A DNA stretch of 64,000 nt, from positions 62,001 through 126,000 of the forward strand of contig OZ237768.1 in NCBI GenBank assembly GCA_965178125.1. Reading direction: 5' to 3'. This document shows positions 1-64,000 of this stretch, one piece after another (the first letter of the stretch is position 1; each line of letters opens with the position of its first letter). The notes below the pieces were generated by a model. It did no database searches. It was given only the letters and a program-made list of their open reading frames with translations, and was not told where the DNA came from. The DNA comes from Bilabrum cf. latius (taxonomy: Eukaryota). The position numbers and the translations under genes were made by a program.

Positions 1-3000
1 GCTTTGCAGCTGGCCAGCGGGCCACTGACGGGCTGGGGCAGCTGCACGGCATTCGACTCCACCGGGTGGACGAGGATGCGGGGCTTTGCAGCTGGCCAGC
101 GGGCCACTGACGGGCTGGGGCAGCTGCACGGCATTCGACTCCACCGGGTGCACGAGGATGCGGGGCTTTGCAGCTGGCCAGCGGGCCACTGACGGGCTGG
201 GGCAGCTGCACGGCATTCGACTCCACCGGGTGGACGAGGATGCGGGGCTTTGCAGCTGGCCAGCGGGCCACTGACGGGCTGGGGCAGCTGCACGGCATTC
301 GACTCCACCGGGTGGACGAGGATGCGGGGCTTTGCAGCTGGCCAGCGGGCCACTGATGGGCTGGGGCTGCTGCACGGCATTCGACTCCACCGGGTGCACG
401 AGGCAGCTGCACGGCATTCGACTCCACCGGGTGGACGCGGATGCGGGGCTTTGCAGCTGGCCAGCGGGCCACTGATGGGCTGGGGCTGCTGCACGGCATT
501 CGACTCCACCGGGTGCACGAGGATGCGGGGCTTTGCAGCTGGCCAGCGGGCCACTGATGGGCTGGGGCTGCTGCACGGCATTCGACCCCACCGGGTGCAC
601 GAGGATGCGGGGCTTTGCAGCTGGCCAGCGGGCCACTGATGGGCTGGGGCAGCAGCACGGCATTCGACTCCACCGGGTGGACGAGGATGCGGGGCTTTGC
701 AGCTGGCCAGCGGGCCACTGATGGGCTGGGGCTGCTGCACGGCATTCGACTCCACCGGGTGCACGAGGATGCGGGGCTTTGCAGCTGGCCAGCGGGCCAC
801 TGATGGGCTGGGGCTGCTGCACGGCATTCGACTCCACCGGGTGCACGAGGATGCGGGGCTTTGCAGCTGGCCAGCGGGCCACTGATGGGCTGGGGCAGCT
901 GCACGGCATTCGACTCCACCGGGTGGACGAGGATGCGGGGCTTTGCAGCTGGCCAGCGGGCCACTGACGGGCTGGGGCAGCAGCACGGCATTCGACTCCA
1001 CCGGGTGGACGAGGATGCGGGGCTTTGCAGCTGGCCAGCGGGCCACTGACGGGCTGGGGCTGCTGCACAGCATTCGACTCCACCGGGTGCACGAGGATGC
1101 GGGGCTTTGCAGCTGGCCAGCGGGCCACTGATGGGCTGGGGCAGCTGCACGGCATTCGACTCCACCGGGTGCACGAGGATGCGGGGCTTTGCAGCTGGCC
1201 AGCGGGCCACTGATGGGCTGGGGCAGCTGCACGGCATTCGACTCCACCGGGTGGACGAGGATGCGGGGCTTTGCAGCTGGCCAGCGGGCCACTGACGGGC
1301 TGGGGCAGCTGCACGGCATTCGGCTCCACCGGGTGCACGAGGATGCGGGGCTTTGCAGCTGGCCAGCGGGCCACTGACGGGCTGGGGCTGCTGCACGGCA
1401 TTCGACTCCACCGGGTGCACGAGGATGCGGGGCTTTGCAGCTGGCCAGCGGGCCACTGATGGGCTGGGGCAGCTGCACAGCATTCGACTCCACCGGGTGC
1501 ACGAGGATGCGGGGCTTTGCAGCTGGCCAGCGGGCCACTGATGGGCTGGGGCAGCTGCACGGCATTCGACTCCACCGGGTGCACGAGGATGCGGGGCTTT
1601 GCAGCTGGCCAGCGGGCCACTGATGGGCTGGGGCTGCTGCACGGCATTCGACTCCACCGGGTGGACGAGGATGCGGGGCTTTGCAGCTGGCCAGCGGGCC
1701 ACTGATGGGCTGGGGCAGCTGCACGGCATTCGACTCCACCGGGTGCACGAGGATGCGGGGCTTTGCAGCTGGCCAGCGGGCCACTGACGGGCTGGGGCTG
1801 CTGCACGGCATTCGACTCCACCGGGTGCACGAGGATGCGGGGCTTTGCAGCTGGCCAGCGGGCCACTGACGGGCTGGGGCTGCTGCACGGCATTCGACTC
1901 CACCGGGTGCACGAGGATGCGGGGCTTTGCAGCTGGCCAGCGGGCCACTGATGGGCTGGGGCAGCTGCACGGCATTCGACTCCACCGGGTGCACGAGGAT
2001 GCGGGGCTTTGCAGCTGGCCAGCGGGCCACTGACGGGCTGGGGCAGCAGCACGGCATTCGACTCCACCGGGTGGACGAGGATGCGGGGCTTTGCAGCTGG
2101 CCAGCGGGCCACTGATGGGCTGGGGCAGCACCACGGCATTCGACTCCACCGGGTGGACGAGGATGCGGGGCTTTGCAGCTGGCCAGCGGGCCACTGACGG
2201 GCTGGGGCAGCTGCACGGCATTCGACTCTACCGGGTGGACGCGGATGCGGGGCTTTGCAGCTGGCCAGCGGGCCACTGACGGGCTGGGGCAGCAGCACGG
2301 CATTCGACTCCACCGGGTGGACGAGGATGCGGGGCTTTGCAGCTGGCCAGCGGGCCACTGACGGGCTGGGGCTGCTGCACGGCATTCGACTCCACCGGGT
2401 GCACGAGGATGCGGGGCTTTGCAGCTGGCCAGCGGGCCACTGACGGGCTGGGGCAGCAGCACGGCATTCGACTCCACCGGGTGCACGAGGATGCGGGGCT
2501 TTGCAGCTGGCCAGCGGGCCACTGATGGGCTGGGGCAGCAGCACGGCATTCGACTCCACCGGGTGCACGAGGATGCGGGGCTTTGCAGCTGGCCAGCGGG
2601 CCACTGATGGGCTGGGGCTGCTGCACGGCATTCGACTCCACCGGGTGGACGAGGATGCGGGGCTTTGCAGCTGGCCAGCGGGCCACTGACGGGCTGGGGC
2701 AGCAGCACGGCATTCGACTCCACCGGGTGCACGAGGATGCGGGGCTTTGCAGCTGGCCAGCGGGCCACTGATGGGCTGGGGCAGCTGCACGGCATTCGAC
2801 TCCACCGGGTGCACGAGGATGCGGGGCTTTGCAGCTGGCCAGCAGGCCAATGACGGGCTGGGGCTGCTGCACGGCATTCGACTCCACCGGGTGCACGAGG
2901 ATGCGGGGCTTTGCAGCTGGCCAGCGGGCCACTGACGGGCTGGGGCTGCTGCACGGCATTCGACTCCACCGGGTGGACGAGGATGCGGGGCTTTGCAGCT

Positions 3001-3015
3001 GGCCAGCGGGCCACT
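1..3015. repeat. 82-bp tandem satellite array, ~36 copies, truncated by the window start
   Basis: Unit GCTTTGCAGCTGGCCAGCGGGCCACTGAYGGGCTGGGGCWGCWGCACGGCATTCGACTCCACCGGGTGSACGAGGATGCGGG recurs every 82 nt (ORF-track starts 4, 86, 168, 250...). One 37-bp partial duplication lies at ~403-439. The array ends at ...GGGCCACT 3015. Confidence 0.97.
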
Positions 3016-3232
3016 ATCGGCCTGGATGCTGTCGGAGGACCGACGTGACGGAGCAGAGGCGTGCGTAGGCAGTTTATGAGTGCATGGCCTAGGAGCTGCT
3101 ATGTTGTAGAGTGGATGCCTATTTGTTCGGCACAGAGATGAAGGCAGAGATAAAGACGGAGCAAGGTTGCCATAGCCCCCCCGGCTCGAGACCAGACCCC
3201 GGGGGGGCTTAATATGATCCTCAACACTTGTC

Positions 3233-5845
3233 TCAACCAAACCCACCTTCGTCCTCGCCAGGAAGCCCATAGACCGGCGGGCGGCCATCATTGCCAACGA
3301 ATCTCTTCTGATATGCTTTACCAGCCCCCCTACTGGCTTTTCGCCGAGCAAGATGACGCTACCCTTCGCCATGACCCCCGCTTGCCCTGCGCTCTGCCCC
3401 GCCAGCGCCTTCAGAAACCAGGCCCCCGCTGGCCACTTCGGCCGCCGCCCCCAGCAGATTCCCCAGGAGATCCCTTCCCAGGCCAGCCTTCTCGTAGTGG
3501 TGCATCCCCACCCCGGTTGCAACGGCTGCAGCGCACTGCCGCACGCTCTCCCACGCCGCAGCCCGCCCCTCCCCCGAGCCCTCCGCCCACACGGCGCACA
3601 TCCCGGCTGCGCCCAGAGGGACAGGAGATGCAGCCAGCGCGCCGCCGGGCGCACCCTCCCCGCCTTGCAGTGCAGTGCAGCCCGCCGCCCACGGCCCCGC
3701 CACCTCCTGCAGCTCCGCTCGGCCCACTCCCCGGAGGGTGAGCAGCGAGCCGGCCGATGAGGGCGCATCGCCATATGCAGCACCCGCGTCACCTGCGTGC
3801 CTCGCCAGCTCCAGAGCGAACGTTCGTCGAGACAGCGAAGCCAGTGAATCCCCCTGGGAGGGATCCGCGGGAATAGACCGCAGCTCGCGCAGAGCCGCCA
3901 GCGAGGCGCCAGGGGCCGAGCCAGGGGCAGCTCCCAATCGAGCCAACGGGGCCTCGGGGGAGGTCGGGACTAGCGGAACCTCGCGCGCGGCGCCCCTCCC
4001 CGGATCCGCCCGCATGGCAGCGATGGCCCGTGGCAGTTTGCCCCCCTCCGCACCGGCGCTCCCCCCGTCCTCCAAGGTGCTCCCTCTGGCCTTCACGCCA
4101 GTGCACGGTAGCAGCACACCGCACAGACGGGCACAGGCCACCTCGTTCATCTGGGACAGGGTGACACCCCACCGCCGCGCCGAGAGCCCCTCGCCCCTAG
4201 GCCCCCCTGCCCCGCCCGCCCCCCCCCTCCTCCTCCTCGCCGCACTGGCCGCACCCGCGGAGGACTCGGCCGCCGCATCCGCCAGCTCGTCGTTCCGCAG
4301 CATCACAACTGCATCGGAGGCCAGGCAGGAGGCACCCAGGCTCAGTGCCGCGTTGGTGTGCTGCACCGCCGTCTCCCCACCATCCAGCGGCCACACGATC
4401 ACGCTCGCGATGGGCACGCTGGGGTAGGCAGCTCGCAGCGCCCCCGCCACCAGTGGGCCCATCCCTGACCCTGTGCCCCCGGCGGCGCTGTGGAGCACCA
4501 AAAAGCCGCCGCACCCGCCCCCCTCCGCTCCCGCTGCCCCTGCCCCTGCCCCTCCTGACCCTGCAGTGCCCTGCACCTTAAGCCACCCAGCCCGCCCTTC
4601 CTCCTCCTCGTCCTCCTAGCCCCTCTCCTGCAGCCCCGCAGCGACGCCCCCAGCCGCGCTGACCTCCCGCTCCACGCACTCCATCACCGCGGGGAGCAGT
4701 AGCGGTCCCACGGACAAGTGCCCCTGCGCCCAGTTATTCGAACACCCTAGCCAGCCACGCCCACGCCCACGCCCCCACCCCCGTCCGCGCCCGCTCCCCT
4801 CGCCCCCAGCACCCACCCCCGCCGCCTCAGCAATGGTAGGTGCACCTGCCCCGGTGCCGCCGGAGCTCGCCCCCCTGCCACCTGCGCCGCGAGTACCCCC
4901 CGCCGCGTGGGGCGCAAACCGCCAAGCCGGGCTGCTGCGCAACCTACGCGCGGCGCCGCTTGCCGCTCTTGTAGCGTACTCGATCGCCTGGCGGAGCCGC
5001 TGTTCTGCGGTCTGCTTGCGCCGATCCGCCGCCGATATTCGACCAGGGGCAGCGTAAGCGGCGGATTCCTGCAGCTGAGCACCGCCAGAACCGGAACCGG
5101 AACCAGGGCGTCTCTCTCCTGCCCCGCCTTTGGGCGCGCACCTGCTGCCCAACGACCCTCCTCGCCTGGACGCTCCACCAATTGTGTGTCCCGGCCGTGT
5201 ACTGGGCCCCCTTGCCATCCTACCCACGCTGCTCCTGTCAGTGCCCCTTCCACTCCGCCTTCCCCTGCCTCTGCCAGCACCTCGTTGTCGCGGCACAGAA
5301 GGTTTGCGACCACTGCGGTGCCCGCCTTCCTCGTGATGCCCGCCCCTCCTTCCAGAGGGTAGTCCTCTCGATACACCCGATGCTATCGGCTCACTGGGCT
5401 CCTCAACTTCCACCTCCTCTGGCCGCATGGCCTGTTCGGCCGCCTCGACGGCTGCCTGAGCAACCCTCCTTCGCACTACCACGCTCTGCCTGCGCTGCTC
5501 TTCGACCACTGAAGCAACCACTCTAGGTTCTGAATCTACTAGAATTGCACGCGCGAGCAGGTCTGGTGCGTTGTCGTTCGCTATCTCGCGCAGTTTCCTG
5601 GACAGTGCCTCTTGCTCTGCAGACAGCGGCTCATCGGGCTCACCCGGGCGCGGGGCCGGGGCCACCCATGGCCGCAGCCGCGCCCTCCGAAAGAAACGAT
5701 TCTCAGCCACAGCGGCAGATCGGGGACTCGAGTCTCTTGCCGCAGCAGCGCTGCGAGCAAGCGCGTTCAAAAGCTGGGTGCCAAGCTGGTTGCCGCATTG
5801 TCCAACCATTACTGTGATAACACATGTCGACGCTAGATCCGCCAT
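3233..5845 (-). CDS. TUBD1: Delta-tubulin with long low-complexity insertions (~870 aa when TAG is read as sense)
   Basis: Motifs VITVMVGQCGNQLG, ARAILVDSEPRV, NNWAQG, LHSAAGGTGSGMG, VWPLDGGETAVQHTN and C-terminal MHHYEKAG match delta-tubulin. ORFs 4616-5845 and 3359-4576 are in the same frame, joined through TAG at 4616-4618. A second TAG lies at 3359-3361 and the first TGA at 3233-3235. Confidence 0.88.
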
Positions 5846-6019
5846 GATTTCAAAACTAAACTTAGACCAGCAAACATAAAAAGCACATCATATTAGCGCC
5901 ACGATGCTGGATAGTTCGGCCCGAGTTGCAGTTGTCATTGTAGCGTGCATTCCAGTCTTGGCTGAACCGATTCTATGATTTGAGTCTTCGCGTGCTCCGC
6001 ACTAGCCCTCTTGGGCAGC

Positions 6020-9000
6020 ATGTCTGCTTCTGTTGGCGCCCACATAGATATTACTGTTGCTGCAATCAGACATGCCGAGCTTTCGGGGCCTTCCGGCCGG
6101 ACATCTAGGCGGATGGGGGTCCATCATGTGACAAGCGCTATCGAACGCCTGTCAAAAGCCCACAAGCTTTCCGATCGGGATGTTCAAGGAGCATTCAGCC
6201 TTGTGTTAGAATTATCAAACATGGTGGAACCAGACTGGTACGTAAAACTGGAAAAGTACCGCGCAAATCTGGTAAGTCAGGCTTTGGCATCGCCCGCAAA
6301 GGTTCGCATTGTAGTTGCAGCCGCCGCTACAATTCATGTGTATTGTATCTTGCCTTGGCTCTGCTTTTGCAGGTGCGCTCCCCCGAACGACTTCGCCACA
6401 GGGCTCGATCGATGACCCCACTTTCGCCTGCGCTTGGGGATGGTACGCCAGATTTGGCCCGCAGTAGCAAAGCAAAATCGCGACCAAGGTCTGCTAGAAA
6501 CCGCTATGATGACTCAAGCATAGCGTCTGAAGCTGGATCTGATTGGGGCGCACCGGAAGTCACTGAAGCCCACGATGTCGGGATGGATGCGCATTCGCGG
6601 CACCGAGCAAGTGCTCCATTCCGGGCGGGTCTTCCTCGCCCCGCCCTGCTCGAGTCAAATATCCCCGGCATGATGCTTGGGCTCCCGCCCGCCCCTCACG
6701 GCCCCAGCACTGTGGCGTCCTCTTCGCCCCGAGGCTCGCCCCACCGAGCCACGGCGCCTGCCTCGGCCCCCCGAGGCCAGCATCAGCTCGAGGGTCGTCA
6801 GCGAGGAAGTCGGAGTCACAGGGGCTGGACCCAGCGGCGCAAATCTAGCAGGTTGCAAGGGGATGAATCTCCTAGTGATTTGGGTTCTCAGGTTTCAGGT
6901 GCAGGCGAGGAGGAGTCAAAGGCAAGCACCAGCGGGGGGGGCAGCGGTGCAAGCGAGGAGGAGGGGTTGGGTGTGGGTGTGGGTGTGGGTGCGGGCGTGG
7001 GCGTGGGCGTGGGCGGCCCGGAGGTTGCGGTGAGTGGTGGTAGATTGGCCAGGAGCAGCAGCGGGAGACGAAGAAAGGAAGGCAGCAGGAGAGGCAGCAG
7101 TGGCAGGGCAGGGCGCTCCCAGAAGGCACGTCTCAGGCAGTACGGCAAGTCTGCTTCATCCACGGGGAAGTTGAGGGGCAGCACTGGCAGGGGCAGGATG
7201 CAAGGTATGGATGGCCTTAATGCGCAGGGGCGGCGTGGTTAGGGCAGGACAGGGCGCAATCGCCCTGATGCTGTGCAACAGAACGAGTCTAAGCGAATCG
7301 AGAGGCGAAGACGGACAGGGGGCAAGCGTGGCACCTCGACTGCTGGTCGTGCCGGTGCTGCCGGCTCGGTGGCGACCGGTGACCTGCTTCGAGAGATTGG
7401 TATGACGAGTGGGTCAGGTGCAGGCAGCAAGGCAGTCCACTCAGACGACAGCGCTGGCATCGAGCACGCGATGCGGCAGGGGCTGTCCCCGGGCCGCCTC
7501 GGGCTGGCAGTGACACCGGCTGGAAGCAGGCCCCAGTCCTCGCCTGGGTCCGCGGACGAGGGGGCGGGGCAACAGGCCGGTGATGGCAGTGCAAAACATG
7601 AGGATGACGAGCACAAGCGATACCCAGACAGGGCGTTCGGGTGGTTTTGCGACATGTCGCTGTGCTTCAGGTACTGGAGACACGCGGTGAGGGCTCGCAA
7701 GGTGCATCGACAGCGGGCTAGAGAGAGGCTGCAGCGGGCTTCGGAGCTAGCCAGGCAGTCGGAGAGGGCCAAACAGTTGCGGGCTGGGTTTGAGGCCTTG
7801 CGAGCGCAGGCGGGTGAATCGAAGATGCCGAGGGTGCCGCACCCCGGCTTGGTGCGAGCTGTGTGGAAATGGATCGCAGTGGCAGTGCCCGAGGGTGGGG
7901 TGAGACGCACTTAGCTTGGTCACTGGTACGGTCCAGGGGACAGCGAGAGGGCGGATGGTCGCGTTGGTGACACGAGTGATGACACCGACAGCCGGTCGAG
8001 AGATGCCGCAGCAGCGCAGCCCGACTGGCACGTACCCGCTGAGGCCCTGCAGCAGGACGAGAGAGAGACAGTGGTGCGCAGCATCGTGGACGGGGATCCT
8101 GTCGGCGATTCGATGGGCTGGAGCAGAGGTAGTAGCGGGGTGCAGGGCGTGCTGCACGGAAAAGATGGGAAGAGGGTGCGTGCAGGAGCTGCATCAGCCT
8201 CTGGGTCTTGGTCTGCATCCTCGACGCACAGCCCCCTTCGACTGGCCCGCATGGCCATGGGCCAACGACCACGGAATTCAAGCGGCGGCACCACACCAGG
8301 ACCGAATGCTGAACAGCCGCATGTCTAGGCAGAAAGCGCAACCTCGATGCGAGCAGATCCGGATGGGCTAGCTGGCGCCCAGCCCAGACGGCGGCTCTAC
8401 GTCCTGCGGCGAGTGCAGCCGCCTGCCTTCCCGCGCAGCCGTATGCGGCGGTTCGATGCGGCCACTTCTGTCGCAGACGCAGCTATCTTGCTGCAGGCTT
8501 GGCGAGCTCTGCGGGCATCTGCCCTGGAGAGGAGGCGCGAGGAGGACAGGGACCGCGCCAGGGAACAAGCTACCCTGCAGAAGGCCGCGCTGATGTTTCG
8601 CGCGATGGGCGCTGCACGGGCCATCCGCACCTGGCGCGCATTTGCAGCTCCCAGGGCCAGGGTGCGGCAGGTTCTGGACGTGGCTGTGTCTCGGCTGGGA
8701 GCCAGGAGGTTGCAAGGTGGCTGGGAGCGGCTGAGGTCGCACGCACTGGCGCGCAGGCACGAGCGGAGGTCCATGTCAGTCGCCTCTCGGTAGTGGCGAG
8801 ACCGTCGGCAGGAGGAGGCGCTTAGGGGTTGGCTAGCGTGGGCTTCTGGTAGGGCCAGGCTGCGAGCGATTCGGGATCAGGTGCGTACCCGGCGCGCGGT
8901 AGGTGGCATCCTTGGGGCTCTTGGGAGGTGGAGAAAGTGGGCCGGAGACAGGCGCAGGGTGAGGCAGGCTGCCCGTGCCTTCCGGTGGCGGACGGTCAGC

Positions 9001-12000
9001 GGGAAGTGCCAAGAGGCTGTGGACAGGCTGCGAGAGCACGCGGCCCGGAGGAGGTGGAGGCGAGCGGCCGGACGACGGGCAGCACATTTTGGAGGTAGGC
9101 TCGCCTTGCGGCTTGCGTTGGCTCGGTGGCAAGCAGGGAAAGGGGCCGTGCAAGCAGAACGACGCGCCCGCATGCAGCGCGTGGTGGGGGCACTGCTCCA
9201 CGGCCGGGTCCGGAGGGGGCTGGTGCGTTGGAGAGAGTTCCTGCAGCAGAGGCAGCGCGGACGTGCCATGCTGCGGCGGGCCATCGCGGTGATGCAGGGG
9301 CGACAGGTGGCAGGGGCAATCCACCAGTGGAGGGGACTCGTGTCAGCCCGGCAGACCGACCGAGCCAAGCTGTAGAGAGCGGTTCGTCAGATGCGGCACG
9401 GAAGTGTTGGTCGGGGGCTCCGGTCCTGGGTGGCGTGGATGCAGGCTAGGAAGCAGGCCCGTGAACGCATGCGATCCGTTGCTCGCCGGCTCTTTGGGCG
9501 CCAGCAGGCTCGAGCCATTGCGAGGTGGCGCGAGTTTGTGAGCGCTCGGCAGCATGCGCGGGAGTCTATGCAGCGAGTTGTGCGTCGGATGCAGGGAGCG
9601 AGGGCGGGCCGGGCGCTGCGGACCTGGGTGTCCTGGGTGGAGGATAGGCGCGAGGGCAGAGAGCGCATGAGGGGCTGCGTGCGGCGCATGCAGATGCAGA
9701 GACAGGCAGCCGCGGTGGAGTGCTGGCGGGAGTTCGTGGACAGGCGGCACGTGGTACGGGAGCAGATGCGGGGGGTCATCGCTCGGTTGACGCTTGCGGG
9801 GGCGGGGCGGGCGCTCCGCCGGTTGCAGGAGCACGCGAGGGAGCGAGCGGCAGGGAGGGAGCGTCTGCGAGGCTGCATCGTCGAGCTGAGGAGCAGCGGC
9901 GCGAGGCGTGCGCTGCGGACCTGGGTGTCGTGGATGAACGCACGGCAGCAGGTGCGGGAGCAAATGCGCGGCGTGGTGGTGCGCATGTAGTTCGGGGCGG
10001 CCGGTCGCGCGCTGCGGACCTGGGTGTCGTGGATGAACGCACGGCAGCAGGTGCGGGAGCAAATGCGCGGCGTGGTGCTGCGCATGCAGTTCGGGGCGGC
10101 CGGTCGCGCGCTGCGGACCTGGGTTGGGTGGGTGCAGGATAGGCGAAGTAGGGTGCAGCGCGTGCAGCACGTCATGCACAGGTGGGCGCGCATGGGGGAG
10201 GCCAGAGCCCTCCGGCAGTGGGTGCAGTGGGCAAGGGAGCGGGCGGAGCGGCGGGCCATCATGCGGGCGGTTGCAACCAGGTGGCAGGCAGGCAAGCTGG
10301 GCGCTGGCTGGCGGTCCCTGCGAGAGCATGCCCTCCGGAGAAGGGAGCAGCGAGCGCTCTTGCGGAGGTGCGCAGCTCGGTGGGCCCATCAGAGCGTGGG
10401 GCGTGCGCTGCGCAAGCTTAGGGACCGAGCGAGGGCCCGCAGGTCCATTCGAGAGACAGCGGCCAGGGCGGCTGCCGCCTCTGGATAGGTGCAGGTGCGG
10501 CGAGCGATCCGAGTTTGGAGGGAGGCGGCGGCACGGCTGGGGCAGCAGAAGCAGGAGCGGCGAGCCGCGATGCGGCGCGCGGCCGCAGTGTGGCACTCCA
10601 AGGAGCAAAAGCTGCGGGTGCAGTGCTTCGATGCCCTCAAATCGCACTGGGGAAGGGAGAGAGAGCGGACCGCTGACATCGAGGAGAGGGTGCAGGAGCA
10701 CGCGAGGCGCCGCTTGAAGAACCGCGTGCTCCCACGGTGGTCTGCCTTCGTGCAGCAGAAGTAGAGCATGAGGCGGGCCGTGCAGGCGTTTGCGCGCAGC
10801 TCGGAGCACAGGGCACTCGTCACATGGAGAGCCTTCACGCAGGGCCGACAGCGCCACCGTGCCACGATGCTGGGAGCCGTGAGGAGGTGGCAGTCATAGG
10901 GGCTGGCCCGTGCTGTGGCGCAGTGGCGGCAGCATGCGGCTGATTCCAAGGGCACAAGGACCCGCATGCAGGTGGTGGTGCGCCGGCTTAGGAGCAGCGC
11001 ATCTTTGAGAGCCCTCAACCAATGGCGGGCGTGGGCCGGGGAGCGGTCGGAGATCCGCACCAAGCTTCATAGGGCGGTCCGTGGGATGCAACACGCGAGC
11101 GTTGGTCGGGGACTCCGGTCCTGGGTGGCGTGGATGCAGGCAAGGAAGCAGGCCCGCTCCACCAGGGCCCAGCAGCTGGAGCAGATGAGGAAGGTGCTGC
11201 CCGTGTGGAACAGCAGGCGGCTAGCGTCCGCCTGGCGCTCCTGGCAGGCGCTTTTGGCGGAGGCAGAGCGCAGGAGACATGCCATGAGGCCGGTCATACT
11301 GCGACTAAAGGGCATGCGTACAGGCAGGGCGCTGAGGTCATGGCGCCAGTGGACGGCTGGGCGGCGGGACGCAAAGCATGTGATGCGGCGGGCGGTGCTG
11401 GCCATGCAGAACGTGGGCCTGTCGCGGGCGCTCCGGAGGCTGAGGGAACACGCAGGGGCCAGGCAGGAGGGCAAGGCGATGATGGAGGCAGTCCTGAGGC
11501 GATTGCGGGTGGGCAAAGCGGCTGCAGCCCTTCGCACGTGGCGAGCGTTTGCAAGCGGCCAGAGTAGCCGCAAAGAGGCAGGCAGGCGGGTGCTGGCGCG
11601 GTGGCGGCACCAGGGGCTGGCTCGAGCAGTGTCCAGCTGGCGCGGCTGGCTGGAAGAGCGCCAGCAGCAGCGCGCCACCATGCACCGCGTGCTGGCTGCA
11701 CTTCGGATGTCCAGTGTGAAGCGGGCCATCGGGAGCTGGAGGGCCATGGTGGTAGAGCGGAGGCGGCTGTCAGGGGCAGCAGAGCGGGTGGTTCTATCGA
11801 TGCGACGAGCAGGAGAGCTTCGGGCTGTCAGGTAGTGGCGCGGATGGGCGGCAGCACAGCGCGGAAGGCAGGCCATCGACGCGGCGGCGGACCAGCACTG
11901 GTGGCTATTCAAGGCCTCTGCCGCTCTGAGGCTGTGGAGAGATTGGTACATCACGCGGCAGCGTGGAAGAGCCGTGGTTGAGTACCTCGGTACTCGCAGG

Positions 12001-15000
12001 GAGATTGCATGCATGTCCGGGGTGCTGCAGGCATGGGGCAGGGCAGCAAGGGCGTAGAGGCTCCAAAAACTAACCCTGCTTCGAGCGGCGGTGCGGGAGC
12101 AGCGTGCAGCTTTGCAAATTGGCATGAGGCAGCTCGGGATGGCTGTAGTTGCGCCGCACGGACTAGCTGTTGGACAGGTACCCGTCAGTAGTGAGGGGCA
12201 GAGCGACGTGCTGCAGCTCAATGGCCGAGAATGCAGGCTGCTCGGGGGCCTGTTCCAGCTTCTGGTCGCCAGGGCAGGTGCCAAGGGGCTGCAGAGTAGT
12301 AGCGGCGGGAAACGGCCACGGGGGCCGTCTGGCGTGCGGCGGCGCTCATTGTCCTCTTCGTCGTCCATATCTCGATTCTCTCGAAAGGGGGGGTGGCGGC
12401 GGGCAGCAGCCTTCGCTGCAGTGGTGCCAGCGACCACGGAGTATGCGTGGGGGCTGGCGCCGGGAGCGTCTGCTCTTGGGTAGGTTGGCACCAGGACCGA
12501 TACCAGACTGTGGGGTTGCGCTGATGCGGCGCGGCGTGCCCAGCAGGTGACGGAGGCGAGTTTCATGGGGTGGCTGGGGCTGGACGGATTCGGAGCGCCT
12601 CTCGTGAGGACTAGTGGCCGTCCTTCCCCGGCTTCGTAGGTTTAGCTGGCCTGCGTGCAGATGGGAATCATTGAGGATGGGGCAGGAGAGGGAGGAAGTG
12701 GCACTGCGGGTGTGCGATCGAACGAGGCGCATTCAAATCCTGATTGCGATGGTCGAGATGCCAAGGTCGTATGGGAGGTGCTGCAGGGGGCACGACATCC
12801 TCCGCTGCTCACCAGGGGTAGGTTCATGCGGTTCTGTGCGGGGGTTGGATTGCTTGCCAGTGAGGATGACAGGAGTCGGCTGCAGGCCGCATTCGAGGCC
12901 GAGGCCCAGGAGGACGCCACCGTAAGGCGGAGAACAGGGGATCGCCGTGTGCCTGAGCTTGGATCTACTGTAGCGTCCAGGCAGGCGAGGGCTGATCTCA
13001 TCGAGAGCGAGGGGAGACTGCCAGGCGCGGCCAGGGAGGCACTCATGCGCGCCTCTGCCAGAATGGGAGACAGCGCCATCGGCGAGAGCGTGGTTTCTGC
13101 CACGGGCGACACCTCGGTCATGGTGGAGGGCATTGGCTTCTAGGCCTTCCTCCGACTGCTAGGGTCGATCGCGTGGGATGTGTACGGAGAAGCTGCCGCT
13201 AGTCGGGCGAGGGAGGGGGGCAGACAGGCCGCCATCGTAGGGTCCAGTACCGGCGGTCGAGCGGGCGGTGATGGGGACAACCGGCAGATCAGCTTGAGTC
13301 CGGCATGCATGGCAGCTGCGGCGCTGATTCGCTTGCACGTGATGCCGGCTGCATTTGTGGCAGCTGCATGTGCCGCTCTTGATCTGGCTGAGGCAGGAAG
13401 GGGGGCCACCACTGGTGCAGCGGTGGAGCACGTGGCTCGGGCGGCGAATCTTGCGGCAGAGACAGGCGTGGCCCCAAGCCTAGCCATGACTCAGGCCGTG
13501 CAGCAGGGGCACGGTGCAGTGCTGGCCGACGATAGGGGTGTTCTCGAGGCTGCAGCAAGCCCACTCGTGCAGGACGGTCCCTCCGGCGTAGCTGTGACCC
13601 CGACTCCCACGCATGGCCCGTGGAGCAGTTTTCCTGCGGGTGCATTGCACGGCGCTGTCGAAGGCTAGGACCCCCACGCGCGTGATGTGTACGGCGAAGC
13701 GGCTCGGGACCCCGTCGGTTTCGTGCTGGCAGATGCTCCTCTGGACGAGGACGGACGAGCAGCAGTGCAGCTGCTGGCAGACAGTGCCGGGGCTCTGGAG
13801 GCTTTGTAGAGGCACTACGTCTCGGCTAGGAGCAGGACCAGCAGGGGCGACCGGAGCGCAGACACCCAGGACAAGCGATCTTCTGAGCCCGGCAGTCGTG
13901 CCGCGTTGCGCTCAGTATTTCGGTAGCTGGATGCAGATGGGGATAATGCTCTGAAAGGAGCCGAGCTGGGTGCCTTGGCGCGGTACTTGAGGGCCTACTC
14001 GGGAGGAGGGGTCAGTGGCATGAGCAAGGGGCAGGAGCAGGGGCCAGCTCGAGATGGTGTCCAAGTTGATCGGATCATCGATGCCGTTGCTACCAGCGGG
14101 GGCGGATCAATCAAATTTGACGGTTTCTGCGAGGCAGTTGACAGGGCGGGCGGGCTGTAGGGCGGCGACTCGCGCGTGGTGGTGGGCGCGCTGGCAGGCA
14201 GGCTCGCTGGACTGGTGCGGCCGCTGGACTCGACAGGAGGCGGGCGCTCGCCTGGAGCAGCAGGGTATGTGGCGAAGGCTGCTGGACACTAGAGTGGGGC
14301 AGGAGGTTAGTGGTAGAGCGAGCAGGCGAATGGATTTGAGGCAGCACATGCAGCGGCAGAGCGTGCTGCTGTGGAGCTCGAGGCACTGCGCATGATGAGG
14401 GCGTCTGCGGGGGCACTGGAGGAGGGTGAGACAAATGGTGCATCACATGCTGGTGTGCAAGAGGCGGGCAAGGACGCCAGGTCACTCGGTGCCACAGCTC
14501 GCGCCATGGCTAGAGGAGAGGCCGTGCCCGGCTCTGGCTGGGCAACTCGTGACGGGGATGGGGATGGGGACTCTGTGGACAGCGAGCTCGAAGCTGCAGC
14601 CAGAGGGGAGGGGCATGCATCATAGTAGAATGAAGGGGTGGATGGCCGTGGGCGCTTCGAGGCGTCGTTCCAGCCCACCGGAGCCAGGCCGAACGGAACA
14701 GGCGCTTCCCATCGGGCCCTGGCGCGCGCGCTGGCCCAAGACGCCCCTGCCCCCGCCCGCATGCAGCTTGCAGATGTGGAAGCGTTCCTTCGGGATGCCG
14801 GGCTCGATGCCGGCAAGCTGTCTCGGGCCGAGTGCAGGCGGCTATTCTCCGATGCATGCGCCATGCAAACCGCCCTGGACTTAAAGCAGGACCCGGGGGC
14901 CAAGGTGGCGGCCACCGGTCTGGGCACGCCGGCACTGGCGGGGCTCCTCGCGGCAGCGGGCACCATAGTGTACACGCGGCACCCGTTTCGACTGGATGGA

Positions 15001-16293
15001 ACCAGCAGGGTGTAGCGAATTGCGCTGTTGCTCCGAGGCGTCGATCTATCGGGTGCCGTGGCTCGCCGTGACATCAGCACGGGCAGGGGCGGTGCTGCGC
15101 TGGGAGGGCGCCGGTCGGTGAGCGCCGCGCGGGGAGGCAGACCGGCGCGGCAGCAGGAGCTGTTTCCCTCGGCCACACGGGCCCTGCGACGGGGAAGAGG
15201 GTCCTCATCGCCATCGCCATCCCTTGGGCCAGGCAAGGGAGGGCCCAGTGAAAGGAGCCAACAGCGGGTTCTAGAGGCGATGATGCTGGCTAGCGATGCA
15301 AGTGATCTTGGTGTTGAAGCAGGGATAGCGGGCGATCTCGAGAGATCTGCGGCCATGGATGCACCTTGGCTCGGTGGCAGGTCCAAGACAGCGGGCAGGG
15401 CCAGTACCAGGCCTGGATCCGTACCTAGCTCTCGGTCGAAGCCCGCTGTGGCACGTGCTCGATCCTCTGTGAGGCGGAAGGAGGCAAGTGGCAAGCTGCG
15501 ACTGTGGGAGTCTGCAGTGGGACCCTGGCCCGCCTCGGAGGAGGAGAGAACCATGGGAGCTGCTGCGGGGATGGGTGTGACGAGTGAGAGGGGGCCGCGG
15601 GTGGAAGTGTCCCGAGAGGCAGCGGCAGAGGCGGAGCTCCGACGGGATGGTGCACTGGCTCGAGCACGGGCCGTGGCAGAGGGTGGCCGCAGCGCCTACG
15701 ACCCCGAGGCAGCAGCGAGGCAGCTGGGGCGCAGTCGACCCAACTTCAGCGGCGGCCGGGCTGGGGCCACTCCCACTCCTCATAGCAGCGACAGGCAGGA
15801 CCAGGCCGTGGTGGACGCGGCCCGTCGGCTGGCTCGGGCCAGGGAGCAGGCGCTGCAGTGGACTAGGACCGCGCAGGGGCTGTCTAGCAGGAGGGGGGCG
15901 GGCGGGGATGAAGGTGAGGGTGAGGGTGGGGGTGAAGGGGTGCTGCACCTGGGAGATTAGGGTGCCGATAGGGGCAGAGATGGAGTGATGGGTGGGGAAG
16001 AAGAGACCTGGAATGGTGGGAGGGATGGCGATAATGAAGATGAAGAGGGTGCCACAGTTGGAGGTGGGGGAGTGCAGGAGGACAGGACTACGAGCCGAAA
16101 GTATGCAGGGACATACCCTGGTCATTGGTTCACAGGCATGATGCCAGCAGATCTAGACGCAGGTGCACCACCAGCGGATGACCTGGCCCATGACCCCGAG
16201 GGTCGCGCCACCATGCTGCTCGGGGCCATGTAGGCCAGGCAGAGGATTCGAGCTCCACTTCCGGTGCATGCGCTGGGGAGACCCCGAGAGTGA
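6020..16293 (+). CDS. Giant Sfi1-like (centrin-binding repeat) protein with an EF-hand pair, ~3400 aa; exon 1 6020-6301, intron 6302-6372, exon 2 6373-16293
   Basis: All frame-1 ORF fragments from 6343 to 16233 join through 27 TAG codons, with no TAA/TGA until TGA at 16291-16293. Many ~33-aa repeats of type RALRxWxxW span ~8450-12100. EF-hand-like FR*LDADGDNALKGAEL lies at ~13918-13970, followed by a degenerate partner ATSGGGSIKFDGF. The phase-0 intron is AAG|GT...TTTTGCAG|GTG. Confidence 0.8.
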
Positions 16294-16763
16294 CAGCAGA
16301 GAATTTATCATATTGTTGAATACAGTGTTAAACTCTCTCTTGCACTACTCGGACGGGTCCTCTGGGGCAGGGCTTAGCCTAACTCATTCAACAACTGCCT
16401 ATATGGTCGGCGCCCATCACTCTGGAGGAGCCACTGCACCGAATTCAGGTCCTCGCAATCCATTCGCGAGCATGCTTGGGAGTAAAGGGTCGTAGTTGTG
16501 CTGCGCAGAGCGCAATACACTGCAAGTGACTCACAGCTCGGTATAGCCTATAGTATCCATCAAAAAAGGATATAATCATGAGCTCTCCTGGCAACTTGGC
16601 TGCGTTCGACATCGGGCACCTGCAGTAGACCCCGGGGCCTCGTTGATCTGGCGTACTTCCACTCGTGTATCGCCACCGCCGATCAAATGATATGGTATTG
16701 GGACAGCGCTGCATTCTCGCAGCTCTAGCTTGGCACCATTTTGCAAGTAGCCAAAGCTGAGCA

Positions 16764-17222
16764 TTACTTCAACAGACCCATCCTAGCAAGTTTATGGGCT
16801 AACGAAAGCTCATTGTCGTACTACAGTCCTTCGATCTCCTTCTTTGCTTGCGCCCTTTCCTTGCGAAATGCGCGTTCAAGACCGTCTCGCTTCCATTTGA
16901 TCTTCTCCGCTTCTAAAACTTCTTGCCTTCGCCTTTCGCGGTCTTCTTCTCGCTTTATTGCATCCGATATTTGTTTGTCGAGCTAAATCCGGTACAGCTA
17001 CAGCTCGGCGGCTTGCTTTGGCTCCAAAGCTATCGGAGCGGGAGCCGGATTTACAATTGGATCCACACCTCGCTTTGCACGGGCTTTGGCAGTCTGGTCT
17101 ACGGATGTTAAGGGATCATCTCCATTTATTTCTACTTTTCTGCTGGACTCTTCATCAAGTTCGAGGATTGTCATTGTGTTGAGCTTCAATATCTCGCCAG
17201 TCTCCGCATCTGCAACCTCCAT
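16764..17222 (-). CDS. Hypothetical 152-aa charged coiled-coil protein
   Basis: ATG at 17222. The frame reads through TAG at 16998, 16983 and 16821 into ...LDKQISDAIKREEDRERRRQEVLEAEKIKWKRDGLERAFRKERAQAKKEIEGL*YDNELSLAHKLARMGLLK and ends at TAA 16764-16766. Confidence 0.7.
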
Positions 17223-17442
17223 ATGAGCGATTACAAGCCTGATAAGCCAGACAGCAGCGGCCAGTACAAATAAATAGTATACCACTTCACCCTGAAGCAA
17301 AGAGCAATGCTCCAAAAATAACACAAAGTAGCCAATAATGCATCATGATACAATGCAACGGACATGCAAAGAGGATGAGAACAAACTTTGAAACTGGAAA
17401 CCTGACATTGAGCGGCACTGGCAAGCTGTGGCACCGTTCTGC

Positions 17443-20400
17443 TTATCGTGCAGTCCGATCATCCGAGCAGCCAGCAGCCAACAGCACCCGCTCGCACTAC
17501 TAATGGCCACCCAAGCGAGCAGCGCCAAGAATTCCCACGACTACCGAGTCCCCCGCCTCATCCGGTACTTCTCCTTGCATGCTCAGCGCACCTGCAAGTC
17601 TTCCTAGCCGCAAGCGCTTCGACAGCTCCAGCGGCCGACCATCTCTCGCCGCCCTGAAGGCAAGGTCGCGGTCCCGCCATGCGCACATGCCATTTCGCCA
17701 CTGGAGCAGCCTGCCCTGCCTCGACTTGCCGACCCACGCCCACACCTGCCTCACCAGCCGCTGCGCATGCAAGCAATCAGGATGCGCACCGGACAAGCGC
17801 TCAAGCCAAGGAATGATCCCAAGCTGATCAATGCGCAATGGCCTTGCCCGCATCCACCCCGGCGGCGTGGCGTGCTGCCAGCTCGGCCGGGCCAGCTCGT
17901 CCAAGCACGCCGTGTCCAGCACGCCCTGCAGCAAGATGCGAGCCGCGCGCGGGCACGCCATGCCGTGCGTCTCGATCGCATCCTTGAAGTACTCGACAGC
18001 AGTGTCAAAGCCGATCGCCTCCCCGTGGCACACGAGAGACAGCAGAGTGGCAGCTCGGGTGGCAAGCACCACAGGCGGCGGGAAGCTGCTAGCATCTCCA
18101 GCACGTGACAGACTTGCAGCCTTGCGGGTGAATCGCTCTGATACCCATGCAGCTGCGATGAGAGCTCTGTGGCTGGAGGCCTGCACACGCGGTGCACCAG
18201 CGGCCGATCTGTCCTCGCTCTCAGATAGGGCAATCACTTCACGGGCTAGTTCCATGCCATACAATCGGTTTTCCGAGCTATCAAAAGCCCCACGAGCCGC
18301 TTTCAGGGCCGCAAGGTCGTCAGGGCAGATCTGGGCGCATTCGTCGGCACTCCGCCAGTCAATGACTGGCCTCTCCTCAATGGCGGCAACACAGTCAGCA
18401 CATCCAGGTACCACGCGGAACACCTCCGCATTACACATAGGATCTAGCTTTGTTTTCTGCCTACCCTCGGTGAACGGTGGGGACAGAAGAAGGCGTAGCC
18501 TGCTGCCCTGGGCCCATGCCGCAGAGCACAGCACAGCGGCAGCAGGTCGATCAATGGCACGATGTTGCAGCTTCACGTTCACGAGAGATGCGCTATTGCC
18601 CAGGCATTGAGCTGCGGCTATCGCTTTCTTCAAGCCCCAGCGTGACCGGGCATGTATCGCTACTGCCGAACAAGTCAGGCGCAGGGACTGCAGTCCAGGG
18701 TGGCCCCCCACTGCCTTCCAGAACTCGGCTCTCTCGATCGGATCGTGCTTTTTGTCTTCCCCGCGGCGTATTGCATAGTGCAAGTCCAGCGATCGAAGGG
18801 CTGGCAGCATGAGGCCAGCCAGAGTGACTCGGCAGGTAGCTTGCAGTGCTGATTCCACGATAGAACAACTGTTTGAAAGAGCTAGGCTGGCTAGTCCGTG
18901 CATCTGCTCTACAGCAGCTGCCATGGCGTTGATTCTGTCCTGATCCAGCGACGACATGTCCAAACACAACTCTCTGAGGTGCACAGTTGGCGCGGTCAGT
19001 GCATCCGTGAGGTGCTTAAGGCTTTCGGAGTCATCTGATGTGGGCGTGAAGACCAGGCGCTCCAGGTCAGGACACCCTTGAAGTAGCGCTCGGGCATCTC
19101 GAGTGGCCAGTGCATCCAGTTGCACCCTGCGGATCCGAGGCGGTGGACCCTTCGTTGTTGCTGCTGCTTCGTCCAAACGAGGTCGCAAAGCCATCGGACT
19201 CGCCAAAGCCTTGGCTATATCGCTCGCACTCCCGAAATAGTCCCCATAATCGTGAATGTCTAACGCGGTCAGTGACGTCGACGACTTCAGGCCGAGCAAG
19301 AACTCCTGTGCAGGCGGCATGGCTTGATCCTGAATGACGTCACGAAAGCCGCCAATGAGCCGGAGGTGCTGCAGCGGGATGCTTGTGCGCGTCACCTAGT
19401 GAAACTGCACGCTTCCAGGCCCGTGCATGAGCAAGCAGCCGACAGCCTCCCGAGCTCCAGCCTAGTCAGTGATATATCCGCGTCGCCTGGTAATTGCTGC
19501 CCTGTTGAGTCTGCGTCGGGCGAATAAAAGCCTTATCATGGGATTATCTAGGTGCTAAAAGTACTTGGACGCCTGTCCATTCAGCCGTGGAAAGTCCAGG
19601 CGGCGGACTCCTCCCGCGATGGAGAGAAGAGACAGCAGCACGCCCACGCACTCATCTCCCATTGCGCTGCCTGCCAGTGACAGTCTGTCGAGTCCATCCC
19701 CCCTACTGGCCCTGCAGCAGATCGCCGCCCCGAGACAAGCAACGTTGCGGAGGGCGCTCCCTCTGCTACACGATGCGTGGACGAGCTAAGCTCTAGCTCT
19801 TGCAACTGCAGCATACTTTCGCGCAACCGCTGGATCGATACCTAGGAGCCTATCGGCCATGCCAGAGGCGCGTGATCTTGCAGGTTTCGCAGGTGCTGGT
19901 GCACGGTTCGCAGGTGCTGGAGGACAGTCAGCCACTGCTGCAAGCCCAGCGCCATTCCAAAGCAGCCGACCAGTGGGCCACAGCCTGGGTGTGTCGGTTG
20001 CCTGCGATTCGTCAGCGCCCCCTAGCTTCTTCCAGTCCTCCGGAGGCTCGCTTGACTTCGTCAGCGGCACCACGGGTAGCACTGCTCGTGGCTTGCCGCC
20101 GTCACCCACAAGAACCGCACAGCGAGTGGCCAAGCCGCGAGGCCTGTGTTCTGGCAGCAGCGGCAGGACGGAGCATGGCGCAACAGTGCCCAGATCATCT
20201 GGAACTCTAGCCAGTGACGGAAGTATCATCATATGAGCTTCGTACTTGGCCTTCTCCTCATCAGTTACTTGAAATATGTTGGGTATGTCTGACAGGTTGA
20301 GGTGACGCAGGCTCGAGTTCGCAGCAAGCCCCCATGACATGTCCCGGAATGCGTTTGGGCACATCATACAGCCTCGCAGCGACAGCGATCGCAATCTACA

Positions 20401-20811
20401 CGCTCTACTGTGGCAAAGCATTAGTCCGAGAGCCATACCGTCTTCATTGTTTGACAGTTGGGATCCGTCCAAGCTGAGCTCCGTCAAACGCGAGAGGGAG
20501 GGGAAAAAATACAGAGGGCTCTATTGATGGGACCACGAGCCCATACCAGGCAAATCCATTTGCTCAATGCGTGCGTTCAGCTCGATGCTTGCGCTTTTCA
20601 GCTTTCGCAGGCGAGCGAAATCACGCTACACGAGCTGTTGCACACTAAAATCTCTCCGCACGCCAACAGCCTGAGTGCCGACAGGTAGCGTCGATAGCGC
20701 CGCCACATCATCGATCCACTGCGAGAGCTTGAGGAAGACTTGTACACAGAACACTCTAAGTTGGTTATCAGATTTGCTATTGCACCGAGGCAGAAGCTGC
20801 ACGGCCCGGGA
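17443..20811 (-). CDS. LRR/RNI-like protein, paralogue 1 (main open frame; start and 5' exons unresolved, possibly extending to ~21.7 kb)
   Basis: One frame joins ORFs 19786-20487 and 17500-19395 through 8 TAGs and ends at TAA 17443-17445. RNI-like LRR strands include LTELSLDGSQL, LRSLSLRGC, LAANSSLRHLNLS, LTALDI, LRELCL, LASLALS, LRSLDL and LQSLRL. An in-frame TGA at 20812 bounds the frame upstream. Confidence 0.7.
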
Positions 20812-23800
20812 TCAAACATCCGTCTGAACCGGGTATCAGTACTCTCCGGATGCTTAGGAAGTCACAACACAACCATCTGCGCAATCTTCAATCTCCTAGA
20901 GCTGCACGATGGCCTGGTAGCAACACCCGTACCACCAGAGTTGGAGATGTCGAAGTCGGTGTAGCTTCCCAAGGATGTCTATGGGTGAAGAAGTTTACCC
21001 GATCAGCTTGCACCTCCTGATGGTGTTGAGGCGTATCGCCACCTTTGCTGGAGTGGCCATTCGGATATTGTAGGCAGCCAATGCAAGCCAGCTGCTCGTG
21101 GCGTTCTCCCAGAAATTGGTTGGATTGGCTCACCTCCATCCGGATGTTGGACTGAAATGAATCGCTATCCATACAAATCCGATCGAACCACCCCTTTTTT
21201 TCTGCTTTTCTCTCAATTCTTGAGGAGGATAGATACCGCCATAAGGATCCACCAAGGCGTTGAACTGCATATGGACCATGCCTCGGGTTTTCTCCAGTCA
21301 AATCGCACTCCGAGTCGCCGCACAGAGCATTGCAGGCCTGCTTGCTTGCTTGTATGGCTGCATGCATGCACGCAGCGGTGGTGCCGGTGGAACTGGAGCC
21401 TCGTTCCGGGCAGGCTTGTAGGTCAGTACAACATGTAGCAGATCGAGCCTTGGCAGCTGTATCAACACGCCCAGGTGCCCGAGGTACGACTCGGGCTTGA
21501 GGTGATATCCCGCTGCCCAGCCATCACGTGTCACAGGCAGAACAAATCGCCACAGCAGCGGGCCTGCAGGCTCGCATTGAGTAGCTGACCAAGCTCGCTG
21601 GCATCAATGGGAGCAATCATCGCGGTAGAGGGCATCACGTGCCTGGTCTGTGTCCCGCTGGCAGCAGCAGGCCAGCTAGATCCGGATTGTTACCCGACTA
21701 GGCCTAGTAGTACCCTGCTTGTTGCGACCAGGGTGAATCTCGCGTGCCGCCAATGCATCGCCCTCATCGTGATCGATGACCGCCTGTGTACCGTATGCCG
21801 CAATAATGCCTTGCAAGGTAAATGATCTGGGCGATTCGCAAAGAGAGTGTCCAGGGCAGGCAGCTGATCCGGGATTGGATGATGTACGGTGCTCGGCACC
21901 GGCGTTATCACAATTAACACCCAATAAGGAACTGGTCGAACTTACCCAAAGTATCATGTGACGTGGATATGAAAACAAATGCATCGCATTTCAGCCACGG
22001 TATAAATAGCACATAGACGAGGGATGGTACAATCACGACTCCAATCAACGACAAGTCCCATCATCCGAGCAGCCAGCAGCCAACAGCACCCGCTCGCACT
22101 ACAAATGGCCACCCAAGCGAGCAGCGCCAAGAATCCCGACGAAAACCGAGCCCACAGATTGAGCCGGTACTTCTCCTTGCATGCTCAGCGCACCTGCAAG
22201 TCTTCCTAGCCGCAAGCGCTTCGACAGCTCCAGCGGCCGACCATCTCTCGCCGCCCTGAAGGCAAGGTCGCGGTCCCGCCATGCGCACATGCCATTTCGC
22301 CACTGGAGCAGCCTGTCCTGCCTCGACTTGCCGACCCACGCCCACACCTGCCTCACCAGCCGCTGCGCATGCAAGCAATCAGGATGCGCACCGGACAAGC
22401 GCTCAAGCCAAGGAATGATCCCAAGCTGATCAATGCGCAATGGCCTTGCCCGCATCCACCCCGGCGGCGTGGCGTGCTGCCAGCTCGGCCGGGCCAGCTC
22501 GTCCAAGCACGCCGTGTCCAGCACGCCCTGCAGCAAGATGCGAGCCGCGCGCGGGCATTCCATGCCGTGCGTCTCGATCGCATCCTTGAAGTACTCGACA
22601 GCAGTGTCAAAGCCGATCGCCTCCCCGTGGCACACGAGAGACAGCAGAGTGGCAGCTCGGGTGGCAAGCACCACAGGCGGCGGGAAGCTGCTAGCATCTC
22701 CAGCACGTGACAGACTTGCAGCCTTGCGGGTGAATCGCTCTGATACCCATGCAGCTGCGATGAGAGCTCTGTGGCTGGAGGCCTGCACACGCGGTGCACC
22801 AGCGGCCGATCTGTCCTCGCTCTCAGATAGGGCAATCACTTCACGGGCTAGTTCCAGGCCATACAATCGGTTTTCCGAGCTATCAAAAGCCCCACGAGCC
22901 GCTTCCAGGGCCGCAAGGTCGTCAGGGCAGATCTGGGCGCACTCCTCGGCTTTCCGCCAGTCAATGATTGGCCTCTCCTCAATGGCGGCAACACAGTCAG
23001 CACATCCAGGTACCACACGGAACACCTCCGCATTACACATAGGATCTAGCTTTGTTTTCTGCCTACCCTCGGTGAACGGTGGGGACAGAAGAAGGCGTAG
23101 CCTGCTGCCCTGGGCCCATGCCGCAGAGCACAGCACAGCGGCAGCAGGTCGATCAATTGCACGGTGTTGCAGCTTCACGTTCACGAGAGATGCGCTATTG
23201 CCCAGGCATTGAGCTGCGGCTATCGCTTTCGTCAAGCCCCAGCGCCACTTGAAACGCCTTGCGAGTATCGAACAAGTCAGGCGCAGGGACTGCAGTCCAG
23301 GGTGGCCCCCCACTGCCTTCCAGAACTCGGCTCTCTCGATCGGATCGTGCTTCATGTCGATCCCGTGGCGTTTTGCATAGTGCCAGTCCAGCGATCGAAG
23401 GGCTGGCAGCGTGAGGCCAGCCAGAGCGACTCGGCAGGTAGCTTGCAGTGCTGATTCCACGATAGAACAACTGTTTGAAAGAGCTAGGCTGGCTAGTCCG
23501 TGCATCTGCTCTACAGCAGCTGCCATGGCGTTGATTCTGTCCTGATCCAGCGACGACATGTCCAAACACAACTCTCTGAGCTGCACAGTTGGCGCGGTCA
23601 GCGCATCTGTGAGGTGCTTCAGGCCATACTTACGATCTAATCTGGGTTGGGTGTTCAAGTGCTCCAGGTCAGGGCACCCTTGAAGTAGCGCTCGGGCATC
23701 TCGAGTGGCCAGTGCATCCAGTTGCACCCTGCGGATCCGAGGCGGTGGACCCTTCGTTGTTGCTGCTACTTCGTCCAAACGAGGTCGCAGCAGCATCGGG

Positions 23801-26365
23801 CTCGCCAAAGCCTTGGCCATATCGCTCGTGCTCCCGAAATAGTCCCCATAATCGTGAATGTCTAACGCGGTCAGTGACGTCGACGACTTCAAGCCGAGCA
23901 AGAACTCCTGTGCAGGCGGCATAAAGAGCCCCCGATAGCGTCTAGTAGATATAGTGCCAATGAGCCGGATGTGCTGCAGCGGGATGCTCCTGCGCGTCAC
24001 CTAGTGAAACTGCACGCTTCCAGGTCCGTGCATGAGCAAGCAGCCGACAGCCTCCCGAGCTCCAGCCTGGTCAGTGATGTATCCGCCTGGTATGCTGCCC
24101 GGCGCAATGTTGGCTCTGAGTTGACCTCGAAATCTCCCTAAATGGGGACGTTCTTGGCGCGAGATGTACTCGACCTGCCCATCCAGCCGTGGAAAGTCCA
24201 GGCGGCCGACTCCACCCGCGATAGAGAGAAGAGACAGCAGCACGCCCACGCACTCATCTCCCATTGCGCTGCCTGTCAGTGACAGTCTGTCGAGTCCATC
24301 CCCCCTACTGGCCCTGCAGCAGATCGCCGCCCCGAGACAAGCAACGTTGCGGAGGGCGCTCCCTCTGCTACACGATGCGTGGACGAGCTAAGCTCTAGCT
24401 CTTGCAACTGCAGCATACTTTCGCGCAACCGCTGGATCGATACCTAGGAGCCTATCGGCCATGCCAGAGGCGCGTGATCTTGCAGGTTTCGCAGGTGCTG
24501 GTGCACGGTTCGCAGGTGCTGGAGGACAGTCAGCCACTGCTGCAAGCCCAGCGCCATTCCAAAGCAGCCGACCAGTGGGCCACAGCCTGGGTGTGTCGGT
24601 TGCCTGCGATTCGTCAGCGCCCCCTAGCTTCTTCCAGTCCTCCGGAGGCTCGCTTGACTTCGTCAGCGGCACCACGGGTAGCACTGCTCGTGGCTTGCCG
24701 CCGTCACCCACAAGAACCGCACAGCGAGTGGCCAAGCCGCGAGGCCTGTGTTCTGGCAGCAGCGGCAGGACGGAGCATGGCGCAACAGTGCCCAGATCAT
24801 CTGGAACTCTAGCCAGTGACGGAAGTATCATCATATGAGCTTCGTACTTGGCCTTCTCCTCATCAGTTACTTGAAATATGTTGGGTATGTCTGACAGGTT
24901 GAGGTGACGCAGGCTCGAGTTCGCAGCAAGCCCCCATGACATGTCCCGGAATGCGTTTGGGCACATCATACAGCCTCGCAGCGACAGCGATCGCAATCTA
25001 CACGCTCTACTGTGGCAAAGCATTAGTCCGAGAGCCATACCGTCTTCATTGTTTGACAGTTGGGATCCGTCCAAGCTGAGCTCCGTCAAACGCGAGAGGG
25101 AGGGGAAAAAATACAGAGGGCTCTATTGATGGGACCACGAGCCCATACCAGGCAAATCCATTTGCTCAATGCGTGCGTTCAGCTCGATGCTTGCGCTTTT
25201 CAGCTTTCGTAGGCGAGCGAAATCACGCAACACGAGCTGTTGCACACTAAAATCTCTCCGCACGCCAACAGCCTGAGTGCCGACAGGTAGCGTCGATAGC
25301 GCCGCCACATCATCGATCCACTGCGAGAGCTTGAGGAAGACTTGTACACAGAACACTTGGTCATCAGATTTGCTATTGCATCGAGGCAGAAGCTGCACGG
25401 CCCGGGATCAAACATCCGTCTGAACCGGGTATCAGTACTCTCCGGATGCTTAGGAAGTCACAGCACAACCATCTGCGCAATCTTCAATCTCCTAGAGCTG
25501 CACGATGGCCTGGTAGCAACACCCGTACCACCAGAGTTGGAGATGTCGAAGTCGGTGTAGCTTCCCAAGGATGTCTATGGGTGAAGAAGTTTACCCGATC
25601 AGCTTGCACCTCCTGATGGTGTTGAGGCGTATCGCCACCTTTGCTGGAGTGGCCATTCGGATATTGTAGGCAGCCAATGCAAGCCAGCTGCTCGTGGCGT
25701 TCTCCCAGAAATTGGTTGGATTGGCTCACCTCCATCCGGATGTTGGACTGAAATGAATCGCTATCCATACAAATCCGATCGAACCACCCCTTTTTTTCTG
25801 CTTTTCTCTCAATTCTTGAGGAGGATAGATACCGCCATAAGGATCCACCAAGGCGTTGAACTGCATATGGACCATGCCTCGGGTTTTCTCCAGTCAAATC
25901 GCACTCCGAGTCGCCGCACAGAGCATTGCAGGCCTGCTTGCTTGCTTGTATGGCTGCATGCATGCACGCAGCGGTGGTGCCGGTGGAACTGGAGCCTCGT
26001 TCCGGACAGGCTTGTAGGTCAGTACAACAGGTAGCAGATCGAGCCTTGGAAGCTGGATCAATACGCCCAGCTGCCCACTGGCAAGGCGCGACTCGGGCTT
26101 GAGGTGATACCCCGCTGCCCAGCCACCACCTGTCACAGGCAGAACAAATCGCCACAGCAGCGGGCCTGCAGGCTCGCAGTGAGTAGCTGACCAAGCTCAC
26201 TGGCATCAATGGGAGCAATCATCGCGGTAGAGGGCATCACGTGCCTGGTCTGTGTCCCGCTGGCGGCGGCAGCCCAGCTTGATCCGGAACGTTACCCTAC
26301 TGTACTTGTTGCGACCAGGGTGAATCTCGCGTGCCACCAATGCATCGCCCTTATTGTGATCGAGG
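17460..26365. repeat. Tandem segmental duplication, two ~4.3-kb copies with a ~4.6-kb period
   Basis: ~17460-21780 aligns with ~22060-26365. For example, the 233-aa ORFs 19786-20487 and 24388-25089 are identical. Confidence 0.93.
22045..25407 (-). CDS. LRR/RNI-like protein, paralogue 2 (main open frame; start and 5' exons unresolved, possibly extending to ~26.3 kb)
   Basis: Near-identical copy of paralogue 1 at an offset of ~4.6 kb. ORFs 25123-25398, 24388-25089, 24001-24264 and 22099-24000 share one frame and are separated by TAG. Ends at TGA 22045-22047. Confidence 0.7.
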
Positions 26366-27066
26366 ATGACTTGTGGCCCATGTGCCATGAGAAGCCATTT
26401 TGCGGGACAGGATCTGCGGTATGGGGCCATAAAGCCTCAGTGAGATCCTCACTCATCAGGAATACCAAAATAATTTGTAGGATAAAGACACCACACGTGC
26501 AGCCACGGATGGTTGTCACACCACCAAGGTGGAGCCATCAAAGATGACCTGAGAAACGAATGTGATCAAAAGACCTGTAGCCCTCTCGCCTCCCCCTTCC
26601 CCCCCCCCCTGGATTCCTCGTCTCATGACGCTACACACAACGAGACGATCACCCAAAGATTTAGCCACTCATCCACCAAAGGACCAGAGGGAAGGAGGGT
26701 GAGCGCGATCTATCCTCGTAAGAGCACCGGACCGTCAACACAAGCCATCCGCCACCAGCGGGTCGCCCATGCACGACGTCACGGTAGCTAGAAATGTCTC
26801 CTCCCTTTCGCACAAGACACAACGGAGCGAAGCCGCCATCTCACGCCCCCAGATCCTCGCGAGAGTGGTGCATGAGCCCTCTAGGGCGCCCCACAAGGTG
26901 TCACCTCCGACCCTCATGAGATAGATCTATCAAGCTGCGTCTTGCAGGCTGGGGGGTAGCCTTTGTTGCGTGCGGTTCGGTCCGGCCAGACTTTGATCCG
27001 TTAGATCCACACCTGAATAGCTGCGGTAGGCCCACTTGCGAACAATTCAGACATCGTACAGCTACA

Positions 27067-30000
27067 ATGGTAGATGCAGATGGCATCGCGCTGGCCCAAA
27101 CTATGGCTCCGACGGGCTTGCGCCCGTCGGATCGGGACGGAAGCCTGCTTGAGGAGGAATGGGAGGTACAGCAGGGTGACATCGTGGCTCGGGTGCGAAA
27201 ACTCGGCCGAAAATCGTTTTATACAACATCACGCATGGTGGATCCGGTCGAGACTGCGCCCAATCTCGTTTGGCGGAGCATAGGCCGCCTAGGTAAGGCC
27301 CGTCGAGGATAGTCTTGGGACCGCTGGCGCGGCAGAGCCCTTCGGCGACTAAGGCATGCAGTTGCAAGACGGGTTAAACATTCATTAGTGCCACGACTGG
27401 CGTCGGATGGGGCGAGCGGCCCGTCTGCCGGGGTGGCAACCGCGCTGGAGGCAGCCGCCGCCCTGCCAGGTGGGGGTGCCAGCCGCCGCGAGATGGAGCA
27501 GGTGCGCAAGGACACGGCGCAGATGCGCTCCGATGCGGCGCGCTCGGACGAGATCGCAAGGGAAGCGGACGCCGCCCGTGGCCGCGGCGGTTCATCCTCC
27601 TCCTCGTCCTCCTCCTCCTTGTCGGGAGGCCACGGGCTGCACTTTAGCACGGAGGGATGGGAGGCCAGCGAGGTGCGAGCGGCCTGCGATGCGATGGTGG
27701 CCGAGGCAGTCAGCTCGCTAGACCCGGTGCGGCGGGAGGTTGCCACCGAGGTGCTGAGGGAGGTGGTGGTGCGGCACAGTGACGCGAGGCTGTACACGGA
27801 GAGAGTGCACGTTACTGCACTGGCCGAGCACGCCTTGAGGCTGCCCATCCCCCTGCTGGGTCCGCAGGCCGCGCAAGCAAACCGGTTGGCCCGGGCGGAG
27901 GGCGGTCCCTGGTGCGGGGGCGGGGCCGAGCCCCCTGATGCAGATGCCGCTGCTGTGTCAGCGGAGGGTCTGGGCCCGCAGAGCGCGAGGAGACGGGAGG
28001 CAGCGCTCAGGGTGCAGGCGTCCCGTGGGCTAGGGCGCATGTCGTGCGGGGCGCCCTGGCTGCAGGCAGGGCAGGGCATGGGGGCGCAGTCCATAGCGGG
28101 TGCGGGAGGGCAGGAGTAGGAAGGATACAGGCAGCAGGGGGGCCATGGGCCGGGCCTGGGCGAGGTTCCCGAGGGCGACGAGGACGAGGAGGGGGGCGAG
28201 GGGGGAGAGGGATACAGGGGTATGGGGCGGGCGGGGGATCCAGCAGATGGTGTGGAGGCAGGCAAAGACCGGAAGTACATAGCAACGTGGGTCGACCAGC
28301 CATACCGCCCCGCATACGCCCGGGACGCGGATCTCCGCGGTGACTCCCGATTTCGCCGACCCCCCGGTCCGGTATACCCGCCCGATGTACCCTGCCTTCA
28401 CGCCCTGAGTCTGCTGGTGCCTCGCATGCCGGGCAAGGTGGACCGCTCTAGGGTCCTTAGCCGATGCGTGCACCTGCTGAACTACGAGGCAGACCTTGCC
28501 GCTCGCAGGCTGTAGCTGTGGTGGAGGGCGAGAGAGGCGCGCCGGCCGCTCCTGTCGTACTCTAGCTCTGGGGACAAGGATGCCAAGGCGCAGATGCACG
28601 TGGTGGTGGCTCTGCAGCTGAGGAGGGTGCTCCTACGGCGGAGGTGGGCGTGGATGAGGGCAGAGTGCGAGGGGGCGGGCGTGCTCAGCGGACTGGCGCT
28701 GCAGTACCTGCTGCGGACCATGGCGGAGTGCCTGGACTGCAGCGTGGCGCAGGGGGAGGAGCGGGTGGTGCTGCAGGAGGGGGTGCTGGACGATGACGGG
28801 GATGGGAGGCAGCACTTGCTGGGTGAGGACGATGACGAGGACGATGACGATGACGCTGACGAGGACGGAGGGGCCGGAGCGAGCGGTGCGCCCGTGGGAG
28901 ATGGGGCCTCTGTGGGTGGAGCCACGGGAGCGAGCGGCCACATGGGGTCGCGGGACGAGGGCGAAGGCTCAAGGCGACGCAAGCGGCGGAAGAGCAAGAG
29001 GAAGGGAAAGGGAAAGGGAGGGGGCACCGGGGGCGAGGAGGCTGATGAGGACCTGGGTCCCGCGCAACTGGTGCAGCAGGTGAGGGCCAGGCGGTGCCTG
29101 CTGGCCAGGAAGCTGGAGCAGGACGGGGGCCTCTTCTGGCTGCCGTCCCTGTTGCTGCACTCGCACCTGGGCGTGAGGAGAGAGGCGGGGAGGGTGGTGA
29201 TGTCGCTATGCAGGCTCAGGTGGATGCGGGCGGCACTCTTGCTGCACGACCTGCACGGCTCTGTGGCCACGCTGCTCGAGGCCAGGGGTGCCTCAGCGGA
29301 GGAGGCTCGGGAGGACGCCCTGGCAGATCTCGCGGAGGACCTGGGCATGATGCCCGGGGCTATCGAAGAAGCCAACCACGACGACGAGGAGGAGGATGAC
29401 GACGATGAAGAAGGATAGGACGGCAGACAGCACGGGGAGGAGGAGTCCAAACAGGTGGAGCTCGGCGAGGGGGGCCCATCAGCGACGGCGGGGGAACCTT
29501 CGCTGGTATCGCTGCCCGAGCCTTCTGGGGGAGATGTCGGGCCCGCCAGCTCACTCAGGCCCGCGGGTGCCTCTGTGGGGGAGGGCCCCGAGGTGTCCAT
29601 GCCCACTGCGGACAGCAGGCCGGGGACAGAAGGAGGCGACAGGAGAGACAGAGGCAGTGCCAGTGCCAGTGCAAGCAGGGGCGTGCACTCGCCGCGGGGA
29701 GCATCAGGAGGATTAGGGAAGCATGGGGATAGCAATCCATCCCGGGAACAGGAAGGTGCATCGAACGACGGTGCATCGGAGGGGGGCAAGCATTCAGTGG
29801 CTCCCAGATACAAGCAGCCCTGGAACTACGCCCAGGCCAGGGCGGGGGGGGACGGAGCCGCCCCGGAGACTGCGTTAGACTTGTCCGCTCCGACTCCGCG
29901 CACGGTCATGTCAGATAGCAGCACTGTGGATAGCAGCAGCAAGCAAGGGCATGGGCAGGGACAGGGACACGCCGCACTCCGCCCACCGAGCTCTCCACTC

Positions 30001-33000
30001 CGCCCCCCTGCCGAGTTCACGCTTGGCACTGTGTCGGAGGAGGACAAGCGCGGTGCTGGGGTGCATGGGGGCGGCCAAACCGGTGGCAGGGGCCGTAGCG
30101 ACTCGTCCATAGATTACGGAGACGGCGGTGACTCGTCCAGCAGCGGCGAGTACGAGAGCGACGAAGAGGACGTGGCAGCCTATGCCGCCATGCTGGCGAG
30201 GGATATGGCGGGGGGGTCGCACGGAGGACAAGGTGGGGGGCTGCAGCAGGGGAGCGCGCTCTCGGGGGGTCCGTCCTCCGTGTTTATGGGGGGTCTGGAT
30301 AGCCAGTCAGCGGTCCGGGGGCCCGATGGCGAGGTGGGTGCATCGCGTGGCGGTGCAGGTGCAGACCTGGCCACCTCTGCCGCTCTCGAGGCTGCCTCTG
30401 GTGGTGTGGAGGGCGAGTGGTGGGGCTGGGCCCGGCTGGGGCTGGAGGACCGGCTCCGGGGGCTGGACCTGCTGGATCTGCTGCTGCAGGGGCCGGGTCC
30501 CCGACTGGGGGACGATCTCAAAGCGGCCTCCACGAGCAGCGGCGGGGGCGCTGGCATCGCCGCGAGCAGCGTGGGCGGCAGTGCGGTGACTGGCATGACG
30601 GGCATGAGCGGGTCACAGTCCGGGGCCAGCTCGGCGCGCGGCTCCACTGCCCTGAATGCGTTGCAGGCGATGGAGGAGGCCGAGCGGGAGGAGGAGGAGG
30701 GCATCGAGGGGGCCATGGATGACAGGCCTGAACCAGCTGACGAGCAGCTTAAGGCTCTCCTGCGGGTGGAGCGGGACAAGAAGCGAGCCTCCATGCCCCC
30801 GCCCTCCTACATCGTTGGAAGGGTGCACAGGCGACTGAAGCAACTCGCAGCAGTGGCCAGGGAACAAGGGATGGAGCGGCTCGGGAGGTGGTCACGCCGG
30901 GCGGTGCTCAGGGTGGAGAGCGCGGGGGCAGTGGAAGACGAGGACGATGACGCCGCTCTGGGCGCGACCGCGCGAGGGAGAGCGGGGGGGACACGAGGAG
31001 GGGGAGGGTAGGGTGTGGCTGCAGGTGCGGATCACTACGTGGAGTATGGTGGGTTCACGGGGGTGTACACGTACGGGCTGCGGTTTTCGGAGGGAGTGCT
31101 GGACGCGGAGGGCCCGGGGTACTGGGAGTGTCTGCTGTGCCTGAGGTACAGAGGGGACGATGGGGAGCAGGGGGAGGAGCGGCCCGACCCTGACTCGGAG
31201 GATGGGGGGACGTTGTTGCCCTGGGCAAAAGCACCTGCGGGCAGCGATGCCGCGACTCGCAGGAGCTACTCGATGGCGCCAGCCTCCTGCGGCCCCCCGC
31301 TCGACGTGGCTGCCGAGGCAGGGGCCCGTGGCAGCCTCAGCCGCCGTCTTGCCCAGCTGCTGGCAGCGAGCGACACGGAATCGCAGCTGGGGGCCATGGT
31401 GGCCCTGGAGAAGCTGGCCCGTGGGGCGGGGGCGAGGCGTGCTAGACGGACCTGGTCAAAGCGGGGCCCCGACCCGGGGGTGGAGCTCTCTGACGTGGAG
31501 CGGCAGGTCATGATCAAGGAGGGCAGCAGGAGGCTGTGGCAGCGAGAGACGCAGGTGGGGGCTTGGGAGTCGGCGGAACGGCCCCCCTCCGTGGCTGTAG
31601 AGGTGAGGGTGGCCAAACTGGTGTCGATCCAGCAGGAGGCAGCGCTGGAGCGGCTGGAGAAGGAGGGAGGTGGCTCTCTGGAGGATGCAGCGAATGGGCC
31701 CGCAGGTGGGGATGAGACCGACGATGAAGACGGGGATGGAAATCAGGACGAGGAGGGAAGCGAGGTCGATTCCAAGGAGCAGGGAGAGCGAGACTCGGAC
31801 AGCGACGGCGGGGATGCGAGCGGCAGTTTCATCGGAGGAACTGACCCGGCCGGCACACCTCGTCGGGTCAGGTTCGGCGTGCCTCCGTTGGCAGCAGGCT
31901 CCGTGAGCGGGGATAGTACTAGTTCTCCCAAACGCGTGCACTCCAGCAGGTCACTGCTGAGCACGGGCTCGCAGGGACAGGGACAGGGACAGGGATAGGG
32001 AGGGAAGGAGAGCTCTCGCAGCGGTGCGGAGAAGCGAGGAGCGGGGGACTCGCAGCGGAACGTTCGCCGCGCAAGGTTTGCCAGCGACGGGTCGGGCACC
32101 GGTGGTGGCGACAACGGCAAGCACGCTGGCGAGAAGGAGGAGGAGAAGGAGAGGCAGCAGGATGGCGAGCCCCAGACGAGGTGGATCCTGAGGGGCGTGT
32201 GCTGCTTATTCAGTCGGCCCGTGTGTGAGAGCGTGTGCAGGCGTCCGGCCGTGCTGGCCCGCGTGATCGCCAGCCTCACTTCGCCCTCGGCAATGCTCGC
32301 CGATGCAGCGGCTCGCCTGGTCCGTACCCTTGTGGCGGGCCACTCGTCCAACCGGCGGGCACTCATGCGAGCGCGGCTGCCGCAGGTCCTGAGGCGAGCC
32401 TGCGAGCAGCTCGAGGCAGCCTCTCCTGCATTCACCAGGACACTGCTCCTGTTGCTGCAGTTCGCTGCACCCAAGCCGCGGGTGGCGGAGGATGACCCGG
32501 ACGCGGCTCCTGTGGGCGCCTCCACCTCTGTGCTGGTGGCGGGCGCGGCCAGGTGGCTGCTGCGTCAGCTGTGTGACAGAGACCCAGACTGCGCGGCGGC
32601 GTTCTCGATGGCGGTGCAGCGGCTGGGGGCAGTACCAGCTGTGCTTCGGTTCCTGTGCGGGGGTCTCGATCTCACGCGAGCCATGCAGCTGAGGCGGCGG
32701 GAAGAGAGGTCTTGGAGGCGTGGGGCGGGGCGTGGGGCGGCCAGGGGGGCGCGTATGGCGGGGCCAACCATCCAGGAGGAGGAGGAGGAAGAGGGGGATG
32801 AGGACAATGAGGACGATGGTGACGGGTCGGGCGCTGCCGGGACCAGCAACGCGTCCGCGTCTCCTTCCAAGCGCTCTGTGTCGGCTCCGAGTCCTGGAGC
32901 CAGCCTCCGGATGGGCAGCAGCGGGCGGCTTGGTGGCGGGGACACGTTCGATGAAGACGAGGAGGAGGAAGAAGGAGAGGAGCTGCGGGACGAGGCCGAC

Positions 33001-36000
33001 GAGGAGGATGAGTTGGACGAGGAGGAGCTGGCCGCGCTGCAGCAGGAGCTTCGGTTTGCCTCCGCCCTGGCCCTGGAGCGGCTGGCACTGGACGAAGACG
33101 TGCACGGGGCTCTGGTTGGCCCCCGAGTGCTGGCTCGGCTGCTGTCCGTGATCGGAGACAACCGTCGGGAGCGGTCCGTGGCGCTGGAGCGACTCGCCGT
33201 GGTGCGCCGAGCAGCGGCCGCGATCGCGCAGGCGCAGGCCGTACGTCGCGCCGCAGACAAGGCACGGGCGGACATCGAGGCGCACGAGAGCAAGAGCAAC
33301 AAGCAGCAGACCATCTCAGAAATGCAGGCGGACGAGAAGGCGGAGAAGGAGAAGTTGTCGCAAGAGGCCAAGCCAACGGAACTGCAGGTCGCCGAGGAGG
33401 AGGACGAGAACGTGGATGCCTCGGCGCTCGTAGAGAAGGCAGCTGCGGCCCAGCTCAAGGGGTCCAGGCGGGTGCCGCTGGTGCTGCTGGCGGGCGGGGA
33501 CGACGAGGAGGAGGACGGGCAGGGCGGCGGGGGCGGGAAGGACGGAGCAGAGTCAGTGGCCACGGGCATGTCGCAGGCCTCCGGGGCGACCACGAGGGGC
33601 CCTGGGCTGTCGGTACGCGCAGCGGATCGCAGGCTGCGGAAGGAGAGCGAGGTGCTCGTGGCGGAGGCGGCTGCGGTCGGGAGGGAGCTGGCGCTCGCAA
33701 GGGTGGGCACGCAGGCCGCCTGCCGGACTCTGTACGCGCTCGCTCGCAGCCAGGCCCTGAGCGTATGGGAGAGGCAGAGGGTGCTGAGGGCCGTGGTGGC
33801 CCTCGGCGCGCTGCCTGATCTTCTATCGGTGCTGACCCCGGGGGCGCTGCGAGCCACGTACGGCCGGGAGGAGCAGGCGAGGCGAGAGGCCGTGACTGCG
33901 GTGCGGCAGGCGAACCGGTGGAAGCGGCTCGCTCACGAGGGCCTCTCCGGGGGCATCGGCGTGAACGAGGCAAGGCGCAGAATGCAGAGGGCGAGCGAGT
34001 CAAAGGCGCTGGCTAGGGCGCAGGTGAGGAACGCCATCGCGGCGGCGGACGCGCGGCGGGATGACGAGGACACGCAGGAGGCTGCGGTGATGCTGGTGGG
34101 GGCGCTGGTGCCTCGCTTCCCGGTGGTGGAGGAGGAGGAGGACGCGCTGGTGCCAGGCCAGGGGGTCATCGGGGAGGAGGCGGGCGTGGTGGCGCAGGCC
34201 ATGGCTGCCCCAGGGGCGGAGACGAGCGCCAAGGAGGGCGGCACCCTGACGGTGGCCACGCCCGCGGGGGAAGAGAGGGCCAGGACGGCCGCTGCCAAGG
34301 GGCTGGGGCTCGCGGGGCCTGGCGGTGCTTCCGTGTCGGGGATGGCCGTGTCTAGAGGAGCGTACACTCCCACCGCGGCGACCTCCACCTAGGGTAGCGG
34401 GGGGCTCAGGGGCGTGTCCCCGCAAGGGGGGGTTGGTGGTGAGGGTTCCGTGGGAGGCGATGGCAGCTCCGTCTCGGCCGCCCAGACGGCCTCGATGGCC
34501 CCCGATGCCAGCGGGCTGCTGGACATGGGCGCCTCGGTGCGCTCGGAGGGTGCACGGCACGGTGGTGCAGTGGCAGGTGGTGGGTCCTCGGTGCTTCTGC
34601 CGGCGCGTGAAAGCGGACCTTCAGGGGGGGACGAGCGCCCGCCAGGGTCTGTCGCTGCCGGGGTGTCTGTGCGTGTAGGGGGTCGGACCGACGGTGGGCT
34701 GGGCATGGACAGCGTGGGAGGGAGCGTGGTGGGAGAGACGAGCCTGGTGGGGGAGGAGGCCTCTGTGGCTAGGGGCAGGCCCCCGATGGTGGGCAGCGTG
34801 GACTCGTCCATGGTGCGGCAAGGGGCCCGGGGGCTGCAGGGGATGGGCTCCAGACCCACCGTCAGTTTGGCGCCCTCCACTGCGATGGTCGTGTCCGCCG
34901 GCACCACCCGCGGCAGCCAGCAGGCGGGGCAGACACAGGGCGAGGAGGAGCAGGAGCAGGCGGGAGGGCTGCCGTGGCCGGTCATCCGCCGGTTGGTGCG
35001 CTCTGCCTCTGCAGTTGCCTTGGAGCTGGTGGCCAGCACCCGCTGCGGTTCAGTGCGGGCTGCTGCTCTCCTTGCACTGGCCCGCATGGCCTCCACCAAG
35101 CAGCTCGCCGCCATCCTGGTGGAGCAGGGGGCGGTCAGGCTGGTGGTGGCCTTCTTCCCCCTGCTGGCAAGGGACCCCCCTCTGGGCAACGGGGCCAAGG
35201 GCAAGGCCAAGGGCAAGGGCAAGGGCAAGGGCAAGGTGGCGAAGGGTGCGCATGGCGGCAAGGCCGGAAGCCCTCTTTCCAAGGCCTTCGAGCGCCCCCG
35301 CCAGAAATGGGACAGTCGGTCCATCGTGGACATCGTGGCAAGGCAGCAGGACGCGCGAGCCGCAGCCATGGGAGGCCGCACTCCCATGGGCACGGTGGCG
35401 CCAGGCGAGGTTGTGGCCAACGAAGATTTCGAGGCGGCCGAGGCCACTGAGGGCAGGAGTGTGCAGACAGTGCCCGCTGGGATGGGGGCGAAAGCCAAGG
35501 GAAAAGCGAACGGTGCTTAGCGCGGAGGGCCAGACGGGGACTAGGACGGGCCAGAGCTGCCCTACGGCCGTATGCGCAACGGCGCCTATGCCCTCCGTCA
35601 CGAAGCCTTTGACGAGCTGAGGTGGGGCACTTACCAGCAGGGTGGGGGCCAGGCCTGGGGGCCGCAGGGGGCACTGAACATGGAGGACGGGCCGGGGCGA
35701 GAGCTGGAGCCGCACCCCATGGCGGGGACAGCGACAGGGACAGGTGCATCGCATGGCGAGGCTCAGACGCAGGCTGGTACGCCGGGGCAGCACTCTGTCG
35801 GTTTCGCGGCCCCTACAGCAGACGCGCTGGCCAGGCACTCGTCACAGCAGCAGCGGCAGCAGCAGGCGCGGGAGCAGGAGCAGGACGAGGCGGGGCCCCC
35901 CAACCCCGCGCCCGTGGTGCCTGCATCCCGGCGAGTGCCCCCCGCACTCCTGCGGTACCTACCCCGAGGGCACGACGCGGGCATGCCACACCCCAAGCAG

Positions 36001-39000
36001 TACTACCCAGTGAATCCTCTGGCGCGTGCTGCGGAGCTGAGGCCCACGGAGCCGCATCGGCTGCCCCCCACGCTCTTCTCTCTCGTGGCTTCGCTGTGCA
36101 GGTGCGGCAAGGGGCGCGGGGAGCTGTGCGAGCGGGGAGTCCTGGACGCGCTGCTGGACCGGTTCTGTCTGTGCACGGGCTCCGAGGAGAGAGACGAGGC
36201 TGTGCGGGGGGAGATCGCGCTGGCGCTGGCCAGGCTCGCGGGGCGGGAGTTTCCCACCTGGGGCGCGAGCTCGGAGCGGGTCGTGGGCGCGGTGCGGCAG
36301 GTGCCGTCCTGGGAGGAGGCGCCCTGGCTGCTGGGGCGGCGGTACGGTGGTGTGGTGGATGACAAGGCGCTGGACAGGGGGCTGAAGGCGAAGCAGCAGG
36401 AAGCCCAGGCGGCGGCACGGATGGCATGGAGAAGGCAGGCGGCAGGGGCGAGTGCCGGCAGTGGGCCTGCCACGATGACTGAGATTGCGCGGGACGCAGC
36501 AAGAGAGGCCGCTGTGCGTGCCTATTGCGATGCGATGGAAAAGGGCGGGCAGGAGGAAGACGAAGACGAGAGAATGGGCATGGAGGAGGAGGAGGCGCGG
36601 GTGATGGGGGCGGGCGCGGGCGAAGAGGCGTACAAGCAAGGCGACATCGTGGCGCCTGAGGATGCGCACGGGGAGGTGGTAGAGCAACAGGGCAACTAGA
36701 AAGAGATCAAAGAACAAGAAGAATACAAAGATCAAGACCTGGACGAGGGCGAGGTGGTGGTGCGCGCGGGGCAGGCCGGGCAGCTGCAGGCGATCGGGCC
36801 GGCAGCCGACAGGAGGCGACAGGCAGGGCTTCTCGCTTTGAGCAGCACCTACGGGATCAGCGGTGTGGCCGCGCCTCTGCCGCCGGGGGCCCGCACCGGC
36901 GGTCCTGCCGATGGGGAGGAGACCCAGCTGGCCCGCTCCATCGCCGCCCTGTCACTCAGCGGAGCAGCCTTCCTGTCAGACCCAGTTCCCACTGGAGGAC
37001 CGGGCGCAGTGGATGCGATCGGCTCCGGGTCACTGGTGCCAGTCGGCTTCGGATCCATATCGGCCCTGCCCTCGCTGCTGCTCACCTCGGGTGCCCTGTC
37101 CCCAGCTGGCCAGCCGTCCATGGGCCTCTCCCGCCGCGGGCTTAGAACCACCAAGGGCACCAGCTCAAGTCCAGGGGAGCCCGTTCCCGAGGGATCGCGC
37201 CAGGCCAGCCCCGTGGCAGCACTGCTAGCGCGCCTTGCTGCCTTCGGAAGGTCCAGGCGGGCGCGGTACCACGCCGCGCTGGCACTGGCCAATCTGAGCG
37301 TGGACAGGCAGCATGCTGCACCCGCAGTGGCTGGAGAAGGGGCGATCCCTGCCGCTGCCACCCTACTGGCCGTGGCGCACCGTGCCTCCCACGGGCTCGT
37401 GAAGAGCGCGCTGCGACTGCTGCAGAACCTCGTAGAGGCGGGCGGCCGGGGCGCGCAGAGGGCAGTGGCAGCCTCCGGGGCGGTGCCCTACCTGCAGAGG
37501 CTGGCACGGGACAGCTCTAGAGAGGCGAAGGAGAGAGAGGCGGAGGGCCGCACCCAGACGCTGAGGAAGCACGCTCTGAAGCTGCTGCACATGCTAGATG
37601 CAGACGATGTTGTCAGGGCCGCTGAAAGGGCCAGGCGGAGGGGCTTCGTGCTGCGGTGGGATGATGGACTCAGCGGAGAAGGAAACGTGCCTCCCGCGTC
37701 TCTGCTGGGTGCGGGGGGTGCCATGGGCGGGGGGGCGTCCGACTCGGCATCCTCGCTCCCTCTGGGTGCACAGCCGGGGACTCTGCAGGGACTAGCCAGA
37801 GGCGCGACAGACCATGTGGACACAGGCATTGGAGGCGCTACTGCCCCTGTGCGTGGTCTCGTGGTCTCGTCCAATCGCGCCCTCACTCCGGTCGCAAGGG
37901 CAGGGGCCTTCGATGTGACAGACCCAGCGCAAGCGACCTCATCCTCCTCCCACTCGCACGGGCAGCCGGCGCGAGGGCATCACGACCCGGCCCCCTCCTC
38001 GGCTTCAGCCGCATCGACCGCCGCAGGATCGTCTGCCTCCCGCCAGTCTCGGTAGGGCACAGGACAGCCCTCGCCGCTGGGTCCTATCCGAGCCTCGGTC
38101 AGCGCGCTGGGCAAGGGGCAGGGCCTGGGCCAGCCGTCCCTTGTTTCGCTGGGGGAGAGTGTGCAGGCACAGGGGAGCGCGGCGGCGGGTGCTGCAGGAC
38201 GGGCGGCGCCTACTGGTGTGACGAGTGTCCCGACTCGGCCGGTGTTGTCGTACAACAAGCGGCTCCGTGGGCGGGAGACGGAGGCACTGGGGCCCATCGG
38301 CGGGTCCATGTCGCGTGGAGCTGCTGCCGCTGCTGCTGGTGGCAATGGTGCTTCTTCGTCCGGGGGTGGAGGCGGCACCCAGAAGCAATCCCAGTCCCGG
38401 CGCGCTGCCATGGCGGCTCGAGCAGCGGAGAGACACGGCCTCGTGCTGCCCGACGACCCCCCCGCTCCCCCTCCGCCGCTCGAGTTCAAGTCGACGGCCG
38501 AGCTGGCGCGGTCCATCGCGCGGGCCGAGGGCAAGGAGGCTTTCAGAGAGACACACGCAGTGGGCGAGGGCAAGGTAGCGGGTGCCAGCATCGGCTCCAG
38601 CACCGGGGGCATGCCGCAGGTGGGGGTCCGGCAGCAGGCCTGGGACGCGGCCGGGGGGACTGCTGCTGCCTATGGCTCTGGGTCTGGCTCTGCCTCTGGC
38701 TCGTCGCTCGTGGGGCGGTCCTCGTCGCAGCCCGTGCTGCCCAGCCTACGGGGCGATGGCGCGAGATCCGCCCCCTCTAGTCGGCAAGGGGGCAGGAGGG
38801 TGCGCGGCGGGGAGGATGCATCGCATGGCGGTGCAATGACCATGGAGTCCCTGGCAAGGAGCGCTTCGGCGGCCGGGGGGATTGGCGGGGCCACTCGTCA
38901 CACCGCACAGGGCGGCATGGACGTCTCCTCTGCGGCGGGTGGCGTGTCTTCTGCCCAGCTGCAGGCCCGGCTGTCCCGCATCCTGGTGGACTCCAGCTTC

Positions 39001-39297
39001 GGCACAGCGTCCATCGCCGCCACCACGGGTGGCCTGGCGAGCAGGCCCGGGAGGGTGTCTGCTGGGAGCGCCCGGCGGCGGGCCGAGGAGAGAGACAGCT
39101 CGAGGAAGATCCTCGGCGCGGCAGGGAGGTATCCAGACCCGGCGGACAAGCAGCGGTACATGGATCAGCTGGGCGGTGGGGGTAGGGGTGCAGGAGCTGC
39201 CAGCGGCAAGGGCAAGGGTGTGGAGGCTGTAGGGCGTGCGAGCAGCGGGCAGGGCTATACGAAGAGCAGAAGAGGGCCTAAGCTAAGGAGCAAGTAA
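27067..39297 (+). CDS. Giant (~4076 aa) protein with an IQ-like motif and dispersed ARM/HEAT-like helical repeats separated by acidic/Gly-rich linkers
   Basis: All frame-1 ORFs from ATG 27067 join through 11 TAGs (27310, 28117, 28513, 29416, 31009, 31996, 34390, 35518, 35542, 36697, 38053), with no TAA/TGA until TAA 39295-39297. ARM-like segments include AALALANLSV..VAGEGAIPAAATLL, SALRLLQNL..VAASGAVPYLQRL and AALLALARMAS..LVEQGAVRLVV. The IQ-like motif AARRL*LWWRAREARR lies at ~28498-28545. Confidence 0.78.
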
Positions 39298-39522
39298 ATG
39301 CAGTACTTGTAGCATTGATTGGTCGAACGATCCGGGTGGTATCGAGTTGCGTGCTGTTATGCGAATATCGACGAGCGACACTTGTAACTTGCTGAGCTTT
39401 GGAAAGATGAGCCTGTCTATTCGTAAGACACCGGGCAGCAGAAGCCATCGCCACCGGTTGGATCTCCAACGGAGTGTGTACCATCCTACAGGATCGAATG
39501 GCTTGCTCGTCAATTCCTCCGC

Positions 39523-42500
39523 TCACACAGCCTCCGCTCCCATGTGCACACTGACTGCGACCATCTTCTTGCCGGTGTCAACCGCCTTGCCCTGCTCCCG
39601 TCGAGGACCCTTGCACTCGCAGCACATGAGTGCGACCGCGATGCTGCCCAGCAGGGCGATGGCGAGGACTGCCACCACCACGACCATGAAGACCGGGATC
39701 TCGTCACCCCCCTCGTCGGATACAACGACTGCGGAGCTCGCTGCCTGTCCAGCGTCTGCCTCCAGCACCACCGCGTTCTCGTCATCCACAGTCACCTGTG
39801 CGCTAGGCACCGAAGCCGTCAGCTCCTGCAGCACCTCCGGGGCCAGCAGCTGGGGATTGATCTAGCCTTGCAGGGTGTTGGCCTCGGCAGCGTCGCGGAC
39901 CTCCATCTGCAGCAGCAGTTGCGTCCCCGAGTCACCCATGGGCTCCAGCCAGAAGGTCACGTCCTCCAGGTCCACACCAGATGCGGTCACCACAGCCTCC
40001 ACGAAGGACTCCGCCGCAGCGCAGCCGATCTCGGAGGGCAAGGCTCCGGCGATGTCCACGCGCACCTGCAGCAGCTGGGAGTCCATGCTGGTCACAGGAG
40101 CCTCGGCGCACACGACAGCCTCGTCGGTGGCCCTGTTGCGCGGGGCCACTGCGACCGGCTCGATAGGGGCAGCGGACGCCGAGGCTGACGTGCTAGGGGA
40201 TATGCTCGGGGAAGTGGTTGGGGACATGGTCGGGGACGTGCTTGGGGTAGGTGTGCTTGAAGAGCTCTGCAAAGCATAAGGGGAAAAGTGCAATTCCTGG
40301 TGAAGGTGGTTTACGTTGTATCAGTGCAAGTATCGTACCGGTGAGACTGGTGGGTGGCATCTCTTACAGGGCTGGTGCTGCTGCTCGGGGACTGCGGCGA
40401 GTGGAGGAACAGGCAGCATGAGGCACCCATGCCAAAGAAAGCAAGATTCGCGACTGCATCATGTCTGACACCTCGCTTGAATGAGACACCGGTTCAATCT
40501 TTCTTGAAACTTACAGGAGTCGTTGAGCTGGAGGTTGACGGCGTCGGCGACGGCGTCGGCGTGGACGAGACGCTCGGAGTCTGCAGAACCGGGGCGGGAG
40601 CGGTAGGCAGGGTAAGGCAGGGCATGGCATGTAGTGGGTGCTTTATGCCTTGCATGGGTGTATCAATCGGCCTTGGCGGTTCTCTGGACTCACTGGGGTG
40701 GACGAGCTCGTTGTTGATGGCGACGGGGTCGGCGACGATGTCGGGGTCTGCGAAGGCAAGGAAATGAAGCGTTTGCTGGCTGAAGCATAGAGCGTGAACC
40801 TGCGGCATCTGGGAGCACGTTTGTCCGTGTTGAATGGGACTTCGTCTTACGGTGCTCGGGGTCGGCGTTGGCGGAACCACCCGGAGAACAGTCGGCTCCT
40901 TGCCGGTAAACATCGTCTTCTGCAGGTTGAAGAGCTCCAGCGCGTTAGGACGACTCGCGGGCAGCGGCATCGGCCCGTCAATGTTGATTTCATCGCCGTC
41001 GTCATCCGCAAGGCCCGATTCCCCGAATCCGAAGTGGAACACCCGGGCGCCGTGCACGCTGCGGGGAGCCACGCACGCAGAGTGCATCCCGTTCTCGCTC
41101 GTGCTCGGAGTCATCCAGCAGATGACGCCCTCGCCCGTGGGCTCCATGTGGGACGGTTCGTGGAGCTCTGTGTCATGCACGAGTGGGACACCGCCCTGGT
41201 CCACTTCTATGCGAGCGGCCGGCGACTGCATCAGGTCGAAGAAGGCCAGACTGTACTCCTCCTCCGCCTCCTGCTCGCTCCCTGCGTACGCCACTAGCAC
41301 TCCGCTGCCGTCCGACAGGAAGGAATTCGGCCCGATGAACTCGCCCTCCGTGAATAGCACCTCCCCAAAGGCAGGCGGGTCCTGTCCAGGGCCCCACTCC
41401 ACGATGCACGTGTGGTTGTCATTCGTGTCGCATGGGGCAAGCGACTTGATAGTGTAAGCATCGTCGTCGTAATGGAAGCCGTCGCGTGCTGAGAAGAAAT
41501 CACCGTAGATCACCCCGAGAGAGACAACGGTCTCGTCAACGTATCCACCTGTGGAGTTCAGTTCCACGATGTGGATCTCGCCCGTCACAAAGTTGTCGAC
41601 AGGTCCTGCCGTGGTGCTGCCACCGTTATAGCCCGGGATTCGCTGCTACTCCTCGAATGTCACGGCTACGTAGGGACTGCTTCCTCCGAACAGAGAAAGG
41701 GAAGCAGTAACGTCCGCGTTGTCGCTGCTGTTGTACACTTTATGCAGGTGCGTGAAGGTACCGTGCGGATCGGTCGAGTCGGCAGAGTACAGCTAGTAGC
41801 CCTCCTGGGTAGCCGGGTCCTCTCCCATGAAGACCATGAACCGGTCCATGGCAATCATGGGCCGAGTGTAGTCCTGAATGCGCACCCCTAGAGCCTCCCC
41901 TACGTAGGTCCGAATGTTGAGAGGCTCCGCCATGTCCACGAGGACTAGCCCGGTGTCCCAGTCGAAGGACCCACCCATGATTCCGAACGCGACCTTGGTC
42001 CCGCCGTCGAGCAACGCAAAGGTCGAGATCGGTGACATTTGGCCACTGTTGTCGTCTACCGGAGGGCCGTCCGCGATCGAGTACATGAGCCGGACAGGGG
42101 CGTGGTCTCCGTCAAAGAAAATGATCTGGCTGTCTGACCAGTCGTCCGCATCCAGCTCCCTTGGCTGCCTGAAGACAGCCCCGGCTCCCGATGTCTCCTC
42201 CAACAACACATCGTCCTCGGAGTATCGCGACACGGACGAGAGGTACCCACTACGCCTCGACGGGTGGGCCAGCGGGTGCGACGGCATGTCGGCGGCCGAC
42301 ACAAATGAGTATCCGACTGCATCGGCGGGGTCCTCCACCATGCACACCCAGCCTCGCTGCACCTCTTTGTTGGTGACGAAGCACGGGGATCCATCGCTCG
42401 ACCTTGCGAACCGCTTGTTGGTGCCCTGTGCTCCCTGGTACGACCGGCTCTCCGCGTAGATGTACCTCTTCCTCAGGCTGGCGTCCATGTCAGGGGCACC

Positions 42501-44390
42501 GTCGTATATGCCGGCCACATCCAGGAGCAGGATGCCGGCCTCGAAGCTGAGCATGACCGACTCGGGCTACCCGTCGGCGCGGCGCAGGACGAAGCCGCGG
42601 TCGCGGTACTGCTCGCGCCACTGCATGGTCTGGAAGTCCGAGAGAGCGAGCGGTACATTAGGACCTGACGGGTCCCCATTCCAGTAGGAGAAGGTGATGC
42701 CACCGGGAGACACGTCCTGCCCACTCACAAAGAGCGGATTCCCTCGGTTGTGCCTCTGCAGGAAGCCCACCCCCCCGTTCTTGCCTCGCCCGGGTAGGAC
42801 GTCCACGATAGTGCCAGCACCCGTGCTTAGCGCGGGACCCCATGTGACGGTCCCGTCCGGCGCGATTATGATCCTCATTGCAACGTGCTCATGGACGGCA
42901 CTATACGTCTCGACCGTGGTGTGCACTGTAGTCGTCCCATCAAGAGACGTTTCAGAGACTAGCATGGACTACGGAGACAAAAACCTCTCCGCCGACTGGT
43001 CAGAGCTGTCAAAGTCATCCAGACCTTGCTGGGCCTCGGTTGCATTCCCAGACCAAAAGAAGATGTCCCTGTTTCCATTCGATCGCACCTGTTGGTCGTT
43101 GGCAGAGAACAGCACGCCTCGTCCGGGGACTCCTCGGACATTTTTGACCTTGTCATCCCGGGACAGCTGCTGGTTGACCATGAGGGGCGTGATGTTGCCG
43201 GTGTCCACGTCGAACTTGATCATCTTGGTTGCTCCGCGGTTCTGGCCGCTCCTCGCCGAAAGGTAGACGGCCCGCTGCTCCTCGTCCACGGCCATGGTCT
43301 CCGTTAACATGCTGCTGGCCTGCGACCACGTCCACGTCTCGCTGGATAGCGCAGCTGTCTGCGTGTCGAGGTTGTAGCAGGTGAGCATGGCGCCCGAGCA
43401 CCAGAGGTACCCCTACGCAGATGGGCTCTGGGGGGTCTTGCCGAGCCAGCACAGGGTGGAGTTGTCGATCGCATGCGTGTATACGCCATTCAACTCGTTG
43501 CAGCTTTGGTGCGGCTTGATTCCGTCCGCCCCAGGGACACTCTCGTAAATCATGCTGGCGGTTGGGGGCATGGCTGATGCATCGGCAAAGTCGACACAGG
43601 CCATCTCAAAGCCGGCCGAGGCGTTCGCGACAGCTGCAAGGCAGATCCTTGTATCCCCCATCTTGACGGCAGAGTTCGCCTCAGACGTTCCGTGGACAAT
43701 GTACAGCTGGCTGCCTGCGGGCAGTCGACGGTCCCAGCAGTAGAGCCCCTGATTTGCACGAGCGTTTCCTCCCCCGTAGCTCATGGTGGTGCATGCAACG
43801 CCCAAGGTCTCGAGCTCTATCACACCATAGCTCTTGTCCACAGTCATCGACGGGCCGGTGGATGGACCGCCGGGCCAGTATCCCTCCCCAAAGGCGTTCG
43901 ACACGCCCAAGCAGCCGGAGCGAGAGCCGTTGCGGTCAGCCGCCCAGAAGCAGCCGCTGCGTCAAATATGGCATGGAAGAAATCGAGAACATATTTTCAC
44001 TGCTGGATGCTTGCACTGCCATCGCTTCCTGATGCCGTGTCTGGAGCACTTTTTGGTTTATTAGCGTCGGCGTGTGTCTACACGAGCGGCTCTTCTCTCA
44101 CCCACCAAAGGAGTTCTGCTGGCCGACGATAATGTCTCCTTGAGTAATGACGGAATCTATGTCTCCGGTAGGGAAGAAGCCCACACCACCTGAGCCAGGG
44201 ACAATGTCGGCGACACGCTTCACCATCGTCGCGCTGAAGTTTCCCGTGTACTCCACGGCAACGGGCTCCGGGCCTGCGAATAATGCAAGCGCAAGAGGAT
44301 TCAAGGTCTTGGATATTGTTGTGGTGTGCGAGCATCTCCCCGCGCGATTCTCGAGTGTAGAGCAGCCTGGTAATGCCATGAACAACAAAG
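39523..44390 (-). CDS. Putative type I membrane cell-surface protein, copy A (large beta-rich ectodomain, S/T/P stalk, C-terminal TM helix, short tail); 5' end approximate
   Basis: TM segment IPVFMVVVVAVLAIALLGSIAVALMCC precedes TGA 39523-39525. The long exon 40851-43956 is one frame broken only by TAG (43413, 42969, 42567, 41793, 41646), with another TAG at 39862. Frame-consistent GT-AG introns lie at 43957-44101, 40748-40850, 40581-40693, 40392-40514 and 40267-40367. Confidence 0.72.
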
Positions 44391-45109
44391 CGAGCGAGCG
44401 AGCGATTCAAGTCTCTCACCGTATGCGCCCCCAAAGAAGTACCCAGCTCCCCACCCGTCCTTCTGTTTCAGGAACTGAACATAAGGCTGATATAACTCCT
44501 AGTTTAGCTCATGCACGAATGCCTTAACCGAACCACCACCATCGATTTGCTCCAGATCAATTTCGGTGTACCTCGAGTCGAACTGGAGAGCCACCGCAAC
44601 CGCGGCAGTAGCAGCCGCTGCCCCAAGGCAGCGAGCGGAAATCAGCTACATGATAATTTTCCCGGTCTTCTTGAAGCCCTAGTCGTCTCGCCGCGAAGGA
44701 GCTGTGTGAGCTAAGCCGTTGGTGCAACGTGACTCGGCGGCAGCGGCGCCGCAGCGCTGGCGGAACCTCCAAGTTGTGACGTGGCGGATGACGGCCGTAC
44801 CCGAGCCAAGCGTTCAGCTCGGTCACGTGACAAGCCGATTCATTATTTATTTAAACTGGGTTTGCCGCGATTTCAGCGATCGAGCCCGAGCGGGATGTTC
44901 GGCTCGGGTGCAGGTGCTCGGCGCTTGCTAGCGGTCTAGACTAGTTGGCATCACGCAGGCGATGTCCGACGACATGCCTCCATTGTCCGTATCAATGAGT
45001 GAATTGCAGCTCGGATTGGCATCCACCTGGGCCTGCGAGAAAAGTGTGAGGAAGTCTGCATCCCCAGCAGGAAGCTGAGTTTTAGGCAGTCAAGATGCTA
45101 CTGCCCTCG

Positions 45110-46486
45110 TGCGTGGTCTCGTGGTCTCGTCCAATCGCGCCCTCACTCCGGTGGCAAGGGCATCACGACCCGGCCCCGTCCTCGGCTTCAGCCGCATCGA
45201 CCGCCGCAGGATCGTCTGCCTCCCACCAGTCTGGTCAGGGCACAGGACAGCCCTCGCCGCTGGGTCCTATCCGAGCCTCGGTCAGCGCGCTGGGCAAGGG
45301 GCAGGGCCTGGGCCAGCCGTCCCTTGTTTCGCTGGGGGAGAGCGTGCAGGCACAGGGGAGCGCGGCGGCGGGTGCTGCAGGACGGGCGGCGCCTACTGGT
45401 GTGACGAGTGTCCCGACTCGGCCGGTGTTGTCGTACAACAAGCGGCTCCGTGGGCGGGAGACGGAGGCACTGGGGCCCATCGGTGGGTCCATGTCGCGTG
45501 GGGCTGCTGCCGCTGCTGCTAGTGGCAATGGTGCTTCTTCGTCCGGGTCCGTGTCCGGGTCCAGGGTAGGCACCCAGAAGCAATCCCAGTCCCGGCGCGC
45601 TGCCATGGCGGCTCGAGCAGCGGAGAGACACGGCCTCGTCCTGCCCGACGACCCCCCTGCTCCCCCTCCGCCGCTCGAGTTCAAGTCGACGGCCGAGCTG
45701 GCGCGGTCCATCGCGCGGGCCGAGGGCAAGGAGGCTTTCAGAGAGACACACGCAGTGGGCGAGGGCAAGGTAGCGGGTGCCAGCATCGGCTCCAGCACCG
45801 GGGGCATGCCGCAGGTGGGGGTCCGGCAGCAGGCCTGGGACGCGGCCGGAGAGACTGCTGCTGCCTATGGCTCTGCCTCTGGCTCGTCGCTCGTGGGGCG
45901 GTCCTCGTCGCAGCCCGCGCTGCCCAGCCTACGGGGCGATGGCGCGAGATCCGCCCCCTCTAGTCGGCAGGGGGGCAGGAGGGTGCGCGGCGGGGAGGAT
46001 GCATCGCATGGCGGTGAAATGACCATGGAGTCCCTGGCAAGGAGCGCTTCGGCGGCCGGGGGGATTGGCGGGGCCACTCGTCACACCGCACAGGGCGGCA
46101 TGGACGTCTCCTCTGCGGCGGGTGGCGTGTCTTCTGCCCAGCTGCAGGCCCGGCTGTCCCGCATCCTGGTGGACTCCAGCTTCGGCACCGCGTCCATCGC
46201 CGCCACCACGGGTGGCCTGGCGAGCAGGCCCGGGAGGGTGTCTGCTGGGAGCGCCCGGCGGCGGGCCGAGGAGAGAGACAGCTCGAGGAAGATCCTCGGC
46301 GCGGCAGGGAGGTATCCAGACCCGGCGGACAAGCAGCGGTACATGGATCAGCTGGGCGGTGGGGGTAGGGGTGCAGGAGCTGCCAGCGGCAAGGGCAAGG
46401 GCAAGGGCAAGCGGGCGGTAGGGCGTGCGAGCAGCGGGCAGGGCCGTGCGGAGAGCAGGAGAGGGCCTAAGCTTAGGAGCAAGTAA
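45110..46486 (+). pseudogene. Duplicated 3' fragment of the ARM-repeat gene (copy X')
   Basis: Near-identical to ~37850-39297 including the TAA stop, but lacks the upstream ~10.8 kb of the gene. A deletion near its 5' end shifts the frame, and an ATG at 45095 opens a 463-aa frame. Confidence 0.6.
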
Positions 46487-46711
46487 ATGCAGTACTTGTA
46501 GCATTGATTGGTCGAGAGATTCGGATGGTATCGAGTTGCGTGCTGTTGTGCGAATATCGACGAGCGACACTTGTAACTTGCTGAGCTTTGGAAAGATGAG
46601 CCTGTCTATTCGTAAGACACCGGGCAGCAGAAGCCATCGCCACCGGTTGGATCTCCAACGGAGTGTGTACCATCCTACAGGATCGAATGGCTTGCTCGTC
46701 AATTCCTCCGC

Positions 46712-49700
46712 TCACACAGCCTCCGCTCCCATGTGCACACTGACTGCGACCATCTTCTTGCCGGTGTCAACCGCCTTGCCCTGCTCCCGTCGAGCACCCT
46801 TGCACTCGCAGCACATGAGTGCGACCGCGATGCTGCCCAGCAGGGCGATGGCGAGGACTGCCACCACCACGACCATGAAGACCGGGATCTCGTCATCCCC
46901 CTCGTCGGATACAACGACTGCGGAGCTCGCTGCCTGTCCAGCGTCTGCCTCCAGCACCACCGCGTTCTCGTCATCCACAGTCACCTGTGCGCTAGGCACC
47001 GAAGCCGTCAGCTCCTGCAGCACCTCCGGGGCCAGCAGCTGGGGATTGATCTAGCCTTGCAGGGTGTTGGCCTCGGCAGCGTCGCGGACCTCCATCTGCA
47101 GCAGCAGTTGCGTCCCCGAGTCACCCATGGGCTCCAGCCAGAAGGTCACGTCCTCCAGGTCCACACCAGATGCGGTCACCACAGCCTCCACGAAGGACTC
47201 CGCCGCAGCGCAGCCGATCTCGGAGGGCAAGGCTCCGGCGATGTCCACGCGCACCTGCAGCAGCTGGGAGTCCATGCTGGTCACAGGAGCCTCGGCGCAC
47301 ACGACAGCCTCGTCGGTGGCCCTGTTGCGCGGGGCCACTGCGACCGGCTCGGCTGGGGCAGCGGACGCCGAGGCTGACGTGCTCGGGGATATGCTCGGGG
47401 AAGTGGTTGGGGACATGCTAGGGGACGTGGTCGGGGACGTGCTTGGGGTAGGTGTGCTCGAAGAGCTCTGCAAAGCATGAGGAAAAAGTGCAATTCCTGG
47501 TGGAGGTGGTTTACGTTGTATCAGTGCAAGTATCGTACCGGTAAGACTGGTGGGTGGCATCTCTTACAGGGCTGGTGCTGCTGCTCGGGGACTGCGGCGA
47601 GTGGAGGAACAGGCAGCATAAGGCACCCATGCCAATGAAAGCAAGCTTCGCGACTGCATCATGTCTGACACCTCGCTTGAACGAGACGCCGGTTCAATCT
47701 TTCTTGAAACTTACAGGAGTCGTTGAGCTGGAGGTTGACGGCGTCGGCGACGGCGTCGGCGTGGACGAGACGCTCGGAGTCTGCAGAACCGGGGCGGGAG
47801 CGGTAGGCAGGGTAAGGCAGGGCATGGCATGTAGTGGGTGCTTTATGCCTTGCATGGGTGTATCAATCGGCCTTGGCGGTTCTCTGGACTCACTGGGGTG
47901 GACGAGCTCGTTGTTGATGGCGACGGGGTCGGCGACGATGTCGGGGTCTGCGAAGGCAAGGAAATGAAGCGTTTGCTGGCTGAAGCATAGAGCGTGAACC
48001 TGCGGCATCTGGGAGCACGTTTGTCCGTGTTGAATGGGACTTCGTCTTACGGTGCTCGGGGTCGGCGTTGGCGGAACCACCCGGAGAACAGTCGGCTCCT
48101 TGCCGGTGAACATCGTCTTCTGCAGGTTGAAGAGCTCTAGCGCGTTAGGACGACTCGCGGGCAGCGGCATCGGCCCGTCAATGTTAATTTCATCGCCGTC
48201 GTCATCCGCAAGGCCCGATTCCCCGAATCCGAAGTGGAACACCCGGGCGCCGTGCACGCTGCGGGGAGCCACGCACGCAGAGTGCATCCCGTTCTCGCTC
48301 GTGCTCGGAGTCATCCAGCAGATGACGCCCTCGCCCGTGGGCTCCATGTGGGACGGTTCGTGGAGCTCTGTGTCATGCACGAGTGGGACACCGCCCTGGT
48401 CCACTTCTATGCGAGCGGCCGGCGACTGCATCAGGTCGAAGAAGGCCAGACTGTACTCCTCCTCCGCCTCCTGCTCGCTCCCTGCGTACGCCACTAGCAC
48501 TCCGCTGCCGTCCGACAGGAAGGAATTCGGCCCGATGAACTCGCCCTCCGTGAATAGCACCTCCCCAAAGGCAGGCGGGTCCTGTCCAGGGCCCCACTCC
48601 ACGATGCACGTGTGGTTGTCATTCGTGTCGCATGGGGCAAGCGACTTGATAGTGTAAGCATCATCGTCGTAATGGAAGCCGTCGCGTGCTGAGAAGAAAT
48701 CGCCGTAGATCACCCCGAGAGAGACAACGGTCTCGTCAACGTATCCACCTGTGGAGTTCAGTTCCACGATGTGGATCTCGCCCGTCACAAAGTTGTCGAC
48801 AGGTCCTGCCGTGGTGCTGCCACCGTTATAGCCCGGGATTCGCTGCTACTCCTCGAATGTCACGGCTACGTAGGGACTGCTTCCTCCGAACAGCGAAAGG
48901 GAAGCAGTAACGTCCGCGTTGTCGCTGCTGTTGTACACTTTATGCAGGTGCGTGAAGGTACCGTGCGGATCGGTCGAGTCGGCAGAGTACAGCTAGTAGC
49001 CCTCCTGGGTAGCCGGGTCCTCTCCCATGAAGACCATGAACCGGTCCATGGCAATCATGGGCCGAGTGTAGTCCTGAATGCGCACCCCTAGAGCCTCCCC
49101 TACGTAGGTCCGAATGTTGAGAGGCTCCGCCATGTCCACGAGGACTAGCCCGGTGTCCCAGTCGAAGGACCCACCCATGATTCCGAACGCGACCTTGGTC
49201 CCGCCGTCGAGCAACGCAAAGGTCGAGATCGGTGACATTTGGCCACTGTTGTCGTCTACCGGAGGGCCGTCCGCGATCGAGTACATGAGCCGGACAGGGG
49301 CGTGGTCTCCGTCAAAGAAAATGATCTGGCTGTCTGACCAGTCGTCCGCATCCAGCTCCCTTGGCTGCCTGAAGACAGCCCCGGCTCCCGATGTCTCCTC
49401 CAACAACACATCGTCCTCGGAGTATCGCGACACGGACGAGAGGTACCCACTACGCCTCGACGGGTGGGCCAGCGGGTGCGACGGCATGTCGGCGGCCGAC
49501 ACAAATGAGTATCCGACTGCATCGGCGGGGTCCTCCACCATGCACACCCAGCCTCGCTGCACCTCTTTGTTGGTGACGAAGCACGGGGATCCATCGCTCG
49601 ACCTTGCGAACCGCTTGTTGGTGCCCTGTGCTCCCTGGTACGACCGGCTCTCCGCGTAGATGTACCTCTTCCTCAGGCTGGCGTCCATGTCAGGGGCACC

Positions 49701-51590
49701 GTCGTATATGCCGGCCACATCCAGGAGCAGGATGCCGGCCTCGGAGCTGAGCATGACCGACTCGGGCTACCCGTCGGCGCGGCGCAGGACGAAGCCGCGG
49801 TCGCGGTACTGCTCGCGCCACTGCATGGTCTGGAAGTCCGAGAGAGCGAGCGGTACATTAGGACCTGACGGGTCCCCATTCCAGTAGGAGAAGGTGATGC
49901 CACCGGGAGACACGTCCTGCCCACTCACAAAGAGCGGATTCCCTCGGTTGTGCCTCTGCAGGAAGCCCACCCCCCCGTTCTTGCCTCGCCCGGGTAGGAC
50001 GTCCACGATAGTGCCAGCACCCGTGCTTAGCGCGGGACCCCATGTGACGGTCCCGTCCGGCGCGATTATGATCCTCATTGCAACGTGCTCATGGACGGCA
50101 CTATACGTCTCGACCGTGGTGTGCACTGTCGTCGTCCCATCAAGAGACGTTTCAGAGACTAGCATGGACTACGGAGACAAAAACCTCTCCGCCGACTGGT
50201 CAGAGCTGTCAAAGTCATCCAGACCCTGCTGGGCCTCGGTTGCATTCCCGGACCAAAAGAAGATGTCCCTGTTTCCATTCGATCGCACCTGTTGGTCGTT
50301 GGCAGAGAACAGCACGCCTCGTCCGGGGACTCCTCGGACATTTTTGACCTTGTCATCCCGGGACAGCTGCTGGTTGACCATGAGGGGCGTGATGTTGCCG
50401 GTGTCCACGTCGAACTTGATCATCTTGGTTGCTCCGCGGTTCTGGCCGCTCCTCGCCGAAAGGTAGACGGCCCGCTGCTCCTCGACCACGGCCATGGTCT
50501 CCGTTAACATGCTGCTGGCCTGCGACCACGTCCACGTCTCGCTGGATAGCGCAGCTGTCTGCGTGTCGAGGTTGTAGCAGGTGAGCATGGCGCCCGAGCA
50601 CCAGAGGTACCCCTACGCAGATGGGCTCTGGGGTGTCTTGCCGAGCCAGCACAGGGTGGAGCTGTCGATCGCATGCGTGTATACGCCATTCAACTCGTTG
50701 CAGCTTTGGTGCGGCTTGATTCCGCCCGCCCCAGGGACACTCTCGTAAATCATGCTGGCGGTTGGGGGCATGGCTGATGCATCGGCAAAGTCGACACAGG
50801 CCATCTCAAAGCCGGCCGAGGCGTTCGCGACAGCTGCAAGGCAGATCCTTGTATCCCCCATCTTGACGGCAGAGTTCGCCTCAGACGTTCCGTGGACAAT
50901 GTACAGCTGGCTGCCTGCGGGCAGTCGACGGTCCCAGCAGTAGAGCCCCTGGTTTGCACGAGCGTTTCCTCCCCCGTAGCTCATGGTGGTGCATACGACG
51001 CCCAAGGTCTCGAGCTCTATCACGCCGTAGCTCTTGTCCACAGTCATCGACGGGCCGGTGGATGGACCGCCGGGCCAGTATCCCTCCCCAAAGGCGTTCG
51101 ACACCCCCAAGCAGCCGGAGCGAGAGCCGTTGCGGTCAGCCGCCCAGAAGCAGCCGCTGCGTCAAATATGGCATGGAAGGAATAAAAAAACATTTTCACT
51201 GCTGACTGCTTGCACTGCCATCGCTTCCTGATGCCATGTCTGGAGCACTTTTTGGTTTATTAGCGTCGGCGTGTGTGGCTACACGAGCGGCTCTTCTCTC
51301 ACCCACCAAAGGAGTTCTGCTGGCCGACGATAATGTCTCCTTGAGTAATGACGGAATCTACGTCTCCGGTAGTGAAGAAGCCCACACCACCTGAGCCAGG
51401 GACAATGTCGGCGACACGCTTCACCGTCGTCGCGCTGAAGTTTCCCGTGTACTCCACGGCAACGGGCTCCGGGCCTGCGAATAATGCAAGCGCAAGAGGA
51501 TTCAAGGTCTTGGATATTGTTGTGGTATGCGAGCATCTCCCCGCGCGATTCTCGAGTGTAGAGCAGCCTGGTAATGCCATGAACAACAGA
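46712..51590 (-). CDS. Putative type I membrane cell-surface protein, copy B; 5' end approximate
   Basis: Near-identical to copy A (+7189 to +7200 offset), with the same TAG positions, splice sites and TGA stop at 46712-46714. The stalk is 12 nt longer. Confidence 0.72.
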
Positions 51591-52339
51591 GCGAGCGAGC
51601 GAGCGAGCGAGCGAGCGAGGGATTCACGTCTCTCACCGTATGCGCCCCCAAAGAAGAACCCAGCTCCCCATCCCTCCCGCTGTTTCAGGAACTGAACATA
51701 AGGCTGATATAACTCCTAGTTTAGCTCATGCACGAATGCCTTAACCGAACCACCACCGTCGATTTGCTCCAGATCAATTTCGGTGTACCTCGAGTCAAAC
51801 TGGAGAGCCACCGCAAACGCGGCAGTAGCAGCCGCTGCCCCAAGGCAGCGAGCGAAAATCAGCTACATTATACTTTTCCCGGTCTTCTTGAAGCCCTAGT
51901 CGTCTCGCCACGAAGGAGCTGTGTGAACTAAGCCGTTGGTGCACCGTGACTCGGCGGCAGCGGCGCCGCAGCGCTGGCGGAACTTCTTGAACCTCCAAGT
52001 TGTGACGTGGCGGATGGCGGCCGTGCCCGATCCAAGCTTCCAGCTCGGGCACATGACAAGCCGATTCATTATGTATTTAAGCTGGGGTTGCCACGATTTC
52101 AGCAATCGAGCTCGAGCGGGATGTTCGGCTCGGGCGCAGGTGCTTGGGGCCTGCCAGCCGTCCAGTTGGCATCACGCAGACGGTGTCCCACGACATGCCT
52201 CCATTGTCCGTATCAATGAGTGAGTCGTAGTTCGGATTGGCATCCACCTGGGCCTGCAAGACCACTGTGGGGAAGTCTGCATCCCCACCAGGAAGCTGAG
52301 CTTTTTTTTTTTTTAAGGCATTGGAGGTGCTACTGCTCC

Positions 52340-53764
52340 CGTCGTGGTCTCGTGGTCTCGTCCAACCGCGCCCTCACTCCGGTCGCAAGGGCAGGGGCCT
52401 TCAATGTGATGGACCCACCGCAAGCGATCTCATCCTCCTCCCACTCGCACGGGCAGCCGGCGCGAGGGCATCACGACCCGGCCCCCTCCTCGGCTTCAGC
52501 CGCATCGACCGCCGCAGGATCGTCTGCCTCCCACCAGTCTGGTCAGGGCACAGGACAGCCCTCGCCGCTGGGTCCTATCCGAGCCTCGGTCAGCGCGCTG
52601 GGCAAGGGGCAGGGCCTGGGCCAGCCGTCCCTTGTTTCGCTGGGGGAGAGCGTGCAGGCACAGGGGAGCGCGGCGGCGGGTGCTGCAGGACGGGCGGCGC
52701 CTACTGGTGTGACGAGTGTCCCGACTCGGCCGGTGTTGTCGTACAACAAGCGGCTCCGTGGGCAGGAGACGGAGGCACTGGGGCCCATCGGCGGGTCCAT
52801 GTCGCGTGGGGCTGCTGCCGATGCTGCTGGTGGCAATGGTGCTTCTTCGTCCGGGGGTGGAGGCGGCACCCAGAAGCAATCCCAGTCCCGGCGCGCTGCC
52901 ATGGCGGCTCGAGCAGCGGAGAGACACGGCCTCGTCCTGCCCGACGACCCCCCTGCTCCCCCTCCGCCGCTCGAGTTCAAGTCGACGGCCGAGCTGGCGC
53001 GGTCCATCGCGCGGGCCGAGGGCAAGGAGGCTTTCAGAGAGACACACGCAGTGGGCGAGGGCAAGGTAGCGGGTGCCAGCATCGGCTCCAGCACCGGGGG
53101 CATGCCGCAGGTGGGGGTCCGGCAGCAGGCCTGGGACGCGGCCGGGGGGACTGCTGCTGCCTATGGCTCTGGGTCTGGCTCTGCCTCTGGCTCGTCGCTC
53201 GTGGGGCGGTCCTCGTCGCAGCCCGCGCTGCCCAGCCTACGGGGCGATGGCGCGAGATCCGCCCCCTCTAGTCGGCAGGGCGGCAAGAGGGTGCGCGGCG
53301 GGGAGGATGCATCGCATGGCGGTGAAATGACCATGGAATCCCTGGCAAGGAGCGCTTCGGCGGCCGGGGGGATTGGCGTCTCCTCTGCGGCGGGTGGCGT
53401 GTCGTCTGCCCAGCTGCAGGCCCGGCTAACCCGCATCCTGGTGGACTCCAGCTTCGGCACAGCGTCCATCGCCGCCACCACGGGTGGCCTGGCGAGCAGG
53501 CCCGGGAGGGTGTCTGCTGGGAGCGCCCGGCGGCGGGCCGAGGAGAGAGACAGCTCGAGGAAGATCCTCGGCGCGGCAGGGAGGTATCCAGACCCGGCGG
53601 ACAAGCAGCGGTACATGGATCAGCTGGGCGGTGGGGGTAGGGGTGCAGGAGCTGCCAGCGGCAAGGGCAAGGGCAAGGGCAAGGGCAAGCGGGCGGTAGG
53701 GCGTGCGAGCAGCGGGCAGGGCCATATGAAGAGCAGAAGAGGGCCTAAGCTAAGGAGCAAGTAA
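52340..53764 (+). pseudogene. Duplicated 3' fragment of the ARM-repeat gene (copy X'')
   Basis: Near-identical to ~37850-39297, open frame to TAA 53762-53764, with an in-frame deletion of GATRHTAQGGMD. Confidence 0.6.
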
Positions 53765-53878
53765 ATGCAGTACTTGTAGCATTGATTGGTCGAAAGATCC
53801 GGATGGTATCGAGTTGCGTGCTGTTATGCGAATATCGACGCGCGCAATAAGTGTGACGTATAACGACATCCTTCTGCA

Positions 53879-56614
53879 ATGCGATCTTTGGCTGCCGTCG
53901 CTTTAGGGTAGCTGCTGGCATGCTCTGCTGCTATTGCATCGATCCCGGGATTCCCACGGTACAGCGACTATGCTGGCTCAAAGTATCGAGTGGGTTACAC
54001 AAAGCGATCCATCACCTTGAACGACGAACCTGCCCTATTTGTCTCGGGTTCGTTGCATCCTCCGCGGATCGAGCCTGCCGATTGGAATACAGCCTTTGAT
54101 CAGATCCTCGAGTCCGGTGGTAACATGGTGAGAACGGGTTCGCCTACCGTCGTCGCAAGGCCAAACAGAATCGTGCAATGATGTGCAAGGCTGCTTCCTG
54201 TGTGTCGGTATGAATGTATCGCAGGTTCAGCCATACGGTGAGTGTTGCACTCGGTGCCATGATGGCTATTTCTAGCTCCAGTCGGATCAGTTGCACTTGG
54301 CGCCACTGGCAGCAACCTCGCCTGTCACGACTGCTAGGCAACGTTGAACATGCAGCATCGCTTTTGATGACCTTCTTGTTGTATTTGCAGTCTTCTGGAA
54401 CTTCCACCAGCCGACCGAAGAGGAGTGGATCTGGGAGGGGAGAGCCAACCTCACTGCCTTCATCGAGGCTGCCGCCAACAAGGGCCTCTTCGGTGAGCAG
54501 CGTGGTCTGTCTTGTGTCAGTGCGTCCGTATGCGACTTAGGGGGCATGCTGTCCAACTCATCTCTACTTTCTCCCTTTTTGACTGGCACGCTATCCAGCG
54601 CATCCTCATCTCTACCTCTCCCTTATACCTGATCAAGTGCCCAGTGGTCCTGCGCGGCGGCCCCTATGTGTGCGCCGAATGGAGTTCGGGCGCAGTGCCG
54701 GTATGGCTGAACGGCAAGCCGGGCATCTCGTACCGCACCGAGAACGCCGTCTGGCAGCACTACATGCAGCAGTTTTTCGACCGGATCATCAAGGCCGTGG
54801 GCGAGGCCAAGCAGTTCGCCGCGCAGGGCGGGCCCGTGGTCATCGTCCAGGTCGAGAACGAGCTGCACGGCGCGCCCGACTCGTACGTGCAGTGGTGCGG
54901 AGACATGGCTCACGAGGCCGTGCAGCCGTATGACCCGGACGCCGTGATTATCATGTGCAACGGGCAGAGCGCCAACAACACGGTCAACACGTGCAACGGC
55001 AAGTCGTGCACGGGTTTCATCGAGGAGAACGGGCAGAACCACCGCATCCTGGTGGACCAGCCCCCGCTGTGGACCGAGGCAGAGGGTGGCTTTCAGGTGT
55101 GGGGGGGCAGCCCCTCTGACCCGACCTCGTACTTTTGGGGGCAGCCCGCCGCGCAGGAAGCCTTCAACATGGCCCAGTGGTTCGCGAGAGGAGGCTCCCA
55201 CGCCAACTACTACATGTTCTCCGGGGGCTCCAACCCCTCCCGGTTCGCTGGGGCTGGCATCACCCAGTACTACGCGATCGACGGGCCCGTCTGCAGCGAC
55301 CTGCTCCCCCACGAGCCCAAGTATTCGCACCTTACGGGCCTGCATCGCGCCGTGGAGTACTACGCCCCGCACATCGCCTACTCGGACGCGCAGGTGAAGA
55401 ACAAGGTGCCGGTGGAGTACTTTGACACGAGCAACAGTTCATGGGCCACGGGCACCCAGCAGTACGCCTTCGTGTACCAGTCCAGCGAGGGCACCAAGCA
55501 AGGGGTGCCCGCGGTGGCCTTTGTCGAGTCTGTGGCGAGCATCCCTCTGCGCGTCCGGTGGAGGCAGCACGAGTTTGACATGGGCCCGAATTCAGTGGCG
55601 GTGGTGGACGAGCAGGAGGGCATCCAGTGGCTCTCCAGCGCGGTGACTGCCCCTGCCGTGCACCGCGTGTACGACCCGATCGCGGACCTGGGCGCGACGG
55701 GGCTGCGGGCCGGCAACTCGCTGGACTGGAGCAGCTGGGGCGAGCCCATCACTGCGGCAGAGGCCAAGCAGGGTCCTCCCAGCAAGAGTGCCGCCTCCCC
55801 CATCGAGCAGGGCAACTTCACGAGCGGTGTCACCGAGTACATGTGGTACGAGACGGCCATGCCCTCGGGGGGCATCAAGAAAGGGGACCAGCTGTCCATC
55901 GCATCCAGGACGGCCAACTCCATGCTGCTGTTCGCTGACGACCAGTACCTGGGGGAGGCAAACGACCACTCTCACCACGACGACGACAAGGAGCTCACCA
56001 TCACCGCGAGTGCCGACGCCACCTCGGCCCAGCGGCTGTCCCTCCTCTCCGCCACGCTGGGCTACTCGAACGACATGGGCAGCGGCAGCGGCCCCAAGAC
56101 CAAGGGCATCATCGGGGCCGTGAAGCTGGGGAACAACGAGGTGCAGGGGCCGTGGACCATGCGGGGCGACCTGACGGGCAACTTCCTGGAGATCGCCTCA
56201 GCCGCTGGCAAGAGCAAGGTCAGCTGGACCAAGGGGCCGGCCACCGGCGCCGCGCAGCGGCTGACGTGGCTGCAGGCCGAGTTCGTGCTGCCCCGCGCAT
56301 TGGGTGAGGGCGAGCGGCTGCACTTCAACGCGACGGGGCTGGGCCGGGGCCACCTGTTCCTCAACGGCAACGACGTGGGCCGGTACTGGACGATCTTGCG
56401 GAACGACGGCTCCGGGCAGTTCACGCAGACCATGTACCACCTGCCCACGGCACAGCTTAATCCCGCGGGGCAGAGCAACGTGATCACCGTGGCAGAGGTG
56501 CTGGGGGCCACTGCGGTGGAGCAGCCGGGGCTGTTTGTGGCCAGCATGCAGCCGGGGTCGGGCGAGGAGCCGAGCAAGGGCTGGGGGCAGGAGATCAACT
56601 CGTGCAAGATGTGA
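53879..56614 (+). CDS. Secreted glycoside hydrolase family 35 beta-galactosidase, ~777 aa; exons 53879-54127, 54225-54237, 54391-54492, 54645-56614
   Basis: The spliced product gives GH35 motifs FVSGSLHPPR, GGNMVQPYVFWNFHQP, GLFVVLRGGPYVCAEW, QVENE (acid/base), LWTE (nucleophile), NYYMFSGGSN, YMWY and GRGHLFLNGNDVGRYW. The N-terminus is signal-peptide-like (MRSLAAVALG*LLACSAAIA). Donors are GTGAG and acceptors CAG. Stop is TGA. Confidence 0.92.
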
Positions 56615-56938
56615 AGAGAGGGAGAGGGAGCTCCAGCTCGACAAAAGGGGGCGAAGGGGAAGTGGAGTGGTTTAGCTCGGAACAAGTCGCTCGCAGACTG
56701 GTCTGGGCCACCCCATCCGCCTAGAGACACTGGAAGGAAGGAAGGAAATTCTGGTTTAAGATGCAATTCACGATAGTGTAACAAACACACAACTCGAAAA
56801 TCCGAAAAACTACTCGTACTGTGCGGTAGAACACCTAACATAGTAAAAGTAGAAATCCAAACAGGCGGGTTGTTGCGGGACAAGCCCTCGCACCCAACCA
56901 CAGCGGTCGCTGTGGCACCGGTATCCCCCAAAACTGCT

Positions 56939-59900
56939 TTAGTATCTGGGGAACGCGAACGGTGATGGGCAGATCGCGATTGATGCTGCCTGCACCGTCA
57001 ATGTTTCAGGTCGCCGCCACCACGCACGTCGGCGTGATAGAGTGGCCATGAATTCGTCTCTGAGTTGTGAGGTGGCATGTGCTGCCGAGGCGAGCCGAAC
57101 TGTCCATGCCTTATCGAGTCGGCGTTCTAGGCGTCTGAGCACCTTGCGCTAGGTAGAGCCGGAGGACCACGATCCAATGCTTGTCTCCACCCCGGGTATC
57201 TGGCAGGAGATAGCCAGCGGTAAGGGTATTCCCAGGGAGAGTGCCTTGCGGCGAACAGTCGGAGACTCCTCGAGGAAGGCTTGTACAGCTGCAATCTGCG
57301 GGCAAGTAGTGTCCAGCTCCGGATTCCTTGCGAGGAAGTGTCGAATGAGACGTTTCAGAGACCACGTACTGCGGCGATCCACCTCACTCAGCTTCTCCCG
57401 GATTGTGGGTTCATTCGCGAGCCATGGGTCCGTGCTTGTCACACTGTTGATCCACGTTTTCCTGCCTGCCTCAGTGGCCTGCCATGGAATTGTTGAAGCG
57501 CTGTGCAGGGACTCTGCTTGCGTCATGCATTCCAGGACGTGTTCCTTGGTCTTGTCCGAGGCACTGCAGGCCCTAGGGTAGTATCCTGTCAGTCTTCGGA
57601 GGAGACGACGAGAATCGGCTCCCGGCAGTCCCGTACGTACCGTTCGTGGGATGCACTTCGGTCCAAACCACTGTGCATGGGAGACTCCAAGTAGGTCGCA
57701 TAGTCCCGCACGCCTTCCACCTGGGTGTTTATCGAAGAGCCTTGCGTACTTTTCAGCATGCGAGCTTGTCTCGTGCATTTTCGGGCACTATCTGTCCAGA
57801 CTGCGATGGTGCAGCACGGCCTTGAAGCTCTCGGTATGGACCGCTCGGTCTGTCTTGGTGGTTGTCCTTAGATTGAGCACCTACAGGGCATTGCCATGTG
57901 TCTGCACGAGGATGGCTGCCATGTTTCTGAGGGGCCCACATGGAAGGTTGGTCCCCTAGATTTCGTTCGTTTCCATCAGCTTCCACAGTGAGTATCTAAT
58001 GAGGTCGAAGGAGTCCTCACTGATCCGGTCCACTGCTGCCCGGTATGTAGCGAGATCCGCTCTTGTCAGGGCGCTCGGTGCCCAGATGAGGTGTCGGAGC
58101 ATGGTGGCCCCAAGGAACATGGTGTCCACACGTTGTGGGCGTTCACAGCCCATGCCGGAGGCAATGGCATGGCGGGCGGTGTCCAGAGTTTTCTGAATCC
58201 TGCTGATAGCCTTGCTGTTGTACCTTGGCTTGTAGTTGTGTGAGCCGTCCTTCTTCGTACCAGTTTGCTAGTCCTTGTAAGATTCTGGTCTTCGCACCTC
58301 GGGGGGGTCCGTGCACGCGGCCACCGCGTGGATGCCGTCTAGGGCAGTTCCCACTACTGCTTGGAAGAGGATGGTGGAGAACTGCTCGATGCTCCAGTCG
58401 CTGTTGATTGCAGCATTGGATATTCTCTTGATGCTGGTCTCAGCCATCGCGCAGCGCCTATGCACGTGCGGCATGAGGTCAAGCAGCCGCAGTGTCTCTT
58501 GGGATCCATCGGTATGGTTCACTTCCACCGGCTTGGTAGAGATGAGGACGCCTAGGTAGTCGTATGAGAGCACCATCGGGATCTCTTCGAAGACGGGCGT
58601 GAGTTGGGCTGGGTTCAGGCCTTTCGCATTCAGTTCTTCCAGTGCCTGCTTCTGGTCCTCGATGGAGATAGCAGTCGCTCCCGAGCGGACTTGGTCCTCC
58701 GTGAGTCCGAATGAGTTGAATGCTCTACCTGTGGCAAGGATGGCCGTCTTGCTTCCCTTGCCGTTCTTGGGCTTTCGATACCCGAGCTTTCCCCCGGACA
58801 GTTCGTGATTGAGTTGTGCGGCGACCGTAGCGATAGCAGCGCCTCGCTTGTCTTGCACAATGGCTCTTTCATCATCTGCGTAGGACACCAAGGTATCTTC
58901 CGCATTGTTCGGGGGTGGTGCTCCTGATACCAGTGGCGGGATGTCCACGTCCGCCTTGTCAATGGAGATCGAGATCATCAGGGTCGCTGGATGGTTGGCT
59001 ACGGTGAACAGTAGTGGGCTAACTGGTCCACCCTGTAGTACACCGCTCGTGCGGTCAAACGGTCCTGATTTGGCGCCGCTAGGCCGGTGGAAGACGCGGA
59101 CCTCTGCCCTCATTCTACTAAGGACAGCTTCACTCTGAGCCGCGCTGACGCCGAGCTTCTTCAGCGTTAGCCGGATGATGCTCCAGTGGACTCGGTCAAA
59201 TGCACCCTTTAGGTCGATGAACAGAATGATGAGTCCTTCCAAGCCGGCTTCTGCAATCCTGGCGATAGTATCCTCTACGGCCTGGTATCTGTCACGTCGA
59301 GGAAGGAACCCACATTGGGTAGCCCCGCTGTTGCCAAAACGGATGGCGTGGTCAGGAAGCTTCTGCTGGATGATGTTTCCAAGCACCTTCATGAGTGCTG
59401 CCATGTACATGATTGGTCTGTAGTCATCCATGCACATCGGGTCGTCGTCGTGCTTGCCTTTGTATGCTACTGCCATGAAGGCTTGTCGCATGGAAGCAGG
59501 ATATCCGCCCGTCGCCATGGCTGCTACGTGCAGGGCCTTGATGGCTGCAAGCAATGCTGGTGAAGCTACCTTGTGGCCCCTTTCTTTTCGGCAGGCCCCC
59601 CTCAGCAGGTCGATCGGGATGTTGTCCGGACCAGTTGCTCGGTTCGGCTTTGCCTTCATGAGTGCACGCTAGACGTCGGCGATGTCAATCTGTGCCAGGT
59701 CGATGCCGTCTGCTTGGTGTACATGAGTCAGAAGGTGCGCTTGCACTGCCTGCAGGTCAATCTCGACGCTGTCAAGCTTTTCTGAGAATCTCTCCTTGAA
59801 TGCTTCCACGATCTCCTCTGGAGTGGTTGCCGTGTCCCCTTCTGTCGTTGTGACAGCGTGGAGCTTCGATGCAGCCTGGCGCCTACCCTGTGCGTTCTCG

Positions 59901-62900
59901 ATTTGGGATCGCACTACTTGGTGGGCTTGCCACGGTTGGCAGTTCTTCAAGGCGTTCTGGAGGCTGGATCCATCCAGGCGTACTCCTTCCGCTGATATCG
60001 TCAGGACCTCGCTGGAATCCAGTTCAATATCCTTGACAATTCTGCGGAGGACTTTCGCATTGACGATGCGATGCGGCTGTCCCGCCTCGTAGTCGAGTAC
60101 TGCTGTCCTACGCATCAACCTGCGGCTACCTTTGTTTGCTTGAGGACAGTGCAATCGCCTAGCAGACCGGCGGGCTGCCGAAAGTGCTCGTGCGATGCTG
60201 TTGCAAAGGGCGTTGCTGCCTTCTCTGGCAGATTGGCGTAGGGCACGTAGTCGGGCTCTAGCTCTCACTCCTTTGCCACCGAGGATTTTCAGCAGCTAGA
60301 GGCAGAGCGACTTCAATGCCCATACTCTTTTCAGGGACACCCTCTCCGATATAGCTCTCCTTCTCTTGGTCATTGAGCTGCGCATTCCTCTTCGCTGGAA
60401 GTCGTGGGTCCGTTTGCTCCCAGCTTTCTTGAGGGCCTTGAGGGCGGTGTCGCCGATGTGATCGACCAATTCTTCCATGACCCCATGGATATGGTCTCGA
60501 TCCGCCCTCTTGCGCACCAGTCGGTTCAGGGCCGCTGATATTCTCGGTAGATCTGATCGCTCGAAGCATGTGTACACGACTGCTTCCGCTGCTTCACGTT
60601 TTCGTGGGTGGCTTGGCAACCGGTAGGTCTCCGATTTCTGGCGGATGCCAGTAGCTGTCACTTGGTCGCCCTTCCTCGCCGAGACTTGCACGATCTAGGC
60701 TTGGTGGTCGTTCCAGTTCTCAGTGGCTCGTCCTGGGTCACGATTGGTGCGTGTGGTCGAGTCGCGATGAAAGCTGCCTAGCAGGATACCGTCCAGGCAC
60801 CCGCCTTTTGCGTGCGTGGGTAGAGTGTCAGTGGCCAGGGAGAACATGCAGTGGTCCTGGGGGGTCTTCGGCAGCTCCTCCGGGATGGCTTGGATGTCCT
60901 GTGGTCTGTTGAAGTCTCCCAGCACAATGAGCTTCGTCATGTCAAACGAGTGCAAGTAGTGCCCCTCCGGCGCAGTTGCACTCGCCTGCTACATGTTGCA
61001 GATCATGTGGGTGAAGGTGTCTCGCTCCGCATTGCCAGGCAGCGGGTTGTAGACTGCCAGCAGGTGGGCCGCTGTTACACCATGCATCTAGATATCCACC
61101 AGGAAGCAGTCACTGGGGTGGTCGAGTCCCGTGTCTGTTCCGTTGCGCGGTTTCAGTTCCAGTCCCTCCGTCGTCTGGTCTGCTGCGATCACCATGCCGT
61201 GTCCGCCAGTGGCGGTTTTTCCCTTACTGTAGCCTGAGACCCTGCCATTCGGCGATGCAAATGGTTCGAACTCCTGGGTATCGTCAGCTTGGTCACGGCC
61301 AGATTCGGTGAGTACCATTACGTGGCTGTAGTCCATGTCTGCCCACGCTTTGTGGATGTCTTGTACGTTGGATCTGCGGCCTACATTGAGGTGGCCAATC
61401 CGTAGTAACGTCTACTTAGCGTCTACTGTTCTCCCGATGACCTCCCTGGAGGCGTAGATTCGGTCGATATCGATTTCGACTTGTTCCACTGCTTCTGATC
61501 GGGGTACTTGGAGTTTCACGTACAGGTCCAGCTAATGTGCTTTCATGAGCAGGCCTGGGTCTGCTGTCGCGGACTTACCGGCCAGCGTGTCTTTGACTGG
61601 GCTGGTCAGAAGGAAGTCAAGGATGTCCTTATCTAGACGCCAGTCCAAGATTGGGGGAGGCGATGGACCTCCCGCTCCAGAGGCTGGGCCGTTCTCCGAT
61701 TGAATGAGTTCCAGTTCTGACTGCAGCTGATCTGGTGAGGGCTCCTTGTGGAAAGCAATCACCAGGTGCACTCCATGGTCCAGTTTGATGCCAGCATCCA
61801 GCTACTGCGGGTCAATCCTGCCCATCAGGATCTTGGGGACGCTTCCCTGTGCCTTGACCATACTTGCGAGATCTCCTTCCGGAGGTATCGTTGCGCAGGG
61901 CTGCATTGGCACACTGTCCGTCTCGATGTATGGGCATCCGGTAAGCGAGGCCCCAGATGGCATGAGTGATATGCACGAGGCATGCTGGTCCGAGATCATC
62001 ACCACATGTCTCGGTGCTGCACCCCTAGCCTGGGCGATCCTTGCTACCAACTCCGAGCTCGTGCGGATCTACTTAGGCGCAATGATGTACGCTCTGGCGT
62101 GTGTATCCTCACAGCATCTGGAAATCGATCTCGCGCCTGTCAGCATCTGGGCCACACTTGCTCTGCCGCTCGAGTCTGGGTCTCGACGCATCAGGATATT
62201 GATGTGTTCTTTCGTGAGGCATCCACCGACGCACATGCTCATGGCGCGGGTAGCACACGATTCTGAGTCGCTGCTGGAGTTTGGCAGTCTCAGCTTGGCG
62301 ATCGTGCCGTCCGGGCTTTTGCAGTGGATCGTTGAGCCGTCTTCACAGTGAATCGCACAGAAACCATTCTTCGATTCGTCGAATGTCTGTAGCAGATCTT
62401 CCGCGTCGGTGTGCATGCAGTGGAGCTTGATGCCTTGGCCCATGTACTTCGACAGCGATGATGCGAGTTTGGCTTTGAGGCGAGAAGGCTCAAAGACCAT
62501 CGATCTTGCGGAGTATGGCTGGTATGGAGCCACCCCTGCTGCGTAATCCACCGAAGTTACGATCACTCGTGCATTCCAGGCTTCCTGGTAGATTGGTAGT
62601 GATGGTCTCGGGGCTGTCTCCGGGTCTGCTGCAGTTGCCACGAGTTGAGCCTCCTCTTCAGGTCCAGATACCTTTAGACGCATTCTAGCGGGCAGGTACT
62701 ATCGGACAATGCAGGTTGGTTCCCCCGTCGTGGTGATTTCCGTGATAGGTAGATTCGTCGCCGTGGCTGCAGACTGGAGTAAAGAGCTGTTGCCTCGGAG
62801 CGGGGCCCAGTTCTCCCACTCCATCTCTCCCATGGCAGAGAGTTCCTCTTCGCCCTCTTCGCGTAGGTACGTTGCAAACCTTCTGATTCTCTGGTACTTC

Positions 62901-63037
62901 TCCGAGAGTTCCGTGGTCCTTTCCGAGTCTGCAGCTGTTGCTGCTCCGGGTGGGACCTGGGGTGGCTCTCTGGTTAGGAGTGAGTCGATCTGCATGATTT
63001 CCTCAGTCGAGGGTTTCGGGCGGGACGTCGCGTACAT
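56939..63037 (-). mobile_element. Non-LTR retrotransposon, single ~2032-aa ORF: unknown N-terminal region, AP endonuclease, reverse transcriptase, C-terminal region (element ends not defined)
   Basis: Twelve ORF-track fragments from 63037 to 56939 share one frame, joined by 15 TAGs, ending at TAA 56939-56941. APE motifs: LRIGHLNV, VMVLTES, LLAVYNP, LIVLGDFN, CLDGILL, NDH. RT motifs: ATGPDNIP, DYRPI, QCGF, FIDLKGAFDRV, GVLQGGPVSPLLF, SYADD, YDYLGV. Confidence 0.93.
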
Positions 63038-63679
63038 AGACTTTAGTCCAAAGGTGATCGCCGCAGTGCAGTAGTCATGGAAGTCTTGAAAGAATGCTCG
63101 CCGTCCGGTTGTGGTCTTGAACTGGGGCGCTCGGCAGTGTGATTCGTTGTGCTTCTCTCGGGTTCGTTGGATCCACGGATCGACACTGAAGTTTTAACCC
63201 TGCCGGTACACCGCATCGTTGGGCTTATTCGATCGGTGTTGCACCCTGATGTCAAATTTTTGTATATGCATCTTGCTATCCGTGTGCGCTACTTCGCTTG
63301 GAAGGCGGGTACAGCGGCAGCGGGTGCTGTCAGCCCAAAACGCTGACTCGAACGCTGAGCTCGTGAGCCTTAGTGGCGATTAGATTGTGCATGACTTTGC
63401 CACGCAGAAGTCGACAACGGTATTTATTCAGGACAAGCTCCAAAGCACCGATGGTTCGGCGCTAGAGTTTGACCCAGAGGCGATACGCTGGAGAGTAACT
63501 CTGCTGTATCGGGGCGCGGCTGTGCCTCCCGACCAGCCTATTTTCCTTGGCACCGAGGTGAATGATCTGTACAACTATGGCAAGTGGGTCCGATCGTCGG
63601 GGCGGTCATACGCACAGCATGGGGGTGAGCAGCAACCGCTGGTACGGGACGCGCAGAAATAGTCCTGTCCTGTTTCCAG

Positions 63680-64000
63680 TCCTGCCTCGCGAGCAGCGTG
63701 CAAACAGCGCATGCCCCGGGTTCAGCCGGCTTCAATCCAGCTATCTTAGAGCATGCACTACTCTCCATCGCAGAACATCCCGTCGCGGAGTCCGCGCTGT
63801 ACATCGCCCAGCACCACAAAGAGCTGCGGGACGCATCCATCGAGCGGCCCCCGCCCGCCGCCATCCGATGGCTTTGCGACACCCTCAACAACATGCGCGC
63901 AGAGGCCGCGGTGCGCGGGCAGTACAAACGGGTCCGCGATTGGTTTCTCGTGCTCATGCAGATCGCCCGCGCCGGCTCGCTCTCGGGTGCCTGCAGTGAG
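63680..64000 (+). CDS. Probable partial coding exon of unknown product, running off the window end
   Basis: Open, protein-like frame ...GSAGFNPAILEHALLSIAEHPVAESALYIAQHHKELRDASIERPPPAAIRWLCDTLNNMRAEAAVRGQYKRVRDWFLVLMQIAR follows a possible acceptor TGTTTCCAG. No recognisable motif. Confidence 0.35.

What the first reader, a model, noticed from the sequence alone, without database searches (positions are those of the whole stretch)
3233..63037. Non-standard nuclear genetic code: TAG is a sense codon throughout the window
Seen in sequence: the 9.9-kb frame 6373-16293 contains 27 TAG and no internal TAA/TGA. The 12.2-kb frame 27067-39297 has 11 TAG and the 6.1-kb retroelement frame has 15. Delta-tubulin, the LRR paralogues, both surface-protein copies, the 152-aa gene and the GH35 signal peptide are likewise broken only by TAG, with no frameshifts. 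Pseudogene decay would produce all three stops plus indels. Established: most nuclear reassignments change UAA and UAG together, and UAG-only reassignment is rare (reported in the fornicate Iotanema spirale, a rhizarian and a few ciliates). Inference: this GC-rich, intron-containing flagellate genome may represent a further independent case.
Basis: partly seen in the sequence, partly recalled or inferred. Interest (0 to 1): 0.96.

Follow-up and report, generated by a model that had tools for sequence, protein, structure and literature searches.

The report
TAG read as glutamine, not stop
This GC-rich eukaryotic genome uses TAG as an ordinary codon, most likely for glutamine, and ends its genes only at TAA or TGA, a rare kind of genetic-code change that makes standard gene prediction cut its proteins short.

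Summary
In nine long frames (15,496 codons) there are 77 in-frame TAG, 0 TAA and 0 TGA. The other two frames of the same DNA predict about 33 TAA and 243 TGA. All 11 terminal stops are TGA (6) or TAA (5).

A second study's contigs reproduce the TAGs. They carry the spliced form of a 101-nt GT..AG intron and keep 21 of 27 TAGs in the 9.9-kb gene.

A metagenome contig, L001 (52% GC), holds a related retroelement. Its frame has 1,507 codons with 16 TAG and 0 TAA/TGA.

Three analyses point to glutamine:
- Substitution scores at TAG columns of the retroelement give Q 46, E 38, L -77.
- Column log-odds in a 33-aa repeat give Q +2.3, E -13, L -15.
- Of 12 standard-code ORF fragments in public databases, 8 end exactly where the window or L001 has Q.

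Not tested: tRNA(CUA), eRF1, whether TAG ever terminates, and the organism's lineage, because no genome is held.

UAG-only reassignment to Gln is a known kind (Iotanema, Protocruzia, some phyllopharyngean ciliates). This looks like a further member, in an unusually GC-rich, intron- and retroelement-bearing genome.

The parts
6373..16293 (+). Second exon and main ORF of a giant gene (3,306 codons). It holds a 33-aa repeat array and a weak EF-hand pair. 27 in-frame TAG; terminator TGA.
   Evidence: Contig pieces of run X5 cover 21 of the 27 TAGs with no other letter at those sites.
6272..6372 (+). Spliceosomal intron of 101 nt (GTAAGT...TTTTGCAG) just upstream of the giant ORF.
   Evidence: The joint 6270->6372 GT..AG (cut +1) is seen in contigs of X5 and X6 only. 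The DNA contigs of X1 and X3 run through it. Sequence read.
27067..39297 (+). ORF of 4,076 codons for a low-complexity protein with no Pfam family. 11 in-frame TAG; terminator TAA.
   Evidence: GC by codon position is 0.73/0.58/0.77. The TAG at codon 3663 is CAG in the duplicated copy at 45095-46486.
56939..63037 (-). Non-LTR retroelement ORF (2,032 codons) with an RVT_1 domain. 15 in-frame TAG; terminator TAA.
   Evidence: Pfam RVT_1 E 6.6e-14. Relatives were found in metagenomes. The near-identical fragment P0110 has Q at 3 of the window's TAG sites.
3233..5845 (-). Tubulin-family gene (870 codons) with long low-complexity insertions. 2 in-frame TAG; terminator TGA.
   Evidence: Pfam Tubulin E 4.3e-24; PDB alignment. 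P0264, 79% identical and from another assembly, ends just before the window's Q495.
17443..20802 (-). Paralogue 1 of an orphan, LRR-like gene. 8 in-frame TAG; terminator TAA.
   Evidence: It is 96.0% identical in DNA to paralogue 2. Four TAGs are shared; the other four face TTG, TTG, TCG and CAG.
22045..25398 (-). Paralogue 2 of the orphan, LRR-like gene. 4 in-frame TAG; terminator TGA.
40494..43910 (-). Orphan 'surface' protein gene, copy 1 (1,138 codons). 5 in-frame TAG; terminator TGA.
   Evidence: It is 99.4% identical to copy 2, and all 5 TAGs are shared.
47694..51110 (-). Orphan 'surface' protein gene, copy 2. 5 in-frame TAG; terminator TGA.
53879..56614 (+). GH35 beta-galactosidase gene with at least three exons (about 53879-54130, 54375-54491, 54644-56614). 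One TAG in the signal peptide and none in the 700-codon last frame. The terminator TGA is supported by homology.
   Evidence: Pfam GH35 E 3.6e-36. tblastn segments with P0003 and P0005 give the exons, and the C-terminus ...NSCKM aligns to the homologues' ends. Signal peptide; stop codon.
45095..46486 (+). Duplicated copy of the 3' end of the 12.2-kb gene. It has CAG where the parent has TAG. Terminator TAA.

Best explanation
The nuclear genome in this window uses a variant genetic code. UAG is an ordinary sense codon, most probably glutamine, at about 5 per 1,000 codons and about 11% of Gln codons. UAA and UGA remain the only terminators seen.

Shown here:
- TAG sits in frame in expressed, spliced genes and in conserved families.
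- TAA and TGA never do.
- TAG columns and the ends of standard-code ORF fragments coincide with Gln in relatives.
- At least one environmental relative shares the trait.

Inferred from established knowledge of such codes (passages of PMC5304391):
- A tRNA with anticodon CUA decodes UAG. It probably derives from tRNA-Gln(CUG) by one anticodon change. It pairs with UAG but not UAA.
- eRF1 recognises UAG poorly or is outcompeted there.
For: 1. Frame statistics. Nine frames hold 77 TAG, 0 TAA and 0 TGA in 15,496 codons, against about 33 TAA and 243 TGA expected from the off-frames. All 11 terminal stops are TGA (6) or TAA (5). They include the GH35 stop, which is confirmed by alignment of the C-terminus to homologues.

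2. Independent data. Contigs of runs X5 and X6 (study P2) carry the spliced form of the 101-nt GT..AG intron, which the DNA contigs of X1 and X3 lack. They match the window across 21 of 27 TAGs of the 9.9-kb gene. The only other letters read there are at 14174 and 14250, neither a TAG site.

3. An environmental relative. The retroelement frame of L001 (52% GC) has 1,507 codons with 16 TAG and 0 TAA/TGA. The chance of no TAA/TGA at its off-frame rate is 6e-21. The adjacent DUF455 gene has 3 TAG and 0 other stops in 264 codons.

4. Meaning of TAG.
- BLOSUM62 sums over 42 reliable TAG-residue pairs in the retroelement alignment: Q 46, E 38, K 14, R 2, L -77.
- Log-odds over 7 TAG sites in 28 stacked 33-aa repeat units: Q +2.3, R +1.8, S +1.1, E -13.2, L -15.0.
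- Of 12 database ORF fragments aligned to their last residue, the next position is Q in the window or L001 for 8, against a Q background of 3-4%. These include the conserved Q before GF in the RT domain (P0114) and columns where partners of 37-54% identity keep Q (P0113, P0268). For one further fragment, P0110, the only reference it reaches has TAG itself at that position. Four of the other fragments (P0115, P0117, P0108, P0257) also face TAG in one of the two references.
- The 94%-identical copy P0110 has Q at 3 of 3 window TAG sites that it spans.
Against: - With only divergent partners (34 pairs), E scores slightly above Q: 28 against 25.
- The window tubulin's TAG at codon 410 aligns with E in a poly-E run of P0264.
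- Two of the four TAG codons unique to LRR-like paralogue 1 face TTG (Leu) in paralogue 2.
- The GH35 TAG lies in the hydrophobic core of the signal peptide, where Leu would fit better.
- TAG<->CAG is a transition, so matches between close copies partly reflect mutation rather than meaning.
- The stop codons of the database fragments could not be seen, except for L001's own. Some ends may be contig ends.
- The library type of X5 and X6 is not on record. The tool labels X5 'RNA? (probably DNA)'.
- No tRNA (0 in the window), no eRF1 and no proteomic evidence.
- All assignment evidence comes from one retroelement family, one repeat protein and a few fragments, not from a panel of conserved genes.
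Confidence: 0.8

Rival explanations
1. TAG is a sense codon but codes for another amino acid. Glutamate is the strongest alternative, followed by Leu, Ser or Arg.
For: - E outranks Q when only divergent partners are used (28 against 25).
- TAG aligns with E in P0264's poly-E run.
- TAG faces TTG twice and TCG once between the LRR-like paralogues.
- One TAG lies in a signal-peptide hydrophobic core.
- R (+1.8) and S (+1.1) score close to Q in the repeat test.
- UAG=Glu, Leu and Ser codes all exist in other eukaryotes (passages of PMC11687900).
Against: No alternative does well in more than one test.
- E and L score -13 and -15 in the repeat test.
- R scores 2, S -4 and L -77 in the retroelement test.
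- None of the 12 fragment ends faces E, L, S or R, while 8 face Q.
Confidence: 0.1
2. TAG is ambiguous. It is read as an amino acid inside genes but also terminates some genes, depending on context, as in the ambiguous ciliate codes.
For: - Several frames have a TAG shortly before the final TGA or TAA. In the 9.9-kb frame it is 20 codons before the end. In the LRR-like genes it is 17-18 codons before the end, as a tandem TAG-TAG in paralogue 1.
- Only one C-terminus in the window, GH35, is fixed by homology.
Against: - The one homology-fixed terminator is TGA.
- No gene in the window needs TAG as its end.
- TAA and TGA are strictly excluded from coding frames, so dedicated stops exist.
Confidence: 0.08
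3. The TAGs are not translated as such. They would be assembly or base-calling artefacts, removed by RNA editing or splicing, or the frames would be decaying pseudogenes or chance open frames in GC-rich DNA.
For: - GC-rich DNA gives long chance ORFs. Many overlapping ORFs appear on both strands.
- The LRR-like paralogues evolve almost neutrally, with 63 non-synonymous against 27 synonymous codon differences.
Against: - Decay or chance would give TGA and TAA as well. There are 0 in 15,496 codons against about 276 expected.
- The same letters stand in contigs of two studies.
- Contigs of the runs that show the spliced intron run unbroken across 21 TAGs, with no C read there.
- A metagenome contig from elsewhere, with a different GC content, shows the same pattern.
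- Pfam families are intact across the frames.
Confidence: 0.02

Closest known systems
UAG-only reassignment to glutamine with UAA/UGA kept as stops: the fornicate Iotanema spirale, the ciliate Protocruzia tuzeti and two phyllopharyngean ciliate lineages (passages of PMC5304391, and PMC11687900). A paper abstract seen in the listing (PMC9523058) calls TAG=Gln 'genetic code 15'.
   Same: In-frame UAG only, UAA and UGA as terminators, and Gln as the best-supported meaning.
   Different: This genome is very GC-rich (57-71% in 4-kb windows), has canonical GT..AG introns and non-LTR retroelements, and has relatives in metagenomes. Its lineage is unknown. tRNA-Gln(CUA) and eRF1 could not be inspected.
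Rhizarian exLh (UAG=Leu) and the phyllopharyngean UAG=Leu lineage (PMC5304391, PMC11687900, passages).
   Same: UAG alone is reassigned, and UAA and UGA are kept as stops.
   Different: Leu is rejected here: -77 in the retroelement test, -15 in the repeat test, and 0 of 12 fragment ends.
Green alga Scotinosphaera (UAG=Ser, UAA stop) and the ciliate PL0344 (UAA=Lys, UAG=Glu), as summarised in passages of PMC11687900.
   Same: [quoted passage not shown]
   Different: Ser and Glu each fail one of the two tests here. UAA is a stop here. GH35's best named relatives are not green algae.
Classical UAR=Gln codes: many ciliates, Hexamita, Streblomastix, ulvophycean algae and Amoeboaphelidium (passage of PMC11687900).
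   Same: A stop is reassigned to Gln, presumably through a mutated tRNA-Gln.
   Different: TAA is never in frame here (0 of 15,496 codons) and ends 5 of 11 frames.

Membership tests
UAG->Gln nuclear code with UAA/UGA stops (Iotanema / Protocruzia / phyllopharyngean type) | In-frame UAG in protein-coding genes, including genes of conserved families | tested here: met
   77 TAG in nine frames. These include a tubulin-family gene, an RVT_1 retroelement and the GH35 signal peptide.
UAG->Gln nuclear code with UAA/UGA stops (Iotanema / Protocruzia / phyllopharyngean type) | UAA and UGA are absent from coding frames and used as terminators | tested here: met
   0 TAA and 0 TGA in 15,496 codons. Terminal stops are TGA 6 and TAA 5. 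The GH35 terminator TGA is fixed by homology.
UAG->Gln nuclear code with UAA/UGA stops (Iotanema / Protocruzia / phyllopharyngean type) | UAG positions correspond to Gln in homologues | tested here: met
   Q ranks first in both column tests, and 8 of 12 fragment ends face Q. The data set is small, E is close in one sub-test, and no panel of conserved genes was available.
UAG->Gln nuclear code with UAA/UGA stops (Iotanema / Protocruzia / phyllopharyngean type) | UAG is present in mature mRNA, neither spliced out nor edited | tested here: inconclusive
   X5 and X6 contigs show the spliced intron, and 21 of 27 TAGs are unchanged. However, the runs' library type is not on record, and contigs drop rare variants.
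UAG->Gln nuclear code with UAA/UGA stops (Iotanema / Protocruzia / phyllopharyngean type) | A tRNA-Gln with anticodon CUA | not testable with these tools
   There are 0 tRNA genes in the window and 0 Rfam matches. No whole genome is held.
UAG->Gln nuclear code with UAA/UGA stops (Iotanema / Protocruzia / phyllopharyngean type) | eRF1 or termination is adapted so that UAG is not read as stop, and UAG never ends genes | not testable with these tools
   No eRF1 gene lies in the window and no genome is held. Only one homology-fixed C-terminus is available (GH35, TGA).
UAR->Gln code (NCBI table 6 type) | UAA is also a sense codon | tested here: not met
   TAA appears 0 times in frame and ends 5 of 11 frames.
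UAG->Leu code (rhizarian exLh type) | UAG aligns with conserved Leu | tested here: not met
   L scores -77 and -15.0, and 0 of 12 fragment ends face L. The only hints for Leu are two TAG/TTG pairs between paralogues and one TAG in a signal-peptide core.
Codes with all three stops reassigned or ambiguous (Blastocrithidia, Condylostoma, Amoebophrya type) | In-frame UGA and/or UAA | tested here: not met
   0 TGA and 0 TAA in 15,496 codons.

The most novel reading that the evidence does not exclude
This may be an unreported, independent origin of the UAG-only to Gln code in a non-ciliate, non-fornicate eukaryote clade. The clade would include environmental relatives of quite different GC content (52% against about 63%). 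The window genome is GC-rich, so UAG ought to have been a common terminator before the change. That runs against the codon-capture route, in which AT pressure first makes a stop codon rare.
Probability: 0.4. Interest if true: 0.88.

Novelty: new member of a known kind. Interest (0 to 1): 0.78.

Why it matters
- Rarity. Nuclear codes in which UAG and UAA differ are rare. The passages read list a handful outside ciliates: Iotanema, one rhizarian and Scotinosphaera. Another case, with genome-scale DNA, introns and retroelements, would add a data point on how UAG escapes eRF1 while UAA does not.
- Theory. A GC-rich example tests whether low stop-codon usage is needed before a stop is reassigned.
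- Annotation. Standard-code gene calling truncates this organism's proteins. The public protein databases already hold such truncated fragments from its relatives. The assembly and related metagenome bins should therefore be re-annotated with TAG=Gln.

Tried and rejected
- Whole genome: none is held, so tRNA(CUA), eRF1, 18S and a genome-wide terminator census were impossible.
- Window scans: ARAGORN found 0 tRNAs and Rfam found 0 matches.
- The look-up of sequencing runs listed no holder on record as RNA. X5 and X6 are 'RNA?' guesses.
- Listed X5 pieces did not cover the two tubulin TAGs or 6 of the 27 TAGs of the 9.9-kb gene.
- Taxonomic placement failed.
  - GH35's best named hits are scattered: Pelomyxa 40%, Symbiodinium 38%, a diatom 34%, plants 28-30%.
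  - The tubulin search returned a single unnamed hit.
  - L001's DUF455 gene is closest to unnamed sequences and alphaproteobacteria, with Phytophthora at 44%.
  - All close relatives are unnamed metagenome or Logan proteins.
- The TAG column of DUF455 is variable (R, N, A, Q, G, E, T...) and says nothing.
- The tubulin site where P0264 ends is Q in the window but E in beta-tubulin, so it does not separate Q from E.
- Further loci:
  - Alignment A2 was too divergent for the metagenome scan.
  - A3 gave one locus in metagenome contigs and none in genome contigs or viral contigs.
  - GH35 gave none in genome contigs.
This was not pursued, so the orphan proteins remain unannotated.
- Pfam found nothing in ten further ORFs.
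- Literature: three full-text searches found no report of a GC-rich non-ciliate UAG=Gln organism. This does not show that none exists.
- Pyrrolysine was considered and set aside. TAG faces Gln in relatives and occurs about 5 times per 1,000 codons. No Pyl machinery could be searched for.
Full report
**Observation**

Listing ORFs under the standard code and then with TAG read through turns fragmented frames into very long ones.

| Frame | Strand | In-frame TAG | Terminator |
|---|---|---|---|
| 6373-16293 | + | 27 | TGA |
| 27067-39297 | + | 11 | TAA |
| 56939-63037 (retroelement) | - | 15 | TAA |
| 3233-5845 (tubulin family) | - | 2 | TGA |
| 17443-20802 (LRR-like 1) | - | 8 | TAA |
| 22045-25398 (LRR-like 2) | - | 4 | TGA |
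| 40494-43910 (surface 1) | - | 5 | TGA |
| 47694-51110 (surface 2) | - | 5 | TGA |

As a control I counted the three stop triplets in all three forward frames of nine such genes.
- The coding frames hold 77 TAG, 0 TAA and 0 TGA in 15,496 codons.
- The two off-frames of the same DNA hold 66 TAA, 215 TAG and 486 TGA in 30,974 codons.
- At off-frame rates the coding frames would carry about 33 TAA and 243 TGA.

TGA is the commonest stop triplet in this 57-71% GC sequence. Its complete absence beside 77 TAG cannot come from chance or from pseudogene decay.

GC by codon position shows a coding signature in most of these frames: 0.60/0.48/0.89 in GH35 and 0.73/0.58/0.77 in the 12.2-kb frame.

**What the genes are**

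- Pfam finds Tubulin (E 4e-24), RVT_1 (E 7e-14), GH35 with its galactose-binding domains (E 4e-36) and a weak EF-hand pair.
- The two giant proteins, the LRR-like pair and the 'surface' pair match no family.
- The tubulin aligns to beta and gamma tubulins only over its conserved blocks, with long low-complexity insertions between them. I did not verify that it is delta-tubulin.
- GH35 is split by introns. tblastn with two homologues gives exons at about 53945-54130, 54375-54491 and 54644-56614. The C-terminus ...NSCKM aligns with the homologues' ends and is followed by TGA.
- The GH35 signal peptide carries one TAG.

**Independent sequence data**

No whole genome is held. Six public runs from two studies hold the 9.9-kb gene. 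I laid four of them on window 1-17400.
- The contigs of X1 and X3 (study P1) are collinear with the window.
- The contigs of X5 and X6 (study P2) show a joint 6270->6372 with GT..AG ends that the P1 contigs lack. The sequence there reads GTAAGT...TTTTGCAG. This is a 101-nt spliceosomal intron, and these runs contain cDNA-like molecules.
- The listed X5 pieces cover 21 of the 27 TAGs of the 9.9-kb frame. X6 pieces cover 5.
- The only other letters reported in the X5 and X6 contigs are G>A at 14174, G>T at 14250 and one missing base at 10418. None is at a TAG.

So the TAGs are reproduced by a second study, and they are neither spliced out nor edited in the assembled majority.

Three caveats apply. 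The library type of X5 and X6 is not on record, and the tool labels X5 'RNA? (probably DNA)'. Contigs hide rare variants. The two tubulin TAGs were not covered.

**Relatives elsewhere**

An exhaustive profile-free search with 1,181 residues of the retroelement ORF found 5,540 proteins at E<=0.001. A few are close and short: 95%, 94% and 87% identical over 79, 334 and 67 residues, and 47-58% identical over 110-575 residues. All are unnamed ENA, JGI or Logan proteins.

One of their contigs could be fetched, as L001 (5,295 bp, 52% GC).
- Its retroelement frame is 59% identical to the window's.
- It runs 1,507 codons with 16 TAG and no TAA or TGA. The off-frames hold 30 TAA and 63 TGA. The probability of none is 6e-21.
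- On the other strand, a DUF455 host gene (Pfam E 7e-56) has 3 TAG and no other stop in 264 codons.

The trait is therefore shared by at least one other organism with a different base composition. This also argues against a platform-specific artefact.

**Which amino acid**

There are three lines of evidence.

(a) I aligned the window's retroelement ORF, L001's ORF and eleven fragments. I left out P0107, P0257, P0259, P0260 and P0115 as copies of L001's own element, and P0233 as a cluster-mate of P0262.
- I collected every residue facing a TAG where at least 3 of the 12 flanking positions were identical. This gave 42 pairs.
- BLOSUM62 sums are Q 46, E 38, K 14, R 2, S -4 and L -77.
- With the near-identical partners removed (34 pairs), E 28 slightly exceeds Q 25.

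(b) The 9.9-kb protein contains a 33-residue repeat.
- I stacked 28 units at exact 33-residue spacing and scored 7 TAG sites against the column compositions.
- Log-odds are Q +2.3, R +1.8, S +1.1, E -13.2 and L -15.0.
- Q is the only residue that ranks first or near first in both (a) and (b).

(c) The public protein fragments were called with the standard code, so they end at stops. For the 12 fragments whose alignment reaches their last residue (at most 1 residue unaligned), I read the next position in the window or L001. Six further rows were set aside. P0262, P0233, P0199, P0112 and P0232 have 2 or more unaligned tail residues. P0001 ends at the true GH35 C-terminus.

| Fragment | Gene | Next position in reference |
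|---|---|---|
| P0109 | retroelement | Q (window) |
| P0114 | retroelement | Q (window and L001; the Q before GF in the RT domain) |
| P0115 | retroelement | Q (window); TAG verified in L001 |
| P0113 | retroelement | Q (window and L001; partner only 37% identical) |
| P0117 | retroelement | TAG (window); Q (L001) |
| P0264 | tubulin | Q (window) |
| P0268 | DUF455 | Q (L001) |
| P0265 | DUF455 | Q (L001) |
| P0110 | retroelement | TAG (window) |
| P0108 | retroelement | D (window) |
| P0257 | retroelement | K (window); TAG in its own contig L001 |
| P0124 | retroelement | H (window) / K (L001) |

That is 8 of 12 facing Q, where Q makes up 3-4% of these proteins.

In addition, P0110 has Q at all 3 window TAGs it spans. 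Duplicated segments inside the window also show TAG facing CAG.

**Evidence pointing the other way**
- E is ahead in the divergent-only sub-test.
- TAG faces E in a poly-E run of the 79%-identical tubulin fragment P0264.
- TAG faces TTG twice and TCG once between the LRR-like paralogues, which differ by 63 non-synonymous and 27 synonymous codons.
- One TAG lies in a signal-peptide hydrophobic core.
- TAG<->CAG is a transition, so close-copy matches partly reflect mutation.
- The fragments' stop codons could not be seen, apart from L001's.

I put Gln at about 85% given that TAG is sense, Glu at under 10%, and the rest lower.

**Mechanism**

Shown:
- TAG is decoded efficiently enough for ORFs with up to 27 TAGs.
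- It makes up 77 of 712 putative Gln codons, beside CAG 511 and CAA 124.
- It is rare in the most codon-biased gene, GH35, which has 0 TAG in 700 codons at GC3 0.89.
- TAA and TGA terminate.

Inferred from the literature passages read (PMC5304391): only a tRNA with anticodon CUA can read UAG while ignoring UAA. For Gln this is one anticodon change from tRNA-Gln(CUG). eRF1 must spare UAG. None of this could be examined, because the window has no tRNA gene and no genome is held.

Whether TAG also terminates some genes stays open. Several frames have a TAG 17-20 codons before their final stop.

**Comparison with known cases, and novelty**

Passages of PMC11687900 and PMC5304391 list the nuclear cases in which UAG differs from UAA:
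- a rhizarian (Leu);
- Iotanema spirale (Gln);
- Scotinosphaera (Ser);
- a ciliate with UAA=Lys and UAG=Glu;
- Protocruzia and phyllopharyngean lineages (Gln twice, Leu once).

The present code has the Iotanema/Protocruzia pattern. It fails the defining features of the UAR=Gln codes, the UAG=Leu codes and the codes with all three stops reassigned (see the membership table). It is therefore a known kind.

What is unusual is the setting: a very GC-rich genome with canonical introns, non-LTR retroelements and segmental duplications, and with relatives in metagenomes.

I could not place the organism. GH35, the tubulin and DUF455 gave no coherent taxonomic signal. Three full-text searches found no report of such an organism. 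So 'independent origin' and 'unreported' remain possible but unshown.

**Verdict**

- The finding is real and its core interpretation is right.
- Confidence that TAG is sense: about 0.97.
- Confidence in the whole statement (Gln, with UAA/UGA as the only stops): about 0.8.
- Novelty: a new member of a known kind.
- Interest: high for specialists in genetic-code evolution, and practically relevant for annotating this assembly.

Noticed in passing
window 1-3015: A tandem satellite of 82-bp units, about 37 copies at 97-98% identity, open in all three frames of the minus strand. Both DNA runs have depth over parts of it (X3 in every bin, X1 in all but one). Run X5 has none over 1-2900 and X6 only over 1-1160.
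   Followed up: partly
window 37900-43910, 45095-51110, 52220-53764: A segmental triplication. The 3' end of the 12.2-kb gene, its downstream region and the 'surface' gene recur. The gene-end copies are 96% identical and the surface genes 99.4% identical, with 15 synonymous and 5 non-synonymous codon differences.
   Followed up: partly
window 17443-20802 vs 22045-25398: The two LRR-like paralogues are 96% identical but differ by 63 non-synonymous and 27 synonymous codons. They also contain a stretch (about codons 405-445) that reads like a compensated frameshift between the copies. Paralogue 1 has four extra TAGs and may be under relaxed selection.
   Followed up: no
window about 8600-12000 (protein residues 749-1850 of frame 6373-16293): An array of at least 28 units of a 33-residue Arg/Ala/Trp-rich repeat (consensus like RALRxWxxW...R...MRR.V.RM...) at exact 33-residue spacing. 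No Pfam family matches it.
   Followed up: partly
window RT codon 781 and L001 (alignment column 781): The window's retroelement and L001's, 59% identical, share a TAG at the same column just after the NDH motif of the endonuclease-like part (WNDHQAXIV against WNDHMAXHV). A TAG kept at this divergence is unexplained.
   Followed up: no
window 6961-7540: Run X3 shows a depth spike (13,767 against about 17 in the bins on either side) with many rearranged joints. It lies over the (GV)n-coding microsatellite, so this is a genome-wide simple repeat.
   Followed up: no
L001 2-793 (-): A DUF455 ferritin-like host gene lies beside the retroelement in the environmental relative. Its closest named homologues are alphaproteobacterial (45-50%) and a Phytophthora protein (44%). 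Two related unnamed fragments, P0265 and P0268, end where L001 has Q.
   Followed up: partly
window 53879-56614: GH35 has very strong codon bias (GC3 0.89) and no TAG in its 700-codon last exon frame, against about 5 per 1,000 codons elsewhere. This hints that TAG is avoided in highly biased genes, but it rests on one gene.
   Followed up: no

Follow-up and report, generated by a model that had tools for sequence, protein, structure and literature searches.

Genes and features of the window

The window, by which we mean the whole 64,000-nucleotide stretch of DNA analysed here, is eukaryotic nuclear DNA with a GC content of 55-72%, and carries a tubulin-family gene, a GH35 gene in three exons, an intact LINE, GT-AG introns and a satellite. 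Its nuclear nature follows from the Pfam matches to tubulin (PF00091, E=4.3e-24), RVT_1 (6.6e-14) and Glyco_hydro_35 (3.6e-36), together with the division of the GH35 gene into three exons and the presence of GT..AG joints in assembled contigs. These joints connect 6270 to 6372 (runs X5 and X6) and 20718 to 21134 (run X5), the type of both runs being a guess by software that flagged X5 as probably DNA. Most of the long proteins of the window matched no Pfam family. Genes of three to four thousand codons, accompanied by a LINE and a satellite at this GC content, would be unlike ciliate macronuclear DNA. The features that enter the argument are as follows.

3233..5845, minus strand: tubulin-family gene with long inserts; in-frame TAG at 3359-3361 and 4616-4618; ends at TGA 3233-3235
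6271..6371, plus strand: 101-nt GT..AG intron in the 5' leader of the 6412-16293 gene
6412..16293, plus strand: 3293-codon gene with 33-residue repeats; 27 in-frame TAG; ends at TGA 16291-16293
16764..17222, minus strand: small coiled-coil-like gene; three in-frame TAG; ends at TAA 16764-16766
17446..20718, minus strand: last exon of paralogue 1 (LRR1), 1091 codons; eight in-frame TAG, at 17497-17502 (two), 19396-19398, 19462-19464, 19555-19557, 19786-19788, 20521-20523 and 20626-20628
20719..21133, minus strand: 415-nt GT..AG intron of LRR1, phase 0 (GTGAGC...CGCAG), joining ...NIRME to WIDDV...
21134..21523, minus strand: upstream coding exon of LRR1, the frame of which continues into the last exon
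22048..25320, minus strand: last exon of paralogue 2 (LRR2); four in-frame TAG, at 22099-22101, 24001-24003, 24388-24390 and 25123-25125
27067..39297, plus strand: 4076-codon low-complexity gene; 11 in-frame TAG; ends at TAA 39295-39297
40494..43910, minus strand: 1138-codon gene of no known family; five in-frame TAG; ends at TGA
53879..56614, plus strand: GH35 beta-galactosidase gene, exons about 53879-54130, 54375-54548 and about 54644-56611; ends at TGA 56612-56614
56939..63037, minus strand: ORF of the intact non-LTR retrotransposon (the LINE), endonuclease and reverse transcriptase, 2032 codons; 15 in-frame TAG; ends at TAA 56939-56941

In the gene at 6412-16293, 28 repeat rows could be aligned, and the same gene has a pair of EF-hands that falls under the Pfam cut-off. 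The 1138-codon gene has a 99.4% identical copy at 47694-51110.

Stop codons within and at the ends of reading frames

Seven non-redundant frames, comprising 13,552 codons and omitting LRR2, contain 0 TAA, 71 TAG and 0 TGA in frame, where the absence of TAA and TGA arises partly by construction and the informative observations are the ORF lengths and the contrast with the off-frame counts. In the same seven frames the corresponding numbers are 25, 89 and 199 in the +1 frame and 31, 99 and 210 in the +2 frame. TAG is thus about as frequent in coding frames as out of frame, whereas TGA, which has the same base composition, is confined to the off-frame positions. If TAG is read through, ORFs of 3455, 4076, 2032, 1119, 1117, 1138 (twice) and 870 codons are obtained, containing 29, 11, 15, 8, 4, 5 and 2 TAGs respectively; with translation table 11 the long TAG-bearing regions fall into pieces.

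One explanation would be that both UAR codons have been reassigned, as in the ciliate or hexamitin type of code (NCBI table 6), and that TAA goes unseen because the genome is GC-rich. A-ending codons are indeed in the minority at this base composition, with A-ending shares of 0.13-0.35. However, with the expectation set gene by gene from how often the CAR, GAR and AAR pairs end in A, about 24.5 TAA would be expected in frame if TAA were synonymous with TAG and none is observed (P=1.6e-9), and the LINE alone, with an A-share of 0.42, would be expected to contain 11. Furthermore, TAA closes four independent frames, those of the small gene, LRR1, the 27067-39297 gene and the LINE. Given 0 TAA against 71 TAG in frame, we consider reassignment of both UAR codons very improbable, in agreement with the preliminary description, which had set this DNA apart from the ciliate-type UAR=Gln code.

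Among ten non-redundant gene ends, six are TGA and four are TAA. Eight ends outside the LRR-like paralogues had been named previously, TAA at 16764, 39297 and 56939 and TGA at 3233, 16293, 39523, 46712 and 56614, and all eight were read correctly, those at 39523 and 46712 being further listed gene ends; the statement that genes contain no in-frame TAA also holds, in part by construction, as neither TAA nor TGA occurs within the long frames. Averaged over 14 TAA or TGA ends, GC drops from 0.619 across the 90 nt leading up to the stop to 0.525 across the 90 nt that follow. It had also been suggested that the C-termini of conserved genes be checked, and for GH35 the codon preceding TGA 56612-56614 corresponds to the own last residue of all three homologues tested (P0004, P0005 and P0008) among the 106 found. 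It is this TGA end that homologues support; the TAA ends derive their support from frames and counts.

It could also be argued that the TAG-containing frames are not translated as read, and represent pseudogenes or non-coding GC-rich DNA, or that the TAGs are edited or spliced out of the mRNA. The scarcity of Pfam families among the long proteins might be taken this way, and the LRR-like paralogues differ from each other by 67 non-synonymous and 26 synonymous codons and contain short frame-shifted stretches, which suggests weak constraint. However, neither non-coding DNA nor decayed genes would be expected to hold TGA so often off-frame and never in frame, and the two copies of the 1138-codon gene differ by 15 synonymous but only 5 non-synonymous changes while keeping all five TAGs in both. 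The spliced X5 contig (19622-20718, joined to 21134) has no other letters and leaves the TAGs at 19786-19788, 20521-20523 and 20626-20628 unchanged, so that RNA editing of TAG is unlikely, bearing in mind that X5 was flagged as probably DNA. As the TAGs are spread across frames of thousands of codons, they are too numerous to be accounted for by hidden introns. Taken together, we regard non-translation of these frames as a very poor explanation.

We propose instead that the DNA comes from a GC-rich, intron-poor eukaryote in whose cytoplasm UAG is translated like any other sense codon and UAA and UGA terminate, and to this reading we assign a probability of roughly 0.85. With TAG as sense and both TAA and TGA as terminators, TAG is decoupled from TAA, as had been claimed at the outset; the in-frame counts, the deficit of TAA, the position of the GH35 terminator and the fall in GC beyond gene ends all bear this out.

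The LRR-like paralogues and TAG codons close to gene ends

The LRR-like paralogues, both on the minus strand, provided the original argument for two different terminators. As had been described, LRR1 ends in TAA and LRR2 in TGA: the C-terminus of LRR1 reads ...CERVLLAAGCSDDRTAR and is followed by TAA 17443-17445, and that of LRR2 reads ...CERVLLAAGCSDDGTCR and is followed by TGA 22045-22047. The two stops lie 4602 nt apart, which is exactly one duplication period, and the same spacing is found in four of the seven direct-repeat families in a search of 16000-27000. The further claim that both proteins stop at the same homologous codon is supported by this exact spacing, but similarity between the copies fades about 12 nt before the stops, the final 12 nt being identical at 7 of 12 positions and the DNA downstream not being alignable. 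The shared stop is thus placed where the duplicated segment runs out. Since stops at the same codon in both paralogues would arise by chance in an estimated 3% or so of cases, homology of the TAA and the TGA is likely but not certain.

On its own the comparison of paralogues makes a weak case: the copies lose their homology at the stop, and 18 codons before it there is a TAG or TAG-TAG, at 17497-17502 in LRR1 (TAG TAG) and at 22099-22101 in LRR2, where the first codon of the pair is TTG. In the proposed code each paralogue would be read through this TAG and would terminate 18 codons further on, at TAA or at TGA. Around the LRR1 TAA, GC is 0.61 in the preceding 90 nt and 0.50 then 0.34 after it.

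These near-terminal TAGs raise the possibility that UAG has a dual, context-dependent meaning, coding for an amino acid within genes but ending translation near the 3' end of the mRNA, such that several genes, including both LRR paralogues, would end at a TAG 18-42 codons before the TAA or TGA. In Condylostoma and karyorelict ciliates every stop codon has been described as having such a context-dependent meaning. The last TAG precedes the ORF end by 20 codons in the 6412-16293 gene, by 19 in the small gene, by 18 in each LRR paralogue and by 42 in the tubulin gene, so that four independent genes have a TAG near the end where about one would be expected from TAG frequencies, an excess that is nevertheless small. 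If TAG did terminate there, a TAA/TGA-defined ORF would overrun into the 3' UTR by some tens of codons, and the coding scores per codon of the tails are intermediate (+0.11, -0.12, +0.13, -0.07 and -0.07, against a mean of 0.19 and sd of 0.20 for random coding segments and a mean of -0.34 for post-stop segments), although two of the five are coding-like. Against a terminating role, GC falls after the TAA or TGA and not after the last TAG, as in the 6412-16293 gene, where it goes from 0.68 in the final 90 nt including the tail to 0.47, and the GH35 end coincides exactly with those of its homologues. In addition, published UAG-only codes lack UAG terminators in the data given for the rhizarian exLh in PMC5304391 (0 of 71 genes). 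For these reasons we think a dual meaning unlikely, while giving it more weight than the two explanations considered above.

Two details of the original gene models require revision. The models had been intron-less, whereas X5 joins 20718 to 21134 across a minus-strand GT..AG intron, which means that the portion of the LRR1 frame lying above 20718 is intronic; LRR2 has an acceptor sequence identical to that of LRR1 at the homologous place. The label LRR itself is not upheld, as none of the LRR families of Pfam gave a match at E up to 0.01 or even up to 10, and an iterated repeat profile detected no further units. Stretches resembling L..L.L were noted only by eye.

The probable amino acid specified by TAG

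Glutamine is, on balance, the most likely meaning of TAG, and leucine comes second as a less probable but possible assignment. In four TAG columns of the 6412-16293 repeats, glutamine occupies 5/25, 8/25, 3/25 and 4/26 rows and leucine 1, 1, 0 and 0, and relatives of the LINE have glutamine opposite three TAGs (P0114, 45% identity; P0113, 55%; P0116, 94%), other residues opposite LINE TAGs being V, R and N. Seven fragmentary relatives align to their last residue, and the next codon here is CAG, CAG, CAA, CAA, TAG, GAC or CAC. However, much of the evidence for glutamine is confounded, as mutation to TAG starts most commonly from CAG, regardless of what TAG encodes.

Favouring leucine over glutamine, the GH35 TAG at 53909-53911 is located in the signal-peptide region, between the sole in-frame ATG and the conserved domain, and falls within the hydrophobic core. 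A TAG three residues past the endonuclease DH motif occupies a column with V27, L11, I7 and Q2 of 60, which counts against glutamine, and among the LRR paralogue differences there are two of TAG/TTG versus one of TAG/CAG, which favours leucine. A neighbour-context classifier, which is weak, ranked A > Q > V > G > L, and none of the hyperconserved Pfam-domain columns in the window holds a TAG.

Proposed mechanism and comparison with known codes

With no tRNA gene found in the window, no match in an Rfam search of it and no eRF1 gene within it, we can only infer a mechanism. UAG would be decoded by a dedicated tRNA, whose CUA anticodon would pair with it and not with UAA, and eRF1 would have lost recognition of UAG, or be outcompeted there, while keeping that of UAA and UGA. 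Panek et al. 2017 (PMC5304391) name the eRF1 motifs GTS, NIKS and YxCxxxF and describe a change in the GTS motif of Iotanema eRF1.

UAG-only decoupling is rare but not new in kind, Panek et al. having described this very separation and McGowan et al. 2024 (PMC11687900) further UAG-only codes; split UAG/UAA codes are known from few lineages, those found in print being exLh, Iotanema and a few phyllopharyngean ciliates. The nuclear code of Iotanema spirale (Fornicata), in which UAG is glutamine and UAA and UGA terminate (PMC5304391; PMC9161772), is like the one proposed here in that UAG alone is sense and in the likeliest amino acid, but UAA is given as its primary terminator, whereas TGA is the more frequent here. 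In the rhizarian exLh (Sainouroidea) UAG is leucine and the terminators reported are UAA (56) and UGA (15) (PMC5304391). It resembles the present case in reassigning UAG alone and in the rarity of UAG in strongly biased genes, the main exon of GH35 here having no TAG in 656 codons with a GC3 of 0.89, and a few sites here would fit leucine as well, but most comparisons favour glutamine. For phyllopharyngeans, the account in PMC11687900 describes UAG as leucine or glutamine with UAA as the preferred stop, repeated independent UAG-only reassignments, and suppressor tRNA genes in some genomes; the window, by comparison, has genes of 3-4 thousand codons, a LINE and a satellite on 64 kb of GC-rich DNA.

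NCBI translation table 15 (TAG = Gln), which according to PMC9523058 is also used by some phages, would be the same codon table if TAG is glutamine, but the introns, tubulin-family gene and LINE mark this DNA as eukaryotic nuclear and not phage. Codes of the table 6 type (UAR = Gln) and those of Condylostoma, karyorelicts and Blastocrithidia also involve stop-to-sense change of UAG; unlike table 6 and the context-dependent codes, the frames here have no internal TAA or TGA.

We tentatively raise the possibility that this is a further, unpublished and independent UAG-only origin in a GC-rich non-ciliate, with UGA a commoner stop than UAA and with UAG perhaps terminating near the 3' end as an intermediate between stop and sense. 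Split codes mean that the translation apparatus is able to distinguish the two UAR codons, and a further case would give another independent view of their origin, this one combining long genomic sequence, high GC and frequent UGA terminators. Read with the standard code, all long genes of the organism would be chopped into fragments. The database proteins resembling relatives of the genes described here are such fragments, and annotation must therefore use the right table.

Stop triplets in the long frames

The window has a GC content of 55-72% and, when translated with the standard bacterial table, yields many short ORFs across its length. If TAG is taken as sense, very long frames open:

Long frames with TAG read as sense
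5926-16293, plus strand, 3455 codons, 29 in-frame TAG
27067-39297, plus strand, 4076 codons, 11 in-frame TAG
56939-63037, minus strand, 2032 codons, 15 in-frame TAG (a LINE, or non-LTR retrotransposon)
17443-20802, minus strand, 1119 codons, 8 in-frame TAG (paralogue LRR1)
22045-25398, minus strand, 1117 codons, 4 in-frame TAG (paralogue LRR2)
40494-43910 and its copy 47694-51110, minus strand, 1138 codons each, 5 in-frame TAG each
3233-5845, minus strand, 870 codons, 2 in-frame TAG (tubulin-family gene)

The lack of TAA and TGA inside any single ORF arises by construction, and the evidential point is the existence of frames of 2,000-4,000 codons. Stop triplets were counted in seven non-redundant frames (13,552 codons, LRR2 excluded).

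Stop triplets in and out of frame
In frame: TAA 0, TAG 71, TGA 0
Frame +1: TAA 25, TAG 89, TGA 199
Frame +2: TAA 31, TAG 99, TGA 210

As TGA and TAG share the same base composition, the in-frame difference between them is not explicable by composition, and TAG occurs in frame at about its out-of-frame frequency, as would an ordinary codon. Were TAA synonymous with TAG, 24.5 in-frame TAA would be expected, computed per gene from the share of A-ending codons among the CAR, GAR and AAR pairs, and none is seen (P=1.6e-9); for the LINE by itself (A-share 0.42) the expectation is 11. Termination at TGA is anchored by the GH35 beta-galactosidase gene (53879-56614, plus strand), where the last residue of the homologues P0004 (70% identity), P0005 and P0008 aligns to the codon preceding the TGA at 56612-56614 (three of three tested, from 106 found). 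TAA closes four independent frames, and the window holds no conserved C-terminus that would anchor it. At the other end of the GH35 gene, the stretch from the only in-frame ATG to the conserved N-terminus contains a TAG (53909-53911). We conclude that UAG serves as a sense codon, whereas neither UAA nor UGA does, and the counts together with the GH35 anchor support the core of the preliminary description, which had proposed that UAG is sense while UAA and UGA terminate.

The window is eukaryotic nuclear DNA and is intron-poor. Pfam matches are to a tubulin-family GTPase domain (E=4.3e-24), a reverse transcriptase (6.6e-14) and a GH35 beta-galactosidase (3.6e-36), and Pfam searches on 54 more small ORFs gave only two upstream GH35 exons. 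No tRNA gene and no match to an Rfam family was found within the window. The introns, the tubulin and the LINE speak against a bacterial or phage source using code 15, and the gene content and lack of tRNAs against an organellar one; both origins were rejected. GT..AG segments at 6271-6371 (plus strand) and 20719-21133 (minus strand) are removed in contigs of the sequencing runs X5 and X6 and in a contig of run X5, respectively. The kinds of runs X5-X7 are guesses, with no RNA run listed, and the intron-free joints suggest a transcript origin for the contigs of X5, a run flagged as probably DNA. The spliced X5 contig has no differing letter over 19622-20718, three in-frame TAGs included, and these TAGs thus persist in the processed transcript.

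Gene ends and possible termination at TAG

The case for decoupling UAG from UAA had been argued from the ends of LRR1 and LRR2, two minus-strand paralogues with last exons at 17446-20718 and 22048-25320. Both ends are as described, LRR1 closing with CERVLLAAGCSDDRTAR and a TAA at 17443-17445 and LRR2 with CERVLLAAGCSDDGTCR and a TGA at 22045-22047, and all eight further gene ends that had been listed are correct. The two stops lie 4602 nt apart, which is the period of the duplication. The swap of TAA for TGA at a conserved position is probable, although weaker than had been stated, as the copies lose similarity immediately ahead of the stops: 7 of the last 12 nt are identical, and downstream the copies are unalignable. 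The stops thus coincide with the edge of the duplication.

Other parts of that account did not hold. Neither protein matches an LRR profile, with E values of up to 10 allowed, and an iterated repeat profile found no further LRR units. The frame assigned to LRR1 above 20718 is intron rather than coding, and beyond it the coding sequence resumes in an exon from 21134 to approximately 21523, the junction being phase 0. Codon changes between the paralogues are 67 non-synonymous versus 26 synonymous, and LRR1 and LRR2 alone are poor witnesses for the code. At several places along the pair one copy shifts frame over a short stretch and then returns, both frames being without TAA and TGA.

TAG may have a dual role, acting also as a terminator near 3' ends, as in four independent genes a TAG precedes the TAA or TGA by 18-42 codons, where about one such case would be expected. 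Examples of these late TAGs are those at 16231-16233, 17497-17502, 22099-22101 and 16821-16823. The tails past the last TAG have codon-usage scores of +0.11, -0.12, +0.13, -0.07 and -0.07 per codon, compared with means of 0.19 (sd 0.20) for random coding segments and -0.34 for the first 19 codons after stops. Contigs of X5-X7 give no transcript ends, so the position of poly(A) sites relative to stops is unreadable in them. However, the shift in composition falls after TAA or TGA, mean GC being 0.619 over the last 90 nt ahead of the 14 such ends and 0.525 over the next 90 nt, which favours read-through of TAG to TAA or TGA.

Amino acid encoded by TAG and comparison with known codes

We consider glutamine, at somewhat better than even odds, to be the amino acid encoded by TAG; leucine is the less likely candidate, and any other residue is improbable. 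Hyperconserved columns of known domains in the window contain no TAG. Four TAGs within the 33-residue repeats of the 3293-codon gene (6412-16293, plus strand; 28 aligned copies) fall in columns with Q in 5/25, 8/25, 3/25 and 4/26 and L in 1, 1, 0 and 0. With the LINE region as query, HMMER found 5540 matches at E up to 0.001, and among the best 150 of these, relatives with 45%, 55% and 94% identity have Q opposite three TAGs, the remaining residues aligned to LINE TAGs being V, R and N. For seven fragmentary relatives whose alignments run to their own last residue, the next codon in the window is CAG, CAG, CAA, CAA, TAG, GAC and CAC, which fits a gene caller that cut the relatives at TAG codons meaning Gln. 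This evidence for glutamine is confounded: whatever TAG means, it arises most commonly from CAG.

Leucine, or another hydrophobic residue, would suit the GH35 TAG, which lies in the hydrophobic core of a signal peptide, and a TAG three residues past the endonuclease DH motif, in a column with V27, L11, I7 and Q2 of 60 relatives. A first impression that a hydrophobic residue is required at this position was undone by the Q in 2/60. LRR1 and LRR2 differ by TAG/TTG twice and by TAG/CAG once, and the two TAG/TTG differences looked significant at first, but they have little power, the expectation by chance being about 0.5 when TTG sites enter the count as well. A naive-Bayes model of neighbouring context had low power (true Q recovered in 72/200 control trials), and jackhmmer with the endonuclease domain returned two rows only.

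One coding sequence holds 27 TAGs, so they must be decoded efficiently; with leaky read-through hardly any full-length protein would be made. From established knowledge (PMC5304391), a tRNA with anticodon CUA would pair with UAG and not with UAA, and eRF1 would no longer recognise UAG or would be outcompeted there. A UAG-only code is of an already known kind. UAG and UAA were first reported to be decoupled in the rhizarian exLh, with UAG as Leu and stops UAA (56) and UGA (15), and in Iotanema spirale, with UAG as Gln (Panek et al. 2017, PMC5304391); among fornicates the decoupling is confined to the Iotanema lineage (PMC9161772), and it was reported later for phyllopharyngean ciliates (McGowan et al. 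2024, PMC11687900). A full-text literature search found no such code in a GC-rich non-ciliate beyond exLh, Iotanema and the phyllopharyngeans. UGA closes six of the ten non-redundant ends in the window, and the lineage and this frequent use of UGA as terminator may be new.

Repeats, duplications and relatives of the genes

Positions 1-3015 are a tandem satellite of approximately 37 copies of an 82-nt GC-rich unit (97-98% match), in which all three minus-strand frames stay open. The 3293-codon gene carries, at approximately 9200-12500, at least 28 copies of its arginine- and tryptophan-rich 33-residue repeat, the newest pair (9910-10124) being 98% identical. A small gene without known family (16764-17222, minus strand) has three in-frame TAGs in about 150 codons and is covered by contigs of X5, X6 and X7, here guessed to be RNA runs. 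A tandem duplication of period 7200 nt occupies approximately 38100-53800, and its copies of the 1138-codon gene are 99.4% identical. The start of each unit falls within the 3' end of the 4076-codon gene, and truncated copies comprising that gene's last ~440 codons and closed by the same TAA are thus present at 45095-46486 and 52220-53764; residue 3663 is TAG in the gene and CAG in the copy at 45095-46486.

The GH35 gene has three exons and a GC3 of 0.89 versus 0.6-0.77 in its neighbours, and its main exon (656 codons) contains no TAG, reflecting either strong codon bias or foreign origin. Its best database relative is metagenomic (70% identical), named relatives are scattered among Pelomyxa, Symbiodinium, a diatom and plants with no lineage signal, and none was confirmed in genome contigs. 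The LINE is intact, with endonuclease motifs and a reverse transcriptase, and one relative at 46% identity stops exactly at a LINE TAG (residue 1123). Judged by their 87-95% identity, database fragments point to other copies of the element. An exact 23-nt LINE pattern had no match in metagenome or genome contigs, no protein relative was confirmed in metagenome contigs, and single weak matches came from a homologous-protein search with the LINE region and a search of PDB sequences using the endonuclease part (E 1.1; set aside).

In the tubulin-family gene an insert of about 300 residues, rich in glycine and arginine, separates the N-terminal part from the GGTGSG loop. Its C-terminal part has a single protein match, the fragment P0263 (79% identical) from a public assembly, which retains the insert, diverged within it, and shows that sequence from a related strain or species already exists.
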